NCBI GenBank assembly: GCA_024137785.1
Contig: JAHRHZ010000250.1
Coordinates: forward strand, 1,346,515 to 1,410,514
Source: Ginglymostoma cirratum
Taxonomy: Eukaryota
Reading direction: 5' to 3'
Length of the DNA stretch: 64,000 nucleotides
Within the stretch, counting starts at the first letter, position 1; every line of letters begins with the position of its first letter. The position numbers and the translations under genes were made by a program. Shown piece after piece: positions 1-64,000 of the stretch. The notes beneath the pieces were generated by a model. That model was not told the origin of the DNA. It did no database searches and worked only from the letters and a program-made list of their open reading frames with translations.

Positions 1-19
1 CTTTGCCTCTCTTCATTAA

Positions 20-362
20 CAGGATGACGGCATTGCTGCTAGGCAGCATTTGTTGCCCTTCCCTAATTGCCCAGAGGGCAGTTCAGAGTCAACCCAAATG
101 CTGTGCTTCTGGAGTCACATGTAGGCCAGGCCAGGTAAGGAAGGCATTTTCCTTCCCTAAAGGACATTGGTGACCCAGGTGTGTTCTTCCCAACAATTAA
201 CAATGGACTCACGGTCATCATTAGAGTCTTAATTCCAGATCTTTTATTGAATTCAAATTCCACTATCTGCCGGGGAAGGGTTTGAGATCGGGTTCCCAGA
301 ATGCCATCTGTATCTCTGGATTATCAGTCCAGCAATAAAGCCATGAGGCCATCTCCTCCCCG
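20..362 (-). mobile_element. tRNA-derived SINE with LINE-like 3' tail
   Basis: Minus strand begins with A-box-like TGGCCTCATGG and degenerate B-box-like GATCTCAAACC; tail (GCATTTGTTGCCCTTCCCTAATTGCCC on +) resembles the LINE 3' ends at ~7010-7030 and ~58530-58560. Confidence 0.6.
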
Positions 363-699
363 GCTACCAGTTGGCTAGAATCATAGAAGAAATAACTTAA
401 TTTTTCCTCAACAAGGAGTGAAAGCTGAAGGCACTTTGGAATTTTGGATTCAATGACATATTATTTTTAATGGAACCAATCAGTTATGATTGATCCATGG
501 ATTCATAATAATTTATTTTGAGATTTATATTATTCTACATTCTACAAAATATGACCATGAACCTGCTCTTGAATACTGCAAGAGAGATTTTTTTAATATA
601 ATTTGTGGCAGGCACTTTCAAAATAGCAACAGAAAAACTGGATTTCAGTTATAATTGGGCATAGATAAACCTGAGGGACGGCATTGTTTATAGGTTTCC

Positions 700-890
700 A
701 TCTTTAAAGAAAGAACTTTATTTCGATTGTATGAATTTAGATATGACACTGTTCAATGATCAGAAGCTGAGGTCTGATTGTGAATCTGAACTGCCCTCTT
801 CACTACCCAGACACCATCAGGGTCGATCGGACGGACAGTAAATTTGGATAATGAGACACTCGTTAAGATTTGTTCACGGAACCATTGATT
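700..890 (+). promoter_or_regulatory. Degenerate cPcdh promoter cassette (unit 1)
   Basis: CTTCACTACCCAGACACCATCAGGGTCGATCGGACG matches the core upstream of other exons; CCAAT mutated. Confidence 0.7.
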
Positions 891-1057
891 TAGAAAAGGC
901 AAAACAGAAGATTTAAATGAAATTAGTCAGTCGCATCGTGAACGATACAAGTATTTGCTATATCCCTTTTTATTTGTTCCGTTGAGAGGCTGTTCAGGTG
1001 AGAGGATCATTCTTGGTACCAAACGTTCTGAATCAAACAGAATGTCTCATACTGGAA

Positions 1058-3385
1058 ATGAGATACAAAATTGTGGGTTGATAAAATGCCATTTATTTCA
1101 CTTTGTGTTCTCCCTGTGGAGTCATGTGTTTATGCACATTCGTTACTTAATTCCTGAAGAACTGTAACAGGGTGTCTTTATCGGGAATATTGCTGTGGTT
1201 TTAAGTTTAAATGTAAAGCAGTTCTTGGCTCATTTCTTCCGTATTGTGCCCGTATCCAGGAACAAAATAAGGCATGAATTTTAACACCAGCACTTTATTC
1301 GTGAAAGAAACAAACGACAGCAAAGAGAGAGCTTGAGTTGTTTTTACTTTTACCTTGGGCGGTTAGCTTGGAACTCCAGTAGCGCTGTATCGATTTGCAG
1401 TGGAGATTCTCGACGCAAAAGACAGTGCTCCCAGTTTCCCAAAGAGTCAATGCTGCCAAGAAAAGTCAGAGCATTCAACGTGAGAAACGCACTTTTCAGT
1501 CGTATTTGAACATGATCCGATGTCGAACCAATTCCATGTAAACCTATGAGCTTCTTCTGAACGATTATTTTACCCTCGATGTGCAGATAAGCAATGAAGA
1601 AGGAAACCTACCTGTTTTGGTGCTGCAGTATTTCTTGCAGCGAGAAACGGAATGCAACAACTGTTTAACTTTAATAACCAAGAACAGCAGCATTCCCGTG
1701 AAGCTAGGAGCGTTTCGAGTTCTAATTGTGATAATGACAATGTTCCTGTCTTTTCTGAGCTAGTTTATACAGTCCGTCAATTAGAGCCTGCACGCGGAGG
1801 AGCGCACGTAATCGTATTGGATAACATTGAATCGGACAATGGTCCTCATGGAGAGATAACATGGTCTCTGTAGCGACACTTCAGCTGGAGCTCAGGAAAT
1901 ACTAAACGTGCATTTGAAGTAAAATTGAAAGGCGGGTGGTGCTATGAAAATTACAGATAGATTGATATTAAAATGAAAGTGATCGACAAAGGTTACGAGC
2001 CAATATCTGGGTACTGCGTTGTCCTTGTGAATAATGAAGTGAATGATGACTCACGTGAAGTAATGTTGAGGAGTTTGTCTCGGATAATTTCAGGAGATAC
2101 TCTAGTTGCGTTCGTAGTCGGTCTGTTCATTGTTGAAGATAAAGATTCAGTGAGAATTGGACAGTTACAATGTCAAATTTCAAATAAACTTCTCCTTAAA
2201 CTAGACTCTTCTTTGGAGAATTGTTATGGGATACTTGTTGATCATCTGTTGGATAGCGAAGGCGCCTTCATTTGTGACGTCACTATAATACGCACGGATA
2301 AAGGAAATCCACTTTATGTCAAAAATAGACGTTTCTGATATAAATGACATTGAGCCATGTTTCAAGCAGTCTTTATATACAGTCGGCATCTTGGAAAATG
2401 ATCTTATTGGTGATTCTATGTTTTCCATTACAGCCTATGATCCAGATTTTGGAACAAATGTGTGACTGAAATATTCTATCCAACAAGCTCAGTTCAGAAC
2501 GCCCGGTAATTATTCACATCTCTATCAACACTAATGCTGGTATCATATTCACGAGGGGTAGTACAGTTAATAAATCATACAATCCCCACATTGTGGCAGC
2601 AGACCATTCAGCACATCGAGTCCACCCAGACCCATTCCCTGTTCTTCCCCTGCATTTCCCACCTTAGACACTATGGGCAATTTAGCATGATCAATCCACC
2701 TAACCTGCACATCTTTGGACTGGGAGGAAACCGACATTGACACGGGGAGAATGTGCAAACTCCACACCCACAGTTGCCCAAGACTGGAATCAAACTCAGG
2801 TCCCTGGCGCTGTGAGGCAGCAGTGCTATCCACTGAGCCACCACGCTGCCTTAAGATGCCTCGAGGCAAAAGTAAAATACAGCGGATCACCGTCATTTTC
2901 TGCCACGGAAACCATATTCTTATTGGCAGCAGACATTGACTTTAAAACATTCTCCGCCATCAGTGGTTCGTCTAAAGACTCTTAGTGTACTCTTGATCCG
3001 AGCCTTTCACTTGGTTATCGCATTGGAGTAACTTCTGTCATTTTTCTTGTAATTTTAAGTATCCTCGTCATGAATGTTCATAAAAACACAAATGGTTTGA
3101 ATGCTCAATACTATTCCATGGAGTGCTGCTGTTACCTTGAACCCCGGTGCTTACTGACTAGAACTCAGAAAGCCAGTTAGGTATTCGATGGTGACCCACT
3201 TTCTCAAAGTTTTTGCTCTGATTCATATTCTACATTACAGTCGCCAAAGAGAGATATTATAACTGCCAACACGTGCATAACACCCACAGATAGGAAGTTT
3301 GTTCAGATTTAATGTATCAAGAAGAAACCCAAGAGAACGATTAGCTTTGAAATTAATTAATTTCAACAACACTGTAACCACTAAG
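1058..3385 (+). pseudogene. Decayed cPcdh variable exon (unit 1)
   Basis: GGAAATGAGATAC start context; fragments LPVLVLQ..RETE, GPHGEIT, QCQISNKL..LDSSLEN in shifting frames with stops; SINE inserted; donor AAG|GTGAGG retained at 3385/3386. Confidence 0.9.
2572..2850 (-). mobile_element. V-SINE (HE1-like shark SINE) inside pseudo-exon 1
   Basis: Minus strand GGTGGCTCAGTGG A-box, GAGTTTGATTCC B-box, V-domain TGTGGAGTTTGCACATTCTCCCCGTG...CCAAAGATGTGCAGGTTAGG, CR1-like tail. Confidence 0.85.
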
Positions 3386-4089
3386 GTGAGGAACTTTTGA
3401 ATGGATAATAAGGTGTTCATACCTTTGCTTGGATGTGCAAACACATCTGGAAAATGTGTGTACGTGAAATTAATTTATCTGGAAATTGATATTAATATCA
3501 ACATGTAATTAATCTCCACGCCAGTGGCTGGTACTCTTATCTTAAACTGTACAACAGTAATCTTTCAGTAATATGTGTGATTTATTGCCTTTTGCATCTT
3601 TATAAACTCATTGGAGTTTATTGAATGTTTGAGAACTGTTGACGTTTCCATTCATGAAACATTTAAATCAAATTGGCCTTTCGGGACCTTTGTACATATA
3701 CAAATCTGTGCAAGTACAGGGCATTTCGGTTGATAATGGCAGTTATACACAGTGTAATTTTTTGGTTGCAACAGTCTCAGTTGTACAGTTCTAATGGACA
3801 ACTATCTGTCTGTGTAAGCAAGCTGATAAAGGAATCCCGTGGTATGATGGTAGAGCATTACTTCTGGGGTGCCAAGCCCGTGTTCAATCCCGTCCCCCTC
3901 CCACTATCCCAAATTGGAGGCGTCATAGTTCTGTCTTTCGGCTATCCTTACCTTTCTGGATGGACGTGGCCAGTTTTGGGACATGCCATAGAAGGAAGCT
4001 TAATAAAAATCTGGAGTCCATCTTGCAGATGTTAGTCAGCGTTGGAACCAAGCATCGAAGTTGGACAGAATGTTTTTTGTGTATGTGGT

Positions 4090-4268
4090 GTCAGTCCATG
4101 AGACTGCATTTTCTTGCATATTTTCTAGTTTCTTGTGCGTTGTTGGAGGTGCAGTTATCCAGGAAAAATGGTATACTTTCAATCACATTCCTGACTTGCC
4201 CCTTGTAGTTGGTGGATAGCCTTTGGAGGATCAGGGGATGAGCTACATGGCACAAGATACATAACCTC
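4090..4268 (-). mobile_element. Non-LTR LINE fragment
   Basis: Reverse-complement similarity to the LINE at 6400-7072 (CAAGTCAGGA(A/G)TGTGAT block). Confidence 0.55.
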
Positions 4269-4269
4269 T

Positions 4270-4950
4270 GAGATAACAAGCATGGGGCTGGATGAACACA
4301 GCAGGTCAAGCAGCATCATAGGAGCAGGAAAACTTGACGTTTCGGGCCTAAACCCTTCATCAGAAATGGGGGAGGGGAAGAGGGTTGTGAAATAAATAGG
4401 GAGAGAGGGGGAGGCGGATAGAGGATGGATAGAGGAGAGGATAGGTGGAGAGGAGGCAGACAAGTCGAAGAGGCGGGGATGGAGCAGGTAAAGGTGAGTG
4501 TAGGTAGGGGGGTAGGGAGGAGATAGGTCAGTCCAGGGAGGACGGACAGGTCAAGGGGGCGGGATGATGTTAGTAGATAGGAGATGGGGGTGTGGCTTGG
4601 GGTGAGAGGAAAAACAGGTTAGGGAGGTGGAGATGAGCTGGGCTGGTTTTGGGATGCGGTTGGGGGAGGGGAGATTTTGAAGCTTGTGAAATCCACATTG
4701 ATGCTATTGGGCTGCAGGGTTCCCAGGCTGAATATGATTTGCTGTTCCTGCAGCCTTCGGGTGGCATCACTGTGGCATTGCAGGAGGCCAAGGATGGACA
4801 TGTCATCTGAGGAATGGGAGGGGGAGTTGAAATGGTTTGCGACTGGGAGGTGCAGTTGTTTGTTGCGAACTGAGCGCAGGTGTTCGGCAAAGCGGTCCCC
4901 AAGCCTCCTCTTGGTTTCCCCGATGTAGAGGAAGCCACAACGGGTACAGC
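4270..4950 (-). mobile_element. Penelope-like element 3' fragment with GIY-YIG endonuclease coding
   Basis: ORF 4619-5071(-): CTRCGFLYIGETKRRLGDRFAEH...VANHFN...RRLQEQQIIFSLGTLQP, followed by pyrimidine-rich tail and CTGATGAAGGG...CGAAACG motif. Confidence 0.85.
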
Positions 4951-6399
4951 TAATGGAGAACAATGTTATTTGCGCCTCCACATTTTCTATTCGTCGCTGC
5001 AGAACATTGCACGGTCGAATTGCATTTCCACACAAGTACCATAAATGATTTGCCGAGTTCCGAGTTATCACAGTCTCCTCTTGGCCACGCTAACTATCTA
5101 ATGTCCACATAATTTTGAGTCTCTGATCACTGTACATTTATTAGATTGCCATATACAATTAAACTTCATACAAATGAAACAAAATTCCATTTTAAACAAT
5201 TCCATATGTGAATAACATTCATTTGGCATTTATTTCAATGTCAACAAGACCTGTGTTTTATGTCATCCAAGTAGCATTTCTGAGCATTGTTGAAGACACT
5301 GATTTACCATAAGAAGTGTCACATGCTCATACAATATGTCGGCTTTCTCTCTTGTTTTGAAGCCTAATCAGCACAGATTGAAATCGTGAAACGACTTTGC
5401 AAAACCAATACGAGACTTGTAATTAGCACAAGGGTTTGCATAATTGATGCGTCACTGCAAAATTAGTATGACGTTTTTTTTTGATCTATGAATAATATTT
5501 CGAATTACATAAGTAAAGCAGCAGAACATTACACTTCACTTACACTGGACTAAAGGTTTCTTTAGGCCTGTGTAATATTTTGTAAGAATGTTTATATTTA
5601 CATGGTATCCTGTATTAGTGATATATTTATTAGCACTGAGATTGGATTAAAATCTGTGCAGGCGCTTTAAACCACGAAGAGGAATGTCCCTATTTGGAAG
5701 ATTCTGAAAAAGAATTCTGTCTAACCCAGTCACTCTTTCCAAAGAATCTGGGACATCTGTCATCTAGCCCGTGAAAATTAAAATAGAGAAGCCACTTTCT
5801 TCCAAACAGTAGAGCCAAGATTAAAGTCCCTGTATTAGAGCAGAAAGAACACTTTCATCGTGCGATCTTCAAAGCTTTTGAAGATCGAGGCTTGAACTTT
5901 TATCGGCTTATGTTTAATTTCTACAACAATTTTACATATTTTCATGAAGGTTAGAAGGAGTGTTTGTAGGCAGGCAAATTAAAACAACATGAGCAGAAGG
6001 AAATATAAGTTTTGAACTGCTAATATGTTTCAGCGTTTTTTTATGTGCATTACCGAGTGCCAAAAATTGATTGGTTGTCATTTTCAAACTAGAGGTAAGT
6101 ATAATGGGAAAACATTTCTCAATCATTAACTGGATGGTACAATTCAGGATCGTGAAGCACAGAAACCCGAAAGTCATAATAACAATGATAGGTAGCACGA
6201 TAAACTAAAACAGAACAGATCAAAGTGTTCCCCCAAATCTGTACTCAATCAATATATAACACTAATGAATATTTTCGATGCCCATTTCAAGGCAGAAGTG
6301 ATTTTAGTTCAGGATTTTAAGTATCATAGATTTGATGACTGGTGATAAAGGTGAATGCGAATTAACTTGGCTCCAGATGACTAGTGATTTGAACATGGC

Positions 6400-7072
6400 A
6401 TAATAAAGACAACCTATCAAAGTCGTGGGGGCTACCATTGACTGTGGACACAATTGGACTCGCCATGCAAACACAGTGGCTGTCGGAACAGGTCAAAGGC
6501 TAAGAATACTACAGTGAGTTACTCACCTCCTGACTCTCCAAAGTCTGTCCACCATCCATAATGCACAAGTCAGGAGTGTGATGGAATACTGCCCACTTGT
6601 CTGGATGGGTGAAGTTCCAACAAGACTCAAGATGCAAGAAAAAAAAAGCCTACGTGAATGCGATCACATCAACAACCATCTATTCCCCCCACCACCGATG
6701 TCAAGCAGCAGCAGTGTATATTATCTACAAGATACAGTGCAGAAATTCACTAAGGCTTTTAACACAGCACATTTCAAATCTAGAATCACTTCCATCTAGA
6801 AGGACAAGAGCAGCAGAAACATGAGAATACCACCTTCAAGTTCCCCTCCAAGCTACACAGCATCCTGACTTGGAAATATATCACCATGCCTTCAGTGTCA
6901 TTGGGTTAAAATTCTGGAGCTCCTCCGTAAGGAGATTACAAATCTACTCACAATACATGGACTGCAACAGATCAAGAAGTTAGCTCATCACCACCTTCTC
7001 AAGACATCTAAGGATGGGCAATAAATGCTGGATAGCCAGTAGTGCACAAGTCCCACGAGTGAATTAGGAAAA
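6400..7072 (+). mobile_element. Non-LTR LINE 3' fragment
   Basis: MEYCPLVW-type ORF2 C-terminal remnant; 3' end GGGCAATAAATGCTGG; further copies on minus strand at 57520-58075 and 58500-59040. Confidence 0.65.
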
Positions 7073-8685
7073 AGGACCTGAACATTTTCGGAACTGGAAA
7101 TCAGAACCATCCTGACAATATTTGATGTGAACTGCTACATTTTACATCGCAACTAACACCTGGTTTACCACACATGTACAAAGGTCTGTACCTGCATGGC
7201 TATTTGCACGGCAAGAGTTCCTCACAACATACTGTTTTACATTATGTAGAGTACGTAGAATGAATGACAACTTCTTCATGAATGCTTTCTTGGATTATTA
7301 CCATTCGTAACCATTCTAAAGCACAAGAAGTCTCGATGGTTAGATAATTAATTTAATTAAGCAGACGTACATGAGAAAATGATGAGTTGTGAGCAGAACA
7401 ATGATTTTCAGAATCACATGTATTAAAAATAAGAAGGGATTTTGACACATTAGGTTTACTTGCTTTGCATAAGTTAAAAGGTTTGAACGTGCAACATTTG
7501 GGAGAAAACGTCAGAAACTGAAGGGAGGCGCATGCTAAACATTGAAATATTAATGCAAAGGAAAGATGTAGCAACGTAGCCAACCGACATGTACTTAAAA
7601 GTTAAAAATTGTGAGTCCAAACAAGTAATTATACTGACGCTTTGGAAGTAATTTTATGATTGCTTTTTGAGTATTGCCTTTGATACCGAGAAAAACTATT
7701 TTTATTACTTTGGAACTTCAAACGTGACCGTGATGATTATAGTCATTTACAATGAGTACTTTTTAACAACAGTGAATGCATGGTTCACTGTAGAAAGGAG
7801 GACAGGAACTTTCGCATTTGCTTGCATTTAAAATATTGAAAGCCATTAGTTAAATGGAAGAAAATGCAGTTCACATATTGTACCTTGTGTAAGATTTTGG
7901 AGGAAGTGAGATGTTGTTTCAGCAGATGAATATCGATTTCACGCAAGTTTCGAGACTAAATTATATTTTCTACAGGTCAATGGATGCATGACACAAAGAG
8001 TAGAGTTCATTGAATAACAAAAAGCATGCTAACAGGATTAGAACAGTTATTGTTTTGAGTCCAAATGCTGACTTTCAAAACTGAAGGGGCGGAAAAACGA
8101 CTTTCTTCTACACTGTTGACAGAACTGTGGGCACTCACACCATCTATTTTATGCCCCTTACCACCTTGTCAACACCTTTGAAAGCAATAACTTCCAGCAT
8201 CCACCAGTCTTGGAGTAAACTCTTTGGGCTCAAAACCAATTCTGCTTCTCTCTCCATAGATGTTGCGAGGCCGACTGAGTTTCTCGAGAATTCTCTGGCT
8301 TAATTTAATATCAAGTGTCCAGCATCTGTATTATTTTGCCTTTGCTCGAACAAAAGAGTGGGCTGGATGTTTAGAAGTGAATTGAGGATGAGAGAATTCT
8401 CAATTGATTAATGAATATTGTTTGATTGTGTCAAAGAAAGGGAAGTAATGTATTCTTTATTTCGCGAAATATCAGCTAGTTGGAGATGAACACCATGACT
8501 GAACATTCATACATATATGGGAATTGAATAAAACTTATGAATGATGTTGAATGTTTAAGTTTTTCTTTTTATTTGTTCTTTGGAAACCCAAGTCTGAAGC
8601 TTTTTTTTTTGCACTGTGGTTGTAGAACTTCAATCCGTGCAAAAGGCAGAAAGAATGAAGTATACTGACATAACGCTTAATCCAA

Positions 8686-8900
8686 TTTTAAATTGTGCAA
8701 CAATAAATCGAAGCACGTTGAACTATTTCGAGCAGTGCAGCTTCAAGGAACAGAACATCAATTCATTGGTCAACTTTCAATGTGCTGGTATCCACCAATT
8801 AGAAGCTCAAATGCGACTGGGGATCCGCACTGCCCCCTTCACTACCCAGACACCATCACGTCCGACCAGACGCAGTGTAAAATTGGAGCAGCTCGGGTGT
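8686..8900 (+). promoter_or_regulatory. cPcdh promoter cassette (unit 2)
   Basis: AATTGTGCAACAATAAAT, ATTGG, CCACCAAT at ~8792-8799, CCCCTTCACTACCCAGACACCATCACGTCCGA. Confidence 0.8.
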
Positions 8901-9067
8901 ACTTTTAGACAAGGTTAGAAGATTTAATTCAAATATTTCCAGAGATTCGGGAAACATCCAGGTATCTGCACTTAGTAGATGTTCCGACCTTAAAATATAA
9001 AACTGTAATCAGGATATTTCATTGTGCGAGCACGTTCTGAAACAAAGGAGAATGTAGGAAGCTGGAA

Positions 9068-11527
9068 ATGAGATATAACATTTATTCACTGCTAAAATGC
9101 CAATTATTGTACTGTGCATTTTCCTCGTGGAATCTGGTGCTTGGGCAGATTCGTTACTCTATTCCTGAAGAATTGCAGCTGGGCGCCTTTGTTGGAAATA
9201 TTGCAGAGGATTTCGGCTTAGATGTAAAGCAGCTCTCCACTCGCAGCTTTCGGCTTGTACCCGGTCCTAGGAAACAATATGTGGAGATCAATTTGGACAC
9301 TGGTATTTTATTCGTGAAGGATAAAATTGACAGAGAAGAGATTTGCGGCCGGAGCCTGAGCTGTGTTTTATCCTGGGGCGGTTTACTTGAAAACCCTTTA
9401 AAGCTCTACAAGGTTACAGTGGAGATTGTCGATGTAAATGACAATGCTCCCACTTTCCCAAAGAGACAATTCCACCTACAAATATCTGAGCGTTCTAAAG
9501 TAGGGATGCGTTTTCCCCTCGAGTCGGCTCACGATTTGGACATTGGAAACAACTCCGTACAAAAATACGAGCTCCTTCCGAACGACTATTTTGTTCTTGA
9601 CGTTCGGACTGGCGAAGGAAAAATGCCAGTGTTGGTTCTGAAGAGTTCTTTGGATAGAGAAACGGAATCCAGCCACAGCTTAAAGTTGATAGCCACGGAC
9701 GGCGGGATTCCTGTGAGGTCGGGCACAGTTGAGATCATAATCATTGTAAAGGATACAAATGACAACGTTCCTGTCTTCTTTCAGAAGGATTATCGAGCCA
9801 GTCTATTGGAAACTGCTCCAACAGGGACGCAAGTAATCATACTAAATGCTACCGACTCGGACGACGGTCTAAGTGGAGAGATTAGGTACTCGCTAAGTAG
9901 CCACACTTCAGCTACTGCTCGGGAAAAGTTTGGCATGGATGCCAAGACTGGTAAAATACAAGTGAAAGGGAGGTTGGACTACGAAGAAAGCAATACCTTC
10001 GAGCTTATCATACAAGCCATTGACGGGGGATCAGATCCAATGTCAGGACATTGTATAGTATTGGTGAATATTACTGATGTGAATGATAACCCTCCTGACG
10101 TGACGTTGACATCTTTATCACGCACAATTTCAGAAGCTGCTCCAGTTGGGTCTGTGGTCGCTCTTTTCAGCGCAGCGGATAAAGATTCGGGGAGAAACGG
10201 ACTGGTACAATGTCAAATTTCAAATAAATTACCCTTTAGACTAGATTCTTCTTTGGAAAATTTTTATGGAATACTTGTTCATCAGGCACTGGACCGGGAA
10301 AACGTCTCCAGCTACGATATTACAATAACACGCAAGCATGCAGGTAATCCTCCCCTTACATCGGAAAAAACCGTTCGAGTAGATGTTTCGGATATAAATA
10401 ATGCCCCACGGTTTACGCAGTCTTTATATACCACACATGTCAAGGAGAACAATGCTATTGGCGCTTCTATTTTTTCCATTACAGCCTTTGATCCAGACAT
10501 TGGACTGAACGCTCAACTGACATACTCCATCCTAGAGACTCAAGTTCTGAACTCTTCGGTATCCACTTACATCGCTGTTAACACGGAAACTGGTGTCATT
10601 TTCGCGCAGAGATCTTTCGACTACGAGAAATCTAAAAACTTTCGGATCCAAGCTCAGGTCATGGACCGTGGGACACCGCCACTCCCAAGTAATGTTTCTG
10701 TAAATATTATTGTCCTTGATGAGAATGACAACATTCCGGTCATTATGCAACCATTAGCCCAATTTGGATCAACAGCAGTCGAGACAATATCCAGGTTTGC
10801 ACAACCAGGCGACTTGGTTGCCAAGGTATCGGCAACGGACGCTGATGCCGGTCAAAACGCACGAGTCTCTTATTCCATTTTTCAGGCTACCCTTCATAAC
10901 CTTTTCACAATTTCACCAGACACGGGCGAGATTTGGACATTACGTCGTATCGCGAATAATGATGCCTCTGAACAAAGGTTGGTGATAATTGCGAAAGATA
11001 ATGGAAACCCATCACTTTCTGCCTCAGTGACCATCATCTTATCTGTGCATGGTGGCGATATTGCAACATTCTCCAGCGTCAGTGGTTCGTTTGGAGGTCC
11101 TACATTCACTCCTGATCTGGGCCTTTCCTTGGTCATCGTATTAGGAGGAATTTCTATCATATTTCTCGTGATCTAAGTTATTCTTGCTGCAATGGTTCAT
11201 AGAAGCAGAAACATTTTAAGTAGTCAGCACTGTTCCCTGAGACTCTGTTGTTGCGCTGAGACAAGACATTCTCTGAATAGAATCCAAAAAGCCAACAGAA
11301 ACCTTCAGATCCCTCCCAACTACGTCGAGGTGTTCGGGGGTGACCCACTTTCTCAGAGGTTCCGCTGTGAGTCATGTTCAACATTGCAGTCAACAAAGGG
11401 AGATGTCATAAATCCCAACATACGCAGATCAAACACAGACAGAAACTGTGTCCAAAACGAGTTTATCAGGAAAGAAAACGCAAGAATGATTAATTCTGAA
11501 AGTTGCAGCAACACGTTAAAGGATAAG
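9068..11527 (+). pseudogene. cPcdh variable exon with in-frame nonsense codon at the end of the TM (unit 2)
   Basis: 702-aa ORF with signal peptide and EC1-6 ends at TAA 11174-11176 (TTA in paralogs); same frame continues through the conserved cytoplasmic motif to donor AAG|GTGAGG at 11527/11528. Confidence 0.8.
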
Positions 11528-14349
11528 GTGAGGAGCCTTCTTAATGGAGAATAAGAACCTCGCGGCTTTGATTTGGCTGTGTGGCAATATTGGAAATTAT
11601 TATGTATCTTGAAATTCTTCAAGTAGGAATAATAACCTAACGCATTATTCACATGATTTCTGCATTATTTCCTGTTCTTGTTGAAAGTAATCTCTGGTGG
11701 TATCGTATCTTGTAATATATATATGCTTTTCTCTGCAACAGGATTGCAGTATTACATTGTACAGCTGATTAAAATTGGGTTCAGGTAGCCTTGGCTACCT
11801 GTCAGGACTTTCAAAATCTATTGGAGTTCCTTTGAATCTATGGAAATGGTCGACTTTTCACATATTGAATAGTGGAGTGTAACTACCTATGACGAACTGT
11901 TTGCAGACACGAAGTCATGCAGCTGCAGAACACGTTCTTCGACAATGGAGTAGCAATTGCACACATATCCAGAAAACAGTTTGGCTAGTCATCAGTTCTT
12001 GCAGTGTCAGCTGTTTAGATCTCAGGAACTAATATCAGCATTTTCCTGACTGACTGGTTATTCTAAATTGATATAAGTTCATGTAAGCTTGGGAAATAGT
12101 GAACTTAGGTCAACTTAGCTTTCTTTTTTTCAGATTTGTTCCCATTGAACTGTTTTAGTGCCCACATTGTATGGATACTGCACATGTTCGAACTTAAATC
12201 TAAATCCGGTAGAAAAATGGCCTGTTCACGTGTTTTACCCGTTGAACAAACCTCCTTAGTTCGATTATTCTGGTGATGAGCCTCGGGTCAATAAGAATAG
12301 TTTGTAACTCCAGTCATTAGATCATATTGTGCTTCAAAAGTAAGAATATATCTCCTATTTTATCAGGCATTAAACAGCAAAAAGGAAATGGAAATTTCAT
12401 AGAGTTATCCTCAATAGAAGCGAATCTCCTGTATTGGAGCAGAAAAGGTAATGATGGAATGCAATACACGAGGCATATGTTTGGACCTCGAAATTTGACT
12501 TCCATATTCTAATACTACAATCCAACTTTGCATAACTAAAATTAAGCTATTGATGAGGAGAAGAATTTTCAGGTTTCATTTAATCCTGCATGTTCCCCCG
12601 AGATTCTATCACCACTGCAGCTGGAAACAGGTATTAATGAGTCTCCATGTTCAAAAACGAAGCAAGTGACTACAATGGTAACGAATCCCAGTTCATGTAT
12701 CAACCAAAACATTCCCCAATTCAGTAAATTGCAGAAATAATACACCTAGTGCACAAAAATGCTAATATAACATGAGCAATGGCAGACTGCACCACGAAAT
12801 ATAATAGAATTGTAATAATTGTCTATGTGATCGAAAATAATTAGACATCTTTAATTAGATTTGCAATGGGCATTTGATAACATTGCAGAAGTGAAATTGG
12901 CTCTGGATTTTAAGAATTATGAAACTGTTTGTGGACAATCTAGGGGAAATGTCAAGTACTTTGTAACCAGAGGACTTTGATGGTATTCCCACTGCACAAG
13001 ACATTCTGATCAACTAGGGAACTAGTAATCTAAGAGGGCCTGATTTAACTTAATTGCAACCACAATGGACATGGCAAAAGCTTTGAAATCATCACCTTAT
13101 TGTGAAAACCTGTCCAAACTCTTACGCCCTTTGAGGGAAATGTACAGTACTTGCACTTGTGACTTATATGCTCATAATTCCTAATAAAGTGCTTTCATTT
13201 CATCGTTTATAATGTGTAAAACTTCTGATTCCTTTCATATTAAACAGAGATTAGGGAACTTAGTGGGTCGTACGACAGATCCCAGCATTTCACAATTATT
13301 CTCAATCATACGCACAAATAATAGGCTTGTGATTACTTTCCCCAGTGATGCAGATGTGTGTCAGTAGAGAGTGAGATGAAAGAAAAATAGTTATTTCCGA
13401 AGTGATACTTGACAATTTAAAAACTCCTTGAAGTCCTGAAAAGATAGTTGATCTGGATAAGAATACTTGACTATGGGTATTGTCAGTTATAAAGTGTATA
13501 AAATAAGTGGGAAAGATAATAAACCAAATGGAGAAAATATTCATTCAATTCTAAAGATGTCAGAATATAGCAAACTCAACACATATGTGTAAATGGAAGA
13601 GAACAGTTTCAACAAATGTCAAGTTGATATATGGCATTATGCAAACTATTTCATGCCCATTTCTTTTATTTCCGCTAAATCTATCGTTTCTGCCTTGGAA
13701 TTTGTAAGGTAAATCTGATTATTTTAGGCCTTCGTAATTAATCGTTTTGCATAACTGTAGCGGCAACAAATTTGGTCTAGTTTATAACCTACGAAAAAGG
13801 TTCACGCATGTGTATCCTTAAAACATTAAGTCCATTTGTTGACTTTGAAAATGGCAGACTATTTATCTTGGACAAAAGTGAAAGGTAGGGGGATTGAGGG
13901 CTGGTTGTGTGCTTCCCTTCAATGTTCATGCACTGCTCGCAATTGGTTAATTTTGTGAAGATTAATCGGTTTGTGGAGCAGAGAAACGAGTTGCAGGTTA
14001 ATTTATAATCTAACAAGATGGTTAGCTGGATGTCTGGAAAAGAAAATAAGACTTATGGAAATTTCAATATTTCAATTTCCATTACTTGATTGCCTAGCAG
14101 AACGATACAAAATTAGTTTTGCTTTGATGAGCATGAACTAGTTGGTAAGGGAAGTCAGAACCCACCTTTTGTACATGGATTATGACTTGACCGCTATTAT
14201 TGGCACAAAGAATAATCTGAATTATTTTTGCCCTTATCTGTCAAATATTCAACAATCTTGACACAACTTATTTCTGGGAATTCTATTCCAACGCTTTTTG
14301 CAGCACAGAGTGCAATCCTGTGTAGAATATAAAATCATTGTGCAATTTT

Positions 14350-14590
14350 GAGTTGTGCAATAGTAAATCAAAGTCTTGGCGCTCATTTTAGACGTTGCAG
14401 CTTTAAGAAATGAATGGCATTTGGTTGGTCGAATTTCAATGAGCTGGCATTCACCAATCAGAACCTAAGTTGGGAATGGAGATCTGGACAGCCCCCTTCC
14501 GTACCCAGACAACTTCACGTCCGATCAGACGCAGAATAAAATTGAATAGCGCACAGCTCGGCAGGAATTGTTCACGAATCCACTGATAAT
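14350..14590 (+). promoter_or_regulatory. cPcdh promoter cassette (unit 3)
   Basis: TTCACCAATCAG with CCAAT at 14454, 301 bp upstream of ATG; core TACCCAGACAACTTCACGTCCGATCAGACGCAG. Confidence 0.8.
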
Positions 14591-14754
14591 TTTGGACAAA
14601 AAAAAGGATTTAGATAAAATTATCCAAGTGATTTAAGAAACATTCAGGTATTTGTTGCATTGCAGTTGATTCGAATTTAAAGCAAACTGATAATTCATGT
14701 ATATTTTCATGGTGCGGACATATTGTGAAACAACGGGAATGTTGTACAGTGGAA

Positions 14755-17223
14755 ATGAGATGTAAAATATTTTGGTTTCTAACATGCCAGTTGTTCTACT
14801 GTGTATTCTCCTCGCGGAATCTAGTGTTTGGGCAAATTCGTTACTCGATTCCAGAAGAACTGCAACTCGGCGCCTTTGTTGGGAATATCGCCGAGGATTT
14901 GGGTTTAGGTATAAAGCAGCTCTCGGCTCGTAGTTTTCGAATTGTGCCCGGTCCTAGGAAACAATACGTGGACATAGGCATGGACGCTGGGATATTATTT
15001 GTGAAGGAAAAAATTGACAGGGAAGAGATTTGTGGGCCAGGCTTGAGTTGCGTTTTATCCATGAGCGGTTTACTTCAAAACCCCTTAAAGCTGTACCCGA
15101 TTGAAGTGGAGATTCTCGATGTAAATGACAACACTCCCAGTTTCCCAAAGAGACAATTCCACCTTGAAATTTCAGAGCTTTCTTCGACGGGAACGCGCTT
15201 TCCACTCGAGTCAGCGCATGACGCGGACGTTGGAACCAACTCTGTACAATCCTACGACCTTCTTTCTAACAATCATTTTGTTCTCGATGTGCAGCTGCGC
15301 GATGAAGTAGAAAAATTACCAGTGCTGGTGCTGCAGAGTTCTTTGGATAGAGAAAAAGAATCTACTCACAGTTTAATACTGATAGCCAAGGACGGTGGTG
15401 CCCCTGTCAGATCGGGCACGGTTCAGGTTATAATCATTGTAAAGGATGCAAACGACAACACCCCTGCCTGCTTACAGTCAATTTATCGAGTCAGTATATT
15501 AGAAAATACAACCACGGGAACGCAGGTAATCGCATTAAATGCTACTGACCCGGACGATGGCCACAATGGAGAGATAACTTACTCGATCAGTAGCCACAGT
15601 ACCTTTGGAGTTCGGGATGTATTTAGCGTGGATTCAAAAACTGGTGAAATTAGAGTGAAAGGAAAATTGGACTATGAAGAAAACAAAGCATTTGGTATCA
15701 ATGTTCAAGTAACAGATGGGGCTCCGGACGCTATGTCGGGGCACTGTGAAGTGTTGGTGAACATTCTCGATGTGAATGATAACCCACCTGACATGACGTT
15801 GACGTCTTTGTCTGGCGCAATTTCAGAAGATGCTCCTATTGGGACTGTAGTCGCTCTGTTCAGCGCTGCAGACAAAGATTCAGGGAGAAACGGGCAAGTA
15901 CAATGCCATGTTTCAAACAAATTACCCTTTAGAATAGATTCTTCTTTGAAGAATTATTATGGATTGCTCGTTCAACATCCACTGGATCGTGAAAACAGAT
16001 CCAACTATGACGTTACAATAACATGCATGGATGCAGGACATCCACCTCTCACGTCCAGGAAAACCATCCGGGTAGAGATTTCCGACATAAATGACAACCC
16101 GCCGAGGTTTTCGCAGCATTTGTACACCGCAATTGTCATGGAGAACAATGCTATTGGCGCGTCTATTTTTTCCATCACAGCCTTTGACCCAGATGCGGAA
16201 ATGAACACGCAACTGAAATACTCTATCCTGGAGACTCGGGTTCTGAACGCCTCGGTAGCCACTTACGTCTCTATTAACTCGGAGACTGGCGTCATATACG
16301 CGCAGAGATCTTTTGATTACGAGAAATTGAAAAACTTTCAGGTTCAAGCTCAGGTCATGGACTCTGGGACACCACCACTCGCAAGTAATGTTTCCGTGAA
16401 TATTATTATCCTCGATCAGAATGACAATGTTCCAGTCATTGTGCAACCATTAGCCGAGTTTGGATCAGCAGCAGTCGAGACAATATCCAGGTTTGCTGAA
16501 CCAGGCTACTTGGTTGCTAAGGTATCGGCCACGGACGCTGATGCCGGTCAGAACGCTCGACTCTCTTACACCATTTTTCAGGCTAACCAGCATGGCCTCT
16601 TTACGATTTCACCAGACACTGGGGAGATTTGGACTATCCGTCCGATCGTTAATAAAGATGCCTCTAAGCAAAGGTTGGTGATTGTAGTAAAAGATAACGG
16701 AAAACCATCGCTTTCTGCCTCAGTGACCATCAACTTATCTGTGATTGGTGGTGACACTGACCCATTCTCCAGTATCAGTGGTTCGCCTGAAATACCTAGT
16801 TTCCATCAAGATCTGAGCCTTTCCTTAGTCATCGCGTTAGGAGTAATTTCTATCATTTTTCTTGTGATTTTAATAATCCTTGCTGTGAAGGTTCATAAAA
16901 GCAGAAATGCTTTGGGTAGTCAACACTGTTCCCTGGGGTCGTGTTGTTGCCTTGAAAGCAGACATTCTCTGAATGGAATTCAAACGGCCAGTAGAAACCT
17001 CCAAATACCCCCGAACTATGTTGAGGTATTCGGAGGTGACCCACTTTCTCAGCGCTTCCGCTATGAGTCATGCTCAACATTACAGTCAACAAAGAGGGAA
17101 TTCAGAACAAGCAACACATGCAGGGGATCTCCAGACAAACACTTGGTCGGGAATTATTTTATCAGGAAAGAAAGTACAGCACTCATTAAGCTTGAAAATT
17201 ACAGCAACTCTGTAAACAACGAG
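14755..17223 (+). CDS. Clustered protocadherin variable exon (unit 3), 823 codons
   Basis: Signal peptide then QIRYSIPEE, EC1 C-x5-C motif, six repeats with DRE/DxNDNxP motifs, TM, cytoplasmic segment; phase-0 donor GAG|GTGAGG. Confidence 0.95.
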
Positions 17224-18779
17224 GTGAGGGAAATTTTATATTTAAAAAGTAGATTATGTTTATCACAGAGTTGATCTGTGTATATATTTATTTGGGGTAG
17301 ATTGACCGCAACATAATTAATTGGATGAAAATAGTGGCTTAAATGAATCACACATTGTTCTCTGCTTTCTGTATCCTTTCTTTGTTATGGCATCTTGCAT
17401 GATATGTTTTAATTCCCTTGTGTTCCTTGTTATTAAACATATTTACCATTCGATATTAAAACATGTTGAGGAATCTGATGCTTCCCTTGACAATTTCCAA
17501 AACTACCAGAGTCTACTTACATGTTTAGGAATTTTTGACAGTCCCTCGTCCACTTCAAACATTTAATTGCTGTGTCTTGCTAAGAATCTATGTTTCCACA
17601 AATTACCAGAAGCAGTTTTGCGAACTTGTTCATTTTGATCAGGAGAATAGAACTGGGATATATCATTTAAATGAAAAAATATTGTACATCCAGAAGTACA
17701 GAAAGATCTTGGTGTCTTTGTATGATGACCCATTAGAAAAGTTACCTTACTTGATCCCTATTACTCCTAGGATTGTCAAAAAAAATGAAAGATTTAATCA
17801 AATTGCTCTAATATCTCAATATACCTGTCTGCTGGACCCAAATTAACAGAAAAGTCTGAGACCAGGTTCCTCTACTTAACAAGGTATCATATTTACTACA
17901 AATAAATTAATTCAAATATCAGCCAAATGAAATATGAATTATTATCAACCTATAACTCTGATAACTTAAAAACTTCAACTTGGTATGAAAAATTGGCACC
18001 CGATGCAGACAGACGCAGGAAAACAATCAAACGCACATCTTGTGGATGCAAAAAAGATGTAGCAGGGGAATCCAATTCAATGGCACCAGTCCACTAGATT
18101 CGATTAGATGTTCATTTGCTTCCTCGAATTCCGTCTGATCTCTGATCTTATTTCTGGTCCTTTCAGTTATTTCCTGCAGACACAAGATAATTGATACACT
18201 ACTGTTAAGTCTGTTGGTCACTGGTTAGAGGCAGAGCGTTACAACAAATAGTGGAAGAGTACAGCTAGCTATTTTTCAATATTTTCTTGCTTCACTGAAT
18301 AGAGACAGAAAGAAAGAGAGAGAGAATCACCAATTTTTGTTGTCTGGAGTTTTCTGCCTCTGTATGATTCACGCAGAGACTGTCCACGAGCCAGTCAAAG
18401 AGTTATCGCTATGCTGATGGTTTGGTATAAATTGAAAATAACACTCAATAAGACGTTTCCGAAGCAAAACCTGCACTGGAGATACACCCATAATGCTGAG
18501 ACTCAAACATTTTCCCCTCGAGTGGGGAGCAGCTCACACTGAGTTTCATCAATTTGCTTTTAAAAGTGCAACCTTTCGTCCTATAGTCCTTGATTTACAA
18601 CAGCATCCAATTCTCATTTTTGACCAAATCCAATTTTAAGAAAACATGAAGATTAACAGTTTTCACTTGAATATAAAACATCAAGTGATTGCGTTCAGAT
18701 ACAGAAAGTGATTTGGAAGGAAAACTGAGGGCTATAATTTATACAAAGTGAATGCAGCATCAAAGTGAATTTGCTTTGC

Positions 18780-19270
18780 TGTATTTGTACAGGTCGTTAA
18801 TGAAGCATGGAATTATTGTATATACTTCTTTGTTGCTTGTCGAAAAGGGAAAAAAGTGCATTTGGAGCAGCTCATAGAATGTTCATTGAACTGATACCAG
18901 GAATAATGGCAGCTGGAGGAATGAGGCAGGGATGGGGGGAGGGAAGAAATTATTTCATGATGAAAACTTGCACAGGTTGGGCATTTATTGATTGGATCCA
19001 AGAAAAAAAAATGCAACCTCATTGAAACATGCAAGATTCTGAGGGGACGAGATCGTGTGGATGTTGAATGGATGTTTGCCCTTAAGGGTGAGACACGAAC
19101 TGCGGACACAGTTTAAAATTAGTGAGTCACTCCTCTAAGATAAAGATGACGACAAATTTGTGTTATTGGGGTATGTTGGAATGAGGAGTTGATACCACAA
19201 TAAGATCTTGTGGAATAGCAAAGGACAATCACGAGGTTGAGTGGTCTACACCTGCTCCCAATTTCATGTT
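18780..19270 (+). mobile_element. CR1-type LINE 3' fragment, decayed
   Basis: Similar to other CR1 3' ends in the window (e.g. 32150-32750). Confidence 0.6.
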
Positions 19271-19559
19271 CCAATTATGAGCACAAAAAATAAGAAAAAC
19301 TTGAGTTAAATACATCAAAAACAGATAGCATTGAGCAAGATGAAAGAAGTAGTTATGTAGCAAATTAATAATGAAGGAGTATCCAGAAATTAGTGAGTTA
19401 AAATTCAAAACTCAAAGGATATAAAAGGTATTATATTCTATTAATCAAATTTGTTCTGTGCGAGGTAAGATGTATGAAATGCCCTGCTGAAAAATAATGG
19501 TAATTATAAACCTTCGTCATTAGATGTTTTCAAAGAGCCGAAGGAACTAGATATGTGAT

Positions 19560-21130
19560 AAAAACCGAAAGAACTGTAGATGATGTAAATCAGGAACAAA
19601 AACAAAGTTGCTGGAAACGTTCAGCAGGTCTAGCAGCATCTGTGAAGGAAAAAACAGAGTTAACGTTTCGGGTCCGGTGACCCTTCCTCAGAACTGATGG
19701 TGGCTGGGGAAACGTCAATCTATATGCAGAAAATAGGGAGGTGGGTGGGGTTAGGAATAAACGATAGGATAGAGCCCAAGGAGAGAAAAAGACAGTTGGA
19801 CAGACAAAGGAGTTACTAACAATTAGGCTGGGAGGGTGAATAGTTGTTGATGGGGATTGTTAGTGACTAACAACATGGGGTGTGTAATGGCAGGCTATGT
19901 GGTAACAACGCCTGGTGTGTGGAGTCGGGGGCTGGAACATGGGAGTGTTTGGGCCCTAAAATTTTTGAACTCAGTATTGAGTCCAGAGGGCTGTCGGGTC
20001 CCCAAGTGGAAAATGAGATGTTGTTTCTCCAGCTTGCATTGGGCTTCGCTGGAATGTTGCAGCAAACCAGGGACAGAGATGTTAGCCAGAGAGCAGCATG
20101 GTGCGTTAAAGTGGCAGGCACAGGTAGTTCAGGGTCTTTTTTGCGAGCAGAACGGTGATATTCTGCAAAGTGGTCGCCAACTCAATGCTTCGTTTCCCCG
20201 ATGTATAGGAAACCACATTGTGAGCAGCGAATGCATTAGACTAGATTCTGGGAAGTGCAGGTGAAGTGTTGCTTCACCTGGAAGGTATGTTGGGCCCTTG
20301 GATCCTGGGGAGGTAAGAGTTAAATGGGCAGGTGTTGCACCATTGCCGTTTACAGAAGAAGGTGCCGTGGGGCTGGTGGGCAGATGCTGGGAGTGAAGCA
20401 ATGTGGATCAGGGTGTCCCGGATGAATGGTCCAAGTGGAAGGCAGACAAGGGAGAGGACGGGAATATGTGTGTGGTGGTGGCTTCTCGCTGGTTGTGGTG
20501 GAAATCGCGTCTGATGATCTTCTGGATGTGGATGCTGGTGAGATGATAGGTGAGGATAAGGGGAACCCTATCGCTGTTGCGGGAGGGTAGAGAAGGCGTG
20601 AAGGCGGAAGTGCGGAAGACGAGTCAGACCTGATTGAGGGGCCTGTCGACAATAGAACTGGGAATCCTCGGTTGAGGAAGAAGGTGGACATTTCGAAGGC
20701 TCCATTGCTGAAGTTGGCCTCATCTGAACATATGCGACGGAGACAGAGGAACTGAGATAATGGAATGGAGCCTTTACAGTAAGTGGGGTGTGAAGATGTA
20801 TAGTCTAGGTATCTGTGGGAGTCAGTGGGTTCGTAGTGGAAATATTCAGAAGTTAGTCACTAACAGTCCGCATTAACAACTATTCACCCTCCCAGTCCGA
20901 TCATTTGCAACTCCTTTGTCTGTCCAACTGTCTTTCTCTCTCTTTAGGCTCTATCCTATCGTTACACTCCCTACCCCACCTACTTCCCTATTTTCTGCAT
21001 ATAAACTGACGTTTTCCCAGCCAACAACAGTTCTGTGGAAGGGTCACCGGACCCGAAACTTTAACTCTGTTTTTTTTCCCCTCACAGATTCTGCCAGATC
21101 TGCTGAGCTTTTCCAGCAACTTTGTTTTTG
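19560..21130 (-). mobile_element. Penelope-like element with ~275 bp inverted terminal arms
   Basis: Frameshifted RT C-terminal/GIY-YIG remnants on minus (MSTFFLNRGFP; EQHLIFHLGT-like); 19597-19871 is the reverse complement of 20852-21130. Confidence 0.8.
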
Positions 21131-21249
21131 AACTGATATCTGGTTCGTCTCAAAAACGAGGGATGAAAATTCTGCGTATGAACTTCTTCAGAATATTGAG
21201 CACTACAGAATAAGTTGAAAACTACAAATTTCCGCCTAAGTGATGAGTC

Positions 21250-21375
21250 TGAGATGAGTCTGGGGATTTGGAAAGCCCCCTTCCCTACCTAGACGCCAGC
21301 TCGTCCGAACTGACGCAGAGTAAAATTGGATAGCGAGCAGCTCGGCCGGAATTCTTCGCGAATCCCGCTGAAAAT
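21250..21375 (+). promoter_or_regulatory. Truncated cPcdh promoter cassette (unit 4)
   Basis: Core TACCTAGACGCCAGCTCGTCCGAACTGACGCAGAGTAAAATTGGATAGCGAGCAGCTCGG present; upstream CCAAT half not recognisable. Confidence 0.7.
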
Positions 21376-21544
21376 TTTCCACAAATTTGAAGATTTAACT
21401 GAAACTTTCTCAGCAATTATCGGCGTATATAAGCATTTACTACATCGCAGTTGCTCCAGTATTTAAAATATATTGATCTAACTGGAAAACGAGTAGTTTA
21501 TGTTGCGTACAGATTCTGAAAAGACGGGCATGTTTGACACTGGA

Positions 21545-24482
21545 AAAGAGGCATTAAATTATATAGGCTGCTAAAATGTTCCTTATGCTACTGTATATTC
21601 TTCTCGTACAATCTACTGTTTGGGGAGATTCGTTACAGTATTGCTGAAGAACTGCAGACGGGCTCCTTTGTTCGAAATATCGCAGATGATGTAGTTTTTG
21701 ACGCAAAGCGGATCTCGGATGGTAGTTTTCAAATTGTACAGGACAGCAGGAAACAACATGTGGATTCATTTGGACACGGGCATTTTATTTGTGAAGGGCA
21801 AAAATTGACAGAAAAATGATTTGAGGCCCAAGCTTCAACTGTATTTTATCCTTGGGAGGTTGGCTTGAAAAGCCCTTAAAGCTGCTGAGATTGGTTGGCT
21901 CGCCGAGCTGGTTTGTTGACGTTTCGTTACCGTGCTTGGTAATATCCTCAGTGCAGCCTCTGATGAAGCGTCGGTGTGTTTTCCCGCTGGTTTTTCAACT
22001 CTGGGGTCCGTTGCGATGGATTGCCTCACTTCCGGGTTTCCTCAGTAGTGGAATGTATATGGGGTCGAGTTCAATGTGTTTATTAATAACATGCTTCGTG
22101 GAGTGCCATGCTTCCAGGAATTCTCGTGCTTGTCTCTGCCTAGCCTGTCCCAGGATCTTGGTGTAGTCCCAGTCGAAGTCGTGGTTCTCCTTGTCCATGT
22201 GTTAAAAACCAGGTGGAAAAACACACCGACGCTTCATCAGAGGCTGCACTGAGGATGTTACCAAGCACAGTAACGAAACATCTGCGGAACAACAAACCAG
22301 CTCGGCGAGCCAACCAACCTCAACACCCACAACCCGAGCTGCAGATCTACTCCAAAACCCTTGAAGCTCTACGAGGTTAGAGTGGCGATTCTCGACGTGA
22401 ATGACAATGCTCCCAGTTTTGAAGAGAAAGAATTTCGCCTTGAAATGTCCGAGCGCTCCAGGCTGGAAACGTGCTTCATCTTCGAGTCCGCGCAAGATTC
22501 CGAAGTTGGAACTAACTCCGTCCAAACCTCTGGGCTACTTCCCAATGACTATTTTATTCTCGATGTATAAATGCGCAATGGCAAAGAGAAATTGCCTGTT
22601 TTTGGTGTTGCAGAGTTTCTTGGATAGAGAAACCGAACAACAGGCAAACGCTGAAGGCCAAGGGTGGGGGGTTCCCGAAAGATCGAACACCGTACAGATC
22701 TCTATTAACGTAAAAGAGGCAAACGACTACGCCCCTGTCTTCCCCCAGTCAGTTTATAGAATCAGCCTGTTGGAGAGTACAACGACAGGAACACAGGTAA
22801 TCATTTTGAACGCCACTGACTTGGACGATGGTCCCAATAAAGAGATAACTTCGATCAAGGGTCACACTTCAGCTAAAGCTCGGGAACTGTTTGGCGTGGA
22901 TTCCAAAACTGGTGAAATCAAAATGAAAGGCAAGTTAGACTATGAAGAAAACAACGCCATTGAAAGTGACATACACGCAACAGACGCAGGACCTTACACT
23001 GTACCGGCGTACTGCGATGTTCTGCTGAATATTGTTGACGTGAATGATGATCTCCCTGAGGTGAAGTTGATGTCTTTGTCTCGCACAGTTTCAGAAGATG
23101 CTCAGGTTGAGACTCTAGTCGCTCTGTTCAATGCAACCGATAACGATTCGGGCAGATACAAGAAGGTACAGTGTCAAATTTTAAATGAGTTACCTTTTAA
23201 GTTAGATTCGTCTTTGGAGGATTATTGTGGAATACTTGTTCAAATTCCACAGGATCCGGAAAATGTGCCCAAGTATGACGTTACTATAGCAGCACTGATG
23301 AGGGAAATCCTCCTCTTACATCCGAGAAATCCATTTGGGTAGAGATTTTCGATATAGGTGACAATACACCACGGTTTACGCAGTCTTTAAACACCGCAAA
23401 CGTCATGGAGAGCAATATTATTGGCGCTTCTATATTTTGCATGACAGCCTTTGATACAGATGTGGAATTGAACGCTCGACTGAAATATTCAATCGTGGAG
23501 CTTCGAGGTCAGAACTCTTCGGTATCCAATTACGTTTCTGTTAACTCGGAGACTGGTGTCATATTCGCTAGGAGATATTTTGACTCCGATAAACTGAAAA
23601 ACTTTCAAATCTCATCTCGGGTCATGGACTCTGGGATACCACCAATTGTGAGTAATGTTTCATTAAAAGTCATTATTCCTGATCAGAATAACAATGTTCT
23701 CGTCAGTGTGCAGTCATTAGCCGAGTTTTGGGCAACAGCGGCAGAGACAATACACAGATTTGCAGTACCAGGCTAGTTGGTTGACAAGGTATCCGTCACT
23801 GACGCTGACGCCTGTCAGAACGCTTGTGTTTCTTATTCGATTTTTCAGACCACCCAGCATAATTTTTTTTACTATTTCATCAGAAACTGGGGAAATCGGA
23901 CAATCCGTCGTTTTGCGAATAAGATATTTCTAAACAAAAGACTATTGATTCTGGTGAAAGATAATGGAATGCCATTACTTTCTGCCTCGGTAACCATCAT
24001 CTTATCTGTGGCTAGCGATGACACTGAAACATTCTCCAGTGTCAGTGGCTCGCCTGAAGATCCCCGATTCACTCTGTATCTGAGCTTTTCCTTGGTCATC
24101 GCATTCGGAACAAATTCTATCATTTTTCTTGTTGTTTTAATAATCGTCACTGCGAAGGTTCATAAAAGCAGGAATGCTTTGGACGGTCAGTACCGTTCCT
24201 TGGGAGGGTGTTGTTGCGTTAAAACAAGGCATGCTCTGAATGGAATTCAAAATACCAGTAGAAACCTCCAGATACCCCAGACTATGTTGAGGTATTCGGG
24301 AGAAATCCCTTTCGTCGGTTATGAGTCATACTTTAACATTTCAGCCAACCAAGAGTGACTTCAAAACTCACAATGCCTTGCAGTTATCGACAGACATGAA
24401 TTATGTGCAGAACGATGCTAGTGGGAAATAAACCATGAGAATTATTAATTCTGAATGTGACAGTAACTCTGTTATCTAAGAG
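21545..24482 (+). pseudogene. Decayed cPcdh variable exon (unit 4)
   Basis: Start codon lost (GGAAAAGAG); multiple frameshifts and stops (ORF pieces 22361, 22401, 23405, 23777); insertion in EC1; donor GAG|GTGAGG at 24482/24483. Confidence 0.92.
21884..22353 (-). mobile_element. Penelope-like insertion with inverted arms in pseudo-exon 4
   Basis: ORF 21995-22198(-) HDFDWDYTKILGQ...AREFLEAWHS...INKH (GIY-YIG C-terminal part); arms 21886-21999 and 22201-22322; flanked by AAAAGCCCTTAAAGCT / AAAACCCTTGAAGCT. Confidence 0.8.
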
Positions 24483-25229
24483 GTGAGGAGCTTTCAAAAA
24501 GATGAAATGATTACACATGCGATCTGCTGGTAAGGATAGATTTGTACAAAATAAGTGGGTGTTGAGAGAAACAGAATAGAAATAATAGCTTTAATTCGTT
24601 ACTAACACCTCTCTACCCCCATCTAGTTCTTGCTAATTACAGTGACCTGTAATGGTATTATGTAGGATGCATTTACATTTCCTGGAAATTGGTGATTTGA
24701 GTTTACGTTTTGGTTTGGAATTCCTGTTTTTTGTTGACATTTACTGAACCCACAGATTTGATTTGAATCAGCCAGAATTTTTGATTTCGTCTCAAACTAA
24801 ACATTTAATTGGACTAGCCTATGGAGAATTCTGTGCAGCCACATATCAGAGCATGAATGGAACATGTTCCTGGACACTGGAAAGCAATCATATACAGGTT
24901 CTGTAAACCATTTTGATAGTTCCTATTTGTTACCGTCTCAGCTTTGATATTCTGAATAATTAATGTCAGCATGTCCCTAACAGTCCTATCATTGTAAATT
25001 TATTACATAATCCTGCATGATCAGGATTTACTTAAACTGGAGAAAAACCTAAGTCCATTCAATTTTTCAAAAAATCATTTTGTATCCTTTCTAAGAAAGC
25101 AGGGTCAAGGTTTTTGATTCTTATGACGGAAATTTAAATAACAGCAAAGAAAACCGGGGCAGCAGTTGGTGAAGAAGGCAAATTGTTGGTCTTATGGCAC
25201 AAAAATGCAAGTACAAGAACTGGAAAAAG

Positions 25230-25985
25230 AACATTAGGACTAGGAGCAGGAGCAGGCAATATAGCCCGTCAAGCCTGCTCCAAAACTTAATGCAATTACA
25301 TGGCAGGTCATATTTCGACTTCACTCTCCTCCCTATTCCCCATAACAGTTAACCCATTAATAACTTAAAATTTGTGCATCTCCCCCTTCCCTCAACCCCG
25401 CCCTTAAATACAATATGTCTTGCTGCAATTGTGCAGGATCTTCTAACCACAGCCTTGGAGTACTGTGTGTTTCTTTGGTCTTCCTATCTTAGGAAGGATG
25501 TTCTGGTCATGGAAGGAGGGCAACAAAGCTTTATCCAGACTGTTTCGTGGGATGGCAGGACTGGCCTATGAACACAAATTGGATTGGTTAAGGCTATATT
25601 CATGGATATTAGTAAAATGATGAGCAATCTCTAGGAAACCTATAAAATTCAAATAGAAGTGGACCATGTAAACGCAGGAAGGATATTCCCAATAAACTGG
25701 GCAATCCAGAACCGGGGCTTACATTTTAAAGATAAGGGGTAGGCCATTTTGGACACAACCTCAGAAACTGGTCAACCAACGGAAGGTTTTACACGTGAAG
25801 TGGTTGAGGTTAAAGGATGAAATAATTTCAGAAAGCGTGAGATATACTTTTCAGGGCTAAAAGGGTCAAAAGATATGGAGAGAAAGCTGGAACGAGATCC
25901 TAAGTCAGATATCATTCCTGATCATGTTGAATAGTGCAGCAGACTCGAAGAATAAAATTACTTATTTCTGCTCCTATTTTCGATG
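25230..25985. mobile_element. Two CR1-type LINE fragments in opposite orientation
   Basis: Minus-strand 3' tail ~25230-25380; plus-strand LEYCV..WS.YLRKDV remnant and 3' UTR ~25440-25985. Confidence 0.65.
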
Positions 25986-26559
25986 ATCAGGAGAAATAAC
26001 AACCGTCCATCTCCAGTCAATTCCACAAATAACTTTCTGTTCTGAAAGTAAGCATTGGGTGTCTGAAAATAGAGAGAAAAAAAGGAGATAACAATTTCAT
26101 TCAATTATTTTGAACAGAATCGAGCCCCTGCATTAAAGTAAACAAAAGGGATAGCGATGTAATGAAATATACCAACATCCTATTCTGGATTTTGATTACT
26201 ACTGATTACAATGGGCCCTAGAAAAATATTAGTTCCTGATAAAATTTTGAAGCAACTGCATCATCTGGGAATTAATGATTTGTTTTACGGTATCTGTCTC
26301 AACCATTCTGTTATCAGGAGAATGGTCTTACCTGCGCTGATTATTTGTATAGGCAGAACTGCTCATAAGTGAGTAACGTCACTTACAGCGCATAGAATAA
26401 AAAGCAAACTTCCTCCTTTCAGATATCTTAACTTGAATCCCTACCTTTAACAATGTTTCTGAATCTTTGGGTTTTATTGCCGTTGTGTACTTATTTTTTT
26501 ACAAGCAATGCAGATTTGCGTGCTCAGATAGTGAGGTGAAGAAACGTTTATTATTTTCA

Positions 26560-27080
26560 GTGATGTGGAGGTGCCAGTGTTGGACTGGGGTGGACAAGGT
26601 CAGAAATTAGATGGCACCCCAGGTTATCATCCAACAGGTTTATTTGAAATCACAAGCTTTTGAAGCGCTGCCCATTCATCAGTTGAGTGAGAGGAAAATA
26701 CACAGGCACAGAATTTATAGTTAGAAAGATCAATGGGCAGAGAGATCAAACTATCATACAAATTGTGTGAGTGGAGTGTCGACAGACCAAATAATAGATG
26801 TCTGCAGGTGATAAAGAAAGTCAGACGGTGTGAGTAAAGTGTCAACAGCCGAATAACAAGTGAAATGATGACCGATAATTCAATTAAATGAGACAGAGAG
26901 ATAATTACGATAAAATAATGTTCTATTATTCAGCCTTTCGACACTCCACTTACACTATGATCTTTTGATCTCTCTGCTCATTGTCCTCTCTGCCTGTGTG
27001 CTTCTTTCTTACTTCACCCGAAGAAAGGGCATTGCTCAGAAAGCTTGTATTCCAAGTAAATCTGTCAGATTATAACTTGT
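26560..27080. mobile_element. Non-autonomous Penelope-like fragment with inverted arms
   Basis: 26622-26800 and 26920-27078 are degenerate reverse complements (AGTGGAGTGTCGA / TCGACACTCCACT; CAAGCTTT / AAAGCTTG). Confidence 0.6.
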
Positions 27081-28335
27081 TTTGTTTGAATCATAGCATT
27101 ATTTTCAGTGACATTTAACAGTCTTTGGAATTCGTTGTAGATAAGAAAAATATTTGATTTGGAGAAAATATAAGCATATACGTGCATAATCAGTAACGTA
27201 TCGTAAGAGAAAAGAGAACTTCACAAGTCAAAGAATGAAATAAAAACAGAAATTGCTTGAAAAAGTCAAAGGGTATGGCAGTATCTTTGAGAGAAATCAG
27301 AGTTCAAAGAATGAATGTATTTCAGCAAACTAAAGTTGTGTGATGTAGCACTTGAAAATATGAACTAATATAAAAGTTAACAGTTTTGAGTCATGACTAT
27401 TTAAAATGCTCACATAATGCAGATTCTTGTTATGACCTTTATTATCTTTCACATTAACCAAAACAAATTTCTCTGTCTTCTGAACTTGAACAAGTGGTCC
27501 TAATGATTTTACCTCTTTGGGGTTAGTTCTTTCACATGTTTGAAGGAACTAAATGTGTGATTCACTTCAGAAAAGACTGGCTCATATATGTGTGCCTGCA
27601 AAATATTGAGTGCTGTAGATAATAGTGAGAGTGTAACAATTTAACTTGGAACAGAGTGCAAGGCTTGTGAAGGGATTGATGGTTCACATGAAACTCTCAG
27701 TGTTGATGCAAGGTTGGTGATTAGACCATTTTCTTCGTAGGTTATTGTAGACTATGAAATTTACTCCACATCAAATAACTGTAAAATAGTTACAAGGATA
27801 AACACTAACTACTGTAGATGCTGAATAGCTCAAATAACAACAGGATATACTAAACACACAGCCATTCTCGCTGCATTTTCGGAAAAGAGAAAAGTTAACA
27901 CTTTAACTTTGAAACTTGCTCTTCTGAAGAATTCATATCAATTTGAAACGTTGACTTTGTTTCACTCTCTACTGAATTTCCACAGCACCTTACATGATGA
28001 TATGGATGTCTAGACGAGAAATGACAGTTTATGCGAACTTCATTATGGTAATCTTATTGTTTAGATCATAGAAGTGTGTAAAAGAAGGACGGCATAATCT
28101 AGTTTACTTAAGTGAGAATTACAGCAAGTTATAGACTGGAGATCATATCAGGATTGTCCGTAATGGATTATATGAGGAATCAATGGCTTATGTTGTATCC
28201 TTAGATTTTGCTTTTATTTCGACTGTCACATATACTGCAACCCGTATCTTACAATTTCTGATACAATTCAGTTCTAGCTATAAATTTGGGAACAGGGAAA
28301 GCAAGTGCAGAGTTGTGAAATACATGTTAACATAA

Positions 28336-28580
28336 TTTTTAATTGTACAACAATAAACGTCGGTATCTGCAGTCATTCCAGAACTTTCAGCTTTAAGAAG
28401 TGAACATTATTTTGATTGGCCGAATTTCAACGTGCCGGTGTTCACAAATAAGAAGCTGAGATGTGACTGGAGATCCGGACAGCCCCTTTGTAGTACCCAG
28501 ACACCACCACGTCCGATCAAACACAGAGCGCATTTGGATCGCGAACATCTCCGTCGGGTTTATTCAGGAAACTAATGGAA
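28336..28580 (+). promoter_or_regulatory. cPcdh promoter cassette (unit 5)
   Basis: GATTGG, CCGGTGTTCACAAAT, GATCCGGACAGCCCC, TACCCAGACACCACCACGTCCGATCA. Confidence 0.8.
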
Positions 28581-28725
28581 ATTTTGAAGAAAAGTAGAAG
28601 ATTTAAATGCGATATTTCCGAAAGATTTATGAAGCAGTCAGGTACTTGTTACATCGCAGTTTTGTTTTTGACGTTTCACATGGTGAACGCACGTTCTGAA
28701 ACAAAGGGAATCTTTACCGCTAGAA

Positions 28726-31188
28726 ATGAGATATAAAACATACTGGTTGCTAAAATGCCAATTATTCTACTGTGCGTTGTACATGTGGAATCCAGTGCTT
28801 GGGCTGATTCGTTACTCAATTCCCGAAGAACTGCAGCTGGGTTCCTTTGTTGGGGACATCGCCGAGGATTTGGGTTTGGATGTAAAGCAGCTCTCAATTC
28901 GTAGTTTTCGGATTGTATCCAAGCCCAGGAAACAATATTTGGATGTAAATTTAGACACTGGAATTTTACTTGTGAAGGATAGAATTGACAGAGAAGAGAT
29001 TTGCGGCCTGAGCCTGAGTTGTGTTTTATTTTTGGACGGTTTGCTTGAAAACCCCTTAAAGCTGTACCCGATTGCAGTAGAGATCGTCGATATAAACGAC
29101 AATGCTCCCATTTTCCCAAAGATACAATTCCGCGTTGAAATTTCGGAGCTTTCTACCGCGGAATCGCGTTTTCCCCTTGAATCTGCATACGACTCAGATA
29201 TTGGAACGAACGCCGTGCAAACCTACGAGCTCCAACCGAATAATTATTTTATTCTAGATGTGCGCAGCGGCGAAGAAAAGATGCCAGTATTGGTGTTGCA
29301 GAGTCCCTTGGATAGAGAAACCGAATCCAGCCACAGTTTAACGCTGATAGCCAAGGACGGCGGGGTCCCTGTGCGATCGGGCGTGTTGCAGATCTCAATT
29401 ATCGTAAAGGATGCAAACGACAACGCCCCTGTCTTCCCCGAGTCAGAATATGGAGTCAACATATTTGAGAATTTAGCCACAGGAACACAGGTAATCATAT
29501 TAAATGCCACTGACTTGGACGATGGTCCCAATGGAGAGATAAACTACTCGTTTGGTAGCCACACGTCAATTACAGCTCGGGAACTGTTCGGCATAGATTT
29601 CAAAACTGGTGCGATCACAGTGATAGGGAAGTTGGACTATGAAGCAAACAAGGTCTTTGAGATTGCCGTTCAGGCAGTAGACAGGGGTTCAGAGGCAATG
29701 TCCGGGCACTGTGTAGTTTTCGTGAATATTATTGACGTGAATGATAATCCCCCTGAGGTGACTTTGACGTCTTTGTCGACTGCAGTATCGGAAGATGCGC
29801 CAATTGGGACTCTAGTTGCTCTGTTCAGAGCAACAGATAAAGATTCGGGGAGATATGGACAGGTACAATGTCAAATTTCAAATAAACTGCCATTTAAACT
29901 GGACTCCTCGTTGGAGAATTATCATGGAATACTTGTTCAAAATCCACTGGATCGTGAAAATACCTCGTTGTATGATATTAGTATCACATGCTCGGATGCA
30001 GGAAATCCTCCGCTTGTATCAGGAAAAAACGTTCGAGTCGACGTTTCGGATATAAATGACAATGCCCCACGGTTCACTCAGTCATTATATACCGCAAACG
30101 TAATGGAGAACAATGCGATTGGCGCTTCTATATTTTCCATTACAGCTTTTGATCCAGATGTTGGACTAAATGCTCTACTGAAATATTGTATCCTGGAGAC
30201 TCAAGTTCACAACGTCCCCATAAATACATACATCTCGATTGACTCGGAAACTGGTGTCCTATTCGCTCAGCGAACTTTTGATTACGAGGAATTGAAAAAC
30301 TTTCTGTTCCAAGCTCAGGTCGTGGACTCTGGGTCGCCATCACTCGCAAGTAATGTTTCAGTAAAAGTTATTATCCTTGATCAGAATGACAATGTTCCAG
30401 TTATTGTGCAGCCAAAAGCAGAGTTTGGGGCAACAGCCATAGAGACAATATCCAGACTTGCAGAACCAGGTTCTTTGGTTGCGAAAGTATCGGCCACTGA
30501 CGCGGACGTTGGACAAAACGCTCTGCTTTCTTATTCGATTTTCCAATCATCCAATCATAATCTTTTTACTATTTCCCCAGACACTGGGGAGATTTGGACT
30601 ATCCGTCGTCTTGAGAATAGAGATGCAAATAAGCAAAGTTTGATTATTGTAGTAAAAGATAATGGAACACCATCACTTTCTGCCACAGTAACAATAATCT
30701 TATCTGTGATAGGCAGTGACACTGAAACATTCTCCAGTGTCAGTGATTTGGCTCAAGAACCCGTGTTCACTCATGATTTGAGCTTTTCCTTGGTCATTGC
30801 ATTAGGTGCTATTTCTATAATTTTTCTCGTGATTTTAATAGTCCTCACCGTGATGGTTCATAAAAACAGAAATGCTTCAATTCGTCAGCAATGTTCCCTG
30901 GTGGCGTGTTGTTGTCTTGAATCAAGGCATTCTTTGAATGGACTTCAAAAAGCCAGCCGAGAACTCCAAATACCCCCGCACTATGTTGAAGTATTCGGTG
31001 GTGATCCACTTTCTCAAAGATTCCGCTATGAGTCATGTTCAACATTGCAGTCAACAAAGAGAGACTTCACACCCTCAAAACCATCTAGGTCATCTACAGA
31101 CAAGTATTATTTCCAGAATATGTCTATTAGGAAAGAAGGTACGACAAAGATTAATTCTGAAAATCACAGCATCCCATTAAATAACGAG
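28726..31188 (+). CDS. Clustered protocadherin variable exon (unit 5), 821 codons
   Basis: Intact signal-EC1-6-TM-cytoplasmic ORF; donor GAG|GTAAGG. Confidence 0.95.
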
Positions 31189-31799
31189 GTAAGGCTCTTG
31201 TAATACGCAAAATTATTAATGAAACTGCTTTGGATTTCTAGATATATTTCTGACAGTGATTATGTGTTGAAATGAGCAGGATAAAATGTAAGATCTTAAA
31301 TGCATCATTCTAGTTTTTTGCAATTTCTGTTCACAGTATCGTCTGCAACGCTCTCCCGTAAGAACTATAACTTTCCTCTAAGATTTTCTGTAACTTACTA
31401 TGCTGTCTGGCTTAATTTAAATTGTGTTCTTCAAGTCCTATTTGCCTGTTGGCACTTTCTAAAATAAGGATGTTTGCTTGAATTTAAGAGAATTGTTGTA
31501 TTCATTCCCAGACTGAACAATTACATCTAAGTACAAGGGATATTTCCATGCAGCCATATACCTGTGAAAGCACAGAACACTTTCATGACTAGTGGAGCAC
31601 CAATTCCACACAGGTACTAGAAACCAGTGATTACTTGCTAGATAATATGCTTTGAGCTGGCAGCTGCTATGAACTTCAAACAACATATGTTTGGCATCAT
31701 ATGATGCTAAACTGATCAGGTAATGATGTAGATTTCAAGAATACAAACTGTAACTCATTGTATGCCACAGGAATCAGTGCTGAGCCCACAGTTATTTAC

Positions 31800-32750
31800 T
31801 ACATATATGGTAAGATAATGTGCTATAGCCAGCTTTGCAAATGACACAAATATAAATGGGAAGGCAAGTGATGGGAGAAAGCAAAGAGTCTGCGGTGATA
31901 TATACACAAGTTATGCAGCTGCACAAAGTAATTGGCAGAGGGAATATATTATGGGAAAATATGAGATTATGCATTTTGGTAGGAACAATAGAAGAGCTGA
32001 ATATTATTTACATTTGGTAAGACAGCAGAAAACTACAGATAAGAGGGATTTATGTGTCCTCATACATGAATTACAAAATACTAGCATCCAAATCAACAGG
32101 AAATATGGGAGGAAAATGGAATGTTAGCCATTACTTCAAAGAGAAAGAATAAATGTAGGGAGGTTTTGCTGAAACTATACAAGGTACTGGTATAATGTGG
32201 GCAGTTTGAGTGTGCTTCATCTAGAAAAGGTATACTAGCATTTGTGAGAGCCTAGAGAACGTTCACTTAGCTAGCACCAGGTATGGAGCGATTGTCTTAA
32301 GAGGACAGGTTGTGTAGTTTGGGCCTATATTCGCTGGAAATTAAAGGAATGAGGGGCAAACTTATTGAAACCAGCAAGATATTTAAGCGACTTAACAGAG
32401 TAGGTGCAGAGAGGGTGTTTCCACTGAGAGTAGAGTTTGAGAGAAGAGGGCATTATCTCAGTGTAAAGGTTCACATGTTTAAGACAGAGATAAGGAGGAA
32501 TTTCTTTCCTCAGAAAGTAGTGACTCTGTGAAATTCTTAAACTCAGGTGCCTGTCAAAGTTGGGTCATTAACTATATTCAGCGCTGAGACAAATAGATTT
32601 TTGATCAATAAAAAAAAACAAGGGTCATAGAGAAAAAGACTGGATAGCAGTGTTCAAGGTTATCAGATCAGCCATAATCTCATTGAATGGTGGAGCAGAC
32701 ATGATTGACTGAATTGAGTCCTTCTGCTCTTACATCATATGCTCTTATGG
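31800..32750 (+). mobile_element. CR1-type LINE 3' fragment
   Basis: ORF2 C-terminal remnant LGLYSLE..MRGKLIET.KI...RRNFFPQKVV. Confidence 0.75.
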
Positions 32751-33249
32751 CAGTAGTAGTTGTCAAAAAATGTTTTATTGAATTCAATATTTTGAAATTA
32801 ATCATTCTTAACTTTTGTAGAAAGCATTGATTGTAGGTGTCATATTCATTCAAACTTAATTTTAAATACCACCAAAAAATTAAATGGTTGCACACCGACA
32901 ACTGTTGAATGAAAACTTACCATTTAGGAGATTCTGACAATAAGACCAGTTGATTTGAACATTGTACATCTCTGGTCACTAGTTTAGAATCCATTCTGCT
33001 TTCTAGGCTGTAATCTATTAAATGTAGCATCTGACCTTCAACAGCAAAAGGAGAGATAGGAACTTTATCCAATTATACTTTACAGAACTGAGCCCCTTGC
33101 AGAAGAATGAAAACAGCAGTGGTATAACACAATGCACCAACCTTCTCTTACGTACACGAAAGTTGATTAATTCTGCAAAATTAAAATTAAGATTGAAGTT
33201 AGATGAGGAATTTTGAGGTTACTAAATCTCCATAATATAAGTACAATTG

Positions 33250-33489
33250 AATACTAATTTAGTCCTGACAACATGTTTCATGTATCTAAAATGGGCAGCA
33301 CTTAGAATCAAAGTAATCACGTTCAATTAAAAAAGCTAATGTGATTTGAGTCCACTTTTCATCTAAATTATATTCAATATTAATTTAGTCCTGACACCAT
33401 TTTTCAAACATCTAAATCTTAGAATAATAATAAGAAATATTCAATTTTTAAAAGCTAATATCATTTGAGTCCACTTTTCATCCAAATTG
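33250..33489. repeat. Two-copy tandem duplication of ~120 bp
   Basis: TAATTTAGTCCTGACA...AAAAGCTAAT...ATTTGAGTCCACTTTTCATC occurs at 33250-33369 and 33377-33489. Confidence 0.85.
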
Positions 33490-33789
33490 CGAAAATGTTT
33501 CTCAATCATGGAAGTGACATGCCAGAGGCACAAAAATCCGAAGGTGATATTTGCCCAGAAAGGCCACACCATTAGATTGAATAAAATTCTTCTCAGACAT
33601 ACTAATCAAGTGTAAATCAATCAATATCTTTAATGAGTAATTCCAAAGGTGATTTGATAACAGTGCAAAAGTGAGACTACTTCAAAATTTTCAGATTCGT
33701 TAAAGAGATGGCAGGTGATCTTTAGAAATTCACAATTAGCTTTATTCCAAAAGACTGAGGTGATTTTCTAAACCAATGAAACAAATCCA

Positions 33790-34440
33790 GACTGAAGGAC
33801 ATGGGAGCAGTTTTAAGACGTTTAACCCATCAAATACGTTTCACCATTCAATGTGATAACAGCTGACTTGATGATTCTCAGTGTCACTTTTCCTCATAAC
33901 CCTTAATTCCATAACTCAATGAAAATTGGTCTACGTTAGCCTTGAATATACTTAATGACCCAACCTTGACAGCTCCGTATGATAAAGAATTCCATAGATT
34001 TACTTTCCTCTCAGAGAAGACATTCTTCTTCACTTCTGTCGTAAATATATGATTTCTTATCATGAGATTACGCCTTCTCGTGCTAGACTGTTCCACAAGG
34101 GGAAACAACCTTTGTGCAACTACGCCACCATGTCCTCACAGAATCATGTATCTTTCTTCAAGGGCACCGCACATTCTTCTATAGTCCAACGAATGCAGGC
34201 CCAATCTATTCAACATCTTCTCATGTCTTTCTCTTCAGAGTTGGTATCAGCCTAGTGAACCTTCTTTTGACAGCCTCCAATGTCGATACATCTTTCTTCA
34301 GATAAGGGGCCCAAAACTGTTCCCAACAATTCCAGCAGTGGGCTGACGAGTGCCTTGTCTAGATTTAGCAAAATTTCTCTACTTGTAAATATCATTCCCT
34401 TTGAAATAAAGGCCAATATCCCATTTGTCTTTCCTGCTGC
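33790..34440 (-). mobile_element. CR1-type LINE 3' fragment
   Basis: ORF 33884-34108(-) MFPLV...KNVFSERKVNLWNSL typical of the CR1 ORF2 tail. Confidence 0.75.
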
Positions 34441-35929
34441 TTGTTAAAATTGTATGTTCACTGTTTGAAATTGATGGGCTAAGACTCCCACTGACTGTTC
34501 TGTTGCTCTCTGCATTCATTCTCAATAGAACTGACAATCAAAGACACCCTGATACTAAATTGCTACGACCACTACAATTACATTGCATAAAATTAGAAGA
34601 ACCATTTAGGTAAAGCACCTATCTCAACCTCCTACTTTGTTGTCAAGGTAATTTCAAGTACTTCTACAGGTTATTTACATGTTCTGAGCTCCTCACAAGA
34701 TACTCCCATTGTACCATTTAGACTGTGAAGGGTCAAGAGAAGACCACTTAAATATTTCAAGGTAAGAAAGCTACAGGATGACTTCTTTTATGAATTCTGT
34801 CTTGAATGAATTCTCACCTTTTATAACGCAGCTGAATCCTATGGGACGACTGTACTGATGTAATTAGTTTTCCCAGTGATGCTGGTTTGTGTAGTCTGAT
34901 AATAATCTAAAATCAAATAATTTGTTCCAGCAGAGCATTTAATGACTAGCAAAAAGAAAAGAAAGATTTTAAGATATGAAATGCTTTTACTTTGGACAAA
35001 ATAAGGGAATCACTGTGTCACTGATTACAAAGAGTAAGAAAATTGAGAATGTTCATAAATCAAACCCTGAAAACGCATAGGCCATATCAAAAAGGTAGCA
35101 ACATCACAACCAGAAAATATGAATGGATTTCGAAGTTAATAGCTTCCAGCCATGCATGGTTAATATGCTGGTATTATGCATTTTTTCCTTTGCCATGACA
35201 AATTCTACAACGTTGTCTTTAGCATGATCAAAATATGTTTTCCTGCCTTACAACTAGAAATGTGTGCCTGATCTTTGTAGGCCTCGGTGATTGAGTGTTT
35301 TTGAACAGCTGAATGAACAACGTGTGTACTTCAGTTTTTAGGAAATACAGGCACATTTATGCTTGCCTTTATAATATTGAAAGCAATAGAAGACATTGAA
35401 GATAACAAACAATTTAATTTGGACCAGAGTGAAAGATATGTTCAGAGGAGTGGGTGGTCGAGCATTTAATTCTAAACAGTCATGTTTTACTGTCGAAATG
35501 AGAACACTTTTTTTCCCATTGGTTAATGGGTGTGGCACGCAGAGAATGAAGTTTATTGCAAGTCAAACAACACTACAACAAAACGGTTACATGGATTTCT
35601 GGAAACTAAATTAATTTTAGCGTCTATACCAAAACAGTAATGCACACTGTTTAATTAGATCATGGAATGCGTAAATAATTCAGTCTTATTTTCGTGAGAA
35701 TTGACAGCTAGTTGGTAATGAAAAAGTAGAATACAAAAATCATGGATGAATTGTAAACTGAACCATATTCATCAGGACAATGCACCACACTGAATGCTTC
35801 GGTTATATTTCTTCCTTTATTTCTCCTATCTCATGTGCTACAATGCTGTCAAACAAGGCTACTAGCAACTTTCAGTTCTAGAGATAGAATTGGAAGCATG
35901 CAGTTTGGGAAATAGATCGTCATGTAGTT

Positions 35930-36170
35930 ATTAATTGTGCAACAATAAATCTAAACATGAGCATTTCATTCAGACCGTCCAGCTTTAAGAAATCGAGATT
36001 AATTTGGTTGGTTGAATTTCAATAAGTCGGTGTTCACCAATCAGAAGCTGAGTTGCGTTTGGGGATCCGGCCAGCCCCTTCACGACACAGACACCATCAC
36101 ATCCGATCAGACGCAGAGTAAAATTAGATAGCGAGCAGCTCGGCAGGATTTGTTCACAAATCCACTGAAA
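35930..36170 (+). promoter_or_regulatory. cPcdh promoter cassette (unit 6)
   Basis: GTCGGTGTTCACCAATCAGAAGCTGAG (CCAAT 36037, 306 bp upstream of ATG); GACACCATCACATCCGATCAGACGCAG. Confidence 0.8.
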
Positions 36171-36342
36171 ATTTCAGAGAAAAAAAAGGATATTAAATCA
36201 AATAATCCCACGAATTTGTGAAACATTCAGGTATTTATTACATGGCAGTTGTTTCGGATATAAAATACATTGACATAGCTATGAAGAGGATAATTCATGG
36301 TGCGGGAATGTTCTGAAACAACGGGAATGTTTAACGCTGGAA

Positions 36343-38808
36343 ATGAGATGTAAAATATATTGGATGCTAAAATGCCGGACACTGTGCTGTGTACTCTCCT
36401 TGTGGAACCTGGTGTTTGGACAAATTCATTACTCGATTCCTGAAGAACTGCAGCTGGGCGCCTTTGTTGGGAATGTCGCTGAAGATTTGGGCTTAGATGT
36501 AAAACTGCTCGCGGCTCGCAGTTTTCGGATTGTGTCCGGGCCCAGGAAACAATATGTGGACATAAACCTGGACACTGGTATTTTGCTGGTGAAACAATCA
36601 ATTGACAGAGAAGAGATTTGCGGCCCAAGCTTGAGTTGTGTCTTATCTTTGAGCGGTTTGCTTCAAAATCCCTTAAAGCTGTACCCGATTGCAGTAGAGA
36701 TTCTCGACATAAATGACAACACTCCCAGCTTCCTAAAGAGACAATTTCACCTTGAAATTTCAGAGCTTTCTTCGCCGGGAACGCGCTTCCCTCTCGAGTC
36801 GGCGAACGATCCAGACGTTGCAACCAACTCCGTGCAAACCTATGAGCTCCTTCCCAACAATTACTTCGTCCTTGATGTACAAATGCACGATGGGGAAAAA
36901 TTGCCAGTTTTGGTGCTGCAGAGTTCCTTGGACAGAGAAACTGAATCCAGACACAGTTTGACACTGATAGCCAAGGACGGCGGCATCCCTGTGAGATCGG
37001 GCACTGTTCAGGTTTTAATCACCGTAAAGGACAGAAACGACAACGCCCCTGTCTTCCCCCAGTCGGTTTACAGAGTCAGCGTGTTGGAGAATGTAGCAGC
37101 AGGAACGCAGGTAATCAAATTAAATGCCACTGACTTGGATGGTGGTCCTAATGGAGAGATAACCTATTCACTCAGTAGCTACAATTCTGCCAAATCTCGG
37201 GAAAAATTTAGTGTGGATTCGAAAACTGGTGAAATCAAAGTTAGAGCGAAGTTGGATTATGAAGAAAGTACGGTATTTGAAATTAATATTAAAGCCGTAG
37301 ACGGAGGTTCTGACGCTATGTCGGGGCACTGTGATGTCTTAGTAAATATTATTGACGTGAATGATAACCCACCGGTGGTAACATTGACTACTTTGAAGAG
37401 TACACTCTCTGAAGATGCTCCATTTGGGACTGTAGTCGCTCTGTTCAGTGCAACAGATAAAGATTCGGGGATAAACGGGCAGGTACATTGTAAAATTCCG
37501 ATTAAACTACCCTTTAGCCTAGATTCGCCTTTGGAGAATTATTACGGATTAATTGTTCAACATCAGCTGGATCGAGAAAGTATCTCCAAGTATGACATTA
37601 CTGTAACGTGCACGGATGCAGGGAATCCTCCTCTCACATCCAAAAACACCATTCGGGTAGAGATTTCCGATATAAATGACAACGCGCCGAGGTTTGCGCC
37701 GTCTTCATACAAGGCAAGCGTGATGGAGAACAATGATTTTGGCGCTCCTATATTTTCCATTTCAGCCTTTGATACAGATATTGGCCTGAACGCTCGATTG
37801 AAATACTCTATCCTGGAGACTCAAGTTCACAACGCCTTGGTATCCACTTACGTCTCTATTAACTCGAAAACTGGAGTAATATTCGCACAACGATCCTTTG
37901 ACTACGAGAAATTGAAAAGTTTCCAGTTCCAAGCTCAGGTCATGGATTCTGGATCGCCACCATTGGCCAGTAATGTTTCAGTGGATGTTGTTATCCTTGA
38001 TCAGAATGACAATGTCCCAGTAATCGTGCAGCCAATGGCCGAATTTGGATCAGCCACAGTGGAGACAATATCCAGGTTCGCAGAACCAGGCTGTTTGGTT
38101 GCCAAAGTATCTGCCACTGACGCTGACGCGGGTCAGAACGCTCGCCTTTCTTACTCCATTATTGAAGCTACCCATCGTAATCTATTTACTATTTCACCAG
38201 ACACTGGGGAGATTTGGACTATCCGGCGCATTGCGAGTAAAGATTCTACGAAGCAAAGCTTGGTGATTCTCGTAAAAGACAATGGAAAACCATCTCTTTC
38301 TGCTACAGTGACCATCATCTTATCTGTGGTTGGTGGTGACACTGAAACATTCTCCAGCGTCAGTGGTTCATCTAAGGACCCTCGCTTCGGCCCTGATATC
38401 AGTCTTTCTTTGGTCATCACCTTAGGGGTAATTTCTATCGCTTTTCTTGTGATTTTAATTATTCTCGCTGTGAAGGTTCATAAAAGCAGAAATGTTTTAG
38501 GTGGTCAGCACTGTTCCCTGGGGGCATGTTGCTGCCTTGAAAACAGACATTCTCTGAATGGAATTCAAAAGGCGAGTAGAAACCTTCAGATACCCCCAAA
38601 CTATGTTGAAGTATTCGGAGGTGATCCCCTTTCTCAGCGCTTCCGCTATGAGTCATGTTCGACATTGCAGTCAACAAAGAGAGACTTCGTAACCCCCAAC
38701 ATGTGCAGGTCATATACTGACAAAAAGTATGTTCGGAATGATTCTCTTGAGAAAGAAAGCACGAGAATGATTGACTCTGAATGTAACAGCAACTCTGTAT
38801 ACAAAGAG
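36343..38808 (+). CDS. Clustered protocadherin variable exon (unit 6), 822 codons
   Basis: Intact signal-EC1-6-TM-cytoplasmic ORF; donor GAG|GTGAGG. Confidence 0.95.
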
Positions 38809-38904
38809 GTGAGGTTCTTTTAAAAAGTTAAGGTATTGACAGATTTGATTTGGTAATATATTTCTCAAAGGGTTGAGACATTTGGAGACACGGAATATGC
38901 TGGG

Positions 38905-39545
38905 GTTTTTTTTTTGACTGGAGCGTTGGAGGCTGAGAGGTGACCTAATACATATTTATAAAATCGTGAGAAGCATGGACAGGATAAATACCCTACAATA
39001 CGGGGGTGCACAACAATGGTTTAAGATCAGAGGGGAAATATTTTAAAAGGACCTGAGGGGTAACTTTATTATGCAGAGGATGGTGCACGTAAAGAACAAG
39101 CTGCCAGAGCCTAACCCTAACCCTATCTCCTCCTCTCCACCTATCCTCTCCTCTATCCATCTTCTATCCGCCTCCCCCTCTCTCCCTATTTATTTCAGAA
39201 CCCTCTTCCCCTCCCCCATTTCTGATGAAGGGCCTCGGCCCGAAACGTCAAGCTTTCCTGCTACTATGATGCTGCTTGGCCTGCTGTGTTCATCCAGCCC
39301 CACACCTTGTTATCTCGGATTCTCCAGCATCTGCAGTACCTTTTATCTCTGCCAGAGGAAGTGGTAGGTATGTACAATTCCAACAATCAAAAAAAAAATA
39401 AGGATGGGTATATGAATAAGAAGTTTTGAGAGGAAAATAGGGCAAATGCTGGAAAATGTGATTAAGTCAGATTGTGATGCCTGGTCAATGCGCCCAAGTT
39501 GGATTGAAGGGTTTATTTCCCTCTGTACCACGCTGTGACTCTATG
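38905..39545 (+). mobile_element. CR1-type LINE 3' end, interrupted by a nested insertion
   Basis: GAGGCTGAGAGGTGACCTAATA...AAGCTGCCAGAG|GAAGTGGTAG...TGACTCTATG CR1 tail. Confidence 0.7.
39110..39348 (+). mobile_element. Penelope-like 3' terminal fragment nested in CR1, with 9-bp TSD
   Basis: Close reverse-complement match to 4270-4457; flanked by CTGCCAGAG at 39101-39109 and 39349-39357. Confidence 0.85.
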
Positions 39546-40249
39546 TTTATGAATTTGGAAATTTTCTGTGTTGAATAAGAAGGAAGTAATGGCTCTGATG
39601 TATCATCCACGTTTTTCTCTATTTCTTTTTATCGTCAACAGTAATGTTTTGTAATGGCATTTTTGATTGCATTTACATTACTTCCTGATTATAGGCAAAT
39701 TTTGGTCTGCCAAAAGGAGTTTCAATTTTGTCATGGAAGCCGTGGTTGTTTGTTGACAGATTCTAAAATCGGGGTGTACTTAAACCTATGAGAATTGTTG
39801 ACTTTATCTAATGGCAAACATTTAAGAGTTATTACTCTGTGAACAATTCTGTGCAAATACACGGAAGTGAAAGTACAGAACACTTCCTTGGTCAGTGGAA
39901 CAGCTGTCTTCGTAAGACATGTAAACATATTAGTTTGTTCCCCGTTGCCATGTTCTCAGCTGGTACTCTTCGTTAACTAATATGAGCACGTTTCAGTGCG
40001 TCAGGTCTTGTTTTTAATTGATGAGGTACTGCTGTATGAAACTGCTTCACTTTATCGAAAAACAGGCTATAGGTCAAGACAATGTGTCATTTATTTAAAT
40101 ATTACTTTCGGATAGTTTTAGTGTACTTAAATTTTGGGGCTAGTATTTCTTCAAACTATTGAAGCACCATAGACTGAATGTGCCATTCACATGCTTCTAC
40201 TGGTGAAAGAGATCTCTCTGCTTGGGAAGTGCAAGCAATGAGAGGTAAA

Positions 40250-40455
40250 ATCGCAGAGAAGCACAGTGGGCTGATCTCTTTAGAGAGGGAAGACGGCTCG
40301 TGCCTTAATCTAGGAACACCATTCATCAAGTGAGGGGCAACGTTAGCAAGACGTGATCTACATGGTGTTCACTGTTGGTATGGAGGTATCAGACCTGTGC
40401 TGTCAGCATCTCATTGTTTAGAAACCAACCGTCCAGCTAACTGAGCTAACAACCT
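40250..40455 (-). mobile_element. tRNA-derived SINE, decayed
   Basis: Minus strand GTTAGCTCAGTTAGCTGGACGGTTGG head; similar to 58083-58300. Confidence 0.55.
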
Positions 40456-41351
40456 TCTTTTTGCTTTTACTGCTGTCGACATCCCGTCACTCTCAGAACA
40501 TATTAGGCGCTCAATATAAAGATGCACTTTCTACAACAACTGGCTCTTAACTGCAAAAGTTGGGGGGGGTGGAATTTCAACAAATTATTCATGGATATTT
40601 GAACTTCTCTATTCAAGCAAAAACAGCAGTGTCAGAAAGCAATATTTCACGCTTCTCTACATATTTGGAATGTGATCAGCCCATACAAACATTGCACTAC
40701 ATTGCATGCATAAATTAATGTACGAATTAGAAAAGTCGTTTGTTCATTTGGCAAATCACCAGAAGATAAACGGAAAGAAATATTAACGTGTTCTTTTTAA
40801 CATACTTCTGATTTCTTTAAGTAAAGAACCTAGACTCAAATTAATTAATGTCCATATTCCATACGAAGTCCAGGTAACAATAAATCGGGCATATTTTGCT
40901 CAAACATTGATCGGATCATCGAAATGACAACCTGGAAATGGGAAAACGGTAATGCGGTGTTTGCAAAGTAGGCTGTGTCATCATATACAATAGAATTCTG
41001 GGAGCTACGTATGTGAGAGGAAATCAATTGATATGCTTAACGAAGCTATTTACCGGATATTTTGAAAGACAGCTGAAGTGATGTTGGACCTAGTTTTTAA
41101 GATTCAAGGAAGTGATAGTAGCTAGCTTTGTCTACAGGAAATGATAATTGGATTTGTGACAGAAAACTGTTGCTATTTTGCTAAAACACAAGTAAACTCA
41201 ATCAACTCAGTGGCAGGTAATTTAAAACGCCCTAAAGTTAAATGGATGCAAATATGGCACTTTTTCAGCTAGGAACTAGCAACCAGATTTGCGCAACATG
41301 TCTGAATCTCCGACTCTACTCTCAGGGAAAGGGTCCTCCGGCGTGTATTTG

Positions 41352-41980
41352 TGCTATGGTCCAGACCAGACTCCCTCAAAATATTTTAAGCAGTTATCCT
41401 AGACCCAAGCTTTTTCTTATTTTAAAGGTAGATGTGAAGTGTGTGCTCGGGATGTGATGCGACTGGTCAAACTACTCGATGTTAAGCAAAACACAATTTA
41501 TTTAAACACTATAGTTAAAATACAAACACAATAAAGAGCAATTTGGAATAACAAATATTGGAAAACCTAACTGAATAATAGATACAACACCTATAACTGA
41601 TTAACTGTTCCGGTATGGTTGCATCCAACATTAAGGTAAATTCAGACACAGATTCATACAAGCTGTTTTCCAACCCAGGAGGAAACAACGTCGAGAAGAT
41701 TTCAGAGGAAGTGGCAGCTAGGAATCATTCAGTGAAACAGCAACACTTCTGGGATCCCTAAAAACTTCTGACAGTTAAATCTCACAAAAAAAGGCCTGGT
41801 CTTTAAGAGCTGGCCACTCCTTTTCCATTGTTACATTTTTCAAAAAAAAACTTAAAGACCTCACAAATTATTTACTTAAGCTGTTTTCAGTAGCCAGTTC
41901 GTAACCTGTGCCTTTACAACCTCTCTTCAAAAAAACACCTTCGGACAAATTAAGCAGTTTAGCGTGACACTATTGTCACA
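41352..41980 (-). mobile_element. Solo LTR (629 bp)
   Basis: TG...CA termini, 4-bp target duplication TTTG at 41348-41351 and 41981-41984, AATAAA on minus near 41500. Confidence 0.6.
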
Positions 41981-42294
41981 TTTGTATCCTCATAACTTCT
42001 CAAAGTATGCATACATTTTATCATTTAGAGTGCGTAGAACAACGGGAAGACATTGTAAGCATTTCAGGTTAGAAAATGAAGGGAAAAGCTTTTTCATGGG
42101 GCCTGCCCTGTATTGCAACTTTTTTAAAATTTTGCTTTGAATCATATGAGCTGACTGTAATTACATTTTCTAGTGACCCAGCATTGCGTGGTCAGTGAGA
42201 GAGACGAAAGAAAATTCAGTATTTTCAGAGTAACATTTTGCCAACAAAAAATTGGTTTCAGATTTGAAATGCATTTAAATTGGGAAAAAGTTAG

Positions 42295-43680
42295 GAAACA
42301 ACTGTATCAGCGGTATCGTCTGTGGTGGGGAAGCTCTTGGAGAAGATACTGAAGAACAAGATATTTGCACAATAAGTAGAAAATGGACTAATTAATGACA
42401 GGCAGCATGGTTTTGTACGGGGAAGGTCATGTCCCACCAACTTGCTTGTGTTTTTTGAAGAAGTGACAAAGATCATTGATGAGGAAAGGGCTGTGGGTGT
42501 AGTTTTTGTGGACTTTTCAAGGCATTTGATAAAGTCTCACGTGGCAGATTGTTACGAAAACAAAAATCACATGGCATTCGGGGTGGGCTGGCTAGATGAG
42601 AACAAAACTAGCTTGGCCATACAAGACATAGGTTAGCAGTGGAAGGGTGTTTTTTTCAAAATGGAGACCATTAACTAGTGATGTTCCACAGGGATCAGTC
42701 TTAGGTTCTCTATTGCTTGTAGTATACATAAATTATCTGCAGGAAAATGCGGGTGGACTGGTTAGTAAGTTTGCAGATGACATGAAGATTGGTGGAGCTG
42801 CTGATAGTGAAGACAATTGTGAAAGGACACAACAGGATGTAATTAGTGTGGTGAATTGGGCGCAGAAATGGTAGATGCTATTTAATCCAGACAAATGCGA
42901 GGTGATGAAATTTGTAGGATCAAATTTAGGTGTGAATTATACTGTAAATGACAGAATCCTTAGGAACATTAACATGCTGATGGACCTGGGTGTGCAGGTC
43001 CACAGTTCCTTAAACGTGGCAACACAAGTGGGCAAATTGATTAAGAAGGCATAGGGCATGCTTGCCTTCATTGGCCAGGGCATGGAGTTGGCCAGTCATG
43101 TTGCAGCTATATAAAACCCTGGTTAGGCCGCATTTGGAGTATTTTGTGAAGTTTTCATCGCTACAGTACCGGAAGGATGTGGAAACTTTGGAGAGAGTGC
43201 AGATAAGGTTCATTACGATGTTGCCTGGTCTCGAGGGCATTGTCTATGCGGAAATGTTAAAAAGACTAAGATTGCCTTCACTGGAAAGACAGCAGCTGAG
43301 ACGAGACCTGATAGGGGTCTGTAAAATTACGAGAGGCATAGACAGGATGGATAATCGCAGGCTTTTTCCCCTGGTTGAAGTTTCGATTACTAGGGGACAC
43401 AGATTCAAAGTGAAAGTGGGAAAGCTTAAGGGAGATGTGCGAGGGAAGTTCTTTCATGCAGATAGTGGTAGGAGCCTGGAACGCACTGCCAGAAGATGTG
43501 GTAGAAGCAGGCACACTGGTGACATTTAAGAGGCATCTGGATGGTTACATGAATCAGGAGGGAATAGAAGGATATGGACCAAATAAGGGCAGAAGCCTTT
43601 TTTTAGTTTAGTTAGAGCATGATGATCAGTACAGACTTGGAGGGCCAAAGGGCCGGTTCCTGTGTTGTACTTCTGTTTTG
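42295..43680 (+). mobile_element. CR1-type LINE ORF2 reverse transcriptase 3' portion, frameshifted
   Basis: QHGFVRGRSCPTNL, VFVDFS, VPQGSVLG, KFADD, LYKTLVRPHLEY motifs and CR1 3' UTR. Confidence 0.9.
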
Positions 43681-44602
43681 TTCTTTTGTTCTTTTGTAAA
43701 CATGCAGCGAGTTATAATTCAAACAATCAAACATAGATGACACTTAGACAATGCCAAAGAGTTATTAATTTCACAAACTAGGAAATGGGGAGAATTTGAA
43801 AGAAGATAATTTCAAGGGAACCTTGACAATTTCATATGCTTTTCATACTCATTTTAATGCCCGTTCTGGAATGTGGACACTAGTACTGATCAAAAATGTG
43901 TTTCCTACCTCAGCATTTGAAAGCTGTCTCAGATCATTGTTGACCTCTGCGACTGTTTTTTTTGAGCAACTGAAGGAATGATATGCACTATTAAGTTTAG
44001 AAAATAAGGGTTGATTAGGTGTTCATGTGTGTGTACCTTCAAAATGTTCGACCTCAGAGGTGGCATTATATTTAACACACTATTTAACATGGACCAAAGT
44101 GTAAGACATGGAGGAAGGATAAGCTATTCAGCATGTAATATATAATAGTTATACAAGATACGAACGTGGAACACTTTTTACACAGGTCAATGCATGCCTT
44201 ACACAAAGAATGGAGATTGTTACAGTGTAAAGAATACCATCACAGGATAGTCATGTGGATGTCTGGAAATGAAACAAATGATCATAGAAATCGCAATACT
44301 GTAAACCTTCTGTTTCATTGTGTTAGAGAACAGTGAAATCATTCGTCTTTCCTTTAGTGAGAATTAGCGACTCATAGGGGATATAAAGGCATAACGGAAG
44401 AATCACATATAGATTGTAAATTGCATTGTATTTACAAATCAATGAGTTTTCCTGACTGCTGAGGGACTTTTTTTCTTTAACTTCTTCTGTGACATAGAGA
44501 ATAATTCTCACTCTTAAAAGATCATCCATCGCAAATTCGTTCTAGATATTGTTATGGGCACATGAAGAAACAATACAGAAGAGTGTGTTACCCCTTAATA
44601 CA

Positions 44603-44845
44603 ATTTTTAGTTGTACAACATTAAATCTGGTATTTGCACTTACCTTAGACCTTGCAGCTTTAAGAAATCAACAGTACTTTGATTGGTCGAATTTTAACGT
44701 ACAGCTATTCACCAATCAGGAGCTGAGAGGTGATTAGGGATCTGGACAGCCCCCTTCACTGCCCAGACACCATCACGTCCGATCAGACGCTGAGTGATAT
44801 TGGATAGCGAGCAGCTCGGTAGGAATTGCTTAACTATCCAGTTAA
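44603..44845 (+). promoter_or_regulatory. cPcdh promoter cassette (unit 7)
   Basis: GATTGG, TTCACCAATCAG (CCAAT 44712), CCCAGACACCATCACGTCCGATCAGACG. Confidence 0.8.
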
Positions 44846-45019
44846 ATTTTCAGAGAACAATAGAAGACTTACAATAAACAATCCGAGCGGTTCGTGAAAC
44901 ATTCAGGTATTTACTACACCGCAATTGTTTCGGATATAAAATGCATTCATATAACCTGAAAGAGGAAAGCTGATGGTGCGGGCACGTTCTGAGAAAAGGG
45001 GAAATGTTTGAAGCTGGAA

Positions 45020-47488
45020 ATGAAATATAAATTATATAGGCCTCTAAAATGCCAAATCTTCTACTGTATATTTTCTTTGTGGAATCTGGCGTTTGGGCAG
45101 ATTCATTATTCAATTCCTGAAGAACAACAACTCGGCACCTTTATTGGGAATGTTGCTGAGGATTTGGGTTTAGATGTAGAGCAGCTGTCGGCCCGCAATT
45201 TGCAGATTGTGCACGGTCCTAGCACACAATATGTTGATATCAATTTAGACCGTGGTATTTTATTTGTGAAGGAAACAATTGACAGAGAAGAGATTTGCGG
45301 GCCGAGCTCCAGTTGCGTGCTATCCTTGGACGTTTTCCTTGAAAACCCATTGAAGCTGTATCAGTTTGCAGTGGATATTTTCGATATAAATGACAATGAG
45401 CCCAGTTTCCCTAATAGACAATTGCACCTTGAAATTTCAGAGCTTTCTCCTCCAGGAATGCGCTTTAGCCTCGAGTCCGCGCATGATTTGGACGTTGGAA
45501 CCAACTCAGTGCAAAACTACGAGCTCCTTCCGAGCGATTATTTTATTCTTGATGTACAAACGCGCAGCGGTGAGGGAAAATTGCCGGTATTAGTACTGCA
45601 GAATGCTTTGGATAGAGAAATGGAATCCAGCCACAGTTTAACGCTAATCGCAAAGGATGGCGGAGTTCCGGTGAAATCGGGTACGGTTGAGATAACAATC
45701 CTCGTTAAGGACACAAACGACAACGCCCCTGTCTTCCCCCAGTCAGTTTATAGAGTCAACCTATTGGAGAATATAACCACAGGAACGCAGGTAATCCTAT
45801 TAAATGCCTCTGATTCAGACGATGGTTCCAATGGAGAGATAACCTACTCGTTCAGTAGGTACTGTTCGGCCAAGGCTCGGGAAAAGTTTGCCGTGAATTC
45901 CAAAACCGGTGAAATCCGGGTGAAAGGGAACCTAGACTATGAAGAAAATAAAGTGTTTGAAATTAACATACAAGCTACAGACGGAGGTCCTGATGCTATG
46001 TCGGGGCACTGTGATGTTTTGGTGAATGTTATTGATGTGAATGATAACCCACCTGAAGTGAAGTTGACGTCTTTGTTGAGTACAATTTCGGAAGATGCGC
46101 CAGTTGGGACTGCAGTCGCTCTGTTCAGTGCAGCAGATAAAGATTCAGGGAGAAACGGGCAGATACAATGTCAAATATCAAACAGATTACCCTTCAGACT
46201 AGATTCTTCATTGAAGAATTATTATGGAATACTTGTTCAACATACATTGGATCGTGAAATTATCTCTATGTACGACATTACAATTACATGCATGGATGCA
46301 GGAAATCCATCTCTTACATCCGAGAAAACCATTTGCGTCGAGGTTTTAGATATAAACGACAATGCGCCACAGTTCACGCAGTCTTTACACACAGCAAACA
46401 TAATGGAGAACAACATTATTGGAGCTTCTATATTTTCCATTACTGCCTTTGATCCGGATATCGGAGTGAACGCTCGACTGAAATACCTAATTCTGGGGAC
46501 TGACGTTCAGAAGGCTTCGGTATCCAATTACGTCTCTATTAACCCAGAGACGGGTGTCATATTCGCTCTGCAATCGTTTGACTACGAGCAACTGAAAAAC
46601 TTTCAGATTCAAGCTCAGATCATGGACTCTGGGACACCACCTCTGGCAAGCAATGTATCAGTGGATGTTTTTATCATCGATCAGAATGATAATGTTCCAG
46701 TCATTGTACAGCCATTAGCCGAATTTGGGTCAACAGCAGTTGATACAATATCCAGGTTTGCAGAACCAGGCTATTTGGTTGCCAAAGTATCGGCTACTGA
46801 CGCTGACACCGGTCAGAACGCTCGCCTCACTTATTCCATTTTTCAAGCTACCCAGCCTGGGCTTTTTACTATTTCGCCAAACAGCGGGGAAATTTGGACT
46901 ATCCGTCGTATTGCGAGCAAAGATGCCTCTAAACAAAGGTTGGTGATTCTGGTAAAAGATCATGGAATACCATCATTTTCTGCCACAGTGACCATCATCT
47001 TAACTGTGGTTGGTGGTGACACTGAAAGATTGTTCAGCGTCAGTGGCTCATCTGATGATCCCGAATCCACTCCTGTTCTGAGCATTTCCTTGGTCATCGC
47101 ATTCGGTGTAATTTCTTGCATGTTACTAGTGATTTTAATCATCCTCGCTGTGAAGATTTATAAAGACAGAAATTCTTTAAGTAATCAGCACAGTTCTCTG
47201 GGATTCTGCTATTGCTTTGACACCAGACATTCTGTGAATGAAATTCAAAAAACTAGTAGAAACCTTCGGATAGCCCCAAATTATGTTGAGGTATTTGGGG
47301 GAGATCCACTTTCGCAAAGTTTTCGTTACGATTCGTGTTCAACATTGCATTCAACAAGAAGAGACTACAAAACTGCCAATACATGCAGGTCGTATACAGA
47401 CAAGAATTTTGTTCAAAATGAGACTTTCGGGAAAGAAAGCACGACAATGGCTAATTCTGAATATAACAGCAAATCTGTAAACAACGAG
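45020..47488 (+). CDS. Clustered protocadherin variable exon (unit 7), 823 codons
   Basis: Intact ORF from ATG 45020; donor GAG|GTGAGA. Confidence 0.95.
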
Positions 47489-48959
47489 GTGAGAATCTTC
47501 GAAAAAGGAATAAGCTATTACATGTTTCACTTTAATATCTGTAGATATGTGTCTTGAAGTTAACGTCATGAAAGTAAGAGCGTAAATGTACCATTCGCAC
47601 TTTTCATTTCTGTTTCTTACCAACAATAATGGCCCCATATCATAACCTGTAGGACATATTTACATTGCTCTGTGGTTATATGAAACTTTTCCGTTGTCAG
47701 CCTGAGTTTTAGTTGTTCTGTGGAAGTCTCGTTTTCCTGCTGGCAGTTTCCAAAACCACTGGAGTTAATTTGAATCTATGACAATTGTTGGCATTTTCCG
47801 GTGATAATCATTTAAGTTTAACTCCTGATATTGTATTCTGTGCAGGTACATATCTATCTATTGGACATTAGAATGGCTATTCTACACATGCCCTGTGTGT
47901 AAGTCTTTTTTTCTTCCCAGTGCCAAGTCCTCAGTTCGTTGTTAATATTAACTAATGTCGGCATGTTTGCGAGTCTCAGATCTTTGTGAGTTGATGAGGT
48001 AATCTTGTATTCTACAGCTTCACTTTGAGTGTTCATAATGTGTTTTAGCTCAATTCAAAACATTTTTAAATATTTATTTTGAAGTTTTCTAGTGAGCATA
48101 GATTATACGACTCATATTTATTCAAATTGACTTTTAAATGCCATGGAATGAATGAACCATTCACTTGCTTCAAATGGTAAAAGCAATCGCCCTGTTCTGG
48201 AGATTTGGAGATACTTCCAACGAGATTAGCTGCTGTCACTGCAGTCTACCTCCAATCAACCTCTTTGAACCCATTGTGCACTGAAGTGGTAAATTTGATC
48301 CCTGTGATATCAGGTTGTTAAAAGTAAAAAGGGAAGGGAGAATTATATCAAATTATTCTGAGTAAAGTTGAAAACCAGCCTTTGAGCAGAAAAGGAATGT
48401 TTCAAAGCAATATGCGAACTCTCTCTGATGTGCTCGAAATTTGATCAGCCCGTGTTAATACTGCACTAGAAATTTGCATAATTAAAATTTGTGTACCAAT
48501 TAGAACAGAAGATTGTACATTTGGGAAATCACCAGAAGACAATGAAATATTATTTTAAACTTGCTAACATTTTTCAGGCTTTTGTAAGTATAGAACCTAA
48601 AATCAAATTGAACAGTTTTCACGATCAATGAAAGGTGATTTTACTCCAGCCCAGCTACCATCTAAATTGAACAAACATTTCTAAATCTTTGTCTAAGTCA
48701 TCAAAGCGACAGCTGGAAGTATAAAATTAGTTATATGGTATTTTTAAAGACATGTTTATCTATAATATATAACATAATTATTTAGGCTGTTGCCCAAGTG
48801 AGACTAAATCGATAGATTTGATGTTGAACTTGTACGAGGTAACTCGTTAGATCTCACCTAGAGTTTGTGTACGATTTTGGGTACGACATTAAAGGAAATA
48901 TGCAAATGAATCGAAAGGAGTGTAAAAGCAATATACTAGAATAGTTACAATGCGAGAAA

Positions 48960-49390
48960 CTCCAGTTATGAGGGTAGATTGGAAAAGTTAGGACTGTTCT
49001 CCCTGGACTGAAGAAGGTTTACAGGAAATCTGATTGAGATTTGTAAAAATGGGAAGACTAGATAGGGTGAAGCAGTTTAACTTGTAATTGAAATAAGGAT
49101 AAGACAGCATACATTTCAAGTAGTGTGCAAATGAAGTAAGTGTGATGTCAGACACGAACATTCTCACGCAACGAGTTTTTAGGGTATGGAATGCACTCCT
49201 TAAAAATATGGTGGCGACCCCGCAGAGGGCTTTGGATGTTTTCTTTTTCGATAGAATGGTGTGCTGGCATATGGGGAAAAGGCAGTAGATTGACACTACA
49301 TTATAGGACCGAATTAGATACATAGAGATAGTGCGGGCATGACGGGCTGAAGTTACTCTTTCTGCATTGTAATAATTCTGTGATACTTTG
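48960..49390 (+). mobile_element. CR1-type LINE 3' fragment, decayed
   Basis: AGTTATGAGGGTAGATTGG...GGACTGTTCTCCCTGGA...TGGAATGCACT CR1 tail motifs. Confidence 0.6.
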
Positions 49391-50330
49391 ATATAATCAT
49401 AGAAACTGTTCACTAGACATTTCAATACACTACAGGTGAGGCTGGATTTGGATGCTAAGACTCAAAGAATCGATGGCAGTTCATCTATACCATATAAAAA
49501 TTGGAATTGTTGCTTAAAACTGTGATGGTATTTTTCCAATTTACTAAACACTCTGGTCGATTTAGGCACTTTTAATCCAAGCAGTGCTGATAGCAAATAC
49601 TTACAGCTGTGGTTTTGATATAACTTCATTCATGAAATAGCAACCTAGTTTACAGTACATACCTGAAACTCCTACTCTGTTGTCAGGGACACGAGCTTGC
49701 GCTTCCACTCATTTTTTATATGATCAGGCCTCATAAGATACTTGTATTTCACGACACGATTTGGAGACCAAAGAGAACACTTCGTAGCCGTTTCCGAGAA
49801 TGCAACAGGTGGACGTCATGGTGCAAGAACTGAATTTATAAGTTTTAAAATGTTCCTGAATTATATGAACATGCTGCGTACACTTGTACGTACATACACT
49901 TCTCAGTGAGATAGAATTGCGTGGACGGTCAGTGAGGTGAAAGAAATATCCCAACTTTCAGGGTGACAATTGGCAGAGTTGTTTGAAGATATAGAGTCAC
50001 ACCACACAGAAACAGGCCCTTCTGTCCTACTTGTCTATCCTGGCCAGGGTTCCTAAACTGAACTGTACGGCCAATATCCCTCTAACTCTTTCCTATCTAT
50101 GTACCTGCACAGACTGAAAAGTATCTAACCTGGAAGGTAACTGAGTAAATGCATTCATTATCAGTTACAACAGTGAAGTAAACTGGCAATGATGATTAAT
50201 GCAACATGGAAGCAGAAACATCGAAACTATAGAAACTAGGGTCAGAACGAGGCCATTTGGACTTTCAAACCTGCTCCACTATCCAATACGATCATGGCTA
50301 ATCCTCTGTCTCGTGAAATATTCCTCCTTT
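49170..50330 (+). repeat. Intergenic block B, paralogous to 52980-54150
   Basis: Shared TTTCAATACACTACAG, CCTAGTTTACAGTACATACCTGAA, ACTTTCAAACCTGCTCCAC.ATCCAATACGATCATG in the same order. Confidence 0.85.
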
Positions 50331-50905
50331 CTCTCCAATCTCTTTGGTGCCTTTAAAATCTAAATATTTATCCATCTCCTTCTTGAATATATTCAGTGAG
50401 TTGGTCTCCACATTCTTTTACGGATGAGAATTCCATTGATTCACGACCATTGGAATGAAGAAATGCTTCCTCATTTCACCCTTAAAGGCCCTACTCCATT
50501 TACAAGACTGTGACCGCTGGCTCTAGACAGCCCAACAAGAAAAAAATATCTTCACTGTATCCTGTCTGTCCAGCCCATTATAATTTTCTGCGTTCCAACC
50601 AAACCTGCTCTCATTCTGACAAGCCCTCATGGTTACAGACCAGTCGAGCAAATCCCTTCTCACAGGCAATACTTCCCATCCACAGTACTAGCCTAGTGAA
50701 TCCTCTTCCACACTCCCTCAATGGAAAGTAGAATATCGTTTCTTAGGGAGACAGCCCAAACCTGCACACAATACTCAAGATGCAATTTCACCAAGCCTTG
50801 TAGTAGTAAAACACCCCCCTTCTGATTGCATATCTTCTTGCAATGAAGGAACATATATCCCCTTGCCTGACTACTTTCATTGGCAGACGTGCACGGACAC
50901 CAGGG
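50225..50905 (-). mobile_element. CR1-type LINE fragment (paralogous to 61140-61880)
   Basis: Shares TGCCTGACTACTTTCATTGGCA.ACGTGCAC.GACAC with ~61558-61595. Confidence 0.7.
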
Positions 50906-51034
50906 AGACAGCTAGAACTGCAGATACTGCAGTCAGAGATAACAAAGTGTGAGACTGAAGGAACACAGCAGGCCATGCAGTATCCGAGGAGCAGGAAAGT
51001 TGACGGTTCGGGTCGGGACCTTTCTTGGGAATGG

Positions 51035-51880
51035 CTCAGATCTCGATAATTGTAAACAATGCAAACGGCAATGCTCCCGTCTTCTGCCAGTCAGTTTACA
51101 GAGTCAGTCTATTCGAGAATGCAGCCACAGGAACGCTATGATAATATTAAATGCCACTGGCTTGGACAATGGTACCAATGGAGAGATAAACTATTCTTTT
51201 GGTAGCCACGCTTCAGCTGGAGTTCGGGAACAGTTTGGCATGGATTCTAAAACTGGTGAAATCAGAGTGAAAGGAAAGTTGGACAATGAAGAAATCGCCG
51301 CCGTTGAAATTAAGATGCATGCTACAGACGAGAGGTCTGAGGTTATGTCGAGGCTCTGTGAGGATTTGGTAAATATTATTGATGCTAATTTTCACCCACC
51401 TGAAGTGAGTTTGACGTCTTTATCGAGTAAAATTTCGCAAGATGCTCCAATTGCGACTATGATCGGTTTGTTCGCTGCAGCGGATAAAGATTCCAGCAGA
51501 AATGGACAGGTACATTGTCACGTTTCAACAGCACTACTATTTAAACTGGATTCCTCTTTGAAACATTTTTATGGAATAATTATTCATCATCCGCTGGATC
51601 CTGAAAATACTTCCAAATATGACGTTACGATAACATACACGGATGCTGGAAATCCTGCACTTACATCGGAGAAAACTGTTCAGGTCACCGTTTCCGATAT
51701 AAATGACAATGCGCCACAGTTCAGTCAATCTTCATTTACAGCAAACATAAGAGAGAATAATGATACTGGCGCATCTTTATTTTCCATTACAGCCTTTGAT
51801 CCCGATACTGTGTGAACGCTCGACTGAAATACGCCGTCCTGGAGATTCAAAATCAGTGCGCTCGTTATTCAATTACATCG
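51035..51880 (+). pseudogene. Internal cPcdh exon fragment (end of EC2 to mid EC5; unit 8)
   Basis: ORF 50949-51815 contains ILNAT...GEINYSF...DINDNAPQF...ITAFDPD; no signal peptide, EC1, TM, promoter or donor. Confidence 0.9.
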
Positions 51881-51949
51881 AAGCAATTAATTGTGCATGC
51901 ATTGCCTTATTTCATTTATTCACAACATGGTCCTGTACTGTCTCATGCA

Positions 51950-52660
51950 GTAACCAGTAAATTCCACTGTTGCATACATGGTGAGAAGTAATATAAATTG
52001 AGGGCTACATCGTGTATTTCCACTATCCACAGACAAATTTGACCAGGCCTGTTTTCTCACCCACTATGTACACCCCACTCCCTCTGTACTCCCATCTGTT
52101 CCCCAACCCCATTGAGAATACAAGGTCAACCATAATCCATCTTGCATGAGGTACTGAAAGTATATTGAAATAAAATCAAAATGTATGACAGAAACTCAGC
52201 AGATCTGTTTGCATCCCAGGAGAGAGTATCAGAGTTCATGTTTTGAGTCCACTGTGACTCTCCATTAAACGTTCTGCGCAAGCTTAAAACGTCAATTCCG
52301 TTTCTTTTTTTGAAAATTCTGCCATATCTACTGAGTTTCTCAAGCACGCTTTAAATTCGGATCGCCAGCGTCCACAATATTTTATCTTTTATTTTACAGT
52401 AACCATACTTCTCAAACATTTCTTTCCTTCAAGTGATCCTGTTGAGTCATAAAACGTTGAATCTGTAGATGAGTAATGAATGAATATCAAATATTGACAA
52501 ATCAATAGTTAAATTCAGTTAAGAATATTTAAATAGTGAAGCACCAAAACGTTAATGGTAAGTGTATTAAGTTGAGTCTAAAGAAATGGACTGAGGAGAA
52601 GGAGAAGGTAATCCTGCTCTAGTTATTCACTATAAAAACAGCTCGCAAGCAATACTTCAG
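51950..52660 (+). repeat. Intergenic block A, paralogous to 60440-61130
   Basis: Shared GACCAGGCCTGTTTTC, GAGAATACAA, CCATAATCCATCTTGCAT, AGTTCATGTTTTGAGTCCA, GAATATTTAAATAGTGAAGCA. Confidence 0.85.
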
Positions 52661-52699
52661 CAAAGGCAGCTAAAACTATAAACGAGGAAACAGAGCTCA

Positions 52700-52955
52700 T
52701 TTTTAATTGCACAACCACAAATGTTAATCTTAACTAAACATAATCTGCCGAGTCATTCCAGCTTATACAAGTCCTCTGTTAGGTGGTTGGTTGAATATGC
52801 GAGCTCCCTACTGACTAATCAGAAGCTGAAGTGTGAGTTTGGGAGAATGGATTGGAGAACTGCAGAGCATTTTGTGAGGTTTATGCAATTATTGATGATT
52901 TCAGTGGAAAAAAAGGTATATTTGTTGGCAAAAATCTCAGTGAAATGGAAATCCT
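52700..52955 (+). promoter_or_regulatory. Orphan degenerate promoter cassette with no exon
   Basis: TTTTAATTGCACAAC, CCAGCTT, GGTTGGTTGAAT, CTAATCAGAAGCTGA in cassette order; GACACCATC core absent; followed by block B. Confidence 0.55.
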
Positions 52956-54602
52956 GAATGCACATTATGCACATTCTCATACAGCTAGTTGTTAACGTAT
53001 GAAATGCAATCCAAGAAAATGTGGCAGAAGCAGTTCCAATTGAGGCATTCAAGAGGGCATTAAATTTTTTTAAATAATATTTTGCGCAGTGTAGGGTAAA
53101 TGCAAAAGATCGACATTAGGTAATAGAGCCGCCCCAAATAAAACAGACAGTGCAGACGCAATAAGCTGAATTTTCTCCTTCTGCATTGAAAAAATTCAGT
53201 GATCCTTTGACCTCATGAACGAAATTATTTAACAGAAATTTCAATACACTACAGATAAGACTTGGTTTTGATTTTGAACTCAAAGAATTGATAGCAGTTC
53301 ATCAATAGCATTTTAGAATTTGATTTGTTGCAGAAGACACATCATTTAACCAACACACGGGAGAATTTGATTGATTTAGGAACCGTTACCCAAAGTAGAG
53401 GTGATATTAAATATTTACAGCTGTGGGATTTCTTAAATTACACTAGACTTTTTTTTGCTGCTTCACTATTTAAATATGCTTAACTGAATTTAACATCATG
53501 GTAAATGGCATCCTAGTTTACAGTACATACCTGAACCTCCTACGCTGTTGTCATGGAGAGGGTCCTTAACTTCCACCAGATATTTACATGTTCGACCTCG
53601 TAAGATGCTTACATTCCACGACAGAGTTTGAAGAGCAAAGAGAACACTGCATACTCTTTTCCCAGAACACAATGGATGGGCATTATGAAATATTTCTTGA
53701 ATCCCTAGCGTTTAAAATATTTCTGAATTATATGAGCATACTGCAATTGTGTAAGTACACTTCTCAGTGAGCCAGAATTACGTGGGCAGTGCCTGAGATG
53801 AAAGAAAAATCCAGGTGACACTTTACAATGAGAAAAGTTGTTTGAAAATACATGCGTCTATACCAACCAGGTTTCCTCAACTGAAATGTGCTTGACCAAT
53901 ATTCCTCTAAATCTTTTCTATCCATGTACTTGTGCAGACTGAAAACTATCTAATTTGGAAATTATATTAGAAAATGCATGCATCATCAGTATCAAGAGGT
54001 AAGCAAACTGGAAATGATTATAAATCAAACACTGAAGCAGAAATATAGAAAGTAGCTCCAGAACTAGGCCAATTTTGCACTTTCAAACCTGCTCCACCAT
54101 CCAATACGATCATGACAAATCATCTATCTCATGAAATATGCTTCCTCTTGAAAGCTACAGATGATCATAAAAATGACACACTACTTAACCTGGACCAGAG
54201 TTTAAGAGCTGGGGCGGGAATAATTGGTTCTACATACAATTTTCTACAATAGTTGCTCCAAGGTATTTTTCCCACGATTTTGTATGTGTGTCATGCAGAG
54301 AATGGAAATTATTACAAGTGAAACTGGATAATTCTATGGAGTATGAAAGTGGACTTCAAGGTATAGTAATACCTGTTGTCTCATTACAGAGGAGAATGAT
54401 CAGATAGTTTTGTGCTCCTGGTGTGAGAAATGTCTAAATTGACTAGAAAATGCAATTACAGAAGAACCGCAATGAAGTTTTAAATTAAATAATACTGAAA
54501 TACAAATGAGGCAGTTGGCTCATCTGCACTTTTTTTAATTGTTCCGTCATTTGTAGCACATTGTAACTTTGGGAGCGGGGAGGAATGATACAGCTGAAAG
54601 CA

Positions 54603-54835
54603 TTTTTAATTGTGCAACAGTATTTGCGCTCATTTCAGAACTCCCAGCTTTAAGAAATCAACGATAATTTGATTGGACGAATTTAAACGTGCTGCTCTTC
54701 ACCAATCAGAACTTGAAATGTGGTTCGGGATCCGGACGGCCCCTTCACTACCCAGACACCATCACGTCTGATCAGACACTGAGTCAAATTGGATGGCAAG
54801 CAGCTCGGCAGGAATTCTTCACGAATCGAATGGAC
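54603..54835 (+). promoter_or_regulatory. cPcdh promoter cassette (unit 9)
   Basis: GATTGG, TGCTCTTCACCAATCAG (CCAAT 54702), CCCTTCACTACCCAGACACCATCACGTCTGATCAGAC. Confidence 0.8.
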
Positions 54836-55003
54836 ATTTTAGAGAAAATAGAACAATTAAATGATATAAGCGGAGCGATTCGTGAAACGTCAAGGTATTT
54901 GCTATGTCGCAGTTGTTTTCGATACAAAAAACGACAAAACTATAAAGAGAATAATTAATGCTGCGGGTGCATACTGAAATAAGGGGAATGTGTGACTCTG
55001 GAA

Positions 55004-57472
55004 ATGAGGTATAAAATATTTTGGTTTTTAAAATGCCAATTCTTGTACTGCGTATACTCTTCTTGGAATCGAGTATTTGGAGAGATTCGTTACTCAATTC
55101 CTGAAGAACTGCAACTCGGCGCCTTTGTTGGGAATATCGCTGAGGATCTCAGCTTAGATGTAAAGCAGCTCTCGGCTCGCAATTTACGAATAGTAGCCGG
55201 TCCCAACAGACAATGTGTGGATATAAATTTGGACATTGGCATTTTAATGGTTACGAAAACAATTGACAGAGAAGAGATTTGCGGACTGAGCCTGAGTTGT
55301 GTGCTAAGCTTCAACGTTTTCCTTGAAAACCCTTTAAAGCTGTACCAGGTTGCAGTGGAGATTCTCGATGTAAATGACAATGCTCCTAGTTTCCCAAATA
55401 CACAATTCCGCCTAGAAGTGCCAGAGCGCTCTATTCCTGGAACGCGCTTTCAACTCGAGCCCGCGCACGATCTGGACGTTGGAACCAACTCCGTGCAAAC
55501 CTATGAGCTCCTTCCGAACGATTATTTTATTCTTGATGTACAGATGCGCAGTGGTAATGTAAAATCGCCGGTATTGGTGCTACAGAGTTCCTTGGATAGA
55601 GAAGCAGAAACCAGCCACATATTAACGTTGATAGCCAAGGACGGCGGAATGCCCGTGAGATCGGGCACGGGTCGGGTTTTGATAATTGTAAACGATGCAA
55701 ACGACAATGCTCCTGTCTTCTCCCAGTCAGTTTACAGAGTCAGTCTGTTAGAGAATGCAGCCACAGGAACGCAGGTAATCACACTAAATGCCACTGACTT
55801 GGATGATGGCCCAAATGGAGAGATAAGCTACTCATTTGGTAGCCACACTTCAGCTCGAGTTCGGGAAATGTTTGGGGTGAATTCCAAAACTGGTGAAATT
55901 ATAGTAAAACGGACGTTGGACTATGAACAAACCAGTGTCTTTGAGTTAAACATTCAGGCTACAGACGGAGGTTCTGACGCTATGTCGGGGCACTGTGATG
56001 TTTTGATAAATATTATTGATGTGAATGATAACCCACCTGAGGTGAAGTTGACGTCTTTATCAAGTACAATTTCGGAAAATGTAGCAGTTGGGACTGTAGT
56101 CGCTCTGTTCGCTGCAGCAGATAAAGATTCGGGGAGAAACGGACAGGTACAATGTCATATTTCAAATAAATTGCCATTTAAACTGGATTCTTCTTTAAAG
56201 AATTATTATGGAATACTTGTTCATCATTCACTTGACCGTGAAAATACCTCCATGTATGACGTTACAATAACATGTTCGGATGCAGGAAATCCTCCACTTA
56301 CATCCGAGAAAAACATTCGGGTCGAGGTAACCGATGTGAATGACAACGCGCCACAATTCAGTCAATCTGTGTTTACAGCAAGCCTAATGGAGAATAATGA
56401 TATTGGCGCTTCTATACTTTCCATTACAGCCTTTGATCGTGATGTTGGAGTGAACGCTCAACTGAAATACATTATTATGGAGACTCAAATTCAGAATGCC
56501 TCCGTATTCAATTACATCTCTATTAGCCCGGACACTGGTGTCATATTCGCTCAAAGATCTTTTGACTATGAGCAACTGAAAAATTTTCAGATTCAAGCTC
56601 AGGTCATGGACTTTGGGACGCCATCACTCGCAAGTAATGTTTCAGTGAATGTGATTATCCTGGATCAAAATGACAATGTTCCAGTCATTGTACAGCCAGT
56701 GGCCGAATTTGGGTCAATAGCAGTTGACACAATATCCAGGTTTGCAGAACCAGGCTATTTGGTTGCCAAGGTATCCGCCACTGACGCTGATGCCGGTCAG
56801 AACGCTCGTCTTTCTTATTCCATTTTTCAGGCTACCCAGCATAACCTTTTTACTATTTCACCAGACACTGGGGAAATTTGGACGATCCGTCGTGTCGTTA
56901 CTAACGATGCCTCTCAGCAAAGGTTGGTGATTCTGGTAAAAGATAATGGATCACCATCTCTTTCTGCTTCAGTGACTATTGTCTTAACTGTAATTGGTGA
57001 TGAGGCTGAAATGTTATCCAATGTCAGTGGTTCATCTAAAGACCCCGGGTTTAGTCCTGAACTGAGCCTTTCCTTGGTCATCACATTCGGAAGCATATCT
57101 GCCATTTTTCTCGTGATTTTAATTATTCTCGCTGTGAAGGTTCATAAAAGCAGGAATCCACAGAGCGGTCAGCACTGTTCCCTCGGAGTTTGTTGCTGCA
57201 TTGAAACTGTACATTCTCTGAATGGAATTCAAAAGGCCAGTAGAAACCTTCAGATACCCTCGAATTACGTTGAGGTATTCGGTGGTGACCCACTTTCTCA
57301 GAGTTTCCGTTATGAGTCATGTTCAACATTGCAGTCAACAAGGAGAGACTTCATAACCCCCAACAGATGCAAGTCACCCACGGACAAAATGTATGCCCAG
57401 AATGATTATGTTGGGAAACAGGATCCACAGTTGCTGCCCACTGAGAAGGTCAGCAACACTTTGTACAATGAG
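55004..57472 (+). CDS. Clustered protocadherin variable exon (unit 9), 823 codons
   Basis: Intact ORF from ATG 55004; donor GAG|GTGAGC. Confidence 0.95.
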
Positions 57473-57519
57473 GTGAGCCATTTCGAAAATGGGAATAGGT
57501 TTTTTTTAATTCTTTCAAG

Positions 57520-58075
57520 CAATGTGAGCATCACAGTTTGGCCAGCACTTTTGCACTGTCCTAATTGTCCTGAAGTTGTTTTCCAGTTGCCTTCTTGAAC
57601 TGTGGCGCTGGTGTTTTCACCCTGTATTTAGACAGGGATTCCCAGATTTGACTCCACGACAGTTTTGGAACTATGTTCTACTTTCAGGCCAGGATAGTCT
57701 ATGTCGTGTGAAGTTGTTTTTTATTTGCATATGCTATTCTTGTGCTTCTAGTTACTACTTGTCATGCATTTTCAAGTAATGTCAGAGAGGCCTTCGTGAG
57801 TTACTGCAGTGCATCTTATAGATAGTGCACACTGCTGGCATGGTTCATTGATGGTGAGGGGAGTAGTTATCGAAGATGTTATGTGGTGTGCCAGTCAAAT
57901 GCACAGTTGGTCTTTGTCGGCGTTAAATATCCTGAGTGTTGTTGGAAATGTCTCCCTCCAGGAAAATGGAGCACATTCCATCCATTCCTCATTTTCGCCT
58001 TAAAGTTTTTGAACTGGTCTGGGGAGTCAGAAAGTGAGATTCTTTGCCAGAATTATTAGGCTCTGACCTACTCTT
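57520..58075 (-). mobile_element. Non-LTR LINE 3' fragment, decayed
   Basis: Reverse-complement similarity to 6400-7072. Confidence 0.55.
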
Positions 58076-58082
58076 GGTTGTC

Positions 58083-58300
58083 AGGTATCTCAGCTGGCTG
58101 AATGTCCGGTTTCCAATAAAAAAACAATGCAACCTGTGTTCCATTCCTGCACTGGTTGATGTTCCCATGAAAATATTCTCCTCCTTGACCTCTCCCTCAC
58201 TTAAGGTGTGGTGATTCTTAGGTTGAACCACCACCACTCATTTCTCTGTAATGAGAGAGCACCCTTATGGGTTCAGTAGGACTATGACCAATTTACCTTT
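58083..58300 (+). mobile_element. tRNA-derived SINE, decayed
   Basis: GGTATCTCAGCTGGCTG head, AGGTGTGGTGA...AACCACCACCA body; similar to 40250-40455. Confidence 0.55.
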
Positions 58301-58499
58301 TATCATTTCTGGTCTATTGGTAAATAACAAATGATTGATCCATGGATGTGCAAATTTTTTAGGAAGTACCTCATTTGTAAATGATATGACTGTTTATTTA
58401 ATGTAGATTTAAATATATTTAATTTCCTGTGTAATAATAATTTCTTCTCACATTTCCTGATTTCATGTTGGTATCTCCGGTGATGTGTTTGTTTTGATT

Positions 58500-59040
58500 C
58501 ACCTGTGGGACACGGGCGCTGTTGACTGGCTAGCATTTATTGATTGTCCCTAGTTGCCCTTGAAAAGGTGGTAGCAAGTTGCCTTCTTGAACCACTGCAC
58601 TCCATTTGGTGTACGTTGACCCACATTAGGGTGGAATTCCAGGATTTTGACACAGCATTAGGCAATATGTTTCCATATCAGGATGGTGAGTGGCTTAAAG
58701 AGGCACTTGAAGATAGTGGTGTTCCTGTGTATCTGATGCCCTTATCCTTCTGCATGGAAGTGGTCCTGGATTTGGAAGATGTCATTTAAAGATCTTTGGT
58801 GAATTTCTGCAGCACCTCTTGTCGATAGTACACACTGTGGATGTTGTGCCAATCAACTGGTCTGTGTTGCCCTGGATAGTGTTGCAGAGTTTTTTCAGTG
58901 CTGTTAGGTTTGCACCATCCAGACAAGTGGGAAATGTTCTATTACACTGCTGACTCGTGTATTGTAGATGGTGGTTAAGCTTTGGGGAGGCATGAGCTAT
59001 GTTGCTCGCCATAATATTCTTACCCTCTCATCTATTCTTG
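58500..59040 (-). mobile_element. Non-LTR LINE 3' fragment
   Basis: AGCATTTATT...GTTGCCCTTGAAAAGGTGGT...CTTCTTGAACCACTGCA is the reverse complement of the 3' end at ~6960-7040. Confidence 0.65.
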
Positions 59041-59114
59041 TTTACAATTTGCAACTTACAATCGCCCTGTTATTTGAAGGGTATTATTTAGCAGACGTTT
59101 CAGAAGTGATTTAC

Positions 59115-60060
59115 CAGGATGTTGCCGGGAATGGAGCCTTTGAATTATAAAGAGAGGATGGATAGGCTGGGAGATTTTGTTTTCCACTGGAGCATTGGAG
59201 TTTGAGGGGTGACCTTATCGAGGTTTACAAAATATTGAGGATATGGATTGAGTGAATGGAAGGTGTCTTTTCCCTCGGGTGGGGGATTTCAAGACTATGG
59301 GGCATAGTTTTCAGTGAGAGTAGAAAGATTTTAAAAAGACATGGGGGTGACTTTTTAACACAGCGCGTGTTTTGTGTGCAGAATGAACTTCCGGATGAAA
59401 TTGTGAATGAAGGTATTGTTACAATGTTTAAAAGATGCTTAGACGAGGAGATGAATATGAAACGTCTGGAGGTATATGTGCCAACGAGAGGAAGATGGTA
59501 CTCGTTTAGTTTGCAATAATGGTCAGTGTAGAATGGTTGGATAGAAAGATGTGTATCCGTGCTGTATGACTGTATGAATCTACTGTGATTAAGTGTAATT
59601 CCAGTAAGTTCAAAAGTCATATTTACCTATTGGTCGGTGGTCCACATCATTTTCAGATTCTTTTTAAGTCTATAGTTGCTTACTTATAAGCATTGAAAAT
59701 GTAGACACTACAAAGATCAAAGAACAGCACAGCATCGTAACAAGCCATTTGACCCACCAAGACTGCGCTAACACATGATGCCTTTTGAAACTAAAAACCT
59801 TTTGCCTCTACATGGTCTGTATCCCTCTGTTCCCTAATTATTCACATGCCTATCAAGATGCCTCTTAAGTGTTTTTATTGTGCCTGCCTCCATCAGATTC
59901 TCTGATAGCCCATTCCAGGCATTTACCACCCTCTGCTTAAAAACCTGATTCTCACATCTCCTTTAAACTTGTCCCCTTTTGACTTAAGCCTGTGTTCACT
60001 AGTATTGACAGTTCTTCCCTGGGGAAAATACTCTGGATATCCATTGTATCCATGATTCAT
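59115..60060. mobile_element. Two CR1-type LINE 3' fragments, tail-to-tail
   Basis: Plus copy ~59115-59590 (FLTQRVF..QNELP), minus copy ~59715-60060. Confidence 0.65.
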
Positions 60061-61139
60061 CCATTACCGAAACTCCCTAATCATTTATATATTAACTCTG
60101 TGTAAAGACTCTCAGCTTAGATATAACAACACAAACACAGAGCGTGTTCGCTGACAGCAGGATTGCAGTCCTAACCAAAGGTTACAAAGTAGTTACGTAA
60201 CGTCTCGGTTTGAAATAGATCCAAGCAAAGAAGATTTGAAGTTGCTGAGGGCTCTGACACAAATTCGAGCGAAATCAATGAATCATCTTGATGGTTCTGG
60301 AATGCTCTTGTACATGCAAATAAATTGCCTCATGTCTGTAAAAATACAATTTGCAAGGTTACTTGGAAGTAATTGCTGGTATATTCATTATTTTAAGTCC
60401 TCTCTTCATTACATGGTTGTGTACTAGATAATGCAGTAAACAGTAAATCCCACTATTGCAGACATAGTGAGTAATAATATGAACTGAGGGGCTACAATGT
60501 GTATTTACACACTATTTTGAATGCAAACTCGACCAGGCCTGTTTTCCCATCCACTACACAACCCCGCTCTTCGATTATTCCCAACTTTTATACCGACCCC
60601 ATAGAGAATACAAAGCCAGCCATAATCCATCTTGCATCATACACTGTAATTATATTTAAATAAAATCAAAATGTGTAAGAGAAACGAATCAGATCTGGTT
60701 GCATCTGAGGAGAGAGAAACGAAGTTCATGTTTTGAGTCCAATATGACTGTCCATCAAACGATCCATAAAAACCTAAAACATTTTCCCAGTTCCTCTTTA
60801 TGAAGTTTCTGCCAGACCTACTGAGTTTATCCAGCACATTTGGCTATTAATTCAGATCTCCAGCATCCACAATATTTTACTGTAATCACATTTGGCAATT
60901 ATTTATTCACTTCAAGTGATCCTGTTTTTGAGTAATAAAATGTTGCTACAGTGGATGAATAAATAATAAATAGTAACTGTTGACAAATTGGATGGTTAAA
61001 ATCGGTTGCGAATATTTAAATAGTGAAGCATCAGAAAATTAATGGCTAGTGTAATAAGTAGGGTTCAAAAATGTGCTTAGTAGAAGGGAAAGGTAATCCT
61101 GATCTAATTACTCATTATAAAACATCTCTCAAGTGATTT

Positions 61140-61880
61140 TTCCCAGTATTTATGATGTAGAATTCTGTAAGCTCACAAACATTTGACTAAAAAAATGTTT
61201 CCATATCTCAGTCTTAAATGGTCTACCCTCTATCCTGAGACCGTGACCCCTGGGGTTACACGTCCCAACTAGAGAACTCATCTTCCCTCTACCTGATCTG
61301 TCCAGCTTGTTGGAATTTTATATGCTTCTATCAAATCTCCTCTCATCCCTACACTGCCAGTCGAAATTTCTCATAAACTAATGTCAGCCCAGTGGAACCT
61401 TTTCAACACTCCCTCGATGAGAAGGATATCCTTTCTTCGGGACAGAGACCAAACCTGCATGCTATACTCAAGGTGTAATTTCACCAAACCTTGTTGTCGT
61501 AAGATATTCCTACTTTGGAACGCATATCTTCTTCCAATGAAAGACAATAAACCCCACTGCCTGACTACTTTCATTGGCACACGTGCACAGACACAGGGTC
61601 CTTGCATATATCCACGTCTGGAAGTCTTCTTCCAAACTTCTGATGGCTCAAAATCTCATCAGTTTTGTATCGTCAACAAACGTAGAAATGTTGCATTATA
61701 ATTTGTTCCTTCATCCTGGTCATAAATATTATATACATAATATATACATATGAAACGCTGTGGCTGAAACACCATACCTTGCGGTATGCAAGTTTTCAGT
61801 ATATACCACTGAGAACACAAACGTCTCTTTCATCAATCTCTCTGTTTCATCTCTGTCAACCAAATTTCAATCCATGACAA
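61140..61880 (-). mobile_element. CR1-type LINE fragment
   Basis: ORF 61371-61607(-) LVKLHLEYSMQVWS..RRKDI. Confidence 0.7.
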
Positions 61881-62751
61881 TTTATTAACATGTATCGTAT
61901 GTAGTTTAATTTTGCTTCCTAAACTCATTTCTCTGATATTACCAGGTTGATCATGGAACACCATAAAGGCATTATTTTTTGGAAACCAAAAACGTGTATT
62001 TGGATGCATTTGGAAATAAATCATCTCAAACCCTGACAAATTATTATGCCAACCATTCTTCAAATTCTTTCCATGAGAAATCCTGGAATGTTGCGTGTTG
62101 GACTCGCCAAAAATACATTTCATGCCTTAGAAATTGAACAATGTCCATGTTCTTTGGAGGCCTCTCGTAACTCTATGTTTTCGAACTGCTGATGCAACTA
62201 TTGCATGACTCAGCTTCGAAAACAGAAGTTCACGTGTGTGTTCCTTCATTTTCTTGAAAGCGACAGATAACCTTGAAAATACCACAATATCTATCTTGGA
62301 CCATAGTGTAAGACGTGAGGGAGGAATAACTCAATCTGCGTATAATTCTCCACAATTGTGCATGGCACCAGATTGGAAAGATTTTTTTCCACGGATTAAT
62401 ACATCCATAATACAGTGAATGGAAATTATTACAAGTGACACTGGATAGTAATATGGAATCTGAAAGTGAAATTGAGAATAGTAATGCCTATTTTCACATT
62501 TCTCATCAAAAGGTGAACGATGAAATATTTTTGTGTTCCTGTAGTGAGAAATGCCCAATTTGGCAACAGAATGCAATGACCAAGAACCAGAGCTGAATTA
62601 TAAATTAAACAATACTTACACAGAAATGAGGCATATAACAAATGTTATTTTATTCTTATTTCTCCTGTCATGTGTAGTATGTTGTCATTGCTTTCCAGAT
62701 GTAACTTTGATACACGGGAGAAACAATACAGTTCATTACATCTTAAAATAT

Positions 62752-62995
62752 TTTTTAGTGTGCAACAATAAATCTGGACAATTGCACTCACTGCAGAACT
62801 CCCAGCTTTAAGAAGCCAACGGTAATTTGATTGGTCAAATTTAAATGTGCTGCTCTTCACCAATCAGAACTTAAGATGTGGTTGGGGATCCGGACAGCCC
62901 CTTCACTACCCAGACACCATCACGTCCGATCACGCACAGAGATAAAATTGGATTGCAAGCGGCTCGTTCGGAATTGTTCACGAATCCACTCGACA
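62752..62995 (+). promoter_or_regulatory. cPcdh promoter cassette (unit 10)
   Basis: GATTGG, TGCTCTTCACCAATCAG (CCAAT 62860), GGATCCGGACAGCCCCTTCACTACCCAGACACCATCACGTCCGATCA. Confidence 0.8.
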
Positions 62996-63163
62996 TTGAG
63001 AAAAAATAGAAGACTTAAATGGTAGAATCCTAGCGATTCGTGAAATGTTCAGGTATTTACTACGGCGCAGTATCTTTCGAAATAAAAGCATTGATACAAC
63101 TATAAAGAGAATAATTAATGCTGCGGGTACATGCTGAAATAAAGGTAATGTTTGACTCTGGAA

Positions 63164-64000
63164 ATGAGATATAAAATATTTTGGCTTCTGAAATGCCAAT
63201 TCTTGTACTGCATATTCTTTTCTTGGAACCTAGTGTTTGGACAGATTCGCTACTCAATTCCTGAAGAACTGCAACTCGGCGCCTTTGTTGGGAATATCGC
63301 TGAGGATCTCAGCTTAGATGTAAAGCAGCTCTCGGCTCGCAATTTACGAATAGTAGCCGGGTCCAAAACACAACATGTGGATATAAATTTGGACATTGGC
63401 ATTTTAATGGTGACGAAAACAATTGACAGAGAGGTGATTTGCGGACCGAGCCTTAGTTGTGTGCTGAGCTTCAACGTTTTCCTTGAAAACCCTTTAAAGC
63501 TGTACCAGGTTGCAGTGAAGATTCTCGACGTAAATGACAATGCTCCTAGTTTCCCAAATACACAATTCCGCCTAGAAATCTCAGAGCTTTCTGTTCCTGG
63601 AACGCGCTTTCCACTCGAGCCCGCGCACGATCTGGACGTTGGAACCAACTCCGTGCAAACCTATGAGCTCCTTCCGAACGATTATTTTATTCTCGATGTA
63701 CAGATGCGCAGTGGTAATGTAAAATCCCCGGTATTAGTGCTGCAGAGTCCTTTGGATAGAGAAGCAGAAACCAGCCACAAATTAACGTTGATAGCCAAGG
63801 ACGGCGGAGTGCCCATGAGATCGGGCATGGTTCAGATCTCGATAATTGTAAATGATGCAAACGACAATGCTCCCGTCTTCTCCCAGTCAGTTTACAGAGT
63901 CAGTCTGTTAGAGAATGTAGCCACAGGAACGCAGGTAATCATATTAAATGCCACTGACTTGGACGATGGTCCCAATGGAGAGATAAGCTACTCATTTGGT
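63164..64000 (+). CDS. Clustered protocadherin variable exon (unit 10), 5' part, truncated by window end
   Basis: MRYKIFWLLKCQFLYCIFFSWNLVFGQIRYSIPEE... colinear without indels with unit 9 at an offset of 8160; absent from ORF track because no stop is reached. Confidence 0.9.
   Translation, partial: MRYKIFWLLKCQFLYCIFFSWNLVFGQIRYSIPEELQLGAFVGNIAEDLSLDVKQLSARNLRIVAGSKTQHVDINLDIGILMVTKTIDREVICGPSLSCVLSFNVFLENPLKLYQVAVKILDVNDNAPSFPNTQFRLEISELSVPGTRFPLEPAHDLDVGTNSVQTYELLPNDYFILDVQMRSGNVKSPVLVLQSPLDREAETSHKLTLIAKDGGVPMRSGMVQISIIVNDANDNAPVFSQSVYRVSLLENVATGTQVIILNATDLDDGPNGEISYSFG

What the first reader, a model, noticed from the sequence alone, without database searches (positions are those of the whole stretch)
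14709..63174. Conserved out-of-frame uORF overlapping the start codon of intact exons
Seen: an ATG exactly 46 nt upstream of the main ATG opens an 18-codon ORF (about M(V/L)RxxxExxGMxxxGNE(I/M/V)*) that crosses the main start and stops at TAA just after it: 14709-14765, 28680-28736, 36297-36353, 54958-55014, 63118-63174. In unit 7 a 1-nt shift shortens it (44973-45011) but an internal ATG keeps an overlapping uORF (45004-45030). In nonsense-bearing unit 2 the uATG is ATT and the internal ATG is followed by TAG. Known: overlapping uORFs repress main-ORF translation, leaving leaky scanning. Inference: a shared translational dosage control on cPcdh isoforms that I do not know to be described. The TAA may be a by-product of the Y/C-K codons.
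Basis: partly seen in the sequence, partly recalled or inferred. Interest (0 to 1): 0.7.

Follow-up and report, generated by a model that had tools for sequence, protein, structure and literature searches.

The report
Ancient decoy start codons in protocadherins
A family of shark nerve-cell adhesion genes has kept an extra start codon about 16 bases ahead of the real one, nearly always out of frame, through many old gene duplications; it likely lowers how much protein each gene makes, a known kind of control that has not been tested in these genes.

Summary
The window holds variable exons of the shark protocadherin-nu subcluster. The -46 ATG is present in all 6 intact window units but at that offset only in this subclade, and its conservation is modest (P about 0.02-0.04; 10 of 212 leader triplets are equally invariant). 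It is kept in 12 of 13 intact paralogs over about 5.8 neutral substitutions per site (simulated P 5e-6), with an invariant G at its -3 position. The one unit lacking it keeps the -46 ATG in the same frame. An RNA contig runs unspliced across both ATGs of unit 9. Neither the peptide nor the stop is conserved, and the pseudogene argument fails. Best reading (0.5): leaky overlapping uORFs that damp main-ORF initiation; translation was not tested. Main rival (0.3): a protein-binding nucleotide motif that happens to contain ATG. This scan earlier noted a -25 uATG in shark protocadherins of another genome; three units here have one too. A new member of a known kind.

The parts
14709..14765 (+). Unit 3: -46 uORF (18 codons), containing the -16 ATG at 14739 in the same frame; main ATG 14755
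28680..28736 (+). Unit 5: -46 uORF; the only intact unit whose -16 ATG is lost (ATC at 28710); main ATG 28726
36297..36353 (+). Unit 6: -46 uORF, -16 ATG at 36327; main ATG 36343
44973..45011 (+). Unit 7: -47 ATG after a 1-nt insertion; 12-codon ORF ending 8 nt before the main ATG (45020)
45004..45030 (+). Unit 7: -16 overlapping uORF (8 codons)
54958..55014 (+). Unit 9: -46 uORF, -16 ATG at 54988; main ATG 55004
54783..55003 (+). Unit 9 leader covered by one unspliced RNA contig with 0 differences; holds six uATGs (-211, -174, -143, -100, -46, -16)
63118..63174 (+). Unit 10: -46 uORF, -16 ATG at 63148; main ATG 63164
9052..9057 (+). Unit 2 (recent nonsense codon at 11174-11176): -16 ATG followed at once by TAG; upstream site reads ATT; main ATG 9068
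21500..21577 (+). Unit 4 pseudogene: both uATGs kept (21500, 21530) although the main ATG is lost
36343..38823 (+). Example variable exon (protocadherin-nu: signal peptide, six cadherin repeats, transmembrane segment, variable tail). Other intact starts: 14755, 28726, 45020, 55004, 63164
36228..36236 (+). Conserved splice-donor-like MAG|GTA in the leader (GT at 36231; also 8962, 14648, 28642, 44907, 54895, 63053); use not seen in unit 9

Best explanation
These shark protocadherin-nu genes have kept an upstream ATG about 16 bases before the start codon in 12 of 13 intact paralogs, and it likely acts as a leaky overlapping uORF that diverts part of the scanning ribosomes and lowers protein output. 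The -46 ATG is a second start in the same frame, found at that offset only in the window's subclade and probably younger; its weak context (pyrimidine at -3) would let most ribosomes pass. Ribosomes that miss both would start at the main ATG. Those that take a decoy would read past the main ATG out of frame and stop, with no protocadherin made and possibly some nonsense-mediated decay. The start codon and its context appear to be what is selected; the peptide and the stop are not. Shown: conservation, frame, context, and presence in the transcript of unit 9. Inferred: initiation at the uATGs, repression, and a purpose in dosage.
For: The 13 intact paralogs are old: fourfold-site tree length 5.7-5.8, and 0 of 69 fourfold sites are invariant. 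The -16 ATG changes once on that tree, P 5e-6 to 5.5e-5. An alignment-free count ranks AATG at -17 first among 4-mers, 12 of 13 units, against 8 for the best non-overlapping 4-mer. Its -3 base is G in 13 of 13 while -2 changes five times, the same pattern as at the main ATG (-3 G in 13 of 13). All 13 units have a uATG within 47 nt, 12 have an overlapping out-of-frame ORF, and 16 of 21 uATGs within 50 nt share one frame. The other 27 intact units examined are depleted of uATGs (9 seen, 21.8 expected) and 5 have an overlapping ORF. Unit 5, which lost the -16 ATG, keeps -46 in the same frame. The two indels between -16 and the main ATG give a 2-codon ORF closed by a stop and the other out-of-frame phase, never an open extension. 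An RNA contig specific to unit 9 spans 54783-55512 unspliced. In yeast reporters, out-of-frame uATGs within 30 nt repress in a way that depends on context and distance (PMC9743702, section 9 read).
Against: No ribosome, reporter or CAGE data. The A just before the -16 ATG is also invariant (13 of 13), and the base after it is always a pyrimidine, which a binding motif would explain as well. Neighbouring blocks (CTGAA at -30, CTGGAA at -6) are also conserved. The 13 units share one ancestor, so 12 of 13 against 5 of 27 is one evolutionary event and not independent trials. The fourfold tree rests on 69 near-saturated sites; at half the rate P is 0.003, which would not survive correction over 212 windows. 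Overlap is not always kept: one intact unit (C250:1321379) and the recently broken unit 2 have only tiny non-overlapping ORFs. The -16 ATG is also kept in 4 of 4 broken units with a leader. RNA evidence covers one unit and two runs of one study, and contigs cannot show start sites; shorter leaders may exist.
Confidence: 0.5

Rival explanations
1. The conserved thing is a nucleotide motif (G-n-A-A-T-G-Y, with CTGAA and CTGGAA beside it) bound by a transcription factor or RNA-binding protein; the ATG and its ORF are incidental and tolerated.
For: AAT is invariant while the G of ATG is the base that changed in unit 5; flanking blocks are conserved too. The site lies about 200 nt inside the transcript of a promoter family with several conserved elements.
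Against: The invariant G falls exactly at Kozak -3 with a free -2, as at the main ATG. The site resembles the TEAD core GGAATG (recalled, from no call), but the G next to AATG changes five times. RNAalifold finds no shared structure for -40..+12. Even an incidental ATG in this context would be expected to draw ribosomes.
Confidence: 0.3
2. Neutral inheritance: both ATGs arose once and persisted through duplications without selection. This may hold for -46 alone.
For: Outside the subclade the -46 position reads ACG, ACA, TTC or TTT, with ATG in one unit, so CpG decay from ACG could have made it (inference). 10 of 212 triplets are as invariant in the six units. Intact against broken units, p = 0.13.
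Against: It cannot account for -16 (P 5e-6 to 5.5e-5). The paralogs are old, 55-77% identical at fourfold sites apart from one pair at 88%, and papers report little gene conversion in elephant shark clusters (PMC2764143, passages).
Confidence: 0.08
3. The stretch -30..-1 is a real or relic in-frame N-terminal extension of the signal peptide (Glu-Cys codons spell the ATG), perhaps started at the CTG at -30.
For: The main frame is open from -30 in 8 of 13 units. Four of 48 listed homologs, annotated with longer N-termini that align here, keep Cys at this codon, including a sawfish.
Against: The frame is closed or shifted in 5 of 13 intact units. pN/pS is 0.83 in the main frame, 0.96 and 1.12 in the others, against 0.37 for the signal peptide. 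The invariant A and G sit at third codon positions. The main ATG aligns with the main ATG of the sister group, so -16 is not a displaced former start.
Confidence: 0.06
4. Most coding mRNAs lack the uATGs, because transcription starts downstream of them or the leader is spliced at the conserved donor-like site near -110.
For: A donor-like MAG|GTA is conserved in most units. Contigs cannot map start sites.
Against: CCAAT boxes lie about 290-330 nt upstream of the ATG. The unit 9 contig is continuous from -221, and no joint or loose end appears at 54895 in the two informative runs. No conserved acceptor lies between the donor and the ATG (by eye).
Confidence: 0.06

Closest known systems
Overlapping out-of-frame uORFs read by leaky scanning (ouORF/oORF; e.g. 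PMC13405301 abstract, PMC9743702 section 9)
   Same: AUG in the leader, out of frame, ORF ending inside the CDS; start context matters and the peptide does not.
   Different: Here the site is replicated and kept across 12 of 13 paralogous promoters of one tandem cluster. At 16 nt it lies at the edge of the ~17-nt range in which two AUGs compete in yeast. Translation is not shown.
ATF4-type delayed reinitiation (recalled, no call)
   Same: Short upstream ORFs followed by an overlapping out-of-frame ORF; a conserved TGA at -29 closes several upstream ORFs.
   Different: Spacings of 10 and 16 nt look too short for the delayed-reinitiation switch (inference), and the upstream short ORFs are not conserved.
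Protocadherin-nu subcluster of cartilaginous fishes
   Same: Variable exon with six cadherin repeats spliced to a shared constant exon; elephant shark 'Protocadherin nu15' is a hit (P0037, 70% over residues 1-70).
   Different: The control described in the passages read is transcriptional (CSE/CTCF, NRSE); none mentions a uORF.
-25 uATG group of shark protocadherins (earlier scan note e1-9216150)
   Same: Out-of-frame overlapping uATG at a fixed offset in all members of a paralog group; 3 of 3 such units in this genome.
   Different: The -25 ATG lies 82 nt before EC1 and aligns near the main ATG of relatives, so it may be a displaced start. The -16 ATG does not.

Membership tests
Overlapping uORF (oORF) | AUG upstream of the main AUG, out of frame, with its stop downstream of the main AUG | tested here: met
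   12 of 13 intact clade units, including all 6 intact window units
Overlapping uORF (oORF) | AUG lies inside the mature mRNA | tested here: met
   Unit 9 only: unspliced contig 54783-55512 with 0 differences; other units have no RNA data
Overlapping uORF (oORF) | Ribosomes initiate at the uAUG | not testable with these tools
   No ribosome profiling available; context is G at -3 for -16 and a pyrimidine at -3 for -46
Overlapping uORF (oORF) | Represses main-ORF translation | not testable with these tools
   Needs a reporter
Conserved-peptide uORF | Purifying selection on the encoded peptide and its length | tested here: not met
   pN/pS 5.3 in the uORF frame for five units and 0.96 for eight; the -16 ORF is 2 to 53 codons long
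In-frame N-terminal extension | Open main frame under coding constraint | tested here: not met
   Closed or shifted in 5 of 13; pN/pS 0.83
Clustered protocadherin, nu subcluster | Tandem variable exons with signal peptide, six cadherin repeats and a transmembrane segment | tested here: met
   Cadherin_2 plus five Cadherin repeats plus Cadherin_C_2; tandem array
Clustered protocadherin, nu subcluster | Variable exon spliced to shared constant exons | tested here: met
   An RNA contig leaves the unit 9 donor into the exon at C250:1450279
Clustered protocadherin, nu subcluster | Phylogenetic placement with elephant shark nu genes | tested here: inconclusive
   Assigned by the named hit P0037 and a shared constant-exon motif; no tree with other subclusters was built

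The most novel reading that the evidence does not exclude
Clustered protocadherin isoforms are dosed at translation as well as by promoter choice: separate shark paralog groups each carry a fixed decoy start (-16, -25, and the added -46), kept since before sharks and rays split, that sets a lower protein yield for whole subfamilies of the neuronal identity code.
Probability: 0.3. Interest if true: 0.65.

Novelty: new member of a known kind. Interest (0 to 1): 0.4.

Why it matters
Clustered protocadherins give neurons their self-recognition code, and the control described for them is promoter choice. A start-codon decoy kept across a whole paralog group would add a translational layer that scales isoform amounts, and it can be tested with a simple reporter. 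The mechanism itself is textbook, and the evidence is evolutionary plus one transcript.

Tried and rejected
Peptide function of the uORF: rejected. Selection on the stop: rejected; two intact units run 53 and 39 codons, one uses TGA, and 55% of Tyr/Cys codons in these genes end in T anyway. Shared RNA hairpin around -16: none by RNAalifold. Unit 2 as a loss-on-pseudogenization control: rejected. Raw RNA reads gave no test: X21 had 21 reads and none in the leader, X22 had none. No listed holder was on record as RNA; X1 is judged to be RNA from its spliced junction, and X3 from the same exon-limited coverage. RNA coverage of units 5-7 was not obtained, so leader extent and donor use outside unit 9 are open. 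No DNA of other sharks was examined; cross-species support is limited to annotated N-termini. The elephant shark cluster paper (PMC2268768) was not held and was not read. Nine literature searches listed no title on uORFs in clustered protocadherins; the library lacks most subscription papers, and no supplements were opened. The relatives look-up returned one unrelated bacterial note.
Full report
Setting. The window is G000:C250:1346515-1410514. It holds six intact variable exons (starts 14755, 28726, 36343, 45020, 55004, 63164), one with a single nonsense codon (9068) and three decayed ones. The proteins have a cadherin N-terminal domain, five more cadherin repeats and the protocadherin cytoplasmic motif. 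The closest proteins are from carpet sharks (94% to a whale shark protein over residues 1-70), and elephant shark 'Protocadherin nu15' is among the hits. Passages of PMC2764143 and PMC4978886 state that elephant shark has delta, epsilon, mu and nu subclusters. Constant exons matching the whale shark protein lie at C250:1450279, 1456296, 1484697 and 1495545.

Observation. To test them I fetched C250:997001-1610000 without gaps, and 4-9 kb around each further search hit upstream. Units upstream of 997 kb that the search missed (68 candidates scored) are not covered. Forty units with at least 760 open codons after EC1 were scored. Broken units and the hit on contig C217 were left out of the counts. 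Main ATGs were set by rule (the most upstream in-frame ATG 17-36 codons before EC1), which may be wrong for a few units outside the clade.

The window's units belong to a group of 13 intact paralogs at C250:1321379-1440578. They are old: fourfold-site tree length is 1.4 for the six window units and 5.7-5.8 for all 13, and 0 of 69 fourfold sites are invariant across the 13. The -46 ATG is invariant in the six, but so are 10 of 212 leader triplets; simulated retention is 0.021-0.038. Outside the six the column reads ACG, ACA, TTC or TTT, with ATG in one unit at -43. It is thus a subclade character with modest support, and it was picked out because it was conserved.

It is present in 12 of 13 (ten at -16, one at -15, one at -17), with a single change, in unit 5. 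It and the overlapping AAT are the two best-kept of 212 triplets, and an alignment-free count agrees. Simulated retention is 5e-6 at the fourfold rate, 5.5e-5 at the leader rate and 0.003 at half rate; the last would not survive correction over all windows. Its -3 base is G in all 13, -2 varies, and -1 is A in all 13; the main ATG also has -3 G in all 13. The -46 ATG has a pyrimidine at -3 in all six. An ATG at -15 also occurs in one unit of the sister group, so the site may predate the clade. Four annotated homologs with longer N-termini (two catsharks, whale shark, sawfish) keep Cys at the matching codon. This shows that the TG is kept but not the A before it, and such proteins are selected for an open frame.

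Across the cluster, 12 of 13 clade units and 5 of 27 others have an overlapping out-of-frame ORF starting within 50 nt. Shuffled leaders give about 0.35 and 0.29 per unit. Other units are depleted of uATGs (9 against 21.8 expected) and the clade is not (21 against 12.8). The units share ancestry, so this describes one retained state and is not a test with 40 independent trials.

What is not conserved. The peptide shows no constraint (pN/pS 5.3 and 0.96). The stop moves: the -16 ORF has 8-9 codons in most units but 15, 39 and 53 in others, and 2 in the -15 unit. The main frame upstream of the ATG is closed or shifted in 5 of 13 and has pN/pS 0.83, so an extension is unlikely. Unit 2 is 93.8% identical to an intact whale shark protein, like intact units (93.3-96.6%), so its nonsense codon is recent and its leader changes cannot be put down to gene death. 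Among four broken units with a leader, -16 is kept in 4 and -46 in 2.

Transcript. Run X1 has a 730-nt contig at 54783-55512 with no differences; units 9 and 10 differ at 51 of 316 aligned positions in this stretch, so it is specific to unit 9. Another X1 contig, with 14 differences, leaves the exon donor at 57472 into constant exon 1. Coverage is nil upstream of 54761 and just inside the intron, so X1 is RNA. X3 has the same coverage pattern. Both uATGs are therefore in at least some unit 9 leaders, together with four more upstream ATGs. No joint or loose end was seen at the leader's donor-like site. The raw-read runs were uninformative. Contigs do not show start sites or rare forms, and X1 and X3 come from one study.

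Mechanism. From established scanning rules, a weak -46 start and a moderate -16 start would each capture part of the 43S complexes; the rest would reach the main ATG. Li et al. (PMC9743702; abstract and section 9 read) show in yeast that out-of-frame uATGs within 30 nt repress by context, repress less as they near the main ATG, and lower mRNA through NMD. A preprint abstract (PMC13405301) reports that repression by overlapping uORFs in Arabidopsis depends on Kozak context rather than length. This fits a conserved start with a free peptide and stop. I put this reading at 0.5, a binding motif with incidental ATG at 0.3, and the remaining rivals at 0.06-0.08 each.

Novelty. Overlapping uORFs are well known. 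Nine searches (listings only) showed no title on uORFs in clustered protocadherins, and the passages read in PMC7811963, PMC2926608, PMC4978886 and PMC3308164 do not mention one. The primary elephant shark paper was not held, and supplements were not opened. Verdict: a real and old sequence feature, better placed at -16 than at -46, a new member of a known kind, function untested. Interest 0.4.

Noticed in passing
window 8962, 14648, 28642, 36231, 44907, 54895, 63053 and clade units outside the window: Splice-donor-like MAG|GTA about 85-120 nt before the ATG in nearly all clade units, reading GC in two; AGGTA is invariant in the six intact window units. 21 of 40 units score 7 of 9 or more against 10.9 expected. 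It could join the leader to constant exon 1 or serve as a U1 site; no use seen in unit 9.
   Followed up: partly
G000:C250:904590, 942689, 963988: Three neighbouring units share an out-of-frame overlapping ATG at -25, 82 nt before EC1, near where relatives have their main ATG; possibly a displaced former start.
   Followed up: partly
G000:C250:1230795, 1251192, 1255963 leaders: Donor-like site near -90 followed by a pyrimidine tract and AG near -58, too close for an intron; also an in-frame stop at -9 in all three, with ATG at -15 in one.
   Followed up: no
window e.g. 36313-36317 (-30..-26 of each unit): Conserved CTGAA; its TGA closes many upstream ORFs 26 nt before the main ATG.
   Followed up: partly
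window 9068-11554 (unit 2): Single nonsense codon in the transmembrane segment plus a one-codon deletion, while whale shark and bamboo shark orthologs are intact: a recent loss or an assembly error.
   Followed up: partly
window 56995-57474 (unit 9, 3' part): RNA contigs differ from the assembly at 19 listed positions checked, 12 of which equal the unit 10 base: another allele, possibly shaped by gene conversion between units 9 and 10.
   Followed up: partly
G000:C250:1336764 (L021/L022): Broken unit whose upstream ATG is at -45, in frame, giving a 15-residue extension; a catshark protein (P0027) has the same kind of extension.
   Followed up: no
window about -330 to -230 of each unit (e.g. 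36010-36110): Promoter has two opposed CCAAT boxes and a conserved C-rich block, without a clear CGCT box in the window units.
   Followed up: no

What the first reader, a model, noticed from the sequence alone, without database searches (positions are those of the whole stretch)
55004..64000. Near-identical paralogs 9 and 10 differ mainly at probable trans-recognition positions
Seen: 55081-55620 versus 63241-63780 differ at 30 of 540 nt by hand count (~94% identical), with replacements clustered at mature residues 41-45 (PNRQC vs SKTQH), 113-118 (VPERSI vs ISELSV) and 124 (Q vs P). Known: cPcdh homophilic specificity uses antiparallel EC1:EC4 and EC2:EC3 interfaces; from recall, mouse beta-isoform specificity swaps involved residues near 41, 117 and 125 (numbering needs verification). 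Inference: snapshot of a new recognition specificity arising after duplication or conversion, using the same surface as mammals.
Basis: partly seen in the sequence, partly recalled or inferred. Interest (0 to 1): 0.7.

Follow-up and report, generated by a model that had tools for sequence, protein, structure and literature searches.

The report
Old shark protocadherin duplicate pair
These are two neighbouring, intact copies of a shark gene for neuron self-recognition (88% identical proteins) that likely duplicated before related shark species split and likely recognise only themselves through a few surface residues, two of them at positions used by a known mouse pair, which is the ordinary pattern for this family and not a new specificity caught arising.

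Summary
The count is right (30 of 540 nt), but the reading was drawn from one of the most similar stretches. With unit 10 completed from the genome, the two variable exons differ at 98 of 822 residues (dS 0.19, dN/dS 0.30), as often outside EC1-4 (48/372) as inside (45/424). Only 8-12 of the 45 EC1-4 changes fall in interface elements taken from the literature, which is the chance share (22-28% of sites). The recalled mouse beta6/beta8 sites are real but map to shark 40, 116, 124, 373, 375: 116 and 124 differ, the other three are identical. Residues 42-44 align with a motif reported exposed in alpha dimers. The pair is old: flanks are 73-79% identical, a second species holds both flanks at 91-94%, and a 9+10 clade is rejected (AU p 0.014). 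They are nu-type clustered protocadherins of a carpet shark, probably partly homogenised by conversion and likely with distinct specificities set mainly in EC2. Side result: close paralogs in three other sharks vary about twice as much at the EC2:EC3 contact elements, which supports the mammalian binding surface for the family. No dimer model could be run.

The parts
54620..55003 (+). Unit 9 promoter and 5' leader; conserved block with a CCAATC motif at 54702, also found before 3 other units of the window besides unit 10
   Evidence: 57 of 381 aligned nt differ from unit 10; motif found before 5 of 8 starts tested
55004..57472 (+). Unit 9 variable exon: signal peptide, EC1-EC6, transmembrane helix, variable cytoplasmic part; donor GAG|GT at 57472/57473, in phase with the first constant exon (L005:1280)
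55082..56353 (+). Unit 9 EC1-EC4 (mature 1-424), the trans-binding region in solved relatives; aligns without gaps to mouse alpha7 1-424 (shown with unit 10, which has no indel against unit 9)
55202..55216 (+). Unit 9 residues 41-45 PNRQC (EC1 C-D loop); next to contact residue 40, but 42-44 align with the alpha RGD motif reported exposed; C45 is an extra cysteine
55418..55453 (+). Unit 9 residues 113-124 (EC2 A' strand, A-B loop, B strand) with P114, R116, I118, Q124; best candidate specificity patch
55667..55681 (+). Unit 9 residues 196-200 TGRVL (EC2 strand G); third cluster of changes, outside the listed contact elements
57473..62779 (+). DNA between units 9 and 10; 57500-61134 is colinear with the DNA after unit 10 (L001:3191-7164) at 74-79% of aligned columns; holds high-copy repeats around 57600-59900
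62780..63163 (+). Unit 10 promoter and 5' leader, CCAATC motif at 62860
63164..64000 (+). Unit 10 variable exon, 5' part; continues intact beyond the window to L001:3146 (donor AAG|GT), no indel against unit 9; N369 adds an N-glycosylation sequon in EC4
63362..63376 (+). Unit 10 residues 41-45 SKTQH
63578..63613 (+). Unit 10 residues 113-124 with I113, S114, L116, V118, P124; 113-117 match the state common among neighbouring paralogs
51027..51925 (+). Unit 8: degenerate third copy lacking EC1-EC2, about 81% identical to both 9 and 10, with a homologous downstream flank

Best explanation
Units 9 and 10 are two intact variable exons of a carpet-shark clustered protocadherin array that likely arose by a tandem duplication older than the split from related sharks, were likely partly homogenised by gene conversion, and likely bind only their own kind through a minority of their differences, chiefly EC2 residues 114, 116, 118 and 124. 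Each exon has its own promoter block and a donor in phase with downstream nu-type constant exons (shown by sequence; splicing inferred). By homology each protein would form an antiparallel EC1-EC4 trans dimer (inferred). A 9:10 heterodimer would pair mismatched EC2 A-B surfaces (R/L116, Q/P124) with an identical EC3 F-G hairpin and a slightly different EC3 C-D loop (259, 263), with possible help from residues 1, 41, 322, 328 and a glycan site at 369 (inferred, untested). About three quarters of the EC1-4 differences lie outside the mapped contact elements and look like ordinary divergence under purifying selection.
For: Exon and splice anatomy. Spread of differences: 45/424 in EC1-4 vs 48/372 in EC5-cytoplasmic; dN/dS 0.30 overall, 0.23-0.27 inside and 0.30-0.31 outside the interface sets. 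No enrichment: 8 of 45 in a 92-site set (P 0.80), 12 of 45 in a 120-site set (P 0.66); 3 of 17 literature-named positions differ (P 0.27). Age: paralogous flanks are 21-27% diverged, while contigs of a second species match flanks of both units at 6-9%. Units 9 and 10 differ at 64 of 626 ectodomain residues, more than unit 9 differs from whale and zebra shark relatives (53, 55, 59) and more than 7 one-to-one ortholog pairs with this genome (27-55). A 9+10 clade is rejected, p-AU 0.014. Conversion: four-fold sites differ at 45/335 (13%) vs 21-26% in the flanks (P 1e-3 and 6e-8), and synonymous differences are lower in EC1-2 than EC3-4 (P 0.03-0.04). Distinct specificity is plausible because mouse beta6/beta8 at 92% EC1-4 identity show no cross-binding and five residues, including the 116 and 124 equivalents, account for it (PMC8901172).
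Against: The interface here is a set of regions mapped from published text onto a monomer model, not atomic contacts, so borders are uncertain. If 42-45 are counted as interface and only residues 1-180 are examined, 10 of 15 changes fall inside (P 0.003). The clustering of replacements is real. Zebra shark's two copies are identical at 41-45 and 113-124, and the one second-species contig per run over 113-118 resembles them, so these differences may have arisen in this lineage after conversion. Low synonymous divergence could partly reflect constraint on a CpG-rich exon (CpG o/e 0.8 vs 0.38 in the intron) rather than conversion. Single beta6 mutants mostly kept beta6 behaviour, so two matching sites do not guarantee separate specificities.
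Confidence: 0.65

Rival explanations
1. Character displacement after conversion: EC1-EC2 of the two old copies were homogenised near the split from zebra and whale sharks, and selection in this lineage then pushed them apart at 41-45 and 113-124 to restore separate identities (a modified form of the first reader's idea, but not recent).
For: EC1-2 synonymous difference (dS 0.11-0.14) is the lower part of the exon and not far above the species-level flank divergence (0.07-0.10). The zebra shark pair is identical at these patches. Both units carry states absent from three close relatives there: unit 9 at 43, 45, 114, 124; unit 10 at 41, 42, 45, 113, 116, 118. The three patches hold 14.5 nonsynonymous vs 2.5 synonymous differences.
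Against: The patches were picked because they are dense in changes, and 14.5/36 vs 2.5/12 sites is too small to test. One patch (196-200) is off the mapped interface and is as dense. Private changes are not enriched in the wide interface set (unit 9: 2 of 15, 4.2 expected; unit 10: 8 of 24, 6.8 expected). Unit 10's I113 and L116 match common paralog states (53 and 29 of 60 other sequences), which fits retention or a short conversion tract rather than invention.
Confidence: 0.2
2. The two isoforms still cross-bind, and their differences are near-neutral drift at tolerant surface sites, so they act as one recognition class.
For: The EC1 F-G region, EC2 D-E loop, EC3 F-G hairpin and EC4 strand B are identical, as are 14 of 17 literature-named positions. 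Changed sites are ones that vary among paralogs in other sharks (mean 0.26 vs 0.13, P 8e-6). The closest solved structure is non-clustered Pcdh10, and delta-protocadherins show some heterophilic binding (PMC8901172).
Against: R/L116 and Q/P124 are non-conservative changes at positions with mutational evidence in mouse. No heterophilic binding was found between any mouse clustered isoforms tested, including a pair at 92% identity.
Confidence: 0.13
3. A recent, lineage-specific tandem duplication caught while a new specificity arises, with most changes at the interface.
For: 94.4% identity over the first 540 nt and clustered replacements; these are the most similar pair among 11 intact neighbouring units compared (89% vs at most 76%).
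Against: Flank divergence, second-species flanks, tree test and whole-exon counts. Close pairs at 88-92.5% EC1-4 identity also occur in four other sharks (5 pairs picked as close).
Confidence: 0.02

Closest known systems
Elephant shark (Callorhinchus milii) Pcdh-nu subcluster, e.g. nu17, nu15, nu8
   Same: Tandem large variable exons, six EC repeats, and a constant region that starts with a near-identical motif and has the same repetitive exon; nu proteins are 61-64% identical to unit 9.
   Different: No one-to-one ortholog; units 9 and 10 sit in a carpet-shark-specific clade. The elephant shark cluster is described as having little gene conversion (PMC2764143 passages), whereas close paralog groups here form lineage-specific clades.
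Mouse Pcdh-beta6 / Pcdh-beta8 pair
   Same: High EC1-4 identity (92% vs 89.4% here); differences at the equivalents of 117 and 125; no listed partner change in EC3.
   Different: The EC1:EC4 determinants of the mouse pair (41, 369, 371) map to shark 40, 373, 375 (372/374 with the other possible offset), all identical in units 9 and 10. Beta has no constant exons and is a different subcluster; binding was measured in mouse and not here.
Orthologous group in zebra, whale, bamboo and epaulette sharks (P0001, P0121, P0028; P0003-P0007, P0122-P0124)
   Same: One clade with 100/99 support; two sequences from zebra shark and four from epaulette shark were retrieved.
   Different: The zebra shark pair differs at 32 EC1-4 sites, 15 shared with the 9/10 list (3.4 expected) but none at 41-45 or 113-124.
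Non-clustered delta-2 protocadherins Pcdh10 and Pcdh19
   Same: Pcdh10 is the top sequence and fold match; Pcdh19 uses the same antiparallel EC1-4 dimer, with S116 and P126 (shark 114, 124) at the interface (PMC5115871).
   Different: They are single genes, not variable exons of an array; the family shows some heterophilic binding.

Membership tests
Clustered protocadherin variable exon | One large exon encoding signal peptide, six EC repeats, transmembrane helix and short cytoplasmic part | tested here: met
Clustered protocadherin variable exon | Tandem same-strand array | tested here: met
   44 of 47 EC1 matches lie on contig C250, + strand, 17 kb to 1.44 Mb
Clustered protocadherin variable exon | Own promoter with a conserved motif before each exon | tested here: inconclusive
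   A conserved block with CCAATC about 300 nt upstream was found for 5 of 8 starts tested; identity with the mammalian CSE/CTCF site and activity were not tested
Clustered protocadherin variable exon | Splicing to shared constant exons | tested here: inconclusive
   In-phase donors and four downstream constant exon matches; one contig stops aligning at the donor and runs on, but its continuation was not shown
Pcdh-nu subcluster of cartilaginous fishes | nu-type constant region downstream and closest named relatives are nu | tested here: met
   (compared by eye with C. milii nu17; other subcluster constant regions were not compared)
Clustered protocadherin trans-recognition unit | Antiparallel EC1:EC4 / EC2:EC3 homodimer | tested here: inconclusive
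   No complex model was available. Indirect: paralog variability 0.27 at 49 EC2:EC3 contact-element sites vs 0.12 at 83 equivalent sites of non-contact repeats (P 1e-6)
Clustered protocadherin trans-recognition unit | Strictly homophilic binding | not testable with these tools
   needs aggregation or SPR assays
Recent duplicate diverging at the interface | Young age: similar flanks and sister relationship | tested here: not met
Recent duplicate diverging at the interface | Replacements enriched at contact residues | tested here: not met
   8/45 and 12/45 against 22% and 28% of sites; region-level map only

The most novel reading that the evidence does not exclude
After conversion erased the EC1-EC2 differences between two old shark nu-protocadherins, selection re-separated them at the same two EC2 positions (116, 124) that separate mouse beta6 from beta8. 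Position 116 toggles among paralogs in every larger shark group sampled. That would mean jawed vertebrates reuse the same few hot-spot residues, in unrelated subclusters, to mint new neuronal identity tags.
Probability: 0.2. Interest if true: 0.5.

Novelty: new member of a known kind. Interest (0 to 1): 0.22.

Why it matters
As it stands this is an ordinary close paralog pair in a well-known gene array, so it matters little alone. Two things are of modest use. [quoted passage not shown] And the excess of paralog variation at EC2 A-B, EC2 D-E and EC3 F-G in three other sharks suggests that the mammalian recognition surface predates the split of sharks and bony vertebrates.

Tried and rejected
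The monomer model (mean pLDDT 76.7, pTM 0.47) was used only for strand positions; the fold search returned protocadherins, with large rmsd against chains that include EC1-2, so domain orientations were not trusted. Goodman 2016 Neuron, Rubinstein 2015, Nicoludis 2015, Yu 2008 and Noonan 2004 were not held. Full interface residue lists stand in figures that are not held; the supplements of PMC5001838 were listed but not read. No RNA holder was listed on record for unit 9, and a poly(A) run gave depth of about 1 or less over the unique exon bins; neither is used as evidence on expression. A site-model dN/dS was not run; only counting estimates were made. Literature pairs whose shark equivalents were ambiguous because of indels (gammaA 206 and 257, gammaB 253 and 294) were left out of the 17-position list. 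An E1-K322 pairing (both in unit 9 and one zebra shark copy) was noticed, but K322 occurs without E1 in other paralogs, so it was not pursued. Assembly artefact was rejected: flanks differ by over 20%, and contigs of other runs match unit 9 (730 nt, 0 differences) and unit 10 (115 nt, 0 differences), though these runs may not be independent of the assembly. Earlier scan findings: none returned.
Full report
What the region is. The window holds ten same-strand protocadherin units, intact or degenerate. It lies at G000:C250:1346515-1410514, in an array with 44 EC1 matches on that contig. The best named relatives of unit 9 are from zebra shark (90%) and whale shark (91%, partial), then bamboo and epaulette sharks (about 80%), and elephant shark nu proteins (61-64%). 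Constant exons matching a zebra shark isoform lie downstream at L005:1279-1335, L005:7296-7547, L047:5697-5807 and L048:6545-6700, and resemble the nu17 constant region. Donors of both units are in phase with the first constant exon. So these are nu-type clustered protocadherin variable exons of a carpet shark; the lineage is inferred from the named hits.

Observation. The 30 of 540 count is exact and the nine cited replacements are present, but six more lie in the same stretch and a third cluster, 196-200, follows just after it. Unit 10 was completed from L001: it is intact, with no indel against unit 9. Whole exon: 198/2466 nt and 98/822 aa differ; dS 0.19, dN 0.057, ratio 0.30. By domain: EC1 8/102, EC2 14/109, EC3 12/108, EC4 11/105, EC5 14/110, EC6 6/106, membrane and cytoplasmic part 28/156. 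The recognition domains are not more diverged than the rest. Replacements in EC1-4 do cluster beyond chance (P 0.002-0.006).

Numbering. The mouse beta6/beta8 residues are R41N, S117I, L125P, E369K, Y371F, and that pair is 92% identical in EC1-4 with no cross-binding (PMC8901172, passages). Chain offsets give beta = shark + 1 in EC1-EC2 and shark minus 3 or 4 in EC4. This assumes chain index equals paper numbering, which I checked against alpha7 K40, gammaA9 K41 and gammaB4 E41. The five sites map to 40 (G/G), 116 (R/L), 124 (Q/P), 373 (K/K) and 375 (Y/Y): 2 of 5 differ. Alpha7 aligns without gaps over 1-424, placing its RGD at 42-44, and that motif is reported exposed in alpha4 and alpha7 dimers (PMC5115871, section text). 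So most of the 41-45 patch is probably beside, not in, the interface. Pcdh19 S116 and P126 (shark 114, 124, mapped by motif) are interface residues. Of 17 literature-named positions, 3 differ (114, 116, 124; P 0.27).

Interface enrichment. No dimer model could be run. I mapped the shared contact elements listed in PMC5115871 onto the strands of a monomer model. A narrow set (92 of 424 sites) holds 8 of 45 changes (P 0.80); a wide set (120 sites) holds 12 (P 0.66); adding 42-45 gives 15 of 45 in 124 sites (P 0.32). dN/dS is no higher inside the sets (0.23-0.27) than outside (0.30-0.31). The EC3 F-G hairpin, EC2 D-E loop, EC1 F-G region and EC4 strand B are identical, so no compensating changes are seen there. 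EC3 259 and 263 and EC4 322, 328 and 369 differ, and N369 gives unit 10 a new glycosylation sequon.

Age and history. Flanks of the two units are homologous and colinear but differ at 21-27% of aligned columns, and a third, truncated copy (unit 8) shares them. A shuffled control gave 40% under the same gap-tolerant alignment, so these figures may understate divergence. Contigs of a second species match unit 9's upstream flank (173 differences in 2686 nt), the intervening DNA and unit 10's upstream flank at 6-9%, so both positions likely existed before that species split. In protein terms 9 and 10 differ more from each other (64/626) than unit 9 does from whale and zebra shark relatives (53-59). 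In a 23-sequence tree (a subset of the 62 aligned) unit 10 branches first, and holding 9 and 10 together is rejected (p-AU 0.014); conversion makes such trees approximate. Four-fold sites (45/335) are less diverged than the flanks, EC1-2 less than EC3-4, and the longest identical run, 110 nt, is longer than chance (P 0.016). This fits partial conversion, a known process in these clusters (PMC2764143 and PMC4978886, passages), although constraint on a CpG-rich exon could contribute. Five close pairs that I picked from four other sharks are 88-92.5% identical in EC1-4, so such a pair is not rare.

Evidence that cuts the other way. The zebra shark pair differs at 32 EC1-4 sites, 15 shared with the 9/10 list, but is identical at 41-45 and 113-124. 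Second-species contigs show N42, T43, Y45 and V113, S114, R116, like zebra shark (contigs may merge or miss copies). So at these patches both units have left a shared state, which keeps a lineage-specific re-divergence alive. Against it, unit 10's 113-117 codons match neighbouring paralogs, which suggests retention or a short conversion tract, and private changes are not enriched at the interface.

Family-level side result. Among close paralogs of epaulette shark (4), catshark (10) and white shark (6), mean variability is 0.27 at 49 sites of the EC2:EC3 contact elements and 0.12 at 83 sites of the same elements in non-contact repeats (P 1e-6); the wide and narrow sets give the same direction. 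Position 116 is among the 45 most variable sites. Caveats: sites are not independent, the control set was drawn after I had seen the variable sites, the non-contact C-D loops of EC4 and EC5 are as variable (0.33, 0.28), and low EC1 values may reflect conversion. It still supports a mammal-like binding surface in sharks, in line with the known emphasis on EC2/EC3 for specificity (PMC5001838, two parts of the main text; 10.1101/493106, first quarter).

Mechanism. Shown: two intact exons, their differences, old flanks, matching constant exons. Inferred from the family: promoter choice, splicing, antiparallel EC1-4 dimers. Inferred and untested: distinct homophilic specificity, set mainly by EC2 114/116/118/124 with help from a few EC3 and EC4 sites. 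Other papers seen: PMC5106212 (abstract, passages, two parts), PMC8901172 section 6, PMC11406177 (passages, nothing relevant).

Verdict. A real but ordinary close paralog pair; new member of a known kind; interest 0.22. The parallel at 116 and 124 with mouse beta6/beta8 is the part worth keeping.

Noticed in passing
window 9068-11518: Unit 2 has one in-frame TAA at 11174 inside the transmembrane segment, a changed EC4 F-strand motif and a one-residue loss in the EC4-5 calcium motif, while its whale shark ortholog (P0025) is intact; it looks like a young pseudogene.
   Followed up: partly
window 698-3306, 21545-24313, 51027-51925; L007:250-2630: Four degenerate or frameshifted variable exons among the intact ones, showing steady gene turnover in the array.
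   Followed up: partly
L001:1860-1868 (unit 10 residues 369-371): D369N creates an N-S-S glycosylation sequon next to the EC4 D-E loop; N occurs here in 1 of 60 other sequences. A glycan there could alter EC1:EC4 binding.
   Followed up: no
window 55214-55216: Unit 9 has an extra cysteine at 45 where close relatives have tyrosine; it could allow an intermolecular disulfide artefact in assays.
   Followed up: no
P0008-P0026 (catshark) and P0010-P0012, P0091, P0125, P0126 (white shark): Ten catshark and six white shark nu-like isoforms form lineage-specific groups, and variation among them is high at EC2 114-129, 157-159 and EC3 296-303.
   Followed up: partly
G000:C250:17201-1440967: The array spans over 1.4 Mb with about 44 EC1 matches and large gaps (for example 17-260 kb, 260-481 kb, 964-1136 kb) that may hold constant exons of other subclusters.
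   Followed up: no
window 62548-62876: One run of the second species gives two different full-depth contigs on unit 10's upstream flank (26 and 20 differences), hinting at an extra copy or two alleles there.
   Followed up: no
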